Program-made: the position numbers and the translations under genes
The notes under the pieces: model-generated
What the model was told of the DNA's origin: nothing
Seen by the model: the letters and a program-made list of their open reading frames with translations, nothing else
The model's database searches: none
Shown here: one piece after another, positions 1-64,000 of the stretch
Numbering within the stretch: position 1 is the first letter of the stretch
Layout: each line of letters begins with the position of its first letter
Source: an uncultured Gemmatimonadaceae bacterium
Lineage (GTDB): Bacteria > Gemmatimonadota > Gemmatimonadetes > Gemmatimonadales > Gemmatimonadaceae
Direction of reading: 5' to 3'
Length of the DNA stretch: 64,000 nucleotides
Assembly (NCBI GenBank): GCA_963829055.1
Contig: CAWHHI010000020.1
Location: forward strand, 640,001 to 704,000

Positions 1-490
1 TTGCGGCTTTGTGAGCCAGCTCCGTTGTGCCCAGCGTCGCGGAGAACTGTTCATGCCCGACCTCGAGATCGAGCTTACGGATTTTTGCCTGAGCCATTGT
101 CTCGCGTAGACGGTCCCACCAATACCAACCGCCTTCGTCCACTACCCCTGTGGCGATGAAGACGGTGACCGGACAGTCGAACTCGGCGAAGAGTCCGGCG
201 CCAACAGTGGCGAAGTCGGCGTAGCCATCATCGACGGTGAACGCGATCGTCTTCCCTAGCCGGGAGTCGCGGTCGCGCAGTCGGCCGACCAGCTCGGTAA
301 GTGACACGAGCTCGTATCGGTTCCGCCGGAGGTAGGCGAGGTCTGCGCGCACGACACTCGGGTCGTGACCGCCGTTGCCGCGTTCACGGTCGGCGAAGCG
401 GTGCAGCATGAAGATCGACCCAGATCCTCGGAGCAGTTGTTGAGAAAACGGAGCAACGAGGTCTGCGGCGAGCTTGAACGGGTTGAGCAT
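1..490 (-). CDS. Polysaccharide deacetylase (NodB/CE4) family protein, runs off the left edge
   Basis: Manual translation from ATG at 490: MLNPFKLAADL...IFMLHRF...KTIAFTVDDGYADF...PVTVFIATG...WYWWDRL; TxDDG motif of CE4 deacetylases. Missing from the ORF track because it has no stop in the window. Confidence 0.8.
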   Translation of the reverse strand, partial: MLNPFKLAADLVAPFSQQLLRGSGSIFMLHRFADRERGNGGHDPSVVRADLAYLRRNRYELVSLTELVGRLRDRDSRLGKTIAFTVDDGYADFATVGAGLFAEFDCPVTVFIATGVVDEGGWYWWDRLRETMAQAKIRKLDLEVGHEQFSATLGTTELAHKAA

Positions 491-719
491 TGGCAGTGCC
501 GGTGTGGATGCGGGCGCCGAGCGGCGTCGCACGAGGTTATGACTCGCGTCTGAGGATGGCAACGCCAACAGGGTTAGCCTCTCGGTTCAGCTTCACTGGT
601 TCGGGCTGAAATGGTGATCGACCGTTCCACTCTGGTACGCGCGACGACCGCGTCTGATATTCCGAATCCCACGCGATTGTCGCTTCGTCTGTGCTCTGGA
701 AGTAAGCCGAGGTTTTTGT

Positions 720-2316
720 ATGCGCGACCACGTGACGCGGCGTCCCATGCCGGTCGAACAATCCATCCTCTGGAAGCCGCTGCGCGACTCTCACTATGTC
801 GTCGCATCGCTGCAGCCGGCCGACGGCGGTCGCCGCAGGATCTTCATTCGCCAGCAGGTCGTTGCCCGTGTGGAAGCACTCGTGCGAGCCCATGGCCGTC
901 GTACTGTCGGACTGCTCCTCGGCCAGTTGTATCAATGCTCCACAACCGGCGCGGACTACCTGGTCATCGAATCAATTTCGGAGCACGAGGTCGTCGGAGA
1001 CGAAAATGACCTAGCGACCACGATCGGCGCAGCGTTGGAGGACCGGTCGACACAGCGTCATGGCGTCTTCGGGTTTGGGGACGATCACGCACACGTTCTT
1101 GGTTGGTATCGCGGAGTGACGGCTGTCGAGGCAAGGCCATCACTCAGTACCGCGGGGATTCACGCCTCTCTCTTCGGTCAACCCTGGCAGACGACCCTCG
1201 TCGTCAGCGAAGGCACCCGGCCGGAGGGCGCGTTTTTTCTGCATGACGTCGTGAATTCGCGCTGGTTCTACGCGCCGTTTTACGAGCTGCTGAGCCACGC
1301 GCCCGCGCCGGACCAGCCAAAGGCGACGGTTATCAATTGGCCGCAGTACATGACAGCGGAACCAGTGGTTCCCGCAGAGCGTGCGGCCAGCGCTGCGCCA
1401 GAGGCGGAGCTGGCAGACGTCCGAGCCGCAGAAGCCCTATGAGCGGCCGTGGTTGAGGCGGCCATCGGACAAGCACACCAGGGAGGAGCGTAGTCGGTTA
1501 CGCGACGGCGCGGACTCGCCGCTCGTGGATACGCCGACTGCGCTAACGGGCGACGCACCGGAGCCCGTGTCGCACGATGGGCGGCCTCTGGCGGATCAGC
1601 CTGTGGTGGACCGCCCAGTGACGAATCGGCCCGCCCCGCGGTCGGCTGACGCGCCACGAGGAAATCGAGAACGGCCGGGCTCGCGACGCGAGGAAAAGTC
1701 GACGGAAAAGCTGTCGATCGTCGATGACCGCGATCAGAAAAAGGAGACACCGCCGAGCACGCGCCGGCTCGGCGATGACGACGATACCGTCATGGGCGAG
1801 GACCCCGGCCGCTACATCGAGATTGCCCGTGCGGAGGGCTTCTTCATTGCCGCGAAATTCGACGCCGCGGGAGAGAGAGGTCGCGCGGAAACGCTCTGGG
1901 TGCTGAACGAGCCGTATTCCGGTTTATTGCTCGCCGTAGTGGGTGCGGGCTCGGAAGTCGTCGACGCGACCCTTCACTACAACCTGCAGACAGACGACGT
2001 GGGGTTGCAGCAGACGCCCTTCCCCGAGCACCGCGATCCCGAGTCGAAGACGATCTATGTTCGGGAGACGTGCATGGACTCGTTACGCGCGCGGTGCCGT
2101 CGCCTCCGAGCGACGAACGCGCTGCTGCGCGAGTGGAAAGTGACGCCGCCGATCTCCTTTCTCACGCCCGGCGAGTGGGAGTCCATCCCGGTGTCCGGCA
2201 CCGCGGCAGACGGCGGTGTCCGGGGGACCAGTGACCTCAACAAGGCGCGAATCGCGGAGCTGCCGCCCGGAGTTCGGAGCCAGTTCCATCTCCCCGGCGG
2301 CGAATCGAACGCCTAA
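720..2316 (+). CDS. Hypothetical protein with N-terminal JAB/MPN-like domain (probably inactive), Pro-rich linker and unknown C-terminal domain; probable frameshift near 1420-1440
   Basis: ORF 720..1442 has VGLLLG...VLGWY...HASLFGQPWQTTLVV, the layout of MPN domains; ORF 1381..2316 overlaps it and continues with protein-like sequence. Confidence 0.5.
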
Positions 2317-2321
2317 CGACG

Positions 2322-3308
2322 CTACGGCTCGAGCACCATTTTCCCGCCGGTCTCCCGCGTCTCGACCGCGCGGTGCGCCTCCAGCACGCGATGCGCCTCC
2401 GCCGCGTCGGCCAGCGGGAACGTCCTCTCGATCGCCAGGTGCAGCCATCCCTCGGCGAGCCAGCTCAATAGCTCGGTTGTCCGAGCGGCGAACTCCTCGG
2501 CCGCCGCGACGTGATGCGCGAATAGGGGACGAGTGAGGTAGAGCGAGCCCTTGCGGTTCAGGATCTGCGGATCGACCGGTGCGACCGGCCCGCTGGCCTG
2601 CCCGCAGAGCACCATCATGCCGCGGGGACTGAGGCAGTCGAGACTTCCGTCGAACGTGTCCTTGCCAACGGAGTCGTATACCACTTGCACTCCCCTCCCG
2701 CCCGTTAGGCGGCCCACTTCCGCGACGAAATCCTGCCGCGGATAGAGTATCACCTCGTCGGCACCGGCGTCGCGGACCAGCGTGGCCTTCTCCGGCGTCG
2801 AGGTCGTGCCGACCACCCACGCGCCGCGCCGCTTCGCGATCTGGCAGAGAAGGAGGCCGACCCCTCCCGCCGCCGCGTGTATCAGGCACCGGTCCCCCGG
2901 TTTCAGCGGGTACGTGGACATCGCGAGGTAGTGGGCGGTGATCCCGCGCATGAGCACGGCGCCGCCGACCCTCGCCTCGACGGCGTCGGGAAGTCTGACG
3001 AGCCGTTCCGCCCGCGCCGTCGCCAACTCGGCGTACGCCCCCTTGAACGATTCCGAGGTAACACGGTCGCCCACTCGCGGCCAGGTCACTCCTTTGCCCA
3101 CCGCGACTACGGTACCGGCACCCTCGCCCCCCGGCGTGAAGGGATATTGCACGGGGACCTCCCCGCTCCGCTGAAAAACTTCGACGACGTTGACGCCGAT
3201 CGCCTCCAACTTGACGACGGCCTCCCCAGGGCCGGGGTCCGGGTCAGGGACGTCCTCGAGGCGCATCACCTCCGGACCACCCGGCGCCGGGACACGAATG
3301 GCCTTCAT
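2322..3308 (-). CDS. qor: NADPH:quinone oxidoreductase (zeta-crystallin/MDR family)
   Basis: Intact 328 aa; PFTPGGEGAG, HAAAGGVG, VVYDSVGKDTF, KGSLYLTRP motifs. Confidence 0.9.
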   Translation of the reverse strand: MKAIRVPAPGGPEVMRLEDVPDPDPGPGEAVVKLEAIGVNVVEVFQRSGEVPVQYPFTPGGEGAGTVVAVGKGVTWPRVGDRVTSESFKGAYAELATARAERLVRLPDAVEARVGGAVLMRGITAHYLAMSTYPLKPGDRCLIHAAAGGVGLLLCQIAKRRGAWVVGTTSTPEKATLVRDAGADEVILYPRQDFVAEVGRLTGGRGVQVVYDSVGKDTFDGSLDCLSPRGMMVLCGQASGPVAPVDPQILNRKGSLYLTRPLFAHHVAAAEEFAARTTELLSWLAEGWLHLAIERTFPLADAAEAHRVLEAHRAVETRETGGKMVLEP

Positions 3309-3469
3309 GTGGCCCTCATTATCAGCTCGGGATCGGTTTCAGCCACAGCGCCGCGGGCGCAAGGGACAACAAGGAACAACAAGGGATCGACACGTTAGGC
3401 GCTGAGTACGTTGGGACGACCGATCGCAAGCCACGGCCCATGGGATGTCGCTGCCGCGCATGAGGACGT

Positions 3470-5962
3470 TCACGAACGCGACGCCGCGAGGTCAACAAGA
3501 GCGTCTACGCGTTGCGCAATTTCCGGCGCCGCGTGGCACCAGCTATGCCAAAGCGCGCCTGAGTCACCAGCGCTACGATACCCATTGTCCAGTTGTTGTG
3601 CGATGCCGAGGTGGCATGCCACGGGGGACGAGTGGAGCGCCGGGGCGATTTCCGGTGACGTACCCGGAACCACGGAAACGCCCTTGTTCGGCGATTCGCG
3701 AACCGAGCGATACTGATGAGGAAAGAAGCGGCTCAGCGATTCCTGCATGGGGGTTCCCATCGTGAACAGGTACACGACGGCCGCGGCACCTTCCCCTCCC
3801 GGTCCGTACCCGAGGCGCGTTAGGCGCACATCACCCTGCCTGGGACCCGCCTCTGCCTCATGCCTCAGAAAGCCAAGGAGGTCGGTCGAGATGAGCGCGC
3901 CGAGGTCACGCGCCACAATGACAACGCCTGTGTAGGGGGTCGGCTCTTCATCCTCGACCCCGACGGACGCGATGTGTCGGAGGAGCGAGACATAGCGCTC
4001 GGCGATCCGCGCTCGGGGCGTGTCGTCACCCGGCAGCGCGCGAAGATAGTTATCCACGCTCAGCATGGCGCCGAGTCGCGAGCTTCCGACGTTCGCCACA
4101 ATCGCGATGAGCACGGCCGCTGCGGCCGTCACGGCCGCGATGGTGCCAATGTTCAACGTCGTGAGTCGCTGAGCAGTGCGGAAGCCGGACGCGAGGAACG
4201 GGGGGAGAGCGATGAGGGATGATCCGTGCAGCCCCACGACACTGGCCGGTGGGATGACGAAGATTGCGATCCACAAAAGCCACGTGACGGCGGAGGTTGT
4301 ATCGGATCCGCGCGAGAACGACGGCAGAAGCAACCCCGCTCCTGCCAGAGCGAGCGTCCCGACGAGACCGCAGCTCATGGTCAGCACGAACAGTACGCCG
4401 AAGTACTGCTGCACACTCGGCTGGCCGGGACATGGGCTGTCCGCCGCCATCGGCGGTAATTGGAGTGACGAGCTGAATGCGACCGGTTCCGGGACCCTTC
4501 GTTCCAGCCAGTCCGGGAGCGGAGCAATGGACAGCGTGAGGCACTGGAACGCGCTGGACTTTCGTGCAACGTAGGGGAACACCCCCGCCCAGAGAACCAT
4601 CGTGAAAAGCAGGACGCCTATCGAGGACCAGGCCAGGACGAGGCGTCCCGTACGCAGGGCCGTCCGCGCTCGACCGCGCCGAGCGTCTGCGGCGGCGGTG
4701 TCCCCGGAATCACCGTGCATCCTGGTTGCGACGTAGCCGGCCAGAGCAATGACCACGGCCAGGAAGCAGAGCATGAACCAAAGCGCTCTGAGTGACACCC
4801 ACTCGACCTGAATGGTCCACAACGTCGCCTGCTCCACCGAGCCTAACGCGGCGGTCGGCAGCAGATTCACCGCTGCGCCTGGATAGTAAATCGCTCGGTG
4901 CTGGGCGCCGCTGGCGGCGAGGCACCACATGAAACCCGCCGCACAAGCGAAGTACAGGAGATGCCCCAACCAGAGTGCTCCCGGCCTAACGCGATCGTAC
5001 TGCCGGAACACGAGGTGAGCGAGCGCCCACCCGGTGAGCCACCACTCGACCGCGGTGAGGATGGGGCGTTGCGACGGTCCGACAATCTTTTCGAAGGCGA
5101 CGCCCAAGCCCCCACCAAGTATGATCAACGCTACCGGAGGAATCGCACTCCGGGACAGCCCGCGCTCGAAGAGCGTCTCGACGATTGTCTTGTGGAACAG
5201 CGCGTACGCAACCGCCCCGCCAATAATTCCCCCAAGCATGGCCGACGCAATGACGGGAGCAGTGTCGGAGAGCAGCCGAACCACCACCGGACCGAGCGAC
5301 CCTAGCAACAGAATGGCGGTCAGCAGGGCAATGGGGAGTACGAGTAGCCGAACCGCATACGCCTGCATCCTGGAGATCCACCGCCACGTCCGACTGCCTC
5401 GATGCTCCCGAGCAGCGTCGTCAACCGCCTGCCGCCCGAGATCCGCTACTTGCAGCACGAGCTGATACAGGGCGCCGAAAAACGCCCACGGACCCTTGGC
5501 GATTCGCAAGAGGTCCGCCGAATACATGTCGAACACGTCGACGCGGGTACCGTCCGATCGCTGGCCCTCGAGACGCGTTGTCAGGTACGCTGCTTGTTCG
5601 CCTGCTCCCTTGTAGCCCACGAGGCGCATGCGCATCGACTCATGCGCGACATAGGCGGGGTCACTGATAGGGGTCGCCTCGACGGATGAGCACAACGCCT
5701 TTTCGCGGTCCGCGATCTCAACCGGGTGGAGCGGGAGATAGACCGGATGCTCATGGAACCGGGAGTACCGCGCATCGGGCAGCGATTGCAGCAGGCTCGC
5801 CACGTCGACGGCGAAATCCCCTCGCTGTTGTTTCACGTCGCCCTGGACAGTGATTATCGCAATGCGAGCGCGGCTAGCGGTACATCCCTCTTCAACTTCG
5901 GCGCTCGAAAATGGAGTACCAACGGTACCCATCGATGCCTCGTCGTTCGAGAACACAGCCAA
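3470..5962 (-). CDS. Large polytopic membrane protein with degenerate alpha/beta-hydrolase-like termini
   Basis: 830 aa open frame with many hydrophobic helices; C-terminal VVIVARDLGALIS and YLFTMGTP resemble the hydrolase AHSxG elbow and TxGSP motifs. Confidence 0.6.
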   Translation of the reverse strand: MAVFSNDEASMGTVGTPFSSAEVEEGCTASRARIAIITVQGDVKQQRGDFAVDVASLLQSLPDARYSRFHEHPVYLPLHPVEIADREKALCSSVEATPISDPAYVAHESMRMRLVGYKGAGEQAAYLTTRLEGQRSDGTRVDVFDMYSADLLRIAKGPWAFFGALYQLVLQVADLGRQAVDDAAREHRGSRTWRWISRMQAYAVRLLVLPIALLTAILLLGSLGPVVVRLLSDTAPVIASAMLGGIIGGAVAYALFHKTIVETLFERGLSRSAIPPVALIILGGGLGVAFEKIVGPSQRPILTAVEWWLTGWALAHLVFRQYDRVRPGALWLGHLLYFACAAGFMWCLAASGAQHRAIYYPGAAVNLLPTAALGSVEQATLWTIQVEWVSLRALWFMLCFLAVVIALAGYVATRMHGDSGDTAAADARRGRARTALRTGRLVLAWSSIGVLLFTMVLWAGVFPYVARKSSAFQCLTLSIAPLPDWLERRVPEPVAFSSSLQLPPMAADSPCPGQPSVQQYFGVLFVLTMSCGLVGTLALAGAGLLLPSFSRGSDTTSAVTWLLWIAIFVIPPASVVGLHGSSLIALPPFLASGFRTAQRLTTLNIGTIAAVTAAAAVLIAIVANVGSSRLGAMLSVDNYLRALPGDDTPRARIAERYVSLLRHIASVGVEDEEPTPYTGVVIVARDLGALISTDLLGFLRHEAEAGPRQGDVRLTRLGYGPGGEGAAAVVYLFTMGTPMQESLSRFFPHQYRSVRESPNKGVSVVPGTSPEIAPALHSSPVACHLGIAQQLDNGYRSAGDSGALWHSWCHAAPEIAQRVDALVDLAASRS

Positions 5963-6055
5963 CCGTCGCGGAACTGTCCGTGATGAATGAAGCAGTTCCA
6001 GCAGTAAGTGGCCAGACCCATGCTGCTGTGTCGGTATAAGGAAGCATGTGACACA

Positions 6056-6089
6056 GCGGCCCCGGGACGCGTTCGCGTCCCGGGGCCGC
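6056..6089. terminator. GC-rich perfect hairpin downstream of ahcY (possible terminator or mRNA stabiliser)
   Basis: GCGGCCCCGGGACGCG-TT-CGCGTCCCGGGGCCGC about 40 nt after the ahcY stop; no clear U-tract. Confidence 0.5.
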
Positions 6090-6127
6090 CTGCCGTTCCC
6101 GATTCCCCATGCGGGGTTTCAGCCGAT

Positions 6128-7611
<1,484 letters not shown>

Positions 7612-7669
7612 CAATCCTCATCGTTAGGTAAGTGAATCATGCAGAGTGCTATCAGCTATCAGCTATCAG

Positions 7670-8637
7670 CTACTGACGGCTGAGACTCCGGCTCCGAGCA
7701 TCCGCTGCCACGACGAACAACGCCGGGCCATTCGCGTCCGCATCGACTGGCAGCGGCGTGTAACGCACGCCGAGTGAAGCCGGCGGCGGACAGCCACTCG
7801 GTCATCTGCTCGGACGAAAAACCCTGCCACACGTGGCCCATCTGCTGGCGGTACTCCTCGCGGTCGTGCGGCATCATGTCGACCACGATCAGGCGTCCGC
7901 CCGGCCGTAGCACACGCGCCGCCTCGCCTAACGCCTTCTGCGGCTCGGCAATGTAGTGCAGCACGAGCGACATGACGGCCGCGTCCATCTGACCGGGCTC
8001 GATCGGCAGCGCCTCCAGCTCGCCCTGCCTGATCTCGACGTTGCTCAAGCCATCGAGCCGGCGGCGGGCGGCGGCGAGCATTGCCGCCGACGCGTCGACG
8101 GCGATGACGCGCTGCACGAACGGCGCGAGCGTCGCCGTGAGCGGGCCGGTGCCGCAACCCAGGTCGGCGATGAGCCAGTCGGGGTCGACCAGCGCGAGCA
8201 TGCCGGCCAGCGGCGATCGCTCGCCGAACAGCTCGCCGCGCACTGCGTCCCACTGTCCCGCGACGGACGAGAAGAACTCCTGCGAGCGCGACCGGCGTTC
8301 GCTCAACACGCCGTCCACGCGGCGCGAGTCCTGGCGCCCGGCGGGACTCGCGGCTACCTGGTCACGCACGATCGTCCAGAGCTGGCGCGCGGCCGAATCG
8401 AGCGCCGTCTCCAGTCGGTAGTAGCGGCTGGTGCCATCGGCTCGGGACGCCACCCACCCGTCGTCGCTCAGGATCTTGAGGTGGCGGCTCACCGTGGATC
8501 TGCGGGAGCTGCAGCACCGAACAGAGCTCGGTGACCGTGAGCTCGCGATCCTCCAGCACGTGAAGCAGCCGGCTCCGTGTTGGGTCGGAGAGCGCGCTGA
8601 GCTGGTCGAAGACGCCGGGGCGTAGAGTAGTATTCAT
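7670..8637 (-). CDS. sahR: ArsR-HTH + class I SAM-methyltransferase-domain regulator (SahR-like), frameshifted
   Basis: ALSDPTRSRLL...VTELCSVLQLPQ/TVSRHLKIL (ArsR HTH) followed by ADLGCGTG (SAM motif I); directly upstream of ahcY, the usual SahR context. Confidence 0.85.
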
Positions 8638-8683
8638 CCGTATATCCGGATGTAACGCTACAACCATCGGACCCGAGAGTCAA
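8635..8683 (-). promoter_or_regulatory. Sigma70-type promoter with overlapping palindromic operator for sahR-ahcY
   Basis: Minus strand TTGACT (8683-8678), 17 nt, TAGCGT (8660-8655); palindrome CATCCG-TATATC-CGGATG (8635-8652) spans the expected start site and the ATG. Confidence 0.65.
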
Positions 8684-8894
8684 GCACCCGTGGTCCCCTG
8701 TAGGAGCGAGTTCGTTGCGATCCAGAACGCGCTCCGTAAGTAGGTGAACCGGCGTGAGGCGAAGTTCCGGCGCTCCGGATTGTGCACCCCGGCACATGGC
8801 AGCGCCGGGGTCAACCATCTATAGTTCCGTCCGTTCCGTGCCTGGCGCTGTTGCCGGCATTGGGTGGAGTCCCGTTCGAGGAGTAGTGCCGCGA

Positions 8895-9770
8895 ATGATT
8901 CGACGGAGGGTCGTGCTCCTTCCGCTGCGCGCAGCACGTCTCGGTCGCCTCGCGCTGCTGCTCCTCGGCAGCGCGATGGCGTGCGAATCCGCACCCGCCT
9001 CGAACGCGGATTCCGCCGTCGCACAGGCGCCGAAGGACACGGGCGCAGTCACGGACAAGTACGTGCCCAGCGTCGACGAGGGCCTTGGCGCGTCGATCGC
9101 GATCCTGATCGACAACTCCGGTTCGATGAAGAAAGCGGCCGAGGGCGACAGCCGCCGAAGTACGTCGTCGCGCGCGAGGCGCTCGAAGCAATGCTGGCGT
9201 CGACCGACTCGTTCGTGGCGCGAGCAGCCGGACTTCCCGATCAACGTCGGCCTGTACCGGTTCTCGAGTCCGCGTGACGGCGATGGTGCCGATCAGGCGC
9301 TACGACCGCGGCCGCGCCTCAAGTCGCGGCGCTCGACATCGATGCCCGAACCCGACGGCGGCACCGCGATCGGAAGGGCGATGGACGTCGCGCGTGACGA
9401 CCTCTATCGCGCCGGGACATTCCGGAAGTACATCCTTGTCGTCACCGACGGCGAGAACACGGACGGCGTGTCGCCTCGCCGCATCGCGCAAGAGATCAAC
9501 CGGCGCAGTGAAGGCGCGGTGCGCATGTACTTCGTCGCGTTCGACGTCGACGCCGAGCGGTTCGCGCTTCGTGCGCGACGTGCGAGGCGAGGTGGTCGGC
9601 GCCCGCAACGGCTGACGCGCTCCGCGCACGACTCGACGACGATCTACCGCGGGAAGATTCTTTCCGAAGCAGTGGATGCCGGCGAGACCTCAGCGCGGCT
9701 TGCCGCCGATTCGGCCTCGCGCGATTCGGCCAAGCCTCCGACGACTCCGAGGAAGGACACACGACCATGA
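8895..9770 (+). CDS. vWA-domain lipoprotein (intact MIDAS), internal compensating indels
   Basis: Lipobox-like LLLLGSAMAC; ILIDNSGSM (DxSxS), GGTAIG (T), ILVVTDGENT (D). Confidence 0.8.
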   Translation: MIRRRVVLLPLRAARLGRLALLLLGSAMACESAPASNADSAVAQAPKDTGAVTDKYVPSVDEGLGASIAILIDNSGSMKKAAEGDSRRSTSSRARRSKQCWRRPTRSWREQPDFPINVGLYRFSSPRDGDGADQALRPRPRLKSRRSTSMPEPDGGTAIGRAMDVARDDLYRAGTFRKYILVVTDGENTDGVSPRRIAQEINRRSEGAVRMYFVAFDVDAERFALRARRARRGGRRPQRLTRSAHDSTTIYRGKILSEAVDAGETSARLAADSASRDSAKPPTTPRKDTRP

Positions 9771-10511
9771 TCATGGGAAAATTCTTCCAGCGCGTTCCGC
9801 GCGCAGCTCAACAAGATCGCGAACATCTTCTTCGAGGCTGACCCGATCGCGGTGATGCAGCTCGAGGTGGATCAGGCGACCGAGCGTCTCAAGGAAGGAC
9901 GGAAGGGACTCGAGATGTATCGCGGCCTCGTGGAGACCGTCGCGCGTCAGGTCGCGGCCGGCAAGTCGAACATCGTCCAGCTCGAGGCGCAGATCAAAGC
10001 GCATCTCAAGGCAGGCAATCGCGACGTGGCCGGCCAGCTCGCGATTCAGCTGCAGAAGGCGCAGACGGAGCTCGCGCGAACAACGAGCAGCAGCTCGAGA
10101 TGCACGAGCAGGCCTATCAGAACAACCTGCTCAAGATTCAGAAGGCGAACAAAGACATCGTGAAGGTGACGCGACAAGATCCGGCAGTACGACGCGGAGC
10201 TGAAGATGAGCGCGGCGGAGGCCGAGATCGCGCAGATCTCCGAGTCGTTCGACATGAACGTGACGACGGACTTCGGCGAGATCGAGTCACGTGATCCAGC
10301 AGAAGATCGACACGAACCGCGGCCGCGCGCGCGTGGCGACCGACATGTCGTCGAAGGGCATCGAGTCGATCAAGGCCGAGGAAGCGGCCGAGAAGGCGAT
10401 GGCCGAGGATCTTCTCTCGAAGTACGAGGTGCAGCTCGGTCTCAAGTCGCCGGAAACGACGCCGGTGGCGGATACCGTCAAGAGTCTCGGACCGCGGTGG
10501 AAAACAAATAG
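9767..10511 (+). CDS. PspA/IM30/Vipp1 (ESCRT-III superfamily) protein, frameshifted
   Basis: Stitched: amphipathic N-terminus MGKFFSAFRAQLNKIA, EADPIAVMQLEVDQ, long coiled coil, AHLKAGNRDVAGQLAIQL, C-terminal EKAMAEDLL; ATGA overlap with the vWA stop. Confidence 0.75.
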
Positions 10512-10618
10512 GGACTAGGGACTGGGGCTGGGGCCAGTGACTCGGCGAGGATGCTAGCTCGCAGCGAAGCTCCCGCCGAGTCCCTAGTCCCCAGTCCCGA
10601 GTCCCAGCAACCAGTCCT
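10510..10618. repeat. Long imperfect hairpin with heptamer-repeat arms (GGGACTA/G ... CAGTCCC) inside the operon
   Basis: GGGACTAGGGACTGGGG..GACTCGGCG pairs with CGCCGAGTCCCTAGTCCCCAGTCCC. Confidence 0.65.
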
Positions 10619-10638
10619 CTAGCTCCACGTACCCAACC

Positions 10639-12381
10639 ATGGCAAACGGCAGACCGAAACCGGCGTTCTTCCTCGTGATGTTCCTCGTCGTCGCGGGGCT
10701 GATCTACTACGGCGTCTCGCGCTTCGGCGGCACGAAGCCGGCCTCGGCGGCAGCGACAGCTCGAGCCATCTCGCCGACGGATCTCGCGAACAGAAGGGCG
10801 GGCCCGAGGCGCCTGACGCGAGCAGCGTCACGACGGTCAAGGAGTACAGCTACGTCGCGAGCGCCAAGCTGCCCGAGGTGAAGGGCACGTCGGCCTACAC
10901 GCCGATGGTCGACAACACCGTGCGCATGGCGCTCAACGTGTGGGCGGGATGGGCGCCGGTGATCCACGCCAACAACGGCTTCAAGGCCGGCAAGGTCTGG
11001 AAGACGCCGAGCGGCAAGACGTTCAAGCTCGAGCTCGTGCTGATCGACGACCCGATCGCCATGCGCGACGCCTACGCGTCGGGCAAGGTGCACATCGGGT
11101 GGGCGACGCTCGACATGATACCGCTGTTCGTCGAGCAGTTGCGAAAGGACTCGCGCACGATGCCGCGCGTCTACCAGCAGATCGACTGGTCGAACGGCGG
11201 CGACGGCATCGTGTGTCGCGCAGAACGTCAAGTCGGTGACCGACCTGCGCGGCAAGACGGTCGTGCTCGCGCAGAACTCGCCGTCGCACTTCTTCCTGCT
11301 CAACACGCTCATCAGCGGCGGCCTGCAGCCGGCGACGTGCAGTACAAGTTCACGCAGGACGCGTTCCAGGCGGCCGCGGCGTTCAACGCCGACAAGTCCG
11401 TGGCGTGCGCCGTGAGCTGGGCGCCGGACATCTACAACCTCGCCGACGCGAGCGGGCAACAAGATGCTCGTGAACACGCAGACGGCGAACAAGCTCATCG
11501 CCGACGTGTGGTTCGCGCGCGCCGACTTCGCGAAGGACAACCGCGCGATCATCGAAGGGCTCGTCGCGCGGGATCTTCGAGGCGATGGAGACGCTGAAGA
11601 GCGCAGGACGGGAAGGCGACAGGTCGCGAAGCTGATGGCCGCCGGGCTACTCCATTCCGGAGAAGGACGCGCTCGGCATGCTCGGCGACGCGCACTCGAC
11701 GAACTACGCCGAGAATCGCGAGTTCTTCCTCAACCAGAACAACCCGACGAACTTCGAGCGCACGTGGAACACGGCGTACTTCCTCTACCGGAAGATCGGC
11801 AGCGTGTCGGGGAATCCGGTGCCGTTCGACCAGGTGATGGACTTCTCGGTCATCCAGAAGCTCGGCGAGCGAGCCGGTCTACGCGAACTCAGAAGAACGA
11901 GTATCAGGTGCAGTTCGTGCCGACGTCGGCGACGGCGGTGCAGGCCGAGAGCAACGAGATTCTCACGAAGAGCATCGTCATCCAGTTCTACCCGAACTCC
12001 GACGACATCGAGAAGACGATCGAGAAGACGGTGGACGGAAAGACGGTGCAGGAGGCGTACGATCCGAACGCGCCGTTCGTGGTCGAGGAGGCGGGCAAGC
12101 TCGCCGGACAGTTCGGCGCGGCGCGCATCGTCATCGAGGGCCACACCGACGCGTCGATGAAGAACTCGGGCACCGTCACGGCGGCCGACGTGCAGGAGCT
12201 CTCGCTCCGGCGCGCGAACGCGGTGAAGCAGGCGCTCATTCGCAAGTTCCCGTCGCTGCAGCCCAATCAGTTCACCACGGCGGGCCGCGGGTGGGATCGG
12301 CCGGCCGATCCGAGCGACCCGAACAACAACGCGAAGAACCGGCGCGTCGAGATCAAGGTCTATCCGCTGGAGTCGAAGTAG
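10639..12381 (+). CDS. Membrane-anchored NMT1/TauA-type substrate-binding protein fused to a C-terminal OmpA-like peptidoglycan-binding domain, frameshifted
   Basis: N-terminal TM FFLVMFLVVAGLIYY; ALNVWAGWAP, DWSNGGDGIV, VSWAPD (type-2 PBP); IEGHTD...LSLRRANAVK...GRG...NRRVEI (OmpA_C). Confidence 0.85.
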
Positions 12382-12388
12382 GTCCGCG

Positions 12389-13271
12389 GTGACTGAATCG
12401 GTGACGACCCAGACACCGACGGCGGCCGCGCCGCCGTCGGTGCAGGCCGCGCCGCAGTCGCTCATGCGGCGGCTGTTCACGCTGCGCGAATCCCGCCGCC
12501 GCTCGTCAAGCGCGCAGTCGGGATCGCCGGCGTCGGCCTCGGCGTGTTCGTCTGGTTCCTGCTCACGCTCGGCTCCACGCCCGAGACACGCATCGTCTCG
12601 CCGGTCGTGCTGCCGAGCCCGGGGAAGTGCTCCGCAGCATCCCGACGCTGTTCACGCGAGCGCGGACTCGTCGCGAGCACGGCGGCGACGCTCGCGTCGC
12701 GTCCTCAGCGGCTTCGGGCTGGCGATCCTCGTCGGCGTGCCGTTAGGCATTCTCGCCGGCGCGTACCGCATCTTCGACGCGTTCACCGGACCGATCTCGC
12801 TGTTCTGCGCAACATTCCGGTCGCCGTGCTGATCCCGCTCACGATTCTGTGGTTCGGCATCGACGAGACGCAGAAGACGATGTTCATCTTCATCGCCACG
12901 GCGCCGTTCGTGTTCTTCGACGCGGCGCGCGCCGTGGCCGGCGTGCACGACCGCTACGTCGAGACGGCGCAGACGTTAGGCGCGTCGCCGCGCGCAGGTC
13001 GTGACGAAGGTGCTCATCCCGCTCGCGATGCCCGACATCTACTACAGCCTGCGCAGCCTGTTCGGTCTCGCGTTCGGCTACATCATGCTCGCCGAGCTCG
13101 TGAACGCGGAGCACGGGCTGGGCTACCTGCTGATGATCGAGCCAGCGACGCGGGCTCACCGAGCACATCTTCGCGATCCTCATCGTGATCGGGCTGCTCG
13201 CGTACGGGATCGACCGGCTGCTGTACTGGTTCCAGCGCGGGCTGTTCCCGTATCGGACCGAAGACGACTGA
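12389..13271 (+). CDS. ABC transporter permease, NitT/TauT/SsuC family, frameshifted
   Basis: VLPSP, GVPLGILAG, RNIPVAVLIPLTILWFGIDE, ETAQTLGAS (EAA loop), AELVNAEHGLG. Confidence 0.85.
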
Positions 13272-13278
13272 CACGACC

Positions 13279-14153
13279 GTGACGCACGAACGACAGCCAG
13301 CGCGCGAGCGCCGGCGCCACCGCCGGCCGCGGCGCCGCCGGCTCGCGCCGCCGGTCGTCCTGTTCGACCACGTGACGAAGACCTACGACAACGGCTTCAC
13401 GGCGATCAAGGACGTGTCGTTCGTCGTCGAGGACATTCCGAACGAAGATGGAGTTCATCACCATCCTCGGTCCGTCGGGCTGCGGGAAGTCGACGGTGCT
13501 GCGACTCATCGCGGGACTGACGCCGCAGTATCCGGCGACGTCGGGCACGGTGCTCGTCGTCGGGCAAGCCGGTGCTCGGTCCCGGGCGCCGATCGCGGCA
13601 TGGTCTTTCAGGATTACTCGTCGTTCGACAATCGCACGGTCGAGGACAACGTCGCGTTCGGGCTCGAGTGCCGCGGTGTTGCCGCCGAGCGAGCGGCGCG
13701 AGCGCGCGCGCGAGTGGATCAGCAAGGTCGGCCTCGACGTCGATCGCGATGCGGCGAAGTATCCGCACCAGCTCTCGGGCGGCATGCGTCAGCGCGTCGC
13801 CATCGCGCGGACGCTCATCCTGAATCCGCGCATCATCCTGATGGACGAGCCGTTCGGCGCGCTCGATCCGTCGCACGCGGCTCAGCATGCAGGACATGCT
13901 CGTGTCGCTGTCGCGCGAGGCGCAGGCGACGGTCTTCTTCGTCACGCACTCCATCGAGGAAGCCGTCTACCTCGGCGACCGGACGTACGTCGTTCTCGTC
14001 GTGCCCGGGAACGATTCTCAAGGAGCTGCGCGGTGCCGCCGCCGGACTTCCCGGCGAAGCGAGATGCAGCGGCAGCCCGAGTTCATGGAGATCGTGTTCG
14101 AGATTCGCGACATGGTGGAGTCGCTCGAGATCGTCGACTCGCGCGGGGGATGA
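13279..14153 (+). CDS. ABC transporter ATP-binding protein, NitT/TauT family, frameshifted
   Basis: Walker [50 protein letters not shown]. Confidence 0.9.
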
Positions 14154-14197
14154 GTGAGCCCGCGCGTGGCACACCGGACCGGCGGAGCTCGTCGCTG

Positions 14198-15121
14198 ATG
14201 GCGCCTAACGACTCGTCCGGCGCCAGACTCGGCGCCTACGTCAAGCACGCGTTCCTCTACCCCTGGAACCTGCTGTTCTTCCTCGGCGGCGCGCGCGCTG
14301 GCGGCAATGTCGCCGCAGGCCCGACGCATTCCTGCCGATCATCGGCGGACTCGAGCTCGCGTACCTCACGGGCCTGCTCGTCGATCCCACGCTTCCGCAC
14401 CGCGATCGACGCGAAGATCGCGGCGAAGGCGCGCGAGGCGAGCGCGCGACGCGCCGCGCGTCGAGCCGTCGAGCCAGCAGTCGCTCGAGCGCATTCTCGA
14501 GTCGCTGCCGGCGCCGGCGCTTCGCGCGCTTCCTGCTGCTGCGCCAGCGCTGCTTCGAGATGCGCTCCATCGCGTCGCGGCATTCGCGGCCAGGCGGACC
14601 GGCACGCGCGACTCGGCCGAGATCGATTCGGACGCCGGCGCTCGATCGACTGCTCTATCTGTTCCTGCGGCTGCTCGTGTCGCAGAACGGGCTCGATCGC
14701 TTTCTGCGCAGCACGAGCGAGAAGGAGCTCGACGCGCAAGCTCGACGGACATGCGCACGCGCTTCGAGGCGGCGAAGACCGGCCGGCGACGAACGCGTGA
14801 CGCAACTCGCTGCAGGACAGCGTCGCGGACGCCGAGCTGCGGCTCGACAACTATCGGAAGGCGACGAAGGACGCGGAGTTCGTGGCGATCGAGCTCGATC
14901 GCATCGAGACGAAGATCCAGGCGCTCATCGAGATGGGTGTGAGCCGCCAGGACCCCGAGACTACCTGAGCCATCAGGTGACGGCGGCGGCGGAGAGCATG
15001 CAGCACACGGAGGCCGCGGTGAACCAGCTGCAGCATTTGACCGGCCTCGCCGACTCAGATCGACGAGCCACCGGCGATTCTCGAGGCGACCATTGGCGGA
15101 CTGGTGGCGCGTGACCGCTGA
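14198..15121 (+). CDS. Two-TM membrane protein with long alpha-helical/coiled-coil cytoplasmic domain, frameshifted
   Basis: Stitched: [52 protein letters not shown]...[16 protein letters not shown]; start could also be ATG at 14150. Confidence 0.65.
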
Positions 15122-16958
15122 GTCGATCGCCGCGCACGCGCCGCGTTCAGGACGCCGCGCGCGTCGAAGCGCGGAGCTGCCGGCGTGGTATCCGCCGTGG
15201 GCGCGAGTCGCTCGCCGAGCAGTACTTCTCCGGCACGGCGTCGGTGTTCGTGCTGCACGGCAACACGTACGACCTCGTTCCGCTCGTCGACCCTGACGCG
15301 GACGGCGCGGCGGACTACGGGACGGTTCCCGATTTTCTGGCCGAGCAGCTGTTCGGCCGCTGGGATCTCGTGCTGCACTACGATCTCGGTCGCGGACTGC
15401 GCGTCGTTCGCCGGGCGCAGTGAGAAACGACTCAAGGAGATGGTCGCGCTGGCGACGCGCCGCATCGGCGATCTGTCGACGGTGAAGAACGATCCGGCGA
15501 TCGTGATCGGGCTGCTCGATCTGCTCGTGCGCGACAACGTGATGGCGGCGCCGGAGAAGCGGCTCAAGATCGCGATTCTGATCAACCAGGCGTCGTTTCT
15601 GTTCCCCGCCGGCGAGCCCGGTCGAACGAGCTTCGCCGGCGTCCGGCATGCTCGTGACGCTGCTCAACTGGGCGACGAGCACGCACGTGAAGCATCTCGA
15701 GATGGCGTGCGTGCTCATCGACGAGCGGCGGAGTGACGTGAGCGATCGCGTGACGGGCAATCCGCACGTCGCGACGGTCGAGGTGCCGCTGCCCGTCGGA
15801 GGACGAGCGCCTCGCGTTCCTGCGCGACGTCGCGACTCGCGGCGCGAACGGATCGGGCGTCGCCGATTGGTCGCGCGCGTCGGACTACACGCGTGGAGCA
15901 GCTCGCGACGCTCAGCGCCGGCATGTCGCTCAACGATCTGCGGCACGCTGGTCGCGTGCGGCGACACGCGGCGGGCCGCGTCTCGACTCGCAGCGTGTTC
16001 CGCGATCTCAAGAAGCGCCTGCTCGAACGCCAGGGACAGGGGCTGCTGGAGTTCATCGAGCCGAAGTGGAAGCTCGACACCGTCATCGGCCACGAGGCGG
16101 CGAAGCAGCGGCTGCGCGACGACGCGGCGTTGCTCGCGCGCGGCGCGCTGGACTGCGTGCCGATGGGCTATCTGCTCTGCGGACCGGTCGGAACCGGCAA
16201 GTCGTTTCTCGCGATGTGTGCGGCCGGCGAGATCGGCATCCCGTGCGTGATGCTCAAGAACTTCCGCTCGAAGTACGTCGGCGAGACGGAGGGCAATCTC
16301 GAGCGCGTGCTGTCGGTGCTCCGCGCAATGGGCCCGGTGATGGTGGTCATCGACGAGGCCGACGCGGCGTTAGGCGACCGCGATACCGAGGGTGACTCCG
16401 GGACGTCGAGCCGCGTGTTCGGCATGATCGCGACGCAGATGGGCGACACGCGTTATCGCGGCAAGATCCTGTGGATGCTGCTCACCGCGCGGCCGGATCT
16501 GCTGCCGATCGACATCAAGCGCCAGGGCCGCGCCGAGGTGCACATTCCGCTGTTCTATCCGTTCGGAGGACGACGAGCTGCGGAAGATGTTCGTCATGCT
16601 CGCGAAGAAGCTCGGGACGACGCTGCGCGAGGAGGACGTGCCGCCGGTGCTCCGCGGAGCACAAGGGCATGCTGTCGGGCGCGGACATCGAGGGCATCGT
16701 GGCGCGCGCGTGGCGGCGGTCGCTGCTCGTCGGGCGCGAAGGTCGGTCACGCCCGAAGCGCTGGCCGAGGTGATCGCGCAGTTCCTTCCGTCGACGCAGG
16801 GGCTGGAGAAGGAGCTGCAGGAGACGGCGGCGATCATCGAGTGTACGGATCGCGAGTTTCTGCCGCCGGCGATCGTGGCCGAGGTGGAGCGGGCTGGTGG
16901 GCGCGGGCCGCTGCAGCAGCGCCTAACGGCGCTCAAGGAGATGGTGGCGCGGCTCTAG
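15111..16958 (+). CDS. Classic-clade AAA+ ATPase with degenerate N-terminal domain, frameshifted
   Basis: Walker A GPVGTGKS, pore loop SKYVGETE, Walker B VIDEAD, SRH-like RPDLLPIDIKRQGRAE; N-terminal VFVLHGNTYD...LHYDLGRG without a Walker A. Confidence 0.85.
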
Positions 16959-17194
16959 TCGTGTGCGACGGGGCTGGGCCGGCGTCATCCCGGCGTGCTG
17001 GCCAGTCACTCAGCACGTCAGCACTGAGTATGAGGTGTCAGGCGTCAGTCTCCGAGCCCAGTAACCAGTCCGCCGCAACCCAGCGCGACCCAAGCCGGCG
17101 GATACGGGGCCTGATGCCTGACACCTGCTGCTGAGCAGTCGCTGACGCACTTGGTACTGGCCATGCCGCCGCCGGATGCTGTCCCGTTAGCAGT

Positions 17195-19935
17195 TTATTC
17201 GCCCGCAACGCGATGATGGGGTCGACTCGCGCCGCCCGTCCGTGTCGGTACGACGGCCGCCAGCAGCGCGACGCCGAACAGCACCGCGGCCGCAAGCGCG
17301 AACGCCAGCGGGTCGCGTGCCGACGTCTGGAACAGCAGCGGCGCCACCGTCGGACCGGCGGCGATCGCGATCGCGAAGCCGATCACCGCCCCGACGATCG
17401 CCACGCGCACCGCGCCGTCCGATCACCATGCGGCCGATGTCGCGCGTCCCTGCGCCTAGCGCCACGCGGATGCCGAGCTCGCGGATGCCGCCGCGAGACA
17501 TCGTACGCGAGCACGCTGTAGAGGCCTAACGCCGCGACGACGACCGCCAGCAGGCCGAACACGCCGAACGCCGTGGCACCCAGCTGCCACGCGCGCATCT
17601 GCGGGTTCACCAGCGTCGTCGAGCGGCTGCACGTCGATGAACGGCGCGTCCGGGACGCGCGTCTGCAGTTCGCGCCGCAGCGACTTCCACCGCCTTGCCG
17701 CGATCACCGACCGGTCGCACGAACAGCACGCGACTGTGCGACCAGGCTGGGCGCCTGGTCGAGCGGCACGAAGAACTGCACGGCCGGGTCCTCGAGGAGC
17801 GCGGAAGCGGCGGGAATTCTCCGACGACGCCGACGATCTGGGCGCACGGCATGGTGTCGCCGCCGACCTTCATGCAGTGACCGATCGCTTCCTCGTTAGG
17901 CCACCAGAGCTCGGCCAGCGTCTTGTTCACGACCACCACGCGCGCCGACGTGCCCCGGTCGGCCTCGGTGAAGCCGCGCCCGCGCAGAATCGCGTATCCC
18001 CATCGTCCGGAAGAAGTCGCTCGCGACGGCGTTGAAGTACGGACCGCCTGCGCGCGTGAGCGGCAGCGAGTCTCGGCCGGGCACCTTCACCTCCTCGGCC
18101 CAGAGCGTAGAGAACGGCAGACCGCCGGCGACGCGCCGCATGCTCGACGCCCGGCGCCGCCCGCGCCGCAGTCGAGCAGCCGCGTGTACAGCGCGTCGAT
18201 CTCCGACGTCGCGCGATGCGCATGCCGGACGTGCGCACCTTGACGACCAAGCACACGATCAGTCTCCAGACCTAACGGCAGCGCCTGAATGCGCTCGCAG
18301 GCTGCGCACGAAGAGCACGGCGCCCGACGAGAAACACGACCGTCAGCGCCGCCTGCGTGACGAGGAGCAGCACGTCCGCGTGCGCGAACGCACCGGGCCG
18401 CCGCTCTGGCGCCGGCGCGCAGCGCGTCCGAAACCGCAGGGCGACTCGACTGCAGGGCCGGGAAGCAGACCGCTCACGATCCCCGCCAGCGACCGCGGCG
18501 ATCGCCGTGTAGGCCACGAGACGCAGATCGACGGCGCGGCCGGCGGCGAGTCGGACGTGAAGAGCACGCGCCGGACGAGACCACCGCCCCACACGGTCAC
18601 GATGATCGCGGCGATACCGGCCGCGAGCGCGAGCAGCACCGTCTCGCACACGAGCTGCCTGACGAGTCGCGACCGCGATCGATGCCGAGCGCGATTCGCA
18701 CCGCGACCTCACGCTGGCGCGCGATACCGCGCGCGAGCTGCAGGTTCGCGACGTTGGCGCATGCGATGAGCAGCACGAGGAGCGATACCGCGCCGAGCAG
18801 GACGGCGACCTTCGCGTCGGTGCTGTCCGCGCGGGCCTCGTCGCGGCAGCACCGAGACGAGCATGCACGCTCGGGCTCAGCGTCGCGATCTCACGAGGCG
18901 ACTCGCCGTCGCGAACGATCGCCCGCGCGCAGCGCCGCCGTCGCGATCGCCGATGCCCGCTCGGGCGTCACGCCGGCCGTGAGACGCGCGCGATGATCTG
19001 AAGCCAGTAGCCTGACGACTGCGCAACCATCTCTGCGTACTCCTCCGCGCGTGACGTTGGCCGTGAGCGGCACCCAGGCGTCGACGACTTCGCTCGTCAC
19101 GCCGGTGAAGCCCTGCGGCGCGACGCCGACCACGGTGTATGGTCGTCGCCGATCGTGAGCGTACGACCGATCGCCGACCGGTCTGCCCTCGAACTGTCGC
19201 TGCCAGAATCCGTAGCCGAGGACGAGCACTCGCGGCGCGGTCGGGTTGCCATCCTCTTCGGGGAGGAAGAAGCGGCCGACCGCGGGCCGCACGCCGAGCG
19301 TCGTGAAGTAGTTCGCGGAGACGCGCATGCCGCGCAGCTCATGCGCGTCGCGCCCGCGACCGAATCGCCATGTCGTCGGGCGAATACGCCGCGACCTGCT
19401 CGAACGCCGACGCGGCCGATCGCATGTCGCGATAGATCGGGTACGACAGGACGCGCTGCTGGCGCGTCGTTGCCGTCGACGCGTCGGCCCAACTCGCGGA
19501 CACTGACGACGCGTCGCGGATCGGTGACGTGCGCCGGCGCGCGCAGCAGCAGGCGGTCGATCGACGCCGAACATCGTGACGTTCGCGCCGATGCCTAACG
19601 CCAGCACGAGCACGACGACGGCGGCGAACCCGGGCTGCGATGCGGAGCGAGCGCGCGGAGTACGCGAGGTCCTGGCCGAGCGTCTCCCACCACGCCTGTC
19701 GTCGCTCGCGCGTCAGCCGCCGCTGGTCGACGCGCGCGATCTCGGCTCGTGCCTCGGCGACGTCGCCGAACTCGCGCGCCGCAATGTCACGGGCGACGTC
19801 GGCTGGCGTGCCTCGCGCGACGAGCTCGGCGACGCGGCTCTCGAGGTGGAAGCGGATCTCGTCGTCGACGTCGCGCTGAACGCGGCGGCCGGACTCCGGG
19901 AGGTTGAGCAGGCGGCGAATGCCGCTCACGCGCAT
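17195..19935 (-). CDS. Duplicated MacB/FtsX-type ABC permease (ADOP family), heavily frameshifted
   Basis: [11 protein letters not shown] prefix, [52 protein letters not shown]. Confidence 0.85.
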
Positions 19936-19944
19936 TCTCGCGGC

Positions 19945-20302
19945 TCATGCTGGTGCCCTCCCTTCGGCCGACTCGAGGATGCGGAACACCGCTTCGACGT
20001 AGCGCGTCCAGCTCGCGGCCTTGGTCTGGAGCTGACGGCGTGCCGGCGGCGGTCAGCTGATAGTAGCGCGCGCGCCGGTTGTTCTCGGAGAGTCCCCACT
20101 CGCTCTCGATGAGGCCGTTCTCCTCGAGCCGGTGGAGTGCGAGGTAGAGCGCGCGGTCCTCGACGAGGATGACGTCTTCGCTCGTCTCGCGGATCCAGCG
20201 GGCGACGGCGTAGCCGTGGCGCGGGCCCCAGGCGAGGGTGCGGAGGACGAGGAGGTCCAGCGTCCCCTGCAGGAGCATCGGTTCGGCGGCGGCGTTCGGC
20301 AT
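19945..20302 (-). CDS. PadR family transcriptional regulator
   Basis: LLQGTLDLLVLRTL...RHGYAV...ALYLALHRLE...EWGLSENNRRARYYQLT; directly upstream of the permease. Confidence 0.9.
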
Positions 20303-20376
20303 CGCGTGCTTCCCCGGAGTGGCTCCGGGGAAGGTTGTCATGGGGACGGACCTTCGCAAGTGCTGGCTGGGAGCCC

Positions 20377-20478
20377 GTCAACGCGAGCGGCAGCGAGGCG
20401 ACCTGCGTGAGTACTCGTGGCCGGCCTGGCTACGATGACTTCACAGAAGGTCCGCATCGCTGACGCTCGCGGATGACA
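20377..20478. repeat. Degenerate copy of GTCATCCCGAGC-type palindromic element (subfamily with GTACTCGTGGCC...TCACAGAAGGTCC core)
   Basis: Core GTGAGTACTCGTGGCC...GCTACGATGACTTCACAGAAGGTCC matches the elements at 47105 and 62386; right end GCTCGCGGATGACA. Confidence 0.65.
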
Positions 20479-20486
20479 GCGAGCTT

Positions 20487-21817
20487 CTACTGACACGCCG
20501 CCACCGCCTCGCGCAGCAGCGGAAGCACCGCGCTCGATCTCGGCCATCGACACGGCGCCGACGGAGAGTCGGAACCAGCCCGTGTCTTCCTTCACGCCGA
20601 ACGCCTGGAATGGCACGACGCCGAAGCCCGCCGCCTTCAGCAGGTAGCGGCGGACGTCGTCGTTCGTGCGCAGCGTCTGGCCGTCCGGGGTCCGCTTGCC
20701 GTTCAGCGCGAAGCGCGCGCTCAGGTAGATCGCGCCCATCGGCAGCCGTCGCGTCGACCGGCAGGCCGTCGGCCCGCATCGCCATGATGCCGTCGTACAG
20801 CGCGTCGAGGCGCTGGCGCAGCGCCGGCCGTGAGTCGGCGTCGCGATACGTGCGCGACCTCGTTAGGCGCGTCGAGCAGCTTCGCGGTCGCGATCTGCTC
20901 CGCGCGCGGCGCCCACGCGCCGACGTGGCCGAGGAAGTTGTTCATCGAGTCGATGATGTCTTCGCGGCCCGACGACCCAGCCCACGCGCACGCCCGTCGC
21001 CGCGAACGCCTTCGAGATGCCGTCGACGTAGATCGTGTACGGCGCCATCTCCGGACGCAGCGACACCGGGTCCACGTGCCGCGTGTCGCCGAACGTGAGC
21101 ATCCAGTAGACCTGGTCGTACATGACGTACAGCGGCCGCTCGCCGGCGCCGCGCCGCGCGTTCTCCTCGAGCACCAGGTCGCAGATCTCGCCTAACGCTT
21201 CCGGCGTGAACGCCGTGCCGGTCGGGTTGAGCGGCGAGTTGAGCGAGAGGAGCCGCGCGCCACGGATCACCGGCGCGAGCAGCTCGCGCGTCGGGCAGGA
21301 ACGTCGTCGTCGCGCGACGTCGGCACCGGGACGGCGACCGCGCCGGTCAGGTGACAGTAGTGGTTGTTGTTCCACGACGGCACCGGGAACACGACGCGAT
21401 CGCCGGGATCGACGAGCGTGCGGAACGTGCCGTAGATGCCCGGGCGCGAACCGGCACGTGACGAGCACCGAGCTCGCCGGGATAGTCGAGTCCCAGCCCG
21501 CGCTCGTAGAACCGCCGCACGGATTCGCGAAGCGGCGCGACGCCGTTGGACGGCGGATAGTTCGTCTCGCCGCGGCGCAGCGCCTCGGCGATCTCGTTCT
21601 CGAGGAACTTCGGGATCCGGAATTCCGCCGGCGAGAAGTCGCCGACGGTCAGGTTGCACACGCGCTGTGCCGGCCTCGGTCATCGCGCGAATCTCGCCGG
21701 CGATCCGCAGGATCTCCGAGCCGGACATGCCTTCCGACATTGCCGACATGCGGCGTGCTACTTCGGTCGACTGCTGACGGTGTCGATCGTGCCTGTGGCA
21801 GATCCTGGTTCGAACAT
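20487..21817 (-). CDS. PLP-dependent aminotransferase class I/II (aspartate aminotransferase-like), frameshifted
   Basis: NLTVGDF, YPPSNG, NSPLNPTG, MYDQVY, DGISKAFAATGVRVGW, WFRLSVG. Confidence 0.85.
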
Positions 21818-22125
21818 GTCGCAGCCTCGGGTGCGAGTGAGCGGCGCGCGGAGACGCGTCGCGGCGGAAAAGATCGGGCGGCGCTCCGGAAACTTATCGA
21901 CGCCAGCGCCGCGAGGTGAACGCCAAGATCACCATAGATCACATGCCGCGGTGTAGGGTCACGTCGGCCGGGCTCGACGCGATGACGCTCCAGCGGTCCG
22001 CGCGATGCGCTCCATGGCGCGCGACCGGCCGTGTGGGTCGGTCGTCTCTCACGCGAGCGGCTCGCGCAGCTTCCATCGCACGCGTCAAGTCCACCGCCAT
22101 CCGAGCGACGCACTCGCTCTTCACC

Positions 22126-23384
22126 TTGGCCGAACCACTCGCCCGCCACCTCGTTCCCGGTCGACGGCATCGAAGTCCCGATTCACGACGGACCGCCCAC
22201 ACCGGCTGCCGACACCGGCGGTCGCGCCTCGCGATGGCACTGCTCGCGTACGTCGCGCTCGATCACGGCCGTCGTCACGCTGCTGCCGTTCCAGTTCGCG
22301 CTCCCGACCGAGCCGCGCGTGATGCTCACCGGCGGGCTGTTCGACGTGCTGGCGAACGTCGGTCTGTTCGTGCCGCTCGGCTTTCTGTACGCGGTCGCTC
22401 GACAGGACGCGAGCCGTGCCGCCCGCGCGAGTCTTGCCTCGTGGCGCTGCTCGCGAGCGCGTCGATCGAGTCGGTGCAGCTCTTCGAGGTAACACGATTC
22501 GCGTCGCTGTCGGACGTGCTCGCCAACGGATGCCGGCGCCTACCTCGGCGCGGTGCTCCAGCGGCGCCTGTCCCGACGCATTGCGATGGACGCGCGGACC
22601 GTCGGGCGGCTGTCGCTCGAGCTGCCGCTCATGGCGACTCGTCTATCTGCTCGTTCCGCTGCTCTGGCTGGACGGGCTCGCCGGCGCCGAATCGGCGACG
22701 CCGCTCTGGCCGCTGCTGGCGCTCGGACTGTTCGGAGCGAGCCTGCTCTCTGCGGCGCAACGACATCACTTCGGCCCGAACCATCTGCTGTCGCGCGAAG
22801 CTGATGGTCGCGGCCGCATGCGGGTGGTTTCTGCTGGGTGCGTTTCCCGGGCTCGCGCCGCGCGCGTCGATCGTGTTGCTTCTGATGCTCGCGGCGATCG
22901 GCGCGTTCGTCTGGGTGCGCTCGGAGGACCAGAAGCGGAGCGCGCTCGATCAACCGCCGCTTCGAGTCGAGGGCGCTCTCGGAAGCGGCTCCATTCTACG
23001 CCGCGTATCTGCTGCTGCTCGTCGCCCCGGTCGCCGGACTTTCGGCATCGTCATGGCGTGGCGCGCTGGGATTCGAGGCGACGCGGGGACTGGGGAACGA
23101 CCCCGGTGCTGCACATCGTCGAGACCGTGGCGGCGTTCACCTTGCTCGGCTACATGCTGGCCGAGTTCCGCGGCCGACGCGAGGCGCGATTTCGGGACGG
23201 TGTGCCGCACATGGCCGCCTGGTGCGGCGGTGCCGCGCTGGTGGCCGAGGTGCTCGAGGGGTTCCGCCAGGACGGCGGCGCGAGCGCCTGCGCTGGGCGC
23301 TTCTCGTCGTGGGCGTCGCTGTACGGCGCGTGGCTCTATCACCTGCAGCGGGCGCACGTTAGGCGACTGCTCGGGCGGGCGTAA
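22126..23384 (+). CDS. VanZ-like membrane protein, frameshifted; start uncertain
   Basis: VTLLPFQF, DVLANVGLFVPLGFL, SASIESVQLF..TRFASLSDVLANG (VanZ motifs) followed by further TM segments. Confidence 0.65.
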
Positions 23385-23482
23385 CGGCACACCCGAGCGC
23401 GACGGCGGCTCGACGAGGGTTCAACGCGCGCGGGACACGCTGGCGTAGAGGAAGGCGGACCCACCTTCCAGCCGAAGCCTCC

Positions 23483-25010
23483 ATGCCCCGCACGCTCTTC
23501 ATGCATCGCGTCGCCCTCGCCGCCCTGCTCTTCCCTGCCGTCGTCCAGGCGCAGGCGCCGAACCGCTCGCCGGCCGCCGGCGAGCCCAAAGTCGGTCCGC
23601 CACGAGGTACCGTGATCGTGGTGGGTGGTGGGTCGATGGGCCCGGAGATCTACTCCCAGTTCATCGAGGCGGCGGGAGGGCCGGACGCGCTCATCATCGA
23701 CGTGCCGAATGCCGGCGGCGCCGACTCGTACGGGCAGGACGCGCCGGGCACGCGCGGGTGGAAGGCGGCCGGCGCGAAGAACGTCCACGTCCTGTTCACG
23801 AAGGACCGGAAGATCGCGGACTCCGACTCGTTCGTGGCGGTGATCAAGAAGGCGGGCGGCGTCTGGTTCGAGGGTGGGCGCCAGTTCCACCTCGTGCGAG
23901 GACTACGGCGGTACCAAGACCGAGCAGGCGTTCCGCGATGTGCTCGCTCGCGGCGGTGTCGTCGGCGGATCGTCGGCAGGCGCCTCGATCCTCGGCGACT
24001 TCCTCGTGCGCGGTGCGCCGTCGAGCAACAACCGGATCATGGATTATCCGGGATGCGAGAAGGGATTCGCGTATCTGCGCGAACGTCGGCATCGATCAGC
24101 ATGTGGTGGCGCGCGAGCGACTGCCCGACCTCGCCGATTCCATCATGACGAAGTACCCGAAGATGCTCGCGATCTCGGAGGACGAGGGCACGGCGTGGGT
24201 AGTAAAGGGCGACACGGCGACGATCATCGGGCGGAACAAGGCATTCGTCTACGGCGGCAACGACCCGAACGGATCCTGGCGTTCCGTTCCTCACGCTGCG
24301 ACCGGGCGACATGTACAACCTCGCGACGCGGCGAGTCATGCATCGCGCGGTCAGCGACTCGCCGCTGACGCGTCGCGTTCGTCGATTCGATCTTCGCGAA
24401 ATACAACGACGCGTCCGCTGGCGGGGCGACGGTGCTCGTCGCGCAGGACGGGAAGGTGCTGGTGAACAAGTCGTGGGGAATTCCGCCGCAGGCGCGTTAC
24501 ATGCCGACGACGACGGTGCCGCAGTTCACGTTAGGCGCGATGTCCGGCGTGTTCACGACGTTGTGCTCGCAGATTCCCGAGCCGCCGCCAGGCCGGCCGA
24601 ATGCGGCCGCGCGCGACACGACGCAGCCGGACACGACGCCGAATCCGACAGCAGGGATGACGCCGTTTCAGCGGTGCGTCGCGCGGCAGATCAGCGGCCC
24701 GATCGGCATGCACAAGACGACGGCAACGCCGGATGGTCAGGTGCAGTCGAACGTCGACGAGCTGTACCGACTCGAGCTCGGGCTCGAGAATCCTCGCACG
24801 TGGAAAGACATCGACCCGACGAAAGGCTGGGAGGCGGACACGGCCAACGGCGTTGCGCGGCTCGGCGTCTACGGCGCCGAGGGCGGAAAGCGAAGCGCGT
24901 TCGTGCGGGTTCCGGACAAGAAGGCGGTGGTCATCATCCTCACGAACGATGACTCGGCGGACGCGAAGGGAATGGCTAACCGGATCGCGGAACGGCTACT
25001 CTCGCGTTAG
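23483..25010 (+). CDS. Secreted cyanophycinase-like peptidase S51 fused to a truncated beta-lactamase-fold domain, frameshifted
   Basis: Signal peptide ...AVVQAQ; VIVVGGG, WFEGGRQ, GGSSAGAS, GIDQH; then VLVAQDGKVLVNKSWG...QFTLGAMSGVFT...VIILTND. Confidence 0.7.
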
Positions 25011-25016
25011 GCCATG

Positions 25017-25207
25017 TTTGGCCGGCATCGCGATTCGTATCACCAGTAACATGTCGTGAGTCCTCAGTCGTCAGGCATCAGGTTTCAGTCCCGCCTGGCG
25101 AACGGCTTGGGTGGCCGTCGATGCGCCGACTCAAGACTCGACTGATGACTGATGACCGACGACTCACGAACTGAAAACTCACGACAGGCGCGAACGCTCG
25201 CGATGCC
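25017..25207 (+). mobile_element. About 190-bp MITE-like palindromic element, copy A
   Basis: Terminal IRs GGCATCGCGA/TCGCGATGCC, heptamer-repeat arms (GACTGAT), reverse-complement match to 30358-30546. Confidence 0.6.
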
Positions 25208-25221
25208 AGCCGTGCTCGTTC

Positions 25222-27255
25222 TCAGGGAACCGCAGCCGGAGATCCCTGCACGTTAGGCTGCTCTGGCACAATGCCTCTCGTGTCGTCAGCCGGAGCTGCA
25301 TCGCGGTCACGATACCAGTAGGCGACCGCCAGGAGGAACAGGCCGGCGAGGAAGTAGCTCGCGACTCGCCATCCGATCACGAGCGATGACGCTTCCGCCA
25401 TCGCCTTCAGCGCCGCGAAGATCGCGAGGCCGAGCCCGACGTGGCGGAGCACTCGGATCCCGCGGTGCCGGCCGATGAAGATCGCCGCGACGCCGACCAC
25501 CGCGTAGTACAGGATCAGCAGGAACGTCGCCGCGTCCGGCGAGTAGGCGTGCGACAGCTCCGTGTTCCCCCACATGAACGTCACCGCTGCGCCGGCGAGC
25601 CTGACAGCTGTCCGCGTTTCCAGCGTGCCCGGGCCCACGTCGAGGAGCTGCACGCGCGACGCGTTCCACGAGACGACGAGCCATGCCGCCGACATCGCCA
25701 ACGCCGCGAGCGACGGCGCGGTCAGGAACGGCGTGTACTGGTAGCTCGGGCGGTCGAGCAACTGCTGGAACGTCCACACCGTCAGGATCGCGAGGCCGAG
25801 CGCGATCGGTACGGCGAGGAGCCGCGTGCGCTCTCGGCGCAGCAGCAGCGACAGCGCCGCCGCGTGCGCGGCGAGCGCCACGCAGGACTCCACTGCCCTG
25901 TCCTCGAGCGCGAACAAAAGCGCGGCGCCGCTCGTGATGCCGCCGACCATGAGGTGCGTGGGACGGACGGCGGGCTGCAGATACGCAGCTGCCGCAGCTG
26001 CCGCCGTCCATCCCAGGGCAACGAGTGTGCGCGCGGTCATCGTGTCGTGAACGCTCGCGAGGGCTACCGCACCTAACGCCAACGGGAGCACCGCCGCCGT
26101 GAACAACGGCTGGCGCGTTCGCGGCCCATCCGCAGGAATGACTTCACCGCGTCCCGCGACGAACACGCTCGCGTACGCCGTCACGGTTCCAAGCGCCGCC
26201 AGGATGAGCAGGTCCGTTGCGGGCGCGCGGTCGATCGCCTGCGCCGCGATCGTTCCGAGAAGCGCGACGATCGCCGACCGACTAATGCGCGCGCCCCACG
26301 TTCCCCGCGTGATGATGAGCGCGGTCCAGGCGATCGCGACGGCGAAGATCGCCGGATAATCCTGCGCGTACGCTTCGAGACTGCGCGGCCCGACTCCCGC
26401 CGCCGACGCCGTGTACAGCCAGCAACCGATGGTTGTCACGGCGACCGCCGTCCGCCAGGCGCGGCCGCGTAGCGCGGCGAGTCCGCAGGCGAGCACCACG
26501 TACCCGTAGATCAGCAGCGCGATGATGCTGCCCGACTCGCGCGACGTCACGAACGGCGCGATGAGCGCTCCGCCAACGCCGACGCTGAACAGCGCCTCCT
26601 CGTCGCCGACCCACGCGAGCACGGCCAGCGCGACCGACGCCGCAGCCGCTGCGCCGAGCGCCACCCACGACGGCACCAATTCGAGATATGGACCCGCGCC
26701 CCACGCATCGACGTGCACGAGTGCGAGCGCCAACGCGAGCAGTGTGCTGCCGAATCGCTTCGAACCGCGCGACCGCACCCGCCATCCAACGACCGCGACC
26801 GCCGCCGCGCCGAGCGCACCGAGGAACACGCGCAGGCCCGGCCCGATCTTGCCGTGGGCGATGGCCCAGCTGAGAAACGCGCCCGCGCCGAGCAGAATCG
26901 TGAGCGACGCCAGGGCGAGCGTTCCGTAGCGACCGATCAGCGATTCGAGGTCGAGCGATGGTCGTTCTGTGCCTGCTCGGCGATCCGCCGTCCGCCGTTC
27001 GGCCTCACGGCGATCGGCCTCGAGCTTCGTGACGATGGCCGGGTCCGCGCACGGTCTCGACCGGGCGCTCGAGCCGACATGGGCGTGGACGCGCGTGTCC
27101 CGTCGAGTCGATCGACGACGTCGCGAAGCGCCCGAACCTCCCGCACGAGGTTGGCGACCGTCTGTTCGAGGAGGTCGAGACGCTCTGGCAAGCGGGGTCG
27201 GGACGGGGAACGCGCGCACTTCGAGCTTCGCGCCGATCGACGGATCGAGGCGCAA
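25222..27255 (-). CDS. DUF2339-like polytopic membrane protein; N-terminus affected by indels
   Basis: LESLIGRYG...LLGAGAFLSWAI..IGPGLRVFLG and C-terminal RHVGLGLAIFAALK...WRVASYF, typical of DUF2339 proteins. Confidence 0.7.
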   Translation of the reverse strand: MRLDPSIGAKLEVRAFPVPTPLARASRPPRTDGRQPRAGGSGASRRRRSTRRDTRVHAHVGSSARSRPCADPAIVTKLEADRREAERRTADRRAGTERPSLDLESLIGRYGTLALASLTILLGAGAFLSWAIAHGKIGPGLRVFLGALGAAAVAVVGWRVRSRGSKRFGSTLLALALALVHVDAWGAGPYLELVPSWVALGAAAAASVALAVLAWVGDEEALFSVGVGGALIAPFVTSRESGSIIALLIYGYVVLACGLAALRGRAWRTAVAVTTIGCWLYTASAAGVGPRSLEAYAQDYPAIFAVAIAWTALIITRGTWGARISRSAIVALLGTIAAQAIDRAPATDLLILAALGTVTAYASVFVAGRGEVIPADGPRTRQPLFTAAVLPLALGAVALASVHDTMTARTLVALGWTAAAAAAAYLQPAVRPTHLMVGGITSGAALLFALEDRAVESCVALAAHAAALSLLLRRERTRLLAVPIALGLAILTVWTFQQLLDRPSYQYTPFLTAPSLAALAMSAAWLVVSWNASRVQLLDVGPGTLETRTAVRLAGAAVTFMWGNTELSHAYSPDAATFLLILYYAVVGVAAIFIGRHRGIRVLRHVGLGLAIFAALKAMAEASSLVIGWRVASYFLAGLFLLAVAYWYRDRDAAPADDTRGIVPEQPNVQGSPAAVP

Positions 27256-27398
27256 GCTAGCTCAGCCCGCGTCGAGTGGCGATGGGTCGCCGGTTCGTCA
27301 CAACGTGGCACGCACGGAGCGAAACCGGTCGAACTATTTCGGTGGTGCGTCTGTCCGAGCTAGACCGGCCGACCCTCCCTCAACTCGAGACCGTCCGC

Positions 27399-29834
27399 AT
27401 GGATACGCTGCTTCGCGACCTGCGCTACCTCCTGCGCTCACTGCGCTCAGCCCGCGCGTTCTCGGCGGTTGTCGTGCTCACGATCGCGGTTGCCGTCGGT
27501 GCCAGCACCGCGCTCTTCAGCGTCGTCGATCCGCTGCTGCTCCGCGCCGAGCCGTTCAGGGATGCGGGCAGGTTGATGGCGCTGTGGGAGTCGCCGCCAC
27601 GGGCGGACGGTGGGGTCGCACCGGGAAAGAACGAGGTCTCGCCGGGCACGTTCCTCGACTGGAGCGCCGAGCGTGCGGTGTTCGATGGTGTGGCGGCCGT
27701 CGCGCCGTGGCGGCCGAACCTCACTGGCATCGATGAGCCCACGCGTCTCAACGCGACCGCCGTGTCGCGCGACTTCTTCCAGACGCTGGGCGCCACGCCG
27801 TTGATTGGCCGAGTGTTCGTGCCCGAGGAAGCGACCACGGGCAAGAACTCGGTGGTCGTGCTGTCCTACGACTTCTGGCGGCAGCGGTTCGGCGGCGACT
27901 CGGGGATCGTCGGGCGCGAGATCTCGCTCAACGGTCGGCCGTACGCGGTGGTGGGCGTGATGCCGGAACGCTTTCAGCTTCGGTATCCGCTGCCGCAGGC
28001 GTCGGACCTCTGGCGTCCCATGGTGATCGAAGGAGCGACGGCGACGAATCGTCAGGCGCATTACCTGTATGTCTTCGGACGCCTGCGCGCCGGTGTCTCG
28101 CCGGAGCGCGCGCAGTCCGCGTTGACGGCGCTCGCCGCGCGTCGCGCGACGGATTTTCCCGCGACGAACCGCGGCTGGGGCGCGCGCGTGATCCCGCTGC
28201 GCGACGACATCGCGAGTGACGTGCGGCCGCTGCTGCTCGTTGGATCGGCCGCCGTTGCGCTGGTGTTGTTGATCGCCTGCGCGAACGTGGCGAACCTGCT
28301 GCTGGCGCGCGGTGCGACGCGCGCCCGAGAGGTCGCGCTGCGTACCGCGTTAGGCGCCACTCGACAGCGCATTGTCCGGCAACTGGCGACGGAGAGCGTC
28401 GCGCTCGCGCTCCTTGGCGCGGTGTTGGGCCTGCCGCTCGCGCGCGTGCTCGTCTCCGTGCTCGTGCGATTCGGACCTCCCGCCTTCCAGGCGAACAGCG
28501 AGATCGCGCTCGACGTGCGCGCCGTGATTGTTCGCCGTAGCGCTCGCAATCGTGACCGGCGTTGTGTTCGGGCTTGCGCCGGCGTTGTATGCGGCGCGGA
28601 CATCGGCAGGTGACGCGCTCCGCGAGGGCGGCCGACGCGTGTCGAGCGGGAGAGCCGGCGCGCGTACGCGTGATGCGCTCGTCGCGGTCGAGGTCGCGCT
28701 GGCGGTACTGCTGCTCATCGGCGCCGGCCTAACGCTGCTCAGCTTCTCCCGTCTCCTGCGTGTCGACCCAGGGTTCGATGCACGCAACGCGCTGACGTTC
28801 GAGCTCGGGCTTCCCGCTTCGACATACCAGACGCCGGAGGCCGTCACGCAGGCGCATCATCGGCTCGTCGACGCGCTGCGCGCACTACCGGGCGTGACGC
28901 AGCGCGGGCGCGTCGAGTCATGTGCCGCTCGCGGGCGGCAACATGACGACCGGACTGGAGATCGAGGGGAGGCCCGTCGTGGCGCCGGAGCGTCCGGCAG
29001 AGGTGAACTATCGCGTCACGACGGATGGGTTCACCGCCGCGTCAGGCATGACGATGCGACGCGGTCGGGCGATCGCCGCGAGCGACGCGGCCGGTGGCTG
29101 GCGCGTCGCCACGATCAGCGAGACCGCCGCCGCGCGACTGTTCCCGGGCGAGGATCCGATCGGCCGTCGCGTTCGCGTGTCCGGCGACTCCGCGTGGCTC
29201 GCAGATCGTTGGCGTGGTGCGGGACGTCAGGCACACGTCGCTCGAGAGTGCGCCGGGCGTCGACGTCTACATCCCGGTCGAGCGCGAGCCGTCGAACTAC
29301 ATGCGCTACGTCGTCAGGACGAGCGGTGCTCCCGGCGCGCTGGCGCCAGACGTCAGGCGCGCCGTCCGGGCGTTCGATCCGTCGCTGCCGATCGTGGGAC
29401 TCGAGAGTCTCGAGAGCGTGGTGGCGCGAGCGAGTGTCCCGCGCCGGTTCGCGATGCTGCTGCTCGGGTCGTTCGCGCTCATCGCGGTGGTGCTGGCGGT
29501 GGGAGGGGTATACGCGATGGTCGCCTACGCGGTGAGCCAACGCACACATGAGCTGGCGGTGCGCGTCGCACTTGGCGCGCGCCCGGCGGAGGTCATCCGC
29601 GCGGTGATGACCCGCGGCCTCGGCGCCGTGGCCGTCGGCCTGGGCGCCGGAGTCCTGCTCGCGTTCGCGTTAGGTCGAGCGATCTCCGCCCTGCTCTACG
29701 GCGTGAGCGCGCACGATCCGGCGATCTACCTGGCCGCTCCGGCGCTGCTCGGGCTCGTGGCGGTGGCGTCCGCGTTGCTGCCCGCGTTGCGGGCGTCGCG
29801 GATCGATCCGATCGTCGCGCTGCGGGACGCCTAA
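27399..29834 (+). CDS. Duplicated MacB/FtsX-type ABC permease (ADOP family), frameshifted
   Basis: [64 protein letters not shown]. Confidence 0.9.
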
Positions 29835-29876
29835 CGCCCTGATCCGCTGGTGCCGCCGTGGCCATGGTTACGGCGG

Positions 29877-30272
29877 CTACCGCGTCAGGATCCGGTTCAG
29901 CACGTCCTTCGCGATCTCCTTGTCGTACTCGACGGCGCTCTTCTTCGCGGTCACTTCGACCTTCGTCGTCGAATCGGTCGATCGATTGAGCTCGGCCGTC
30001 ACTTCGTACTCGCCTTTCGTGCCGATCAGCTTTCGCTGTTCGCCACTGTTCTCCGTACTGCGCCCGGTCTCCGTGATACCAGCCTGCTGGAACGCCGTGA
30101 CGCTGCGGTCGAACACCTGAGTGACGTTGCCGGCGACGACGGACGTCGCGCCGCGGTTCGTGTAAGCGATGGCGCCCGCGGCGCCAGCACCGGCAGCGAC
30201 GAGGAAACAACCACCGGCGGAGAGCGTCGAGACGGCGAGAACAAAGCCCGCGGCGAAGGCACGCGAATGCAT
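29877..30272 (-). CDS. Small lipoprotein, DUF3568-like
   Basis: RBS CAGGAG; lipobox LSAGGC then AAGAGAAGAIAY; STTKVEVTA...EIAKDVLNRI. Confidence 0.7.
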   Translation of the reverse strand: MHSRAFAAGFVLAVSTLSAGGCFLVAAGAGAAGAIAYTNRGATSVVAGNVTQVFDRSVTAFQQAGITETGRSTENSGEQRKLIGTKGEYEVTAELNRSTDSTTKVEVTAKKSAVEYDKEIAKDVLNRILTR

Positions 30273-30357
30273 GGAAGCTCCTGAAGAATCAATGTGGAAT
30301 GGACGGACCACATCGAGCCAATGCGAGAAGTATGCGAGCCGCAATGGCTGCAGGACC

Positions 30358-30546
30358 GGCATCGCGAACGTTCGCGCCTGTCGTGAGTGATCAGTGCGTG
30401 AGTCGTCGGTCATCAGTCATCAGTCGAGTCGCCAGTAGCAGCAATGGCGGTTCGTAGCCGTTCGCCAGGCGGGACTGAAAACTGATGACTAACGACTGAT
30501 TGCTCACGACGTGTTACTGGTGCGACCGACCGCGATGCCGGCCAAA
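30358..30546 (-). mobile_element. About 190-bp MITE-like palindromic element, copy B (inverted relative to copy A)
   Basis: AGCCGTTCGCCAGGCGGGACTGAAA and CGTGAGTCGTCGGTCATCAGTCATCAGTCGAGTC are reverse complements of segments of 25017-25207. Confidence 0.6.
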
Positions 30547-30557
30547 TCAGTGGTGTC

Positions 30558-31490
30558 TCACTTCGACCAGAGCAGCATGACTCCACAAGCGGCGCCTGAG
30601 ATGCGGTATCGCGTTGGCACCGTCGCGCCCGAGTAATACTCGACGCCCGCGAGATCCCAGGTCGAGATGATGTCGAAATCCGCCTCGTCGAGCAGAATGT
30701 CGTCGAGGTAGGTCTGCACGAGACACGGCTTGCTCGACGTGCACGAACTGGCTGAGGTCGCGGTGCCGATTGGCGGATCGTTCGAAGAGGCCCCTTGTCC
30801 CGCGCCACCGCTCCCCGACACGCCTGTGGGCGAGCCGCCCGTCGTGGCTCCGCCGCGACCGCCGCTTCCGCCGCCCTTCGCGCCTGGCTTGATCGCCTCC
30901 GACGGTGAGCTCCCGACGCCGCACGAGCCGCGCACGCTGGCAATGTGGGGGCGACCATCGCCGTCATGGACCACGCGCAGTCCGGGGAAGCGACTCATCG
31001 CCACGACACCGAAGTCGCGACTTCCTTCCTTCTCCAGCTGATCGACCGTCATGAATTTCCCGAGGCCGATCCGCCGTCGCGCCTCGAAGTCGCGGAGCCG
31101 CGACGCACCGGCCGCTTTGACTTCCACCGCCTCCATTGTCACGGCCGTGCGTTCGAGTTGGAACACGATTCCGGTGGTATCGCCCTGGAACGGCAGCATT
31201 GTATCGGCGGCAGCGTAGCCGAGGAAGCGGACGCGGATGCGGTGGCTTCCGACAGGGATGCCGGGGAGGTGCGCCTCGCCCAACGCATCGGTGCGACCAC
31301 TGCGGCCGAGCTCCGGGAAGATCACCTCGGCACCCTGCAGTGCCTGGCCACTCCCAGCGTCCGCTACGCCGACAACCAGCACGGTGGTCGGCGTTTTGAC
31401 GTTCGCGACCTGACATGGCGCGACGGCTGGAGCGGCGAACAGCAGGGCGCCCGCGACGCCCGCGACAATGGCGTGGACCTTTGCATCCAT
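30558..31490 (-). CDS. Secreted CarboxypepD_reg-like + TonB-plug-like protein without a beta-barrel
   Basis: DAGSGQALQGAEV...TDALG...IRVRFLGY; FEARRRIGLGKF...FPGL; LAGVEYY...CGVMLLWSK, then stop. Confidence 0.7.
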   Translation of the reverse strand: MDAKVHAIVAGVAGALLFAAPAVAPCQVANVKTPTTVLVVGVADAGSGQALQGAEVIFPELGRSGRTDALGEAHLPGIPVGSHRIRVRFLGYAAADTMLPFQGDTTGIVFQLERTAVTMEAVEVKAAGASRLRDFEARRRIGLGKFMTVDQLEKEGSRDFGVVAMSRFPGLRVVHDGDGRPHIASVRGSCGVGSSPSEAIKPGAKGGGSGGRGGATTGGSPTGVSGSGGAGQGASSNDPPIGTATSASSCTSSKPCLVQTYLDDILLDEADFDIISTWDLAGVEYYSGATVPTRYRISGAACGVMLLWSK

Positions 31491-31609
31491 GGCGCTGACC
31501 AACCCGGTTCCGATCGCTCGATGATGTGTTGGTGCGCGACGAATCGCCAGCGGGCAGCGTGGCCGGCGTCAGAAATGGCGCGAGTGGTCCCGGTCTCGCA
31601 CGCCGAGAA

Positions 31610-32464
31610 TCAGCCGACGACGCCCAGTCGTCGCTCGAGCTCTTCCCGCCGCGAGCGACTCACGCGAAGCCGCACCCCGCTCTTGAGCTGCACCTCGTAG
31701 TCGCCACCCGCGCCACGGTGAAACGTGTCGATGAGATCGACGCGGACGATGATCGAGCGATGGATGCGCAGGAATCGATTCGGATCGAGCCTCTGCTCGA
31801 GCGTCTGGATCGCTTCGCGAATGAGATAGGCGCGCTCGCTCGTGTGGAGCTCGACGTACGGACCGCTCGCGGTGATGTACTCGATCTGCGAGACGGGAAC
31901 GACGCGAACCTTTCCGCGCATCTCCACCGCGATGCGCTCGAGATACGCGCTCGTCGTTGCGCGGTGCGGGCAGCACCGGGCTGCGCGCCATCGCCGGTCC
32001 CGCCGCTGCCGCACTGCCACGCGGGCCCGTCGAGCACGGCGAGCAGACGCTCGCGGAGCTCGCCCATCTCCTCGAGCTCCACGTGTCGACGCGCGCGCCG
32101 GAACGCCTGCTCGAAGCGTTCGTCGTCGAACGGCTTGACGAGATAGTCGACCGCGGCGAGGTCGAACGCCTGAAGCGCGTACCGATCGTACGCCGTCACG
32201 AAGATCGTCGCGCGGCATCGTCGTCGGGGCCGATCTCGCGCACGACATCGATGCCGGTCTTCCCGGGCATCTGCACGTCGAGAAACACGAGATCGGGGTG
32301 CAGCGAGCGCACGGCGTCGACGGCCGCCGCGCCGTTGTCGACGCTGGCCACGATCTCCACGCCGTCTTCGGCGCCGCAGCAGGTCCTCGACGCGCTGGCG
32401 CGCCAGCGGCTCGTCGTCGACGATCAGCACGCGGATCGGCTACGATCGGTCAGTTCGACGCCAT
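31610..32464 (-). CDS. LytTR family response regulator, frameshifted
   Basis: LIVDDEPLAR, VFLDVQMPG, IFVTAYDRYALQAF, FLRIHRSIIV, VSRSRREEL. Confidence 0.9.
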
Positions 32465-32474
32465 GGATCCGACG

Positions 32475-33734
32475 TTAGGCGATCGCCGGCGCGGCTTCGG
32501 CGTGGAGATCGGCCGCCGTGTGATACGGCAGCACGACCTCGGCCACCGTTCCACGCTCGGCCGCGCGGCGAAGCGACAGGCGCTGTTCCGGCACCGTAGA
32601 GCTGCTCGAGCCGGGCACGCGTGTTACTGAGCCCGACACCGCCGCCGCTGGGCCGGTGCGCCTTGCCGTTCGCGTTAGGCGCGCCGTTGCCGTCGGCGGC
32701 GATCGCCGGCATCGAGTCCCGGGCCGTTGTCGCGAACCGTGATGACGACGTCGTCGCCGACGCACCGCGCGCGCAGCTCGATCCGGCCTGCGCCCTCCAC
32801 CTTGCTCACGCCGTGCATCACGGCGTTCTCGACGAGTGGCTGCAGCACGAAGTTCGGAACGAGCGCATCCATGACGTCGTCGTCGACCTGGATGTCCACA
32901 TCGAGGCGCCCCTGGAAGCGGACCTGCATGATGTCGAGGTAGAGGCGAAGCAGCTCGAGCTCGCGCGACAGCGGAATCTCCTGCTCGCTCGTGCCCTCGA
33001 GCGTGACGCGAAGGAGCTCGCTCAATCGCGCGATCATGCGACGCACGCCGCGCGGGTCGCGCTCGACGAGCGACGAGACGGCGTGCAGCGTGTTGAACAG
33101 GAAGTGCGGATTGAGCTGCGCGCTGAGCACCGCGAGCCGCGCCTCGGCGAGCTGCGCCTGGAGCTGCGCGGCCTGCGCCGTCAGCCGAACGGTCTCGTCG
33201 TGCGGGCGCGATAGCGCGCAAAGATGTCGCGCGCGATGCCGGCGGCGAGCACGGCGAAGTAGACGGTGAGATCGTCGAGGAACCACAGCCGCGCAGATGC
33301 CGGTGCGCCACGTGATCGGCGGGCCGCGACGCGGTCGCTGCGGAAGATCGAGCAGCGCGTCACGCATGAAGTGGATCGCGACGTCCACGAACATCGCCGT
33401 GACGACGCCGACGCCGAGCAGGAGCAGGACGCGACCGAATCGATTCCCGCGCGGCTCGAGGCTGACGCGGCTCGCGAGCCAGAAGATCGGGACGGTCAGC
33501 ACCGCCCACAGGTAGTACTCGGCGAACGCGAGCGTGATGGGCGTCGACGACGGGAACGGCTGCTGAAACGCGGGGCCACGCGGATCGAGCAAGCGACTCG
33601 CCGCGTTGAGGACGGCGAGCACGGTCCAGAACGCGAAGATGAGCAGCAGCTCGGTGCGCTGCAGCGGAAAGCGCGACGCTGCGTCGCTCGCTCGTGGCGA
33701 GAGTGTCGGTCAGTGGAAGGGACGCGGTGGCCAC
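32475..33734 (-). CDS. LytS-type sensor histidine kinase, frameshifted; start approximate
   Basis: TM sensor, AQLNPHFLFNTLH, LQPLVENAVMHG, VRDNGPG, GVGLSNTRARL. Confidence 0.9.
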
Positions 33735-33826
33735 GATCAAAGGATACGCCGCTAGCTTCGAGACCGTCAGGGCGGCCAGAACGAACGGCACCGCGCGACG
33801 ATACACGGGCTGCACGCTGGGACAAC

Positions 33827-33879
33827 TGCCGACGGCTGCATGCTGCGGCCGCACGCTGCGCGCTGCTGCTATTAGCGCC
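33827..33879 (+). repeat. 53-bp direct repeat, copy 1 (upstream of the efflux operon)
   Basis: TGCCGACGGCTGCATGCTGCGGCCGCACGCTGCGCGCTGCTGCTATTAGCGCC; 52/53 identical to 37597-37649. Confidence 0.85.
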
Positions 33880-34103
33880 CGGTACGCCAGCGCGCTGTCG
33901 ACCCGCCGCCAGCCGTCCGCCAGTCCCGTTCCCGAGTCCCGTCAACCACCTGTACGTGCAGTTCGTTACACCCTCGTGCAACTCGGCGAAAATTCGGGCA
34001 CGCTCCAACGGGTGATCCGTATTCCTCACGACAGGAAGGCGGGTGAGATCCCGTTAGGCTCGCTACCGAATCGAGCCGCCGATCGCGACGCTGTGAGGAA
34101 CAC

Positions 34104-35528
34104 ATGACCAAGAAAACGCGTTTCGCAGTAGGAGCCATCGTGGTCGCCGTCGGGCGCTCTGGGGCTATGGATCTACCGGAACGCCGAGGCGCACGAAGCG
34201 CCGTCGTATCGCTTCGCGACCGTCACTCGCGGGAATCTCGAATCCACCGTCTCGGCCACTGGCGCGCTCAGCGCCGTGACGACGGTGCAGGTCGGCACGC
34301 AGGTGTCCGGTCAGGTCTCGCAGATCTACGTCGACTTCAACGACCACGTGAAGAAGGGGCAGCTGCTCGCGCGCATCGATCCGACGCTGCAGCAGCAGGC
34401 CGTGCTCGACGCGCAGGCCGGGCTCGTCCGAGCGCAGGCCGACCTCGAGCGCTCGAAGGCCGAGTACGATCGCAACAAGACGCTGTACGACCAGAAGGTG
34501 CTGACCGCGACCGAGTTCAACGACCGCGCAGTACAACTATACGGTCGCGCAGGCGAGCGTGAAGTCGGCGCAGGTCGCGCTCGATCGCGCGAAGCAGAAC
34601 CTCGCGCTACACCGAGATCTACGCGCCGATCGATGGCGTCGTCGTCGAGCGCAACGTCGACGTCGGCCAGACCGTCGCGGCGAGTCTCTCGGCGCCGCAG
34701 CTCTTCCTGATCGCGAACGACCTCTCGCAGATGCAGATCCTCGCGTCGGTCGACGAGAGCGACATCGGCATCGATCCACGAAGGCCAGGACGTGCGGTTC
34801 ACGGTGCAGGCGTACCCGAACCAGACGTTCACCGGGACGGTGCGGCAGGTGCGGCTGCAGTCGACGACGACCGACAACGTCGTGAACTACACGGTCGTCG
34901 TGTCGGTCGACAACCCGAAGGGCACGCTGCTGCCGGGCATGACGGCGACGGTCGAGTTCCTCACCGGCTCGGCCGAGAACGTGCTGATCGTGCCTAACGC
35001 CGCGCTGCGCTTCCGCGCCGACGCCGGAGATGATGGCGGCGGCGGGCGTGCCGACGCGACCGGCGCGCCGCGCACGGCGGCGGATTCGGTGGCGTTCGCG
35101 GCACGGCGCGACAGCCTGCGCGGGCACGCGCGGCGGCCGGCGGCACCGGCGGTGGTGCGCAGGCGCGGCGGCCAGGTGGCGCAGCGGGCGGACAGGCGGG
35201 TGCCGCGCGTGGTGGCAATGGGCGGCGGCGCGCCACGGCGCCGGTGGCGCGGCGCGGTGGTACGCGCTCGCGATCGCTCCGGCGGCCGTCGACGGGTTCG
35301 CCCAGCTCTGGTACGTCGGACGCCGAACGGCAAGCCGGCCGTGATGCGCGTTCGCACCGGACTCTCCGACGGTCAGAACACGCAGGTCATCGGCCCGGAC
35401 GTCAAGGAGGGCATGCAGGTGATCATCGGGTCGGCCGCGGCGACGACAACGACGCCGCGCCGCGACCTCGACCAGTCCGTTCCAGCAGCAGCGTCGGCCC
35501 AGGCCCTGGCGGCCCGGGAGGGTTCTGA
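34104..35528 (+). CDS. Efflux periplasmic adaptor (MacA-like membrane fusion protein), frameshifted
   Basis: TVQVGTQVSGQV, VKKGQLLARID, IYAPIDGVV...VGQTVAAS, ASVDESDIG, LLPGMTATV. Confidence 0.9.
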
Positions 35529-35530
35529 TC

Positions 35531-36340
35531 ATGCCTAACGTCATCACGAACGACCCGGCGACGACGCCGGTCATCCGGATCGAGAGGCGTTCGCAAGACG
35601 TACACGATGGGCGACAACGAGGTCCACGCGCTCCGCGGCGTGGATCTCACGGCCGAGCGCGGCGAGATGATCGCGATCATGGGCACGTCGGGCTCCGGCA
35701 AGTCGACGCTGATGAACATGCTCGGCTGCCTCGACACGCCGACGGCCGGGCTCGTACTGGCTCGACGGCATCGCGCGTCGATGGCGCTGAGCCGCAACGC
35801 AGCTCGCCGACCTGCGGAACCAGAAGCTCGGCTTCGTCTTCCAGGGGTTCAACCTGCTGGCGCGCACGTCGGCGCTCGACAACGTCGAGCTGCCGCTGCT
35901 GTACGATCGCACCGGCCGCTGGAAGAACACGAAGGCGCTCGCCGCGGAAGCGCTGCGACGCGTGGGACTCGGCGATCGGCTCGATCACCAGCCGAGCGAG
36001 CTGTCGGGCGGCCAGCAGCAGCGCGTCGCGATCGCGCGCGCGCTCGTGACGCAGCCGACGCTGCTGCTCGCCGACGAGCCGACGGGAAATCTCGACAGCC
36101 ACATGACGGTCGAGATCATGTCGCTCTTTCAGGAGTTGAACGATCAGGGCATCACCATCGTGCTCGTGACGCACGAGCCGGACGTCGCGCAGTACGCGAA
36201 GCGCATCGTCGAGGTGCGCGACGGACGCATCAGCGCGACCACCGTGTGACCGATCGGCACAACGCCGCGGGCGATCTGCGGGAGCTGCTGGCGACCGAGC
36301 CCGAGGAAGACGACGCGGAGCTCGTGGCCGAGGAGGCCGC

Positions 36341-36344
<4 letters not shown>
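35531..36344 (+). CDS. ABC ATP-binding protein (MacB/LolD-type), frameshifted
   Basis: [44 protein letters not shown]. Confidence 0.92.
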
Positions 36345-37571
<1,227 letters not shown>

Positions 37572-37596
37572 GTCGATGGTTGGGACGCTGGACTTG

Positions 37597-37649
37597 TGCC
37601 GACGGCTGCATGCTGCGGCCGCACGCTGCCCGCTGCTGCTATTAGCGCC
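37597..37649 (+). repeat. 53-bp direct repeat, copy 2 (upstream of the TolC-family gene)
   Basis: 52/53 identical to 33827-33879. Confidence 0.85.
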
Positions 37650-37717
37650 TTGTACTCCACGCGCTGCTTGCTGCTCGCCGAACTACCCAGTCCTCAGTCC
37701 CTTGCAGGTATAGATCA

Positions 37718-39117
37718 ATGACGACACGACATCTCGCACTAATACTTTTCGTCGGCGCCACGCCTGTACTCGGGGCGCAGACGCGCCCCGCCGCGACCAC
37801 GGCCACGACCTCGTCGCTGAGCGCGCAGACCGGCGGGCAGACGCAGACCATCACGTTCGACGACGCGATCCGCATCGCGCTCCAGCAGAACACGACGCTC
37901 GAGCAGGCGAACAACACGGCCGCGCTCAATGCCGCCAACGTTAGGCAGCAGCGGCTGTCGTTCCTGCCCGACCTTCGTCTGACCACGAACACCGGACAGA
38001 ACTACGGGCGCAGCTTCAGCGAGGAAGAAGGCCGCATCATCGATCAGACGACGCAGTCGCTGACCGCCGGCGTCTCGTCCAGCGTGACGTTGTTCAACGG
38101 GCTCACGAACGTCGCCAACCTGCGCAGTGCACAGCTCACGCAGGAGGCCGGCGATCGCAACGTGAAGCGCGCGGAGCAGACGGTCGCGTTCACCGTCGCG
38201 TCGAACTTCCTGGCGATCGTCCAGCAGCAGGAGCAGCTGCGCGTGCAGCGCGAGAACCTCGCCGCGCAGGAGGCGCAGGAGAAGCAGATCAAGGCGTTCG
38301 TCAACGCCGGCTCGCGCCCGATCTCCGATCTGTATCAGCAGCAGGCGACGGTCGCGGCGGCGCGTACACAGCTCGTGTCCGCGGAGCGCGCGCTGGAGCT
38401 CGCGAAGGTCGACGTGATTCAGACGCTGCAGCTCGATCCGCGCGGCAACTACACGTTCGCGCCACCGGCACTGGATACGACGACGGCCAACAAGGTCAGC
38501 TTCATCTCTCGACAGCCTGTTGACGCGCGCGCTCGGGCCGTCGTACCGACCTGTTCGCGCAGCAGTCGCTGGTGAGCGCGGCCGGACAGGGCGTGAGGGC
38601 GGCGAAGGGCAGCCGGTGGCCAGCGCTTTCGCTGACGGCCGGCTACAACTCGGCCTACAACAGCGCGACGAACATCGCGTTCAACGATCAGCTGAATCAG
38701 CGCCGAGGCGGTTCGCTGGGGCTCGGGTTGTCGATTCCATTGTTCGACCGTGGTTCGACGGACCTCGCGACGCAGCGCGCGCAGATCAATGAGGAGAATG
38801 CGCGACTCGAGCTCAAGAACCGTCAGCAGCAGATCGGGCTCGAGGTGCGTCGCGCGTATCTCGACTATCAGGCGGCGGTACAGCAGCTGGACGCGGCGGA
38901 AGCGCAACTTCGCGCGGCGGCACTCGCGCTCCAGACATCGCAGCAGCGGTACAACGTCGGCGCGGCGACGCTGCTCGAAGTGACGCAGGCGCGTGCGACA
39001 CAGCTGCAGGCGGCGAGCGGTCTCGTCACGGCGCGTTATGGCCTGCTGTTCCAGCGCACGCTGATCGGGTACTACGTCGGCGACCTCGACCCGAGGAACG
39101 TGACGATCGGCGGGTAG
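37718..39117 (+). CDS. TolC family outer membrane efflux protein, frameshift near 38510
   Basis: ITFDDAIRIALQQN, FLPDL, TLFNG, WPALSL, LSIPLFDRG, RYNVGAATLLEV. Confidence 0.9.
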
Positions 39118-39118
39118 C

Positions 39119-39253
39119 GTCATTCCGAGCGCAGGCATCGAAGGCGCGCAGTCGAGGAATCCTTGATGTCTGGTAGAGGGCCTCTCTACCTGAAGGTCAA
39201 GATTCCTCGATTCGCCGACGACTCGCTCGGACTGCGGCCTCGCTCGGAATGAC
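39119..39253. repeat. GTCATTCCGAGC-type REP/MITE-like palindromic element
   Basis: GTCATTCCGAGCG ... CGCTCGGAATGAC termini; inner TCGAGGAATC/GATTCCTCGA stem. Confidence 0.8.
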
Positions 39254-39295
39254 ACCGTATGTTTCCGGTGACGTCACTCGCACCAGGACTTCACG

Positions 39296-39925
39296 ATGGC
39301 TGACGAACCGATCATCTCCCGTGGTTTCCGCGGCCGCCGCGCACCCACCACCCGTGAGAGTCGCATTCCTCCGGGACAGTACGAAGAGCGTGACTTCCCC
39401 GTGCTCTCTGCCGGCCCGACGCCGCACACGCCGCTCGCGAAGTGGGACTTCAAGCTGCGCGGCGTGGACGGGGCGACCGCGACATGGACGTGGGACGAGT
39501 TCAACGCGCTTCCGCACGAGACGGTTACGCGTGACATCCACTGCGTCACGAAGTGGTCGAAGCTCGACACCGTGTGGGACGGCATCTCCGTCGATACGCT
39601 GATCGCTGAAGCCGCGAAGCAGGGTGTCGCCACTGCGCCGTTCATCGTCGCGTTCTCCGACGGCGGATACACGACGAACCTGCCGCTCGAAGACGTGACC
39701 GGTGGCAAGGCGTGGGTCGCGTTCGGCTATGATGGAAAGCCGCTGCATCCCGAGCACGGCGGGCCCGCGCGGTTGCTCGTTCCGCACCTCTACTTCTGGA
39801 AGAGCGCGAAGTGGGTGCGAGGGATCCAGTTCACGGCGCATAACGAGCCGGGCTTCTGGGAAGTCAACGGCTACCACGATCGCGGTGACCCGTGGCGCGA
39901 GCAGCGCTACACGGGCGATCCGTGA
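39296..39925 (+). CDS. Sulfite-oxidase-like molybdopterin-binding oxidoreductase
   Basis: RIPPGQ, DIHCVTKWS, YTTNLPL, EHGGPARLLVPHLYFWKSAKW, GYHDRGDPWREQRY. Confidence 0.92.
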   Translation: MADEPIISRGFRGRRAPTTRESRIPPGQYEERDFPVLSAGPTPHTPLAKWDFKLRGVDGATATWTWDEFNALPHETVTRDIHCVTKWSKLDTVWDGISVDTLIAEAAKQGVATAPFIVAFSDGGYTTNLPLEDVTGGKAWVAFGYDGKPLHPEHGGPARLLVPHLYFWKSAKWVRGIQFTAHNEPGFWEVNGYHDRGDPWREQRYTGDP

Positions 39926-40705
39926 CGGAGACACCCGATCTCGCTTCGCCCGCCGCACGGCCCGCCCGCATCGAGTGGCGCGCGGCGACGGTCGCCGACG
40001 TGATCGTCGAGACGCCTCACGCGAAGACACTCGTGCTGAATGTACCCGGCTGGCCGGGCCATGCCGCCGGCCAGCACGTCGACGTTAGGCTGACGTCCGA
40101 GGACGGGTACCAGGCGCAGCGCAGCTACTCGATCGCGTCGGAGCCGACGCGGGCGACGCTGTCGATCACGATCGAGCGGTTGGACGACGGCGAGGTGTCG
40201 CCGTACCTGACGGACGCGTTAGGCGTCGGCGACAAGCTGGAGCTTCGCGGGCCGATCGGCGGGTATTTCGTGTGGGACCCGACGCTGGCGGGCCCGCTGT
40301 TTCTCGTGGCGGGCGGCTCGGGGATCGTCCCGCTCATGGCGATGCTCCGGACGCGCGCGGCGGCGTCGCCCGTGAGCCGTGCGGCCGCACCGGCGACGCT
40401 GTTGTACTCGTCGCGTGGCTGGGAGGACGTGATCTACCGCGAGGAGCTCGCGGGTCTAGCGAGTGACCCGGGCGTCCGCGTGATCCACACGCTCACGCGA
40501 TCGCAGCCTCCCGGCTGGACGGGCTTCAGCCGCCGCATCGACGCCGACATGCTCACCGAGGTGGCGCCAGCCCGCCTCGACGCACCCCCACATCTATGTA
40601 TGTGGGCCGACGCCGCTGGTCGAATCGGTCGCGCAGACCCTCGTGGAGCTCGGACACGAACCGGGCCGAGTGAAAACCGAGCGCTTCGGTCCGACTGGGC
40701 CTTAG
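39922..40705 (+). CDS. Ferredoxin reductase (FAD/NAD-binding oxidoreductase), frameshift near 40580
   Basis: AGQHVDVRL, RSYSIAS, GEVSPYL, RGPIG, AGGSGIVP, YVCGP, KTERFGPTG. Confidence 0.9.
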
Positions 40706-40729
40706 GAAGGAGGCCTGAGGAAGGAGGCG

Positions 40730-40856
40730 TGTCATTCCGAGCGGACTGCTCCGCGAGCGCGGAGTCGAGGAATCCTTAGTCTGCCTGGCAGAGGGCTCTC
40801 TGCTGGGCAGACCAAGGATTCCGTTCGACCTCGCTTCGTCTCCGCTCGGAATGACA
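40730..40856. repeat. GTCATTCCGAGC-type REP/MITE-like palindromic element
   Basis: Perfect 16-bp terminal IR TGTCATTCCGAGCGGA / TCCGCTCGGAATGACA with inner GGAATCCTT/AAGGATTCC stem. Confidence 0.85.
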
Positions 40857-40869
40857 GCCAAACTGGGAC

Positions 40870-40921
40870 TTGACTTATCGAGCGACTCTGCTGAAAATTC
40901 AACACGGCTGAAAAATCAGCA
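40870..40921 (+). promoter_or_regulatory. Promoter (-35 TTGACT) with tandem palindromic operator boxes GCTGA-N4-TCA(A/G)C upstream of the BlaI-like gene
   Basis: TGCTGAAAATTCAACA (40889-40904) and GGCTGAAAAATCAGCA (40906-40921); third box at 43682-43697. Confidence 0.65.
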
Positions 40922-40967
40922 CAGCTCCTTCCGTAGTTCTGCATTTCAACCTGGCCGGCATATCTAC

Positions 40968-41361
40968 ATGCCCAAGACATCACCGACCGACGACCTCTCT
41001 CGGCGCGAACGGCAGGTCATGGAGATCCTGCACCGCCGAGGCGAGTCGACTGTCGCCGAGATCATGGCGGAGCTCCCCGATCCGCCCACGTACTCCGCCG
41101 TCCGCTCGATCCTCCGGATCCTGAGCGAGAAGCGAGCTCATCGAGTACAAGGAAGACGGACCGAGGTACGTGTATTTCCCGGCCGCACCGACCGAAGCAA
41201 CGCGAGACGACGCGCTCGAGCACGTCGTCCGGACGTACTTCGGTGGCTCGACCGAGCAGGCCGTCACCGCGCTTCTCCGGATGTCGGATGCCGACATCAG
41301 CGACGGTGAGGTTGACCGACTCCGCGACAAGATTCGCCGCGCGCGGATCAGCGGGAGGTAA
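40968..41361 (+). CDS. BlaI/MecI/CopY family repressor, frameshift near 41130
   Basis: LSRRERQVMEILHRRGESTVAEI...TYSAVRSILRIL.EK, GPRYVYFP, VVRTYFGGS. Confidence 0.9.
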
Positions 41362-41368
41362 GAGGACA

Positions 41369-43605
41369 ATGCCCGCCATATTCTCCGGGTTCTCCGGCGA
41401 GACCGCCATCGGCTGGTCTCTCCGTGCTCATGATTCTCGCGAAGGCAACCGTCGTGTTGCTGGCCGCGCTCGTCGTCACCCGCGCGATGGAGCGCGGCTC
41501 CGCGATCTCTCGCCACCTCGTGTGGTTCGTATCACTCGGCGCACTGCTGCTGATACCGGTGCTCGCGTCGTGGAGTCCGATCCGGCTGGCGATCCTGCCA
41601 CCAATCGACTCGTTCGAGGCTGCGCCTTCCACGGCCTCGGCACCAAGCGCTCCGGCGCCGGCAATCGCCACTCCGGCCGTTGCTCCCGCTCCGGCCCCTG
41701 CCCCAGCGCCCGCGCCGATGGTGGCTGCGCCGCCGGCCTCGACATCCGTTCCGAACGTCGAGGCGACAGTGAATACCGTGCGCAACATTGTGTCACCTAA
41801 GATGCAGTGGTTCGGCATCTTGAGTGAGCCCAACGGTTCTGTTCGCCATCTGGGCTACTGTCGCTGTACTGTTCGCTAGCTGGCTAGCGTACGGCGCCTG
41901 TCCGTTCACCAAATCATCCGCCGATCGCGCGTCCTCGACACGCCGGACTGGATGAATCCACTGTGGGAAGTCGCCGATCGCCTCGAGCTCGGCGAGCGCT
42001 CCGCGTCTCGTGCGCAGCGAGGACGCGAAGATGCCGTTCGCCTGCGGGCTGCTGCAGCCGACCATCGTGCTTCCGGCCGAGTGTGACAGCTGGACGCTCG
42101 ATCGCCGACGTGCCGTTCTTCTTCACGAGCTGGCGCACATCCGCCGTCGCGACCTCGTGGGTCACACGGTCGGCCGGTTCGCCTGCGCGCTGTACTGGTT
42201 CCACCCGCTCGTGTGGACGGCGGCCAAGCGGCTGCGGTCCGAGAGCGAGCGCGCGTGCGATGACCTGGCGCTCACCTGCGGTGCTCGCGCGAGCGACTAC
42301 GCCGAGCATCTGCTCGATATCGTGACGGGCGTTCGGCATCACGCGACGCCGGCGGTCGCCCTGGCCATGGCGCGGCGGAAGGAGTTCGAGGGGCGCATGC
42401 TCGCGATCCTCGATCCGGAGCTGCGTCGCGGTGCGCCGAGTCGGAAGCAGACGGTCGGGCTGGTAGGCGGACTGGCGGTGCTGTCGCTGGTCGTTGGCGC
42501 GGCGGTACCGGTGGCTCGCGCCGCTGACGTGTCGGTCATCCGCAACCTCGTCGCGCGGTGCGACGGCCGCGGCGACCGACACGCCCAGCTTCCTCGATGA
42601 GGAGATGTCGCAGTCGGTTCGCACGGTGGAGCGCAAGGAAACTCGCGACAGCAGACGTCGCGCGCGGATCGACTCGGTGCGCGTGCGCAACGATCTCGGG
42701 ACGGCGATCGGCACGCGCAGTCGGTACGCGCGGTGGGCACCATCGTGAGCAAGACGGTGGCAAGTCGGTCGGCCAGATCGCTCGAGCACGGTCGAGGCGG
42801 TGGTGCCGCCGCGATCACCGCAACGGTTTCGTCGATCGAAGCGCTGACGGCCGCGATCAAGTCGCCGAACGCGAAGCAGGGTCGTTCGGACGATCGCCCG
42901 GCGCTGCTCGCGAACGTGCTGAAGTCGGACACGAGTGCGGCGCTGCGCCGCGTGGCGGCGTGGGGACTCGCGCAGTTCGCGGACAACGAAGTAGCCGCCG
43001 ACGCGCTGGCGGGTGCGTTCGCCGCGACACGGACGCGTCGGTGCGCGAGATGGCCGCCTGGGCACTCGCCGACGCGCACACGAGCTCGACGGTGATCGAC
43101 GCGTTGTCGACCGCGCTGCGTCGCGACGCGAGCTCGAAGGTTCGTGCGTCCGCGGCGTGGGCGTTCGGCAACATCGGCGACCGACGATGCGGTCGAAGCA
43201 CTGCGGCGGCGTTGAGCGACTCGAGCCGAGGTGTGCGGCTCCGCGCGGTGTGGGCGATCGGCAGCATTCCGAGCCGAAGACAGGCGCCGAAGGCGGTGCT
43301 CGCGCTGCTCTCGGACAAGGACGCCGAGGTGCGCCAGCTCGCGGCGTGGGCGCTGTTCAACATTCAGGATCCCGACGCGGTGCCGGCGCTCGACGACGGC
43401 AATGCGTCGGAGACGGATCGCGACACGCAGCGGGCGCTGATCCGCGCGCTGGCGTCGACTGGCGAGAAGTCGGTGGACGCGATCAAGCGCGCTGATCGAC
43501 TCGAAGGATCCGGAGGTGCGGGAGGCGGCGATTCGCGCGCTCGCCGGCGGCGGCAGCAGCGGCCCGTGGCCGTGGCCGTGGCCGGAGCCGCGTCCGTATC
43601 CCTGA
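41369..43605 (+). CDS. BlaR1/M56 metallopeptidase signal transducer with C-terminal HEAT repeats and PWPWPWPEPRPYP tail, frameshifted
   Basis: RHLVW, PFACGLLQPTIVLP, VLLHELAHIRRRD, WFHPLVW, SERACDD; then repeats VRxxAAWAL; ends GPWPWPWPEPRPYP-TGA at 43605. Confidence 0.85.
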
Positions 43606-43681
43606 CAGCCCGACGCGCAGTTCGGTGACGGGCGCTGCCTAACGAATGATGTCCGGCGCGCCCGTTTCCTTTCACCAGAAG

Positions 43682-43697
43682 TGCTGAATTTTCAACA
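43682..43697 (+). promoter_or_regulatory. Third copy of the putative BlaI operator, upstream of the second HEAT gene
   Basis: TGCTGAATTTTCAACA, matching box 1 at 40889-40904. Confidence 0.6.
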
Positions 43698-43753
43698 GGA
43701 TGGCGCATCGTCGCGCCCTGGATCGACGGCTCTGGCCGACCTTCGGAGGAACC

Positions 43754-45170
43754 ATGTATCGCACAGTCGGAATCATTCTCGCCGGTGTGTTCATCACGTT
43801 CACGGCGGAGACGCCGCGGAGTCGATCGGCGATCATCGACGGCTTCGGCGGCCGCGTCATTCGGGTCGGCGCTCGCAGACGCGCCGGCGGGTCGAGCGGA
43901 CCGGCAGCAGCACAGGATGTCGCAGCGGTGCTCGGTGCCGCGCGCGGTGTGCCGCCGCTGATCTGCGCGTTCGCGGCACAGGCAGTGTGGGGTGGCGGGT
44001 GGGGTGGATACGACGCGCCCTCGTCGCCGGTCGCGTCGGAGATCGCCGACCGCATTCAGAGACATGGCGCGCGAGAAGTTCGGCGCGAGCGACGTCCGGC
44101 TGCTGATGGACAGTCTGTCGAGCACCGATCCGTGCGTGCGCGAGCTGTCCGTGCGATTGATCGGCCGTCAGCGCGATGAGAGCGTGGTGTCTGGTCTCGT
44201 CGAGCGCCTCGGTTCCCGGACGCCGGAGCTCCGCGAGGTTGCCGCGCTCGGACTCGGCTTCATCGGAGCCGAAGAGTGCCGTCGATCCGCTCGTGCGTGC
44301 GCTGCGCGATGCGACGCCGGGCGTGCGCGCGAATTCGGCGTGGGCGCTCGGGCGCATCGAGGATGGTCGCGCGCTGCGGCCGCTCGTGGATCTCTTCCGC
44401 GACGAGTCGGCGCAGGTGCGTGAGGCAGCGACCATCGCGGTCGGTCGCATGGATTCGTCGAGCGCGGTCGAGGCGCTGATCCGCGTGGTGCGCGAGGACG
44501 CGAGCGCGCAGGTGCGTCGCTCTGCCGCATGGGCGCTCGGTCAGCTCGAGGCGCGGAGCGCGGTGGACGTGTTGATCGCGGTGCTGCGCCAGGACGCGGA
44601 CGAGCGCGTGCGTGAGATGGCGGCGTGGGCGCTGGGCAGTCTGGACACGAAGGCGGCGGCGCCGGGCCTCATCGGCGCGCTCCGGCGTGACTCGAGCGAC
44701 GCGGTGCGCGAGACGGCGGCGTGGGCGTTAGGCAACGTGGAAGATCGCACGGCAGCCGACATTCTCGGCGATGCCGTTCGCAGCGACAAGAGCGCGCGCG
44801 TACGTGGCACGGCGGCGTGGGCGTTAGGCCAGCTCGATACGAAGGTGGCTCCGCGAGGCCTGATCGAGGGGCTCAGCGATCAGGAGGACGACGTGCGCAC
44901 TCAAGGCGGCGTGGGCGCTTGGCCAGATCGGAGACTCGAGCGCGGTGACCGGCGATTCAGAACGCGCTCCAAGCCGAGAAGAGTGAGCGGGCGCGGAAGG
45001 CGGAGATCCGCGCGCTGCTCGCGTCGGGCGGCCGGTCGGAGGCGATGCTGACGGAGCTGCTCAAGTCGACGGATCCGACGGTGCGTGAGTCGGCGGTTCG
45101 CGGGCTGGTGGGCAATCACTCGTTCAATCCGTGGCCGTGGCCATGGCCGAGGCCGCGTCCGTATCCGTAG
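43754..45170 (+). CDS. Exported HEAT (PBS-lyase-like) repeat protein with PWPWPWPRPRPYP tail, frameshifted
   Basis: RBS GGAGGA; hydrophobic N-terminus; about 8 repeats VRxxAAWALG; ends FNPWPWPWPRPRPYP-TAG at 45170. Confidence 0.8.
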
Positions 45171-45406
45171 ACGGAGCTGCCGGAGGACAGGAAGGGGAGC
45201 CGGAAGGCGGGAATCGGCGGAGCGGCGGAGCGCGGAGAACGTCGATCGCGGTCAGCCGTCTCCGCGGCTTCCAGCCTTCCTCGGCGTCCGCCTTCCTCGC
45301 GTTCCGCCTTCCGCTATGCCGGCGCTGCTCATGGTATGATCCGCAGGGTCGGCGCGTGTTGCTCATGCGCTCCGACCCCACGTTCACGCCATACTCGAGT
45401 TACGCC

Positions 45407-47098
45407 ATGTCTCTGCGGTCCATGCGGACACCGTTCCGCCTCGTGTTCGCCGCGTGTGTCGCGGCCCTCGTTACAAGTTCGGCTGTCGACGCGCAGGCGC
45501 CGACTGTTCGGGCGCCGAGGTTCGAGGTGACCGTCGATCCGGCAACGCGCTCGACGCCACTCACGGGGCGGCTCGTGGTCGTCGTGTCGAAGGTCGCGCA
45601 GCCCGAGCCGCGGATGCTCATCGCGCCGCAGGGCGCCGGCGCTGTTCGCGATCGACCTCGAACAGCTGCGTGCCGGGCAGCCGGCGATCGTCGACACGAA
45701 GTCGCTCGGATATCCGGTGCCGCTCGCGTCGCTGCCGGCGGGCGACTACTACGCGCAGGCCATCGTGAACACGTACGAGGCCGTGAAGCGCGCGGACGGC
45801 AAGACGATCTGGGTGCACTTCAACGACGGCACGCAGGAGGTCATGCAGATCGCCGCCGGCAACGTGTACAGCGACGTGCAGAAGATCCACGTCGGCAACG
45901 GCGGCACCGTGAGGCTCCGCATCAACAAGACCATCCCGCCGAACCCGCGCCCGCAGGACACGGAGTGGGTCAAGCACGCGCGCATTCAGAGCCAGAAGCT
46001 GACGGCGTTCTGGGGACGCCCGGTGTACGTGTACGCGACGGTGCTCCTGCCGAAGGGGTACAACGAGCACCCTAACGTGAAGTATCCGACCGTCTACACG
46101 TTCGGGCACAACGTGCCGTTCAGCTTCAACCCGGACTCGACGCGCACTCGCGGGCTCGGCCAGATCAATCCGGTGACTGGGACCGAAACGGGCTACGACT
46201 TCTACAAGTCGTGGATCGCGGACGGCTTCCCGCGCTTCATCGCCGTGAGCTTCGAGCAGGCGACGCCGTGGTTCCTCGATTCCTACTCCGTGAACTCGGC
46301 GCAGAACGGACCGTACGGCGACGCGATGGAGGAGGAGATCATCCCGGCGCTCGAGAAGCAGTTCCGGATGATCGGCAAGCCGTACGCGCGGCTCGCGGAG
46401 GGTGCGTCGACGGGTGGCTGGCAGACGCTCGCGCTGCAGCTCAAGCATCCCGACTTCTTCGGCGGCGCGTGGGTGCTGCAGCCGGACCCGATCGATTTCC
46501 GGCGCTACCAGCTCGTGGACATCTACGCGGACACGAATGCGTTCCTCGTGCCGAACACGCAGTTCACGACGACCGAGCGTCCGTTCAAGCGCACGCCGGA
46601 GGGACAGGTACAGTGGACGCTGCGCCAGCTCAGCCTGTTCGAGGAGGTGCTCGGCACTCGCGGCCGGTCGAACTACCAGCTCGAGGGGTGGGAGGCGATC
46701 TACGGACCGCTCGGACGCGGACGGCTATCCGAAGCCGCTCTGGAACAAGCTCACGGGGACGATCGACAAGAGCGTCGCGAACTACATGCGCGACAACGGC
46801 TACGACCTGCGCGACTACGCGCAGAAGAACTGGGCCACGTTAGGCCCGAAGGTCGCGGGCAAGCTGCACTTCTTCGCCGGCGACATGGACGACTTCTACC
46901 TGAACCTCGCGGTCTACCGGTTCGAGGAGTTCCTCAAGAGCACGCCGGAGCGGGAAGAACGTGCCGTTCACGTACAACCGACCGATGAAGGGTCACAGCT
47001 CACACGCGATGCCGTGGGCCGAGCTCGTTAGGCAGATGGGCGCGTACGTGAAGAAGAACACGCCGGCTGGAGATGACGCGAGCGCGTGGTGGTACTAG
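45407..47098 (+). CDS. Secreted putative esterase (alpha/beta hydrolase), frameshifted
   Basis: Signal peptide ...SAVDAQ; LTAFWGRPV..ATVLLPKGY, NSAQNGPYGD, GASTGGW (GxSxG), GDMDDFY. Confidence 0.8.
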
Positions 47099-47104
47099 GG
47101 GTGC

Positions 47105-47236
47105 TGTCATCCCGAGCGAAGCGGCAGCGGCGAGGGATCTTCTGTGAAGTACTCGTGGCCAGGTCAGCCACAATGACGTTCGAGAAGATCCCTCGCGTGC
47201 CGCTCGGGATGACAATCGCTGCCGCTCGGGATGACA
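47105..47236. repeat. GTCATCCCGAGC-type palindromic element with duplicated right end
   Basis: TGTCATCCCGAGCG ... CGCTCGGGATGACA (to 47214) plus a second GCTCGGGATGACA (to 47236); core TGTGAAGTACTCGTGGCC. Confidence 0.8.
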
Positions 47237-47367
47237 CCTGCTGCCGCATGACGGTTCCCATGAGCTCGTCATAGCTGCCGCGGATTTGTACTCCGGACTC
47301 GACCCGCACGCCACTGATTGGCACGTCCATCGCGCCATCACCGCCTGAGCGTCCAACAGGAGGAGCG

Positions 47368-47937
47368 ATGGCTAGTGGAGCAGCGGTTCAGGCAGGCGAG
47401 GCGACGTGGCGACTCGACCCGGCGCACTCGAGCGTCGAGTTCTCGGTCAAGCACATGATGATGACGACGGTGCGCGGCCGTTTCAAAACGGTGAACGCGA
47501 AGCTGACGGCGGACGAGTCGCACCCGGAAGGCTGCTGCGTCGAGGTCGAGATCGACGCCGCGAGTCTCGACACCGGCGTCGCGGACCGCGATGCGCACCT
47601 ACGTGGGCCAGACTTCTTCGACGCGGAGAACCATCCGAAGATCACGTTCAAGAGCAGGCGGCTCGAGGGCAACTTCGGCGGCGAGGGCGACCGGTTCCGC
47701 GCGGTCGGCGATCTCACGATGCGCGATCAGACGATGGAGATCGTGCTCGACTGTGAGTTCCTGGGACGCGGAAAGGATCCGTGGGGGAACGAGCGCGCGG
47801 GATTCAGCGCCCACACCGACCTGGATCGGCGCGAATGGGGGCTTCGCTGGAATCAGGCGATCGAGACGGGCGGCGTGCTGGTCGCGAACCGCGTCCGCAT
47901 CGACGTCGAAGTGCAGTTCGTGAAGGAGAACCAGTAG
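47368..47937 (+). CDS. YceI family lipid/polyisoprenoid-binding protein
   Basis: WRLDPAHSSVEFSVKHMM..VRGRF, RDAHLRGPDFFDA, GDLTMR, DPWGNERAGF; RBS AGGAGG. Confidence 0.92.
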   Translation: MASGAAVQAGEATWRLDPAHSSVEFSVKHMMMTTVRGRFKTVNAKLTADESHPEGCCVEVEIDAASLDTGVADRDAHLRGPDFFDAENHPKITFKSRRLEGNFGGEGDRFRAVGDLTMRDQTMEIVLDCEFLGRGKDPWGNERAGFSAHTDLDRREWGLRWNQAIETGGVLVANRVRIDVEVQFVKENQ

Positions 47938-47984
47938 CAGCGATCAGCAGCGATCGTAGCGATACACGGCTGACGGGGCGCGAC

Positions 47985-48955
47985 TCAGCGGTCGATGCGG
48001 ACTCGCCCGCCCTGCACCTCGCAATGCGCGCTCAGCACCGAGCAGACGACGTTCACCACCTCCTGCACCGGGCGATCGGTGAAGCTGGCGGTGATCGTTT
48101 CGCGCGCGAGTGCGGAATCCGAGATCGTCACCGGCGTTCCGTACACGCGCTCGATCTCGCGCGCTGCCTCGCGCAACGGCGTCGCCTGAAACGCGAGAAA
48201 TGTCCCGACCCACGTGGCGACCGCGACGGGTGCGGCGGCGCGGGTCGGACGCGTGACGGCGCCGTCGCGCACGCCGCTCTCCTCGCCGGCGGCGACTTCG
48301 ATGCGCCCCTGCTGCGTGCTCAGCGCGACTTTGCCCTCGACGACGCGCAGGTCGAGACGATCGGCGTTCGTGACGAGCTCGAAGCGGGTGCCGAGTACGC
48401 GCGCGTCGCCAGCGCGAGTGTGAACGAGCAGTGGGTAGCGCGGCATCCGCTCCACGGCGAAGAACGCGCGGCCCTCGAGACTCACCTCGCGCCCGCGCCC
48501 CGCGTGCACGCGGAGCCGGCTCGACGGCGCGAGCCTAACGACGCTTCCCTCTCCCAGCTGAACGGTGGCGAGCTCCGTCGCGCCGGTGACGACCTCGGTG
48601 GCTCCCCAGCCCGGAATGGCATCGGCGTCGGTCGCGACACGCTCGCGAAGCGACACGACGGCGACGATGGCCGCGGCTGCCGCGATCGCCCACGGCGCGA
48701 ATCGGGCGGCGACACCGCGACCGGCGAATCGGCGTCGCGCCGCGACCCGCGCGACGATCTCCGCGGCCGTGGGTTGTGCGACTGCGTGTCTCGATGTCGC
48801 CGAGCGCGCGACCAGCCTCGAGAAGTCGCAGTGTCGTGCGATACTGACGCTCGTTGTCGGCCGACGCGCGTCGCCACGCGTCGAGCTGCGTCCAACTCGG
48901 CCGCGCTCGCCTCGCCGCGTCGCGCGCGGTCGATCAGTTCGTCCATGGTGGTCAT
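47985..48955 (-). CDS. FecR family anti-sigma/transducer protein, frameshifted; no adjacent ECF sigma or receptor gene
   Basis: MDELIDRA.RGEASAAE, TM segment, VQLGEGSVVRLAPSSRL, REVSLEGRAFF, RVLGTRFE, LAFQATPLREAAREIERVYG. Confidence 0.85.
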
Positions 48956-49146
48956 TCCGAGCGAGCGACGCCGGCTGTCATTCCGAGCGAGCGGAGCGAG
49001 TCGAGGAATCCGACCTGCCTCCGAGGGCTCTACCGGGAGACGGATCTCACTGCGGCCTGCGGCCTCCGCTCGGAATGACACCGATTCCTCGACTGCCTGC
49101 CTGAGCGTAGCGAAGGGCTCGGAATGACCAACCGCTCGGAATGACA
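48951..49146. repeat. Nested cluster of GTCATTCCGAGC-type element ends
   Basis: Two left ends (48951, 48976) and three right ends GCTCGGAATGAC (ending about 49080, 49128, 49146) plus GTCGAGGAATC/GATTCCTCGAC. Confidence 0.8.
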
Positions 49147-49887
49147 TTACTTCTCCGGCAGGCGCGACGTCACCTTGCCGGTCTCGTCGAGGAACTCGAG
49201 GCTCGGAGCACCTAACGAGTCGACCATCATGCGGATCCGCGTCTTGCCGTTCCGGTCCGAGAGGTTGACGAGCGCGGCCTTGCTCACGTCGCGTCCGACA
49301 TAGACACGCTGCGCGACGAGAGGGACGCCGTTGCGCGGCGCGGCCCACTTCTGGATTGCCGCCGTGCGTGCCGGGCCCTCCGGTATCGCCTTCATGATCG
49401 AGTCACGCTCGGCCACGAGGTCGTAGATGTCGGTGTCAGCACGATCGGCGATGGTGAGGCCCATGTTGCGGCGACCATTCCGGTCGTTGTACTGCAGGTA
49501 CAGCACCTGATCCTGATTGAACTGGTCGAACGAGAATCCGCTCTGCGAATGGTACGTGCCGTCCGCTTCGCGCTTGCCGTCGAACGTGAGGCCGCCGTTC
49601 TCGGTGCCTTCGTCGTTGAAGAAGATGATCCCCGGTCGCGTTCCACCCGCGTAGCCGAACGGCTTGCCCTTGTAGATGGGACCGATCGAGCGATCACGGT
49701 TCGAGATCACCATGCGCAGCTTGCCGTCCTTCTCGACGACGTTGATGCGCTCGACATCGATCTCGGTGAACTTCTGCTTCTGTGACGCCTGGCGGAACGC
49801 CGCCAGCGAGATGGTGCCGAGCAGCGCGGTGACTACGATCGCGTAGCCCTTGAGCAGCCGCAGCTCGCGGCGAATCTCGTTGTCCAT
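49147..49887 (-). CDS. Uncharacterised membrane-anchored beta-rich protein, paralog A
   Basis: Intact 246 aa; LKGYA-TM, EIDVERINVVEKDGKLRMVISN, GIIFFNDEGTENGGL, FDQFNQDQ, RIRMMVDSLGAPSLEFLD. Confidence 0.85.
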   Translation of the reverse strand: MDNEIRRELRLLKGYAIVVTALLGTISLAAFRQASQKQKFTEIDVERINVVEKDGKLRMVISNRDRSIGPIYKGKPFGYAGGTRPGIIFFNDEGTENGGLTFDGKREADGTYHSQSGFSFDQFNQDQVLYLQYNDRNGRRNMGLTIADRADTDIYDLVAERDSIMKAIPEGPARTAAIQKWAAPRNGVPLVAQRVYVGRDVSKAALVNLSDRNGKTRIRMMVDSLGAPSLEFLDETGKVTSRLPEK

Positions 49888-49966
49888 GAACGTGCTCCGA
49901 GGTCGGATGTGAGCGGGTGTCCGCGAGCATCCACGTTGGTGCTCGCAGAGTCATACTATCGGCCGG

Positions 49967-50715
49967 CTATCGGCTGGTGGGATAGTGACGCACGGTACGA
50001 CCGGCATCGTCGAGGAAGTCCAGCGCCGGCACGCCGGCCGAGTCAACCGTTAGGCGGATGCGCGGACGACCGGCGGGGTCGGCGAGCATGACCGTCGACG
50101 CGCGATCGGGCGTCTTGCCGACGAACACGCGCAGCGTGCTCTTGCCCGCCTGGCCAATGGGTGAATCACGTAGCTGCTGCAATCGGCGCGTCTTCTCCGG
50201 CCCATCGGGTAACGCCTGGAATGCCATGGCGCTGTCGGCGAACGGCTTGATTGGAATCTCCGAACGGTCCGCGAACGTGAGACCCGCGCGCGCGTGGCCG
50301 TCGACGTCGCTGTAGGTGAACGACACTGCCTCGTCCTGGTCGAACTGGTCGAACGTCAGGTGACCGTTCGCGCGGTAGCCCGTTGCGGTTTTCCGACCGG
50401 CGTAGACGAGCCCACCGTTCTCGTTGCCCTCGTCATTGAAGAAGATCAGGCCGGCCGAGCCGGACCCGGTGCCGCCGCGGAGCGGGTACGACTTGCCGCC
50501 GATGATGGGATCAGGGAGACGAGCGGCGTTGGAGATCGTCAGGCGGAGCTTGCCGTCCTTCTCGATGACGTTGATGCGCTCGACGTCTATTTCTGTGAAG
50601 CGATTTGCGCGGATCTGGCGAAAGGCGCCAATGGTGAGGACGCCGCGGCGAGTCCCGCCAGGACGAGTACCCGGCGTACCTGGCGCAGCTCTCGTTGAGT
50701 TTCGGGGTCGATCAT
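49967..50715 (-). CDS. Uncharacterised membrane-anchored beta-rich protein, paralog B, frameshifted
   Basis: EIDVERINVIEKDGKLRLTISN, GLIFFNDEGNENGGL, FDQFDQD, RIRLTVDSAGVPALDFLD. Confidence 0.8.
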
Positions 50716-50789
50716 GGGCGCTCGCCGCGAATGGTACGCATCCACGCGGATGCTCGTGGAGTCATACCATCCTCGTATGATTCCAGGCA

Positions 50790-51110
50790 CCGGGGTCGGT
50801 GGGAACGACGATTGGGCGGATCTGTACTGCGGAACTACCGGATACGGCTTTGCGTTCAGGCATCATCGCGCCGGGGCCGGTGGGAACTACGATCGGGCGG
50901 ATGAAACGGAAGAAGCCGGATACCGCTCGGCAGGTCGAGCTCCTCTCGCAACGAGCCGGGATTTCTTGGGAACGGCCGCTCGGGACGCAGGCGTCCCGAG
51001 CGGCCGTTCCTCATTCAGCTCAGAGTCCGGCGAGAGCCAGCGTCGATGCAAAGCCGTATCCGGCCGTTTTCCGTGTCATCCGCCAAATCGTCGTTCCCAC
51101 CGAGCCCCGG
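50790..51110. repeat. About 320-bp nested inverted-repeat element (candidate structured RNA or MITE)
   Basis: Outer IR 50790-50821 / 51078-51110, second IR CGGATACGGCTTTGC/GCAAAGCCGTATCCG, perfect 20-bp hairpin 50969-51010, extra copy of the left arm at about 50878-50902. Confidence 0.7.
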
Positions 51111-51125
51111 CGCGATGATGCGTAG

Positions 51126-52209
51126 TCAGCGCGGAACTCGCCGGTCGCGATGCAGACGGCGCTCCAGCCACGAGCCATACGCCGACATCAGCGTGCTCGC
51201 GGTAAAATAGATCGCCCCAACGAAGACGTACGCCTCGGTGTGGAAGCCGAGCCACTCGGGGTCCTGGGCGGCGCACGCGCGCGGTGTTCAGCAGATCGAA
51301 CAAGCCGATGATCACGACGAGGCTCGTGTCCTGAAAGAAGCCGACCGCGATCGACACGAACGACGGCACCACGACGCGCAGGGCCTGCGGAAGGATCACG
51401 AGCCGCTGCATGCGCCACGCGCTCAATCCCAGCGCGCGCGCGGCGTCGTACTGACCGCGCGGCACCACCTGCAGCCCCGACCGCACCGCCTCGGACAGAT
51501 AGGCCGACGCGAACACGACGATCGCCCCCTGGGCGAGGAACAGCTTGTCGATCTCGATCCCCGCCGGCAACGCGAGTGGCACCACGAGTGCCGCGACATA
51601 CAGCACCGCGATGAGAGGAACACCACGCACGGTCTCGACGAAGGTCGTCGCGAGCACGCGCGGCACGGCCAGAGTGGACCGACGACCCAGCGCCAGCAAC
51701 ACCGCGAGCGGGAAGCCTAACGACAAGCCAACCGCCGTGAGCATCACCGTGATCGGGAGTCCGCCCCAGAGACGGGTCGGTACGCGCTCGAGGCCTGCGC
51801 CGCCGTGCATGAGCCAGAACGCCGCGATCAAGCCCGACGACCCAGGCGCCGATGAGCCACCGTCGCCAGACACCACGGGAGGGCCGAGGCGACGATGAGT
51901 GCGACCAGCAGACGTCAGTGCGATGCTGGCTCGCCACCGCTCATTCGGCGGATACAATCCGAACACCACGAACGCGAGCTTGTGGCCGACGAACGCCCAG
52001 CATGCTCCGCTCGCCGCTCGGCAGTCTTCCGCCGAACCCGTCCACCGGGCGCCGATCAGGGCCCATCGACTGAGTGGAATGGCGACCGCGGCGACAACCA
52101 GTGCGACGACGGCGGTGAGCAGCGCGTCGGAGGGTGTCGCAACGCTCCGCCGCAGGAACGCGGCAACGCCGGTGGACGCTGGCGGGCGCGCAGCCGACGT
52201 ACGTGTCAT
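51126..52209 (-). CDS. aapM: Polar amino acid ABC permease (AapM-like), frameshifted
   Basis: GACWAF, FGLYP..ERWR, WGGL, LALGRRS, VRGVPLI, SEAVRSGLQ.VPRGQYDAA, ILPQAL. Confidence 0.8.
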
Positions 52210-52213
52210 CGCG

Positions 52214-53307
52214 TCAGGCGGCCGGACGCAACAGCCGCCGGTTGTACGCGTTCATCGCCGCTGCCACCATGAGGCTCAGCGTCAGATAGACGACGATCAT
52301 GATGAGCATCGTCTCGATGGCGTGCCCGGTCTGGTTCGCCGTCGTGTTCAGGATGCTCACGACGTCCGGAAAGCCGATCGCCACCGCGAGGCTCGAGTTT
52401 TTCGTCAGGCTCACGCAATTCGTCGCGATGAGAGGGACCATCGCGCGGAGCGCCTGTGGGACGACGACGAATCGCATCGTCTGCCCGCGCGAGAGCCCTA
52501 ACGCGACCGCGGCGTCGCGCTGCCGAGCCGGAACGGCCAGCACGGCACCGCGAACGACCTCGGAGATGTGCGCGGCATGGTGCAGTACGAGCGCCCCGAG
52601 CAGCGCTGTCAGTTCCGGCGAGATCGTGATGCCGTCGACGAAGTTGAAGCCCTGCAGATGCGGACGTTCGAGCACGGGCACCGCGACGGCGATCGACCCA
52701 ATCATCGCGAGCCCCAGGGCCCCGGCGAGAACCTTCCAGGCGACAGCGCGCCGAATGGGTCGCGCGCGACGCGCCGACCACGAGCACGGCCAGGAGTGCG
52801 ACGCCTAACGTCAGCTGCACCGCGGACAACGACAGCGACGGCATCACCAGCCCACGGTCCGACACGAACACGCTCGGCAACGGCTCCAGCGCGCCTCGCG
52901 CCGGCGGCAGCGTGTGCATCGTCGCCGCGAGAAACAGGAGCAGCAGCAGCAACGGCACGTTCCGCACGAGCTCCACGATTCGCCCGCGCGACGCCGCGCA
53001 CGGCGGGGTTGCGTCGCGAGCCGCAGAATCCCGAGTACGAAGCCGAGCGCGATCGCGAGGATCCAGCCGAGTACGGAGACGCGTGCCGTGTTCGCGAGCC
53101 CGACGAGGATCGCGCGCACGAACGTGTCGGCCGGCGAGTACGCGATCGGCGCGTCGCCGATCTCGAAGTTCGCCGGCTGTCTCAGGAAGCCGAAGCCGAG
53201 TGAGATGCCGTGCTGGTCGAGCGTGTTCGCGGTGTTGTGGCCGAGCCACCAGAGCGCGGCGGCGGCAACTCCCAGCGCGATTGCCTGACTGCGGCCTGCC
53301 GCCTCAC
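52214..53307 (-). CDS. aapQ: Polar amino acid ABC permease (AapQ-like), frameshifted; start uncertain
   Basis: GFGFLRQPANFEI, RAILVGLANT, VELVRNVPLLL, GFNFVDG..ISPEL, NSSLAVAIGFPD, NTTANQTGHAIE. Confidence 0.8.
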
Positions 53308-53314
53308 AACCGAA

Positions 53315-53383
53315 GCCCTCTACCAATACGCTCGCGATTCCTCGACTCACGGCCTGCTCGAGCATCGATCGCTCGGAATGACA
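53315..53383. repeat. Half copy (right arm) of GTCATTCCGAGC-type element between aapJ and aapQ
   Basis: CCCTCTACC...GATTCCTCGACT...CGCTCGGAATGACA. Confidence 0.6.
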
Positions 53384-53386
53384 CGG

Positions 53387-54486
53387 TCACCGGAACGGTG
53401 GGGCGTACATCAGGCCGCCGTCGGTCCACAATGCATTCAGGCCGCGCGTCATTCCGAGCGGCGTTTTCGGGCCGAGGCTGCGGTCGAAGATCTCGCCGTA
53501 GTTCCCGACTTTCTCGATGACGCGCGCGGTCCAGCGCGCGTCGAGACCGAAGCCGTCGGTGACGCCCGGCTCGAGGCCGAGAAATCGTTTGACTGGACGG
53601 GTCGGCGCTCGTCTCGAATGTGGCGACATTCGCCTGCGTGATCCCTATCTCCTCGGCCTGCACCGGAACGCGGAACACCCAGTTGATGAGCTCGAGCCAC
53701 TGGTCGTCGCCGTAACGAACGACCGGCGCGATCGGCTCCTTGGACAGACGGTCCGGGAGGACGATGTAGTCGTTAGGATTTCGCAGCATCGTGCGCGTCG
53801 TCGCCAGGCCGGCGCCATCCTGGGTGATGACGTCGCAGCGCCCGCCAGCGAGCGCGGAGACGGCGCCGCGCAGATCCTCGATGACGACCGGCCGGAACTT
53901 GATGTTGTTGCGGCGCGCGAAGTCGGTGAGGTTGAGCTCCGTCGTCGTGCCCTGCTGCACGCAGACCGTCGCGCCGTCGAGCGCCGCGGCCTTGCTGACG
54001 TTCAGCGCCTTCGGGCACGAGGAACGCCTGGCCGTCGTAGAGGTAGACGGGCCCGAAGTGAAAGCCGCGCTGCATCGTGCGACTGATCGTGAGCGACGTG
54101 CCGTTCACGAGGAGATCGACCTCTCCCGATTGCAGGCCGGAGAACCGCTGCGACTGGGTGTATGGTACGAACTCGACCTTGGCGGGGTCGCCGAACACCG
54201 CGACAGCAACGGCGCGACAGAAGTCGACGTCGAATCCCTGCCACTGTCCTGCGTCGTTAGGCGTCGCGAAGCCGGCGGCCTGCGAGATGCCGCACCGCAC
54301 CGAGCCTCGTGCGCGAACAGCCCGGAGCGTCGCGCCCGCGACTCCGGATTTCGCCGACGCTCCGTTCGTCGAGGCAGACGCCGCGCGATTGGTGTCCGCG
54401 GATGAGCCGGCGCTCGACGAGCATGCCGTCACCACCGTCGCGCACAGTAGCAGCAACGCGCGTACGCGAAGCCGACGCACGCTCAC
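53387..54486 (-). CDS. aapJ: Amino acid ABC substrate-binding lipoprotein (AapJ-like), frameshifted
   Basis: Lipobox VVTAC; GFDVDFCRAVA, RFSGLQSGEVDLL, YDGQAF, GTTTELNL, SKEPIAP, VGNYGEIFDR, RGLNALW.DGGLMYAPPFR. Confidence 0.88.
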
Positions 54487-55701
54487 GGCGTCTCCGCGGA
54501 GACCAGCTGCAGCTGATCGAGCCCGTACGCCAGATCGGCGATGAGATCCGCGGGATCCTCGAGTCCAACATGAAGTCTGATGTACGGCCCACCCGCCGTC
54601 CACCGCGTGGCCGCGCGGTGCGGCGACGGATTCATCGGGATCGCGAGGCTCTCGAATCCGCCGAAGCTCGCCCCCATGCCGAACAGCCGCAGCGAATTCA
54701 GCATCGCGTCCACAGCCGCTTTCGGAACGGGATTCAGCACGACACCGAACAAGCCACTCGCCCCCGTGAAGTCCCGCTTCCAGAGCGCGTGCCCCGCATC
54801 GCTCGGCAACGCCGGATACACGACGCGTTTGACCTCAGGGCGTGTCATGAGCCACTCGGCCACCTGCAGCGTACTGCGCTCGTGGCGCTCGAGTCGAATG
54901 CCTAACGTCCGAAGGCCGCGAAGCGCGAGGAACGCGTCGTCGGGACTCACGCAGTAGCCCAGCTCGGCCACCATCGACCGGACGGTGTCGTAATACGGCT
55001 CGGTCGTCGCGATGGTGCCGAGCATGACGTCCGAATGTCCGCCGATGTACTTCGTGGCCGCGATGATCGACACGTCCACACCATGCCTGCATGCCGGCGA
55101 AGAAGTAGGGCGTCGCCCACGTGTTGTCCATGACCACGACCGCGCCCGCCGCGTGCGCCACTGCCGCAATCGCCGGAACGTCCTGCACCTCGAACGTGAT
55201 CGAGCCCGGGGACTCGACGAACACAACGCGCGTCTCCGGACGCATCAACTCCGCGATGCCGCCTCCGACGCACGGGTCGTAGAACGTCGTCGTGATGCCG
55301 TAGCGCGGGAGGATCGCCTTGCAGAAATGCCGCGTCGGCGCGTAGGCCGAGTCGGTCATGAGCAGGTGGTCGCCGCTCTTGAGCAGCGCGAGCAGTGCTG
55401 TCGTCACCGCGGCGAGACCGGACGGCAGCAGCATCGCGCGATACGCGCCCTCGAGCGTCGCGATCGCCTCCTCGAGCGCGAACGTCGTTGGCGTACCGAG
55501 CTGGCCGTAGCGCACGACGTCGAAGCGGCGTGAGTGCTCGCGCGACGCCTCCCACTCCTCGACGGTGGGAAACAGGATCGTCGAGGCGCGATACACCGGC
55601 GGACTCACGGCGCCCTGCCGATCCTCCGGGAACCCGCCGACGTGCGTCAGCAGCGTGTCGCGACGGAATCGGCGATCGTCGTCAGGTGACGGTTTCTTCA
55701 A
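54483..55701 (-). CDS. metC: Cystathionine beta-lyase / C-S lyase, frameshift near 55085
   Basis: VSPPVYRASTILF, YGQLGTPT, PSGLAA, ESPGSITFEVQD, MDNTWATP, ATKYIGGHSD, FGMGASFGGFESL, RLHVGLED. Confidence 0.9.
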
Positions 55702-57081
55702 TGAGATGTCTTCGCGGTGGTGTTCTGGGAGCCTTGCTGAACGATACGCTGGTGTTTCAGGCCCCACCGGTTGCTCGGTCGCCACGCGAGGCGCTCGGCC
55801 AGAAGCTCGCGCGCTTCGGCGAAGCGGCGTCCGCGAACCGCGGCGTCAATGAGCAGCTGGTCGAACACGTCGCGCTGGGCGTGACTCGCGCCTATCCGAC
55901 GGACGCGGCGCCTCACGGGCATGAGCTCGTCGACGGCTTCGGCATAGGCGCCACGCCGATGCGCAACCACTGCACGCGCGAGCGGCAGCCCCACGTCCGC
56001 CATCACCTCGGCTTCGGTTCCCTGCCCGCTCGCCGCGAATCGCTCGCACGACGTCAGGAACTCTTCCACGACGGTACCGTTGCCGGCGGCCGCGAGAGCC
56101 ATGAGATAGTGCAGGTCGACGAACACGAGCGCGTGGTCATCGACGTGCGACGCGGCACGGGCAGCCAGCTCGGTCCACCGCGCGCCGACGCTCACGTCCG
56201 CCTGCTCCAACCGCCAGAGCAACGACACGGCGTTGGCCATGTCGAGATACTCGTCGGTCGACTCGGCTCGCACTTCGCGGTCGTACAACGCGAGCACGCG
56301 ATCGTGCTGCTCGAGCTCGAGGTGATACAGCCCTTCGTGCCACTTGAGGTGCAGCGCGAAGTTGCTGCACTCGTGCCACTCGTCAGCCAGGTCCGCGATC
56401 CAGGCGATGCCATCCTCGAGTCGCCCCTCCATCTCGGCCACGTGCGCGACGGCGTGTGCTGCCCAGATGTCGCCGCGGTCGAGCTCCACGGCGCGCCGGC
56501 CGGTTTCCTCCGCCTGACGATAGTCGCCGGATTCCTCGAGCGCATACGCGTGGCAGCCGAGTACGAAGCCGTAGCCCGGCTCGTTAGGGCTCCACGATGG
56601 CAGGACGCGGGCGACGCGCTCTCGCATCCCGTTGCTTTCGCCGAGGTACGACAGCACGAACTGGGAGACCTTGAGGGCGACGAGGTCGCGCGGAAACTCG
56701 TCGAGTAGCGTGTCCCACACGCCGGCAGCGCCGCGCATGTCGCCGCGCGACCAGGCGTCGAGCGCGGTGCAGTGCAGCTGCTCTCGCCGGGCGATCACGT
56801 TGCGTGCGCGCTTGCGCCCGGGTGAGTGCCTGACGAGCGCGCGGCATCGCGTCGCGTTTGCTCGACAGCATGGCGAGGTAGCCGTCGACGCAGTGGGCGA
56901 GCACGCACGTCGGGTCGTGGGCAAGGACGGCGGAGAGGCGATCGCGCGTGTCGCGTCGTGCGCGCGCATAGCCCGTGACGGTGTGGTCGAGCAGCCGCAC
57001 CGTCTCCTGACTCGCGGCCTGCACCAGCTCGCCGTTCATGTCACGCATGTCACGAAGGCTCGACACGGTCACCCTCGGCAC
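55698..57081 (-). CDS. TTC38-like tetratricopeptide-repeat protein, frameshift near 56860
   Basis: REQLH, LDEFPRDLVAL, GCHAYALEE, DIWAAHAVAHVAEM, HLKWHEGL, SLLWRLE, IGASHAQRDVF, as in the TTC38 family. Confidence 0.8.
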
Positions 57082-57085
57082 TCGC

Positions 57086-58067
57086 TCACACGACCCAATA
57101 GCGCACGATCGGATCGCCCGTATTCACGACTTTGTGCGCCCACACCAGTCCAGCGATTCCGGCCCCACTCGATCGAACGGTTTCGACGACTTCACCGAAC
57201 ACGTTGCACACCTCCGCGACTTCCTGGCCGGCCACGAGCTCATCACCAATGCGAACACGCAGCCGCAGCAGGCCAGCCCGCGTCGCGCGGACGACCTTCC
57301 GCTCGAGTCCCGACACTCGCGGGCCCGGGGCGGTAGGCGCGCCGTCGATCATGCGAAGATAGCGCATGACGTTCGTGACGCCATCGACGTGCACCTTCAC
57401 GTCTGCGTCTTCCAGCGTGCCGTTGCCACCCGACTCGGCGAAGATCGAGACGACGCCGCGCCGCGTGGCCGCGTAGGCGATGCCGTCGGAGAATGGCGGG
57501 ACCTTCCCGTCTGGCGTCGCGAGCGAAATCAGCCTCGGGGAATAGAGTCGCGCCAGTGCTTCGCCCTGCTCGTCGAGCTCGTGGTTGCCGGTCAGTGCGT
57601 AGCCGGCGAATGGCATCAACATCTCACCAAGATCGCCAGCGTGAAGATCGATGTGATAGCCGGCGCGACCGATGATCTCATCGAGCAGCACGCACGCGAG
57701 CCGTCTCCGAGATGGAGCCGTCAGCGCGTCCGGGCGCGACCTTGTTCAGATTGAGACCGTCGAGCGGCGATACGAAGCCGGTGCGACTGTCGAACATCCG
57801 GAGGTTCACGACCGGCACGGCGATGACGGCGCCACGCAGTGTCTCGGGCCGCAGCGATTGTACGATGCGCAGGACGGCGTCGATCGGCGCGTACTCGGTG
57901 GCGTGCACGCCGGCGGTGAGACACAGGATCGGGCCGTCGTCGATGCCGTTCGCGATGACGAGCGGCAGTTGAATGGGACCCGACGCCGTCTCACCGATGG
58001 TGATGAAGCCCTGCGCTCGTTGTCCACGCTCCGCGACGACGCCGCGGATTCCGAGCACGTCTTTCAT
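57086..58067 (-). CDS. Succinylglutamate desuccinylase/aspartoacylase (M14-like) Zn deacylase, frameshift near 57695
   Basis: AGVHATE, AVPVVN, DGLNLNKVAPG, IDLHAG, AESGG, C-terminal biotinyl-like hairpin. Confidence 0.88.
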
Positions 58068-59269
58068 GCGACCGTCGCCGGAGTGCGCGTGTCGGTCATC
58101 GCGCGATACGCGGCCGCGAGGCGTCGGATGCCGTCGTCGACCTCGTCCGTGGTCGCGTGGCTGTAGGCGACGCGGAGGTGATTCTTCGGATGCGGCGCAT
58201 CGGGGCTCGCGAAGAACTTGCTGCCCGCGAGCACCGTCACGCCGCCCTCGCTGGCGGAGCGAGCGAGGCGGTCGCAGTCGACGTCGTCGGGGAATGTGAG
58301 CCACACGTAGTAGCCGCCCTGCGGAATCTCGAACATCGCGTCAGGCAGCTCGCGCCGCAGTGCGGCGACCATCGCATCGCGATTCTGGCGATACGTCGTC
58401 TGTACGCGCTCGATGTGCTCCGGCAGTCGACCGCCGCCGAGGAACTCGGCGATGATGCGTTGCGTGAGCGGACAGGAACCGCCGTCGGATTTGAGCTGGA
58501 TCATGCGCGCGATCATGTCGGTCGACGCTACCGCCCAACCCACGCGAAGCCCGGGTGCCATGAGCTTGGAGAACGTGCCGACGTAGACGACCGTGTCGTC
58601 GGTATCGAGCGCTTTCAGTGACGGGAGACTCTCCCCCTCGAATCGTACCCGGCGATACGGGCTGTCCTCGACGATCGTGATGCCGCGCTCGGACGCGAGC
58701 TGGATCAGCGCCTTGCGACGCTCCAGCGTCATGGTGACGCCGGTGGGGTTGTGAAAATCGGGGACGTTGTAGATGAACTTCGGCGGCGCGAGTCCGTCTC
58801 GCTGACGGAGCGCGAGCAGACGCGTGAGCTCGGCCACGTCGAGACCATCGCGATCCTGGCCGACCTCGATGAACCGCGCGCCGTAGCTGCGGAAGATCGG
58901 GATCGCGGTGAAGTACGTCGGCGTCGTGACGACGATCGCATCGCCTTCATCGAGGAGCACGCGGCAGACGAGATCGATGGCGTGCTTGGCGCCGTTGGTG
59001 ACGAGCACGTTCTCGCGCGTCGCGGTGATGCCGTCGGCGGCCATCTGCTCGACGATGCGCGCGCGGAGGTCGGCGAGTCCGGGTCGCGGCGCGTACTGCA
59101 GCGTCTCGGCCCGAAATACCGTGAGCGCCCGCTCGGCTTCCGCGGTGAGGTCCGGAAGCACGGCGTTGGACGCGTGACCCGAGTCGAACGCGAGATTCGC
59201 GGCTGGCGCGCTGACAGGAAGCGAGGCGGCGAGCGACGCAGCGCGGCGCGAAAGGGAGTTGGGTAGCAA
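58064..59269 (-). CDS. PLP-dependent aminotransferase (LysN/2-aminoadipate transaminase-like, class I)
   Basis: Intact 401 aa; LQYAP..G, VTNGAKHAI, YNVPDFHNPTG, VEDSPY, GTFSKLMAPGLRVGW, HLRVAYS. Confidence 0.9.
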   Translation of the reverse strand: MLPNSLSRRAASLAASLPVSAPAANLAFDSGHASNAVLPDLTAEAERALTVFRAETLQYAPRPGLADLRARIVEQMAADGITATRENVLVTNGAKHAIDLVCRVLLDEGDAIVVTTPTYFTAIPIFRSYGARFIEVGQDRDGLDVAELTRLLALRQRDGLAPPKFIYNVPDFHNPTGVTMTLERRKALIQLASERGITIVEDSPYRRVRFEGESLPSLKALDTDDTVVYVGTFSKLMAPGLRVGWAVASTDMIARMIQLKSDGGSCPLTQRIIAEFLGGGRLPEHIERVQTTYRQNRDAMVAALRRELPDAMFEIPQGGYYVWLTFPDDVDCDRLARSASEGGVTVLAGSKFFASPDAPHPKNHLRVAYSHATTDEVDDGIRRLAAAYRAMTDTRTPATVA

Positions 59270-59326
59270 ATGACGCGAGCCTCCGATATGAAGCCGATTC
59301 TCCGGACGAAACGACGTGAACTACTC

Positions 59327-59493
59327 GACAGGATTGACAGGATTGGCAGGATTGAACAGCGGCTGTGGCCGTTGCGGGTGACCTCGCTCCTGCCAAGCGC
59401 AACGACTATTCAGGCGCCGGTTTCAAAGGGCTTGTTTCGCTAGGCGCCGAGTGCCGTTGCTGTTCCAATCCTGTGAATCCTGCCAATCCTGTC
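59327..59493. repeat. Inverted element with 9-mer tandem-repeat arms (ACAGGATTG / CAATCCTGT)
   Basis: GACAGGATTGACAGGATTGGCAGGATTGAACAGC ... GCTGTTCCAATCCTGTGAATCCTGCCAATCCTGTC. Confidence 0.75.
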
Positions 59494-59525
59494 ATGCCGT
59501 TTCGCTGTTTTTGCCGTTTCATGCA

Positions 59526-61625
59526 TCATCCTGTCCTGACCAGCCCGAGTTGTGCGACGCTCTGCAGCAGCGCGAGCACCGCCTCGGGCCTAACGACGCC
59601 GTAGTAATAGTCACCGCCCTCGCGCGCTGTGGCAGCAACGAGACGGTAGATGTCGAGCCCAGTTCGGGTACCGTCGATGGCTTGCAGCACCTCGCGTCCG
59701 ATGTAGCCGTTCAGCGAGCTGCCCCAATCGATGCGGTCGTACTGGTCGAGCCACTCGCGCGGTGTCGCAACGCGCTTTGGACGCATGGCCGCCAGCGACG
59801 CCTCGGCCGCGCTTAGCGCCGGGCGGGCTGGAACAGCGCCACCCCCGCGTGTCCAGGCCGCATTCACGTCGCGGATCGCCTGCGCCTCACGCCTGTCCAG
59901 CTCCGCCAGCAGCGTCGGGACGTTAGGCGCGACCGCGGGCGCGATCTGACCCAGCGAGCGAATCGCGCGGCGCTCTCGGTCGGCGCCGTACCGAACCTGA
60001 TCGATGGCGGCAGCGTACGCCGTCGGTCGGTCGCCCGGTGTATCGAGCAGTTGCAGCGCAACACGCACGCTTCCGCCGAGCCGTTCCTGTCCCCGCCCCA
60101 CGACCTCCGCCGCGAGCGGCCCGAACGCACGCGCGTCCGCGGACGCCACGGTGTACGCGATGAGCGCCGCCGTCAGGGCGTTGCGGCCCAACTGCGTGCG
60201 ATCGATCTGGAACAGATCGTCGAGGTTGGAATGGATGTACGGGTCAGGATTGTTCGTGAACGTGATGGCTGGAACACCCGCGTCCAGAAACGACTGGTGG
60301 TCCGAATCTCCGAAGTACCAGACCGCCTGCGCATTGAATCGCTGGCGACTGCCGTTGTGCGCGAGGTGCGGCTTCGGGTAGAGACCGTAGCCGTTGCGGT
60401 ATTGCGTGATGTTCGAGCTGTTCGCCGCCACCATGTAGTCGACCGCCGCTTCCATCACGTCGTTCATGAAGTGAAAGCGCGATGACGGGAGCCGAGTGAC
60501 ATCCTGCGTGCGCATCACGCCAATGGCCTGATCGGCGCCCACCATGTCCTGGTTGACATTGACCCAGATGCTGTCGAGCACGCGCGGGTTCGCGGCGAAG
60601 TACTGCCGCTCGGCGTCGTTCTCGGTCGTCCACCAGAAGCGGATGTTGCGTTTCGGGCGCGGCAGCGTGCCGTCGGCGATGAGCTTCGCGAGCGCGCGGC
60701 CGATCTCGAGCATGCTCGCGCACCCGCTGGCATCGTCGTTGGCGGAGTGCTGCTCTTCCTGCAAGTGGGAGCTCAGGACGACGTCCTGCCCCGATGTCGG
60801 ATCGGTGCCGGGGATGAACGCCTCGACGAGCGGCATCCAGGGCTGCGCGTGCTCGCGAGAGCCGAGCTCCGAGCGCACCGTGGCGTGCACGCGGACGGGC
60901 GTGGCGGACGATGCCAGTTTGTTGCGGAGCGCGACGCCTTCGCGAAGCGACAGGATGAACGCGAACGTCGGATCCTTGTCGTTGATGCGACGCGTGGACA
61001 GCGTGAGCCACGGAATCTGATCCGGCTGGTCGACGCCGAAGCTCAGGAAGCCGCGCGACGGCGTGTACGGATCGGGGTACCAGACCACGCCTAACGCTCC
61101 ACGCCGCTGGACGGCCTCGGCCATCACGCCGTTCAGGTCGCCCGTCGTGAGCACGACCTTGCCGGCGACGTTCTTCGCTCGATACACACTGTCGCCGCCG
61201 GCACCGATGTCGATCAGGTCGGCCGTGACGTCCGCCGGCCGACTGCGGTCAGCGAGATGGATCCGGTTCTGGATGGCGCTCGCGATCCGTTCCGGCTGCG
61301 GACCAACGATCCACAGGTCGGAGTTGCCGGGGTTCCAGGTCTGCCGCTGCGACGGGAGCTCGATGTAGCGAACCTTGGCCAGTCCGAACTCCTTGGCCAT
61401 GCGCTCCACATAACGCGCGGCGACGCCTAGCGTGTCCGAGCCTTGCGGGCGATGGAAGCCGCTCAGCACCCGGACGTGGTCGTACGCGGCGTCGCCGGAG
61501 ATCTCGCCACTCAACATGGCGACCGCCGTCGAGTCCAGCAGCGGATAGCGCTGCGCGATCGCGGGTGTCGCCCACGCGGCGAACGTCACCACGACCGCGC
61601 CGACGCCGGCAACGCCGATCCGCAC
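59526..61625 (-). CDS. Secreted M28 family metallopeptidase with PA domain
   Basis: Signal peptide ...PAIAQ; SSHL, ANDDASGC, TENDAE, NVNQDMVG, GDSDH, YIHSNLD. Confidence 0.85.
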   Translation of the reverse strand: MRIGVAGVGAVVVTFAAWATPAIAQRYPLLDSTAVAMLSGEISGDAAYDHVRVLSGFHRPQGSDTLGVAARYVERMAKEFGLAKVRYIELPSQRQTWNPGNSDLWIVGPQPERIASAIQNRIHLADRSRPADVTADLIDIGAGGDSVYRAKNVAGKVVLTTGDLNGVMAEAVQRRGALGVVWYPDPYTPSRGFLSFGVDQPDQIPWLTLSTRRINDKDPTFAFILSLREGVALRNKLASSATPVRVHATVRSELGSREHAQPWMPLVEAFIPGTDPTSGQDVVLSSHLQEEQHSANDDASGCASMLEIGRALAKLIADGTLPRPKRNIRFWWTTENDAERQYFAANPRVLDSIWVNVNQDMVGADQAIGVMRTQDVTRLPSSRFHFMNDVMEAAVDYMVAANSSNITQYRNGYGLYPKPHLAHNGSRQRFNAQAVWYFGDSDHQSFLDAGVPAITFTNNPDPYIHSNLDDLFQIDRTQLGRNALTAALIAYTVASADARAFGPLAAEVVGRGQERLGGSVRVALQLLDTPGDRPTAYAAAIDQVRYGADRERRAIRSLGQIAPAVAPNVPTLLAELDRREAQAIRDVNAAWTRGGGAVPARPALSAAEASLAAMRPKRVATPREWLDQYDRIDWGSSLNGYIGREVLQAIDGTRTGLDIYRLVAATAREGGDYYYGVVRPEAVLALLQSVAQLGLVRTG

Positions 61626-61629
61626 CGGC

Positions 61630-62370
61630 CTAACGCCCCTGCGGGAGACGGCTGGTGACGTGACCGGAGTCGTCGAGGAACTCCAGCTGTGGCGAGCCGA
61701 GTGAGTCGACGCGCAGCACGAGCCGCGGCCGGCCCATCGGATCATACAGCCGAAGCGCCGATGCCTTGGCGCGATCGCGACCGATGAACACGCGCGGAGC
61801 GGCCATCACGACGCCATCACGAATCGGCTGCTGAAATCGGCGCAGCGCTTCGGTCTTCGTCGGACTGTCAGGCAGCTTGTTGATCGAGTCCATCTCGTTG
61901 ACGAAGTCGATGATCGGCTTGTCCGTGCGATCACTGAACGTGAGCCCCGCCTGACGATTCCCGTTCTCGTCGGAGTAGTTCAGAACGACGATCTGATCCT
62001 GATCGAACTGGTCGAACGACATGTGCGTGCTCGCGCGGTACTTCCCGTCGGGGCCGCGCTTGCCGGTGAGCGTCAGGCCGCCGTTCTCGGTGCCTTCGTC
62101 GTTGAAGAAGATGATCCCGGGCCGCGAGCCGCCCTTGTAGCCGAACGGCTTGCCTTTGTAGATCGGGCCGATGGAGCGCGGCCGGTTCGAAATGACCAGG
62201 CGCAGCTTGCCGTCGGGCTCCACGATGTTGATCCGCTCGACGTCGATCTCGCCGAACTTCTGCTTCTGTGGCTGCCGCACGAATGCGGTGATGGCCATGA
62301 GCACGATCAGCGTCGTGGAACCGATCGCGTACCGCTTGAGGAAGCGGATGTCTTTATCTCGAGTGTCCAT
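61630..62370 (-). CDS. Uncharacterised membrane-anchored beta-rich protein, paralog C
   Basis: LKRYA-TM, EIDVERINIVEPDGKLRLVISN, IGPIYKGKPFGY, GIIFFNDEGTENGGL, FDQFDQDQ, VDSLGSPQLEFLD; closely similar to 49147..49887. Confidence 0.85.
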   Translation of the reverse strand: MDTRDKDIRFLKRYAIGSTTLIVLMAITAFVRQPQKQKFGEIDVERINIVEPDGKLRLVISNRPRSIGPIYKGKPFGYKGGSRPGIIFFNDEGTENGGLTLTGKRGPDGKYRASTHMSFDQFDQDQIVVLNYSDENGNRQAGLTFSDRTDKPIIDFVNEMDSINKLPDSPTKTEALRRFQQPIRDGVVMAAPRVFIGRDRAKASALRLYDPMGRPRLVLRVDSLGSPQLEFLDDSGHVTSRLPQGR

Positions 62371-62385
62371 GTTTTTCCTGGTGGC

Positions 62386-62492
62386 TGTCATCCCGAGCGT
62401 CAGCGAGGGACCTTATGTGAAGTACTCGTGGCCCGGCCAGCTACGATGCCCTCACAGAAGGTCCCTCGTCGCTGGCGCTCCTCGGGATGACA
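62386..62492. repeat. GTCATCCCGAGC-type palindromic element
   Basis: TGTCATCCCGAG ... CTCGGGATGACA; core TGTGAAGTACTCGTGGCC...GCTACGATG...TCACAGAAGGTCCCTCG. Confidence 0.8.
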
Positions 62493-62496
62493 ACTC

Positions 62497-63735
62497 CTAG
62501 AAGTTCGGGTTGTTCGCCTTTTCCGAGAACGGCACCGGCAGACACGCCACCGGCAGGAAGTTGCCGTACTCGGGCTTGTAGAACGGGGTCCCCGCCGCCG
62601 GAACGAGTGCCGCCGCGGTCGGGTTGCGGAGGACGTCGCCGTAGTGCTTCCCCTCGAGCCAGAAGTCGCGCGCGCGCTGCTGCATCAGTTCCGCGAGCAC
62701 CGCCGCCGTCGTCGTTCCCGCAAATGGTGGCTGACTCCCCGCGGTACGACGTTCGGCAATCAGGGTGAGCGCGGGCGCCGTGTTACCGTTGATCTTGAGC
62801 TGTGCCTCGGCGGCGATGTAGCGCGCCTCGAGTCCCGACGCGATGCGGATCGGAGCCGCGAAGCTCGGAAATTTCGTCTGCCGGTAGAGTCGGTTGCGGC
62901 CGTCCTGCGCGTTGATGCCTGCGTCGACCCATGGCACGCGTGGGTCGGCCAGCAGGCGGAACGGATCGGCGACGATCTGTGTCGTCCCCGACGACGAGAT
63001 GAACACGCCGTTGCTGAGCCGACCACGCGCCTGTGGGTCGTCGACCTGCACCGTCGTCGCGACGAACGCCGCGGGAACCAGGTTGGCCGCCGTGAGCGCG
63101 TTCGCGTTGTCACCTTTCTGGAGATACGCGCGTGCGAGACCGACGCGCGCGATGTTCACGATCTTGGTCGCCTCGGCGCTGGTGATCCCGCCGGCGATCG
63201 TCGCGGCCAGCTGCAGCCTAACGATGGCGGAGTCGAGCATCTGCGCCGGCGTGAGGGCCGGGCCAACGTGCAGCACGCCCTGGCAGAAGATCTCCGCGAG
63301 CGCCTCGACGGCGAGGCCGGACCAGAGTGACGAGCGCGCCGCCGCGATGTCGGTGTTGAACGTCGGCGTGCCCTTGAGCACGGTGACGACCTGGTCGTTC
63401 GTCCCGATCGCCGTCTGCATGGGCGCCCAGAACGATCCACTCAGGTCGACGTTCGTGTCGACGATCACGTGACGCGCGATGTCGTTCGTCTCGTTTCGAA
63501 CGGCGCCGCTCCACGTCTCGTTGGAGTAGTTCGCCGTGTTGTTGATGAACGCGCCGTACGCGACGTAGAAGTTCTGTTGCCCGGAGAGCGAGAAGACGCG
63601 AGCGTCGGCGACCGGATCGATGGTCGAGGCCTGCACGACCGTCGGGTCTTTCACGTCGGTGCTGCAGCCGGCGAACGCCACCGAGGCGACCCCCGCGACC
63701 GCAACCCGGCGCATCGAGCGATGTATGGTGCGCAT
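62497..63735 (-). CDS. SusD/RagB-like outer membrane lipoprotein
   Basis: Lipobox AFAGC; ARVGLARAYL, EARYIAAEA, QRARDFWLEGKHYGDVLR, PVPFSEKANNPN. Confidence 0.85.
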   Translation of the reverse strand: MRTIHRSMRRVAVAGVASVAFAGCSTDVKDPTVVQASTIDPVADARVFSLSGQQNFYVAYGAFINNTANYSNETWSGAVRNETNDIARHVIVDTNVDLSGSFWAPMQTAIGTNDQVVTVLKGTPTFNTDIAAARSSLWSGLAVEALAEIFCQGVLHVGPALTPAQMLDSAIVRLQLAATIAGGITSAEATKIVNIARVGLARAYLQKGDNANALTAANLVPAAFVATTVQVDDPQARGRLSNGVFISSSGTTQIVADPFRLLADPRVPWVDAGINAQDGRNRLYRQTKFPSFAAPIRIASGLEARYIAAEAQLKINGNTAPALTLIAERRTAGSQPPFAGTTTAAVLAELMQQRARDFWLEGKHYGDVLRNPTAAALVPAAGTPFYKPEYGNFLPVACLPVPFSEKANNPNF

Positions 63736-63745
63736 GATCGTGACC

Positions 63746-64000
63746 TCAGAACTGGAGGTTGAGCCTGAAGATGAAGCGCCGGTTGGGCGGAGTCGTGAAC
63801 ACATCGGCCGTGAAGAGCTGATTGACGCCGGAGTTCGTCGTGCCGAGTCCCAGCACGTCCGGGTCATCGCCTTCATAGTCGGACTTCCAGAGTCCGAGGT
63901 TGCGACCGCCGACCGTGATCGATCCACCAGACACGCGCGCGGCGCGGAGCACCGACTGCGGCAGCAGGTACGTCACACTGACTTCGCGCAAACGCAGGTG
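63746..64000 (-). CDS. C-terminus of SusC/RagA-like TonB-dependent receptor (enters from the right edge)
   Basis: LREVSVTY...GGRNL..W.SDYEGDDPD...PPNRRFIFRLNLQF with terminal Phe; upstream of the SusD-like gene. Confidence 0.85.
   Translation of the reverse strand, partial: HLRLREVSVTYLLPQSVLRAARVSGGSITVGGRNLGLWKSDYEGDDPDVLGLGTTNSGVNQLFTADVFTTPPNRRFIFRLNLQF

What the first reader, a model, noticed from the sequence alone, without database searches (positions are those of the whole stretch)
2311..63223. Highly iterated non-palindromic octamer CGTTAGGC / GCCTAACG embedded throughout coding DNA
Seen: by manual count about 49 exact copies. CGTTAGGC occurs 27 times (e.g. 2703, 3393, 7286, 12741, 16368, 24529, 37939, 44726, 59921) and GCCTAACG 22 times (e.g. 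2311, 4841, 7926, 16921, 29829, 35533, 54900, 63216), plus one-mismatch variants (7622, 18270, 26071, 29668, 49210, 53771, 56582). Assuming roughly 68% GC, a base-composition model predicts only 2-3 copies. The motif uses codons rare in high-GC genes (TTA-GGC Leu-Gly, CTA-ACG, CCT-AAC, GTT-AGG), sits in several reading frames and supplies stop codons (e.g. 2316, 25010, 29834). It shows little strand bias. Known analogues: DNA uptake sequences of Neisseria and Pasteurellaceae and cyanobacterial HIP1 behave this way, whereas Chi and KOPS are strand-skewed. Inference: a lineage-specific genome-wide signal for DNA uptake, recombination/repair, methylation or nucleoid-protein binding. I know of no description of this motif.
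Basis: partly seen in the sequence, partly recalled or inferred. Interest (0 to 1): 0.8.

Follow-up and report, generated by a model that had tools for sequence, protein, structure and literature searches.

The report
Self-spacing genome word in two phyla
This bacterium and scattered relatives in two unrelated phyla write the same short DNA word into ordinary genes about once every one to two thousand bases and keep the copies apart from each other, much like the 'self tags' that a few bacteria use when taking up DNA, but the protein that reads the word is still unknown.

Summary
Confirmed: 49 copies in the window (0.84 expected), 5,004 in the 7.8-Mb genome (about 70-fold over a masked background), a member of Gemmatimonadales. 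The word is written by silent codon changes against codon bias, is kept at orthologous positions (48 of 89 against 23% for other 8-mers), has no replichore bias, and is not an assembly artefact. New here: copies exclude each other within about 300 bp in any orientation (3.6% of compatible sites used near a copy, 32% far away), and relatives carry dialects around a GTTAGG core (TCGTTAGGC in some Chthoniobacterales, CGGGTTAGG in one Gemmatimonadales genome). Rich genomes are patchy in both phyla; some tailed phages carry it. It equals the usual integron attC core box of these bacteria, but the genome-wide copies are not attC sites. Integrase, four methyltransferase families and two shared genes do not track it. 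Best reading: an orientation-blind tag that works like DNA-uptake sequences (0.45); an intracellular DNA-binding site is the main rival (0.3). Reader not found. Not found in print in four searches; this scan noted the word before in other genomes.

The parts
2311..63223 (.). Span holding 49 exact copies of CGTTAGGC/GCCTAACG (27 +, 22 -); mean spacing 1,269 bp, shortest 96 bp, longest 4,815 bp
2311..2318 (-). Copy supplying the TAA stop of a + strand gene (GCC TAA CG)
25005..25012 (+). Copy supplying a TAG stop (CGT TAG GC)
29829..29836 (-). Copy supplying the TAA stop of an ABC-permease fragment
35533..35540 (-). Copy at a TAA stop; identical in 4 of 4 aligned relatives
61628..61635 (-). Copy supplying the TAG stop of a - strand gene
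7286..7293 (+). Copy inside the 5' piece of the frameshifted S-adenosylhomocysteine hydrolase gene (xPN frame); kept in 2 of 3 aligned relatives
16368..16375 (+). Copy in the Ala-Leu-Gly frame with the rare TTA codon; identical in 5 of 5 relatives
12741..12748 (+). Copy lost in G001 and G005, both of which have a new copy 175 bp away (window position 12566): local turnover
28348..28355 (+). Copy found only in this genome; 5 of 5 relatives carry preferred Leu codons here: gain by silent substitutions, no insertion
7622..56589 (.). Nine weaker variant sites (CGTTAGGT at 7622, 18270, 26071, 29668, 49210; CGTTAGGG at 46070, 52496, 56582; CGTTATGC at 39838); these classes are enriched genome-wide and share the spacing rule

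Best explanation
The word is a tag on double-stranded DNA, read without regard to orientation by a sequence-specific protein whose benefit is local and saturates: one copy serves roughly 200-400 bp on either side. SHOWN: enrichment, silent-site origin, conservation, tolerated edge variants, orientation-blind local exclusion, dialects around GTTAGG. INFERRED: it works like a DNA uptake sequence. A receptor of the competence machinery (by analogy a minor type IV pilin) prefers fragments with the word; such fragments enter and recombine more often, so new copies spread wherever the protein sequence allows (molecular drive or selection for self DNA), and a second copy on the same short fragment adds little. 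Differences in density (0.05-2 per kb) and spelling would reflect how often a lineage transforms and drift in the receptor. No reader was identified and uptake was not tested.
For: Density 0.64/kb, up to 1.25 and 1.43/kb in G014 and G423, close to USS spacing of about 1 kb (PMC7811141, passages). Leading-strand share 51.1% (2,440 vs 2,339) while KOPS-type controls give 71-79%. Use of amino-acid-compatible sites rises from 3.6% within 50 bp of another copy to 32% at 800-1,200 bp, equally for same, convergent and divergent pairs; two USS within 100 bp give no extra uptake (PMC7811141, passages). Odds shift of 15-246-fold against synonymous neighbours. Conserved in 48 of 89 aligned site-genome pairs against 19-26% for control 8-mers. 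Dialects share one core as DUS dialects do (PMC3630211, passages). comEC in 40 of 40 genomes tested; type IV pilus cluster and dprA in G000 (names by my recognition of the sequences). Half density in the lowest-GC3 genes (0.35 vs 0.74/kb). Phages carrying it (7 of 60 loci) fit too: phage HP1 holds 17 USS cores in 32 kb.
Against: No cognate receptor found: no pilin of the 44% sample of G423 matched G000. comEC is equally present in word-poor genomes (13 of 13). Close inverted pairs, typical of DUS terminators, are depleted (0.06 of expectation at 8-30 bp). DUS dialects follow the core tree (PMC3630211); this word is patchy, with single rich species in poor genera and the reverse, and recurs in a second phylum, which a conspecific barrier does not predict. 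Conserved core regions are poorer (0.33-0.45/kb) than the average, whereas DUS are enriched in the core genome (PMC2397512, passages). The 200-400 bp reach is shorter than neisserial conversion tracts (1.1-1.7 kb, PMC2397512). G423 shows only a mild close-spacing deficit and an excess of tandem copies 10-13 bp apart. Competence has not been shown for these uncultured bacteria.
Confidence: 0.45

Rival explanations
1. The word is the binding or loading site of an intracellular DNA-binding protein (nucleoid organiser, sliding clamp or protective factor) that covers or spreads over a few hundred bases, so that sites are selected at moderate, even density on any DNA that lives in the cell, phages included.
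For: Orientation-blind exclusion with a plateau to about 100 bp; weaker variants fill in where coding constraint is high (3 perfect plus 11 variant sites in 20 kb of the dcw cluster); lowest density in divergent, promoter-bearing spacers (0.39/kb against 1.23 in convergent ones); tandem copies one helical turn apart (10, 11, 13 bp) in G423; host-like density in phage head and tail genes.
Against: Known organiser sites (parS, matS, NBS, SBS; recalled) are palindromic and regional, this word is neither. Most relatives live without it (22 of 401 genomes with 170 or more copies) and densities form a continuum, so it is not an essential scaffold. About 4% of gaps between functional sites exceed 3 kb. 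No candidate protein tracked the word.
Confidence: 0.3
2. One reading: the integrase, or a receptor tuned to the attC core box, recognises GTTAGGC, and the chromosome became filled with the word as a by-product.
For: In word-poor relatives the few copies are attC core boxes: 40 of 51 attC-like sites in 9 loci end in CGTTAGGC and 37 of 51 inverse boxes read TGTTAGGC, which is also a tolerated variant in G000 and G423. The same word arose in two phyla that both carry integrases. Two attC-like sites of G000 have the perfect word at both ends.
Against: IntI is found in 33 of 45 rich and 21 of 27 poor genomes, so presence does not discriminate. The intact-frame IntI of G000 lacks two catalytic residues and its nearest like is in word-poor G293. 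Genome-wide copies are unpaired, and inverted pairs at attC distance are depleted (0.21-0.37). IntI recognises attC by hairpin structure, with only AAC conserved (PMC5027507, passages). Specificity extends past the cut position and differs by dialect. Caveat: integrases break at contig ends, so absences are unsafe.
Confidence: 0.12
3. HIP1-type: an orphan methyltransferase marks GTTAGG/CCTAAC and methyl-directed repair creates and keeps the sites.
For: HIP1 has the same length, density and coding-region habit, with deviations at the first and last bases (PMC4390886, passages), as here. A mobile methyltransferase with a drifting recognition domain would explain patchiness and dialects.
Against: PF01555 in 13 of 27 rich and 7 of 13 poor, PF02384 in 17 of 27 and 10 of 13; 8 rich genomes have neither. 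PF00145 in 0 of 5 and PF02086 in 3 of 5 of those tested; G679 and G363 match none of the four. The D12-type gene of G000 is not found in G014, G304, G329, G216 or 5 of 5 Chthoniobacterales and is present in 5 poor genomes. The word is not palindromic. A site-by-site repair bias does not predict mutual exclusion.
Confidence: 0.08
4. Directional signal of the Chi or KOPS type for a helicase-nuclease or translocase.
For: Non-palindromic octamer in coding DNA; an AddAB-like pair and FtsK are present (recognised by motif).
Against: No replichore bias (51.1%) although KOPS-type words in the same genome are skewed and a canonical dif lies at the skew switch. Opposite-orientation copies exclude each other as strongly as same-orientation ones, which a one-way signal does not predict.
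Confidence: 0.04

Closest known systems
DNA uptake sequences: DUS of Neisseriaceae (read by the minor pilin ComP) and USS of Pasteurellaceae (PpdA/ComN predicted, PMC12616744)
   Same: Non-palindromic 8-9-mer about once per 1-1.5 kb on both strands; in all open frames; conserved beyond flanks; dialects around a fixed core; redundancy of close copies; present in temperate phages.
   Different: No inverted terminator pairs; poorer, not richer, in the conserved core; patchy on the tree; one core shared by two phyla; identical to the attC core box; short (200-400 bp) exclusion range; no receptor found; uptake untested.
HIP1 (GCGATCGC) and alternative HIPs of cyanobacteria (PMC4390886, PMC5861425)
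   Same: Octamer at 15- to 300-fold excess, inside genes, tolerated changes at first and last base, function unresolved.
   Different: Not a palindrome; no methyltransferase family tracks it.
Integron attC R box (GTTRRRY/RYYYAAC, PMC5027507)
   Same: Letter-for-letter the commonest core box of attC sites in relatives (40 of 51).
   Different: Single unpaired copies inside genes, no L boxes or hairpin, no link to cassette boundaries, no correlation with IntI.
Chi (RecBCD/AddAB) and KOPS (FtsK)
   Same: Non-palindromic octamer in coding DNA.
   Different: No replichore polarity; far higher enrichment; orientation-blind spacing.

Membership tests
DUS/USS uptake sequences | Strongly over-represented short non-palindromic word, about one per kb, both strands | tested here: met
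   5,004 copies vs 60-69 expected after masking; 2,547/2,457 by strand
DUS/USS uptake sequences | Placed at permissive coding positions by substitution and conserved beyond flanks | tested here: met
DUS/USS uptake sequences | Dialects around an invariant core | tested here: met
   CGTTAGGC, TCGTTAGGC, CGGGTTAGG, relaxed GTTAGG
DUS/USS uptake sequences | Dialects follow the core phylogeny | tested here: not met
   Rich genomes scattered on a 41-genome dcw tree and in a second phylum
DUS/USS uptake sequences | Frequent inverted pairs in terminators | tested here: not met
   Inverted pairs at 8-30 bp are 0.06 of expectation in G000, although single copies cluster at gene ends
DUS/USS uptake sequences | Enriched in core, absent from recent acquisitions | tested here: inconclusive
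   Low-GC3 genes half density, but conserved core also below average; word-free contig ends look like assembly joins to other taxa
DUS/USS uptake sequences | Competence machinery present | tested here: met
   comEC 40 of 40, rich and poor alike; pilus cluster and dprA in G000
DUS/USS uptake sequences | Cognate sequence-specific minor pilin | tested here: inconclusive
   Pilins listed in G000 and in 44% of G423, none shared; pilins diverge fast
DUS/USS uptake sequences | Word raises DNA uptake | not testable with these tools
   needs a competent strain
HIP1 | Palindromic word | tested here: not met
   sequence itself
HIP1 | Cognate methyltransferase co-occurs | tested here: not met
   four Pfam families and one G000 gene; other families and raw-signal methylation not tested
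attC site | GTTRRRY core box | tested here: met
attC site | Paired inverse box and L boxes within 57-141 bp, at cassette ends | tested here: not met
   Such pairs depleted; only a few attC-like sites in G000
Chi/KOPS | Polarised with replication direction | tested here: not met
   51.1% leading vs 71-79% for GGGNAGGG controls

The most novel reading that the evidence does not exclude
Two unrelated bacterial phyla share one DNA-recognition system, moved between them or evolved twice, whose target is the core box of integron gene cassettes: cells prefer DNA that carries cassette ends, and their chromosomes and phages have been rewritten with the same word as a by-product. This would be a third, mobile family of uptake-type signals, one that opens a channel between phyla and not a barrier, and it would tie natural transformation to cassette capture.
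Probability: 0.15. Interest if true: 0.92.

Novelty: new variant of a known kind. Interest (0 to 1): 0.72.

Why it matters
Uptake-type signals are established in only two bacterial families and HIP1 remains unexplained. A comparable word in Gemmatimonadales and Chthoniobacterales, with rich, poor and dialect genomes side by side (even within one genus), offers natural contrasts for finding a reader, and the measured 200-400 bp exclusion range and the tolerated variants give quantitative predictions for an assay. If it is an uptake signal it is a handle for transforming two groups that are hard to work with; if not, it marks an unknown sequence-specific chromosome factor strong enough to override codon bias (47% of TTA codons lie in the word).

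Tried and rejected
Artefact: rejected; the window has many 1-bp indels against relatives but not at the word. RNA element: no Rfam match in the window. Extended consensus: flanks carry no information in G000; no helical periodicity to 1.5 kb. Insertion scars or templated writing: homologous word-free positions align without gaps in nearly all cases and differ by 1-4 mostly silent changes, compatible with 15-25% divergence (no formal test). Reader hunt: 1,285 proteins called in a 1.395-Mb sample (44%) of G423; 608 hit G000; 353 passed filters, were read by eye, and 42 were scanned with Pfam. Two candidates were profiled and failed: a 205-aa protein without Pfam family (29 of 76 genomes; not found in 25 rich ones, found in 7 poor ones; also not in G304; Atlas gives only hypothetical clusters) and a family B polymerase (2 of 5, one of them poor). 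The other 56% of G423 was not seen, so a shared gene may lie there. IntI and methyltransferases do not track the word. dif does not contain the word. A stricter attC search with folding returned 0 in G000 and G423, too strict to be informative. Viral scans: 53 of 60 and 23 of 24 loci were chance pairs; L122 matched cultured phages only in a methylase gene. Literature: (literal word; 478 papers, 20 listed, titles unrelated), and one search showed no description; PMC4670013 gave no passage for the terms asked. Subscription papers and supplements were not searched. Plasmids were not tested.
Full report
Observation. The window holds 49 exact copies (27 CGTTAGGC, 22 GCCTAACG) against 0.84 in dinucleotide shuffles. 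The genome (G000, 7.78 Mb, 20 contigs, about 67% GC) holds 5,004, at 0.48-0.80 per kb on 20 of 20 contigs; it is the top 8-mer under Markov orders 2 and 3, and 60-69 are expected once the word is masked. G000 aligns at 66-80% nucleotide identity with 14 loci of records named Gemmatimonadaceae or Gemmatimonadales and little with 4 Verrucomicrobia loci, so I place it in Gemmatimonadales (family inferred). The assembly has many 1-bp indels against relatives, not located at the word.

Anatomy. The word is exactly 8 bp; flanks are uninformative. Edge variants are enriched (CGTTAGGT 827 vs 40, CGTTAGGG 428 vs 31, TGTTAGGC 435 vs 25, CGTTATGC 583 vs 62), while changes at positions 2, 3, 5 and 7 mostly sit near or below background. 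In 5,163 high-confidence genes from my own gene caller there are 2,955 body copies against 70-116 in synonymous shuffles; all four stop-free frames are used, 1,197 of 2,526 TTA codons lie in the word, and 294 of 5,156 stop codons are part of it. Against its synonymous neighbour the word is favoured 15- to 246-fold over codon usage elsewhere. Density is similar in and outside genes, peaks at gene ends, and is 1.23, 0.88 and 0.39 per kb in convergent, co-directional and divergent spacers. It is lower in low-GC3 genes (0.35 vs 0.74) and in conserved core regions (0.33-0.45), where weaker variants make up part of the gap. There is no replichore bias (2,440 leading, 2,339 lagging), while GGGNAGGG controls are 71-79% leading and a canonical dif without the word lies at the skew switch (KOPS and dif patterns recalled).

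Spacing. Copies avoid each other: pair correlation is 0.21-0.29 at 8-120 bp, 0.5 at 150-200 bp, 0.9 at 300-350 bp and about 1 beyond 500 bp, alike for same, convergent and divergent pairs. The three edge-variant classes show the same avoidance of perfect copies; CGTCAGGC, CGTTCGGC and frequency-matched controls do not. Controlled for protein sequence, compatible sites are used at 3.6% within 50 bp of another copy, 10% at 100-150 bp, 20% at 200-300 bp and 32% at 800-1,200 bp. So the benefit of a copy is local, blind to orientation and saturating; a plain mutation bias or a one-way signal does not give this.

Evolution of sites. Over window 1-40,000, 48 of 89 aligned site-genome pairs in G001-G005 (82-85% identical) keep the perfect word and 53 a functional one, against 22.9% of all 8-mers, 26% of 8-mers with rare T/A triplets and 19% of flanking 8-mers (two probable paralogue loci left out; relatives are not independent). 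Of 21 distinct positions where a relative has a site that G000 lacks, 5 lie within 200 bp of a lost site and 1 within 200 bp of a kept one (no formal test). In the dcw cluster of 41 genomes, sites arise mostly where poor genomes encode the same residues; one FtsZ position carries GCCTAACG in 10 rich genomes and a variant in one more, and in 0 of 14 poor genomes with the same peptide.

Distribution. 6 of 6 same-genus genomes are rich (2,501-5,112 copies) and G014 has 6,360 in 5.1 Mb. In a phylum sample, 22 of 401 genomes have 170 or more copies, all within the order; the 135 outside it have at most 70. On a tree of 4,902 dcw columns the rich genomes form one well-supported clade plus scattered branches, with poor G293 beside rich congeners (some deep nodes weak, midpoint root, so gain or loss is not decided). 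A scan for three spaced copies across 185,579 species genomes gave 37 loci: 14 Gemmatimonadales, 22 Chthoniobacterales or Verrucomicrobiae, and 1 Azonexus with no further copies. In Verrucomicrobiota only G423 of 201 sampled is rich; in its order 15 of 151 have 180 or more, 6 of them over 900. Unpublished genomes G013, G085, G124, G203 and G660 enter only these denominators, as word-poor rows.

Dialects. A 1.395-Mb sample of G423 has TCGTTAGGC 1,843 times against 6 expected, tolerates the same first- and last-base changes, shows only a mild close-spacing deficit, and has tandem copies 10-13 bp apart. G329 reads CG(G/T/C)GTTAGG (15 of 15 sites in 20 kb; 2,145 GTTAGG but 54 CGTTAGGC genome-wide) while congeners G315 and G330 are poor; G216 and G381 show a relaxed GTTAGG core (1,002 and 704; 60 kb read of each). 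Named Gemmatimonadaceae loci lean to T at -1 or tolerate CGTTGGGC. 7 of 60 viral loci carry 0.5-0.7 further copies per kb, five of them with terminase, portal, head or tail genes; hosts are not assigned; 1 of 24 carries the TCG dialect. As a control, phage HP1 has 17 USS cores in 32 kb against 0.29 expected.

The attC link. In poor genomes the rare copies cluster in integron cassette arrays: 40 of 51 attC-like sites end in CGTTAGGC, and 37 of 51 inverse boxes read TGTTAGGC. The genome-wide copies are unpaired and lie in genes, so they are not attC sites. IntI is found in 33 of 45 rich and 21 of 27 poor genomes; fragments at contig ends make absences unsafe. The identity may be chance, convergence or a real link.

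No methyltransferase family tested tracks the word. comEC is in 40 of 40. Comparing 44% of G423 with G000 gave no shared pilin or DNA methyltransferase, and two profiled candidates failed.

How it most likely works. Shown: a selected, silent-site, orientation-blind word with a reach of a few hundred bases and a fixed GTTAGG core. Inferred: a receptor reads it on double-stranded DNA. I give 0.45 to an uptake-type role, 0.3 to an intracellular binding site, 0.12 to an integron-linked reader, 0.08 to methylation and 0.04 to Chi/KOPS. It works like DUS/USS but is not filed as one: terminator pairs and congruence with the tree were tested and not met, and uptake is untested.

Papers. Passages seen: PMC2817400, PMC5861425, PMC3630211, PMC2397512, PMC7811141, PMC4390886, PMC5027507. 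Abstract and outline: PMC12616744. Listings only. No description of the word was found; subscription journals and supplements were not covered. This scan noted the word earlier in other Gemmatimonadaceae and in a soil Verrucomicrobia lineage; the exclusion range, the CGGGTTAGG and relaxed dialects and the failed reader profiles did not appear in the few lines shown of those notes.

Verdict: real, selected, a new variant of the highly iterated signal class, mechanism open; interest 0.72.

Noticed in passing
window 10586, 39120-39250, 40732-40850, 47105-47240, 48952-49140, 53372-53455, 62386-62490: A second, REP-like intergenic repeat family (arms beginning TGTCAT(T/C)CCGAGCG, often inverted); 456 copies of a 14-base seed genome-wide.
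   Followed up: no
G000 C11:1-46,000; C6:6,000-50,000; C6:592,000-end; C19:1-9,000: Contig ends without the word whose genes look like those of other taxa (the C19 start has 57-69% protein identity to Chthoniobacterales); probably assembly joins. The word could serve as a binning check.
   Followed up: partly
L014:1429-2406 (G000 C20 about 208 kb): Intact-frame integron-integrase homologue lacking the catalytic Lys and the His of HxxR; a similarly altered copy is in G293.
   Followed up: partly
G000 C20:119,250-120,700: Small array of attC-like sites far from any integrase, with the perfect word at both ends of two sites and a HicB-like gene (name recalled).
   Followed up: no
window 9,700-20,000: Dense 1-bp indels against five relatives split many genes, including ahcY at 6128-7493; sequencing error is likelier than decay.
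   Followed up: partly
L263:14969-15586 and G000 C5:243,028-243,639: A 205-aa protein without Pfam family, 61% identical between the two phyla, next to an ATP-dependent ligase-like gene in G423; resembles YaaA by recall only.
   Followed up: partly
G000 C16:560,791-560,818: Canonical dif site at the GC-skew switch.
   Followed up: yes
G000 C20:530,254-530,338: 1 of 62 called tRNAs (Arg, ACG) contains the word near its anticodon.
   Followed up: no
L003 (G027:C95:1-24,000): Long integron cassette array with at least 27 attC sites in a word-poor relative.
   Followed up: partly

Follow-up and report, generated by a model that had tools for sequence, protein, structure and literature searches.

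Does a bacterial operon that pairs a PspA/ESCRT-III protein with an AAA+ ATPase supply a motor for PspA polymers? A passage of a 2025 review (PMC7619361) states that a Vps4-like ATPase appears to be absent in bacteria and that the control of PspA polymerization is open. Of the candidate answers, the operon family represented in the 64,000-nucleotide stretch of DNA analyzed here (the window) is the most direct, and it is testable with two purified proteins. We regard it as evenly balanced whether this is an envelope module in which a double-ring ATPase unfolds and recycles PspA polymers bound to the membrane, so filling the role of Vps4 although it is a different protein, a reading drawn from sequence comparison.

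The layout itself is already in print. Table S3 of Ravi et al. 2024 (PMC11237479) lists, for OGG56892.1, a six-gene core of the same order and domain make-up, and the membrane-remodeling inference made there, in silico, is the same; the earlier note had guessed that surveys of PspA might list such a neighborhood. The value of the locus therefore lies in testability, not discovery. What we add is a four-gene form lacking the ABC transporter genes, which is also the smallest version to reconstitute. No experimental study of the operon was found in a literature search that left most subscription journals outside its reach.

Layout of the locus and its reading frames

The seven genes are real and belong to a gene cluster that is widely conserved in bacteria. 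All seven genes are on the + strand in the order first described, and each is covered by tblastn with the intact orthologs of locus L013 as queries against the window (these spans are given in parentheses as tblastn below). Every gene carries frameshifts, as does the adjoining housekeeping gene ahcY; in comparison with L014 and L077, non-triplet gaps occur at 8 to 11 per kb in ahcY and 10 to 26 per kb in six core genes. Because the rate of breaks in ahcY is much like that in the operon, whose genes are intact in short-read relatives, the frameshifts are most likely long-read or assembly noise, and a pseudogene reading of the operon is ruled out on the same grounds. The flanks inspected carry housekeeping genes (ahcY, dnaJ/hrcA, mutS2, and a topoisomerase-like gene), with no regulator gene seen among their ORFs. 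An intergenic hairpin at 10511..10605 (no strand; inverted repeat, fold z -7.6) is a REP-like repeat found genome-wide, its 18-mer arm having 79 matches at no more than 2 mismatches, and a promoter and terminator scan did no better than shuffles.

The leading gene (8895..9770, +; tblastn 8982-9689) codes for a vWA protein with a Pfam VWA domain at 26.8 bits (cutoff, 23.8) and the intact MIDAS reported earlier, read directly in the translation as IDNSGS..GGT..VTDG. Its description as a lipoprotein stands only in part: there is an N-terminal hydrophobic segment and a possible lipobox in this copy, but the lipobox Cys is not conserved, being present in L021 and L029 and missing from the N-terminal 40 aa of L013, L062, and L063. 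Nor is it a defining component, as it is missing beside the operon in G001, G014, G218, and G211 and was not found elsewhere in those genomes by a search whose positive control worked. This is an accessory gene whose product is predicted to be exported, placed by its N-terminal signal or anchor in a different compartment from the ATPase, and on these grounds we reject a role as ATPase adaptor.

Between vWA-PspA and the last two genes lie the binding-protein and ABC genes. The gene at 10639..12381 (+; tblastn 10639-12378) codes for a fusion (PBP-OmpA) of a TauA/SsuA/NMT1-like periplasmic binding protein, anchored at its N terminus, with an OmpA-like domain that binds peptidoglycan; the OmpA domain scores 48.9 bits in the window, and at least 95% of 43 orthologs keep GHxD and L-S-x-x-R-A. 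It is followed by a NitT/TauT-class ABC permease (12389..13271, +; tblastn 12493-13268; BPD_transp_1 at 70 bits in an ortholog) and an ABC ATPase of the same class (13279..14157, +; tblastn 13351-14129; ABC_tran at 89.1 bits). Importers for taurine and sulfonate and those associated with urea carboxylase are the best-matching families, but no match reaches its NCBIfam equivalog cutoff (70 versus 334 bits for TIGR03427, 114 versus 342 for TauC, and 204 versus 357 for TauB), and identification as TauABC, SsuABC, or the urea-carboxylase-associated importer is thus rejected.

PspA, the 2-TM protein, and the ATPase

The product of 9767..10511 (+; tblastn 9792-10494) is a divergent PspA/IM30 protein of the ESCRT-III family, as originally proposed. 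Three intact orthologs score 40.9, 43.1, and 34.3 bits against PspA_IM30 (PF04012; gathering cutoff, 33.9), a 110-aa piece of the window copy matches at an E value of 5e-5, and a profile of the operon PspA matches the Vipp1 structure 8qhv over residues 2 to 207 (E = 1.6e-6). The operon is a second PspA system, with a canonical PspA kept elsewhere in the genome, on contig C19. No PspF, PspB, or PspC is present among the operon genes by Pfam, in agreement with the earlier note, and a search of the genome, which is 86% complete, gave no PspC. A C-terminal K-x-[LIM]-G-P tail is present in 45 of 48 orthologs (K235 in 45/48, G238 in 47/48). The motif is not exclusive to the operon PspA, which counts against a mechanism acting on PspA polymers: the C19 protein ends in a similar K-Q-I-G, and the L152 PspA lacks the motif yet adjoins an ATPase gene.

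The gene at 14198..15121 (+; tblastn 14320-15097) codes for an all-helical coiled-coil protein with two transmembrane segments (2-TM), whose family comprises 1,900 clusters at 50% identity and whose acidic E-P-P-x-I-L tail is conserved, with P278 in 64/64 sequences. The presence of conserved tails in both candidate substrates counts for the PspA-polymer mechanism. Table S3 of Ravi et al. (PMC11237479) labels the protein "SIG+TM+Snf7," an ESCRT-III identity that has no support in our HMM, profile-profile, or fold searches, with ESCRT-III chains absent among the 50 VIA matches listed; a match to "PspA" (2pms) concerns a coiled coil without relation to PspA, the pneumococcal surface protein A. 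The nearest named ESM cluster is Rv2743c (PspM), with 186 of 256 features shared and a score of 0.88 that, being below 0.9, is a lead only. PspM identity is likewise unsupported by HMM, profile-profile, or fold search, and the PspM model PF25587 does not match the 2-TM gene in five genomes, while also falling below its cutoff in a Corynebacterium control.

The last gene (15111..16958, +; tblastn 15174-16955) codes for an AAA+ ATPase with two AAA domains, the N-terminal one degenerate and missed in the earlier note: it has FxLHGNxxD with no Walker A Lys, and a Walker-B-like strand ending in D/E-x-A. The active domain, of the classic clade, scores 77.8 bits against Pfam AAA in the window fragment, and its SKYVGETE pore loop and second region of homology (TARPDLLPIDIKRQGR) can be seen in the translated sequence itself. 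All 70 orthologs compared share an invariant Walker A, Walker B (DEAD), and arginine fingers and have an aromatic pore-loop residue (Y/W/F), bearing out the proposal of an intact substrate-threading domain. It is also not MoxR-type, as previously noted, belonging to PF00004 with CDC48 and PAN as its best family models (CDC48, 61.5 bits; CdvC, 38.6 bits). The likeness to Vps4 drawn at first does not survive. Pfam finds no MIT domain, the N-terminal half instead being alpha/beta and aligning to AAA ring one of Rix7/p97; the best PDB sequence matches are VAT, Cdc48, p97, and Rix7; and in Foldseek the predicted structure (pLDDT, 91) aligns with unfoldases of the Rix7/p97/Cdc48 type across some 600 columns (E = 1e-20; TM, about 0.5 to 0.6). 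On Pfam, family-model scores, and fold matches, we reject Vps4 orthology.

Distribution and gene orders

Profile searches of one sample of 350 Gemmatimonadota genomes place the operon-type PspA, the high-scoring ATPase, and the 2-TM protein in the same 17 genomes; PBP-OmpA is in all 17 as well, with a single distant copy besides. With neighborhoods also kept in metagenome loci, the expectation of conserved co-occurrence holds, albeit overstated because 11 of the 17, which span five genera, are of one genus and some of the sequences behind the profiles came from these genomes. PspA, 2-TM, PBP-OmpA, and ATPase thus make up a conserved core of four genes, since all are in the 17 genomes but the permease is in only 6. 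The ABC module, earlier counted as part of the machine, is dispensable in one genus. We say that the binding-protein/OmpA fusion belongs to the proposed remodeling core and not only to transport, because the four-gene form lacks the ABC genes yet keeps it.

Four gene orders are seen. In 55 metagenome loci the sequence upstream of the ATPase extends for 900 bp or more, and the gene directly before the ATPase codes for the 2-TM protein in 32 of them and for PspA in 20 (together 52/55), which counts for the PspA-polymer mechanism. In 50 of 80 metagenome loci, although not here, the ATPase is followed by a Pfam-less gene of about 100 aa. Alignments left out frameshifted or duplicate loci, partial matches, and sequences that were near-identical (90%). 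ATPases without PspA nearby count against the PspA-polymer mechanism: PspA is missing within 10 kb of the ATPase in 3 of 13 long metagenome loci, two of these three (L115 and L116) are nested inside the operon clade of a tree covering the operon ATPase family only, and a sister clade of six genomes plus one weaker match has no operon-type PspA. So do the contexts in Table S3 of Ravi et al. with PspA and TM-Snf7 and no ATPase shown (AKJ06548.1 and CBH24266.1; PMC11237479). The ATPase was not confirmed in phages, with 0 of 21 pattern matches in IMG/VR upheld and none in 50,697 phage records at an E value of 1e-20.

Candidate mechanism, alternatives, and known systems

From these genes, domains, intact catalytic and pore-loop motifs, and co-inheritance, all observed, we infer the following steps. 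PspA would polymerize at the inner membrane, on its cytoplasmic side, in the manner of PspA and Vipp1, and the 2-TM protein may anchor or nucleate it by analogy with mycobacterial PspM, a PspA-binding protein that retains one PspA species at the membrane (10.64898/2026.09.09.750162). The degenerate first ring of an ATPase hexamer could then engage the C-terminal tails of PspA, the 2-TM protein, or both, for threading by the active second ring, with the membrane-anchored fusion presumably tying the site to peptidoglycan and supplying a periplasmic signal. The ABC permease and ATPase and the vWA protein would be optional periplasm-facing additions. It counts against this mechanism that a motor is not generally required for PspA, since Synechocystis PspA is described as remodeling by its own ATP hydrolysis (PMC11746142).

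Much the same components would suit an extractor of the p97 kind that acts on the 2-TM protein or on a different membrane component of the module, PspA being released or recruited downstream and not threaded. The frequent position of the 2-TM gene immediately before the ATPase, often overlapping it, the invariant P278, the p97/Cdc48/Rix7-like fold, and L134, with ATPase, 2-TM, and transporter and no PspA within 10 kb, all favor this, but PspA-ATPase pairs with no other core genes nearby (L147, L151, L152, and L153, without a 2-TM gene within 3.6 to 10 kb downstream) and the bare ATPase-PspA dyad of Clostridium in Table S3 of Ravi et al. (PMC11237479) do not, and we consider it rather unlikely. 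It is improbable that the operon is a signaling device in which PspA inhibits or activates the ATPase, PBP-OmpA reports a periplasmic ligand or wall damage, and polymers are not substrates. PspA-PspF regulation is a precedent (PMC7619361), and retention of PBP-OmpA in 11 genomes without the cognate permease (9 without any permease above 30 bits by the permease profile) fits a sensor; however, Pfam assigns the ATPase an AAA domain only, with none for DNA binding or sigma-54 contact, its aromatic pore loop is of the unfoldase type, and the flanks inspected show no regulator.

An operon centered on solute import, with PspA and the ATPase aiding assembly of an anchored NitT/TauT importer or protecting the membrane during uptake, is favored by the presence of permease and ABC ATPase in 9 of 13 long metagenome loci, always after the binding protein, and by importers being the best, if sub-cutoff, family matches. 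Against this are the permease's restriction to 6 of 17 core-bearing genomes, the minimal forms lacking a transporter, and the absence of any Rfam riboswitch at gathering score from the window and eight related loci, and the idea is very improbable. Least credence of all goes to an antiphage or antitoxin membrane defense system, for which patchy spread (17/350 genomes), a Zorya-like combination of peptidoglycan anchor and ATPase, and weak PADLOC matches (ZorB, 24 bits; IetA, 50 bits) might be cited; these matches cover just generic OmpA and AAA domains, the inspected flanks are housekeeping, and protein conservation is high. Recycling of PspA polymers by the ATPase is the reading we prefer, and it extends to a tentative and somewhat doubtful proposal: that bacteria independently evolved ESCRT-III recycling, with a p97-like double ring that grips a dedicated PspA and the membrane anchor of this PspA by their tails and is switched by a binding protein tethered to peptidoglycan, which would sense ligand or wall damage even without a transporter, and with an adaptor of about 100 aa, previously unnoted, in many lineages.

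Several known systems share parts of this arrangement. AAA-vWA pairs are typical of MoxR/RavA-ViaA, where an AAA+ gene and a MIDAS-intact vWA gene share an operon as here; a MoxR-vWA chaperone pair is nonetheless ruled out by the classic-clade ATPase (PF00004, CDC48/PAN best), the predicted export of the vWA protein, and the absence of its gene from many loci. The partners of proteobacterial pspFABC (PspF, PspB, and PspC) have no counterpart in the operon, and mycobacterial ClgR-PspA-PspM (Rv2743c) likewise joins PspA to a two-TM partner but has no ATPase or transporter. The operon of Ravi et al. is the closest, with six genes in the published order and an inactive N-terminal AAA followed by an active one; here a vWA gene leads, and "vWA" has no matches in the text and supplement of PMC11237479, where it may hide in "X(s)," nor did we find there a form reduced to four genes without ABC components, the four gene orders, or a small gene downstream of the ATPase. 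The double-ring unfoldases p97/Cdc48/VAT/Rix7 share the tandem AAA fold, whereas the first ring here lacks the Walker A Lys and Walker B Glu, there is no N-domain, and identity is 16 to 20%. With ESCRT-III/Vps4 and archaeal CdvB/CdvC the operon has in common a polymer gene beside a classic-clade AAA+ gene with an aromatic pore loop, and conserved C-terminal tails, but with two AAA domains and no MIT the ATPase is at best an analog of Vps4/CdvC.

Gene content and conservation

The operon (window 8895..16958, forward strand) is real and strongly conserved. Searches by tblastn with intact orthologues from a relative (L013) recover at these coordinates seven genes in one orientation, in the order vWA, PspA, an anchored NitT/TauT-type periplasmic binding protein fused to an OmpA-like domain (PBP-OmpA), permease, ABC ATPase, 2-TM protein, and AAA+ ATPase (hereafter the ATPase). 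This is the arrangement described in an earlier note, and the Pfam check proposed there supports the vWA, PspA, OmpA, ABC, and AAA assignments in both the window fragments and the intact copies. The window assembly is GC-rich and full of indels, and its closest relatives carry the titles Gemmatimonadaceae or Gemmatimonadota. Comparisons with loci L014 and L077 give, per kb, 10 to 26 frame-breaking gaps across the six core genes (all but vWA) and 8 to 11 in the neighboring ahcY, counts that include true divergence; because ahcY is interrupted too, the operon breaks are most likely sequencing noise.

In one set of 350 other Gemmatimonadota genomes, the 2-TM query matches 18, 17 of them strongly (one weak match with stops was set aside), and the PspA profile finds the identical 17. 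The ATPase profile finds these 17 at high scores plus seven lower-scoring genomes without operon-type PspA, and PBP-OmpA is found in the 17 plus one. The co-occurrence anticipated in the earlier note is thus seen in 17/350 genomes, which span five genera only and were themselves in the search profiles. A permease orthologue is present in six of the 17; genus g29, with 11 genomes, has none (nine of its genomes show nothing above 30 bits), an absence that may reflect one loss event. The g29 cassette (L064-L074) is a four-gene form, ordered 2-TM, AAA, PspA, PBP-OmpA and flanked by housekeeping genes, from which the permease, ABC ATPase, and vWA genes are all absent; its OmpA domain holds an additional helical insert.

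Among metagenomes, 507 stretches were confirmed and the best 80 kept, a sample that hence tilts toward close relatives. Thirteen long loci from these best 80 of 507 include PspA in 10 and the 2-TM, PBP-OmpA, permease, and ABC genes in nine each. Four gene orders occur: [vWA]-PspA-PBP-permease-ABC-2TM-AAA, PspA-AAA-small-PBP-permease-ABC-2TM, 2TM-AAA-PspA-PBP, and PspA-AAA alone. The suggested survey of neighborhood conservation places the 2-TM or PspA gene immediately upstream of the ATPase in 52 of 55 loci. The association has exceptions: in L115 and L116 the ATPase stands alone yet nests within the operon clade, and L134 has no PspA nearby. Directly 3' of the ATPase in 50/80 loci (e.g., L086:11776-12066) is a gene of ∼100 codons without a Pfam family, whose product has the motif W-x-D..ADG-x-V-x-x-x-EL and is a candidate adaptor; it was not found in the window's genome or in Gemmatimonadota loci.

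The vWA gene, listed in the earlier note as part of the operon, is an accessory gene: it is present in 6/80 metagenome loci and in one of the 13 whose flanks reach 6 kb or more on each side, and it was not found in four genomes with the six-gene core, although a control genome gave a signal. Beside the operon are two divergently transcribed genes (window 6128-8667), which we take from motifs to be an ArsR-methyltransferase fusion and ahcY. L014 and L077 have the same neighbors, so that this position is one where members of the genus have gained or lost the vWA gene.

A strong hairpin (z -7.6) lies between pspA and the binding-protein gene (window 10511-10605); one arm occurs ∼79 times in the genome and is REP-like, and the hairpin might stabilize upstream mRNA. 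The stretch that separates the ATPase gene from a convergent gene has a 31-nt inverted repeat (window 17024-17135), possibly a shared terminator or a repeat element. Convergent with the operon, on the reverse strand (window 17187-20359), are a presumably PadR-like gene and, after it, a presumed ABC permease of the MacB/FtsX type.

The ATPase, PspA, and 2-TM proteins

The ATPase is ∼600 residues long, and its C-terminal AAA domain has Walker A, DEAD Walker B, and KRQGR motifs invariant in 70/70 sequences; every one of the 70 also has an aromatic residue in the pore loop. In the N-terminal half the P-loop is degenerate (FxLHGNxxD) and the catalytic Glu is missing. The structural model (pLDDT 91) resembles Rix7, p97, Cdc48, and NVL over both rings, in agreement with PDB sequence matches, and the CDC48 (61.5 bits) and CdvC (38.6 bits) family models both fall far under cut-off. 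Sequence and model thus predict a double-ring enzyme of the unfoldase type rather than Vps4, which we reject as an identity: unlike Vps4, the ATPase has two AAA rings and no MIT domain, and the Vps4 likeness drawn in the earlier note is not supported. The architecture may point to a relationship with Ycf46. A sister clade of double-AAA ATPases (∼39% identity; L016:2569-4320, L017, and six genomes) has neither a PspA nor a 2-TM partner.

The operon PspA is divergent (41 to 43 bits) and matches Vipp1, in keeping with its first identification; a canonical PspA (161 bits) is encoded on a different contig of the same genome (L155:5824-7160, contig C19), preceded by a small, presumably CesT/YbjN-like gene. 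The tail K-x-[LIM]-G-[PSTQG] is present in 45/48 operon PspA copies, and because the canonical PspA ends in a comparable K-Q-I-G, the conserved tail would not by itself establish ATPase binding.

The 2-TM protein belongs to a large family that has no name (1,900 clusters). Its predicted structure (pLDDT 83) is entirely helical, with two hydrophobic helices at the N terminus and a long hairpin. HMM, profile-profile, and fold searches gave no support for a tie to Snf7. Among named language-model clusters, mycobacterial PspM is the nearest to it (score 0.88), a resemblance that HMM searches did not confirm. PspM is described as a membrane partner of PspA (10.64898/2026.09.09.750162), which makes an anchor role plausible by analogy. 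Look-alike clusters of the 2-TM and ∼100-aa proteins carry, on the basis of few records, the labels Acidobacteriota, Verrucomicrobiota, Planctomycetota, and Myxococcota.

Mechanism and known systems

N-terminal hydrophobic segments suggest that PspA, the ATPase, and the 2-TM coiled coil are cytoplasmic and PBP-OmpA and vWA periplasmic, and because this topology would separate vWA from the ATPase, a MoxR-style adaptor role is unlikely. We favor, with about an even chance of being right, a mechanism in which the 2-TM protein would anchor PspA polymers at a site tethered to the wall and the ATPase would remodel them. The need for such a motor is tempered because PspA can remodel by its own ATP hydrolysis (PMC11746142). 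The ATPase could instead extract the 2-TM protein, a tentative reading that we rate well below polymer remodelling. PspF-like signaling is unlikely, support of import slightly more so, and a role in defense highly improbable.

No experimental study of the operon was found in the literature searched. A 2025 review considers a Vps4-like ATPase apparently absent in bacteria (PMC7619361). The earlier guess that PspA surveys may contain similar neighborhoods is confirmed by Ravi et al. (2024; PMC11237479), whose operon is that of the window minus vWA. The operon is a further example of a system that had been predicted in a published survey, and its predicted function is directly testable.
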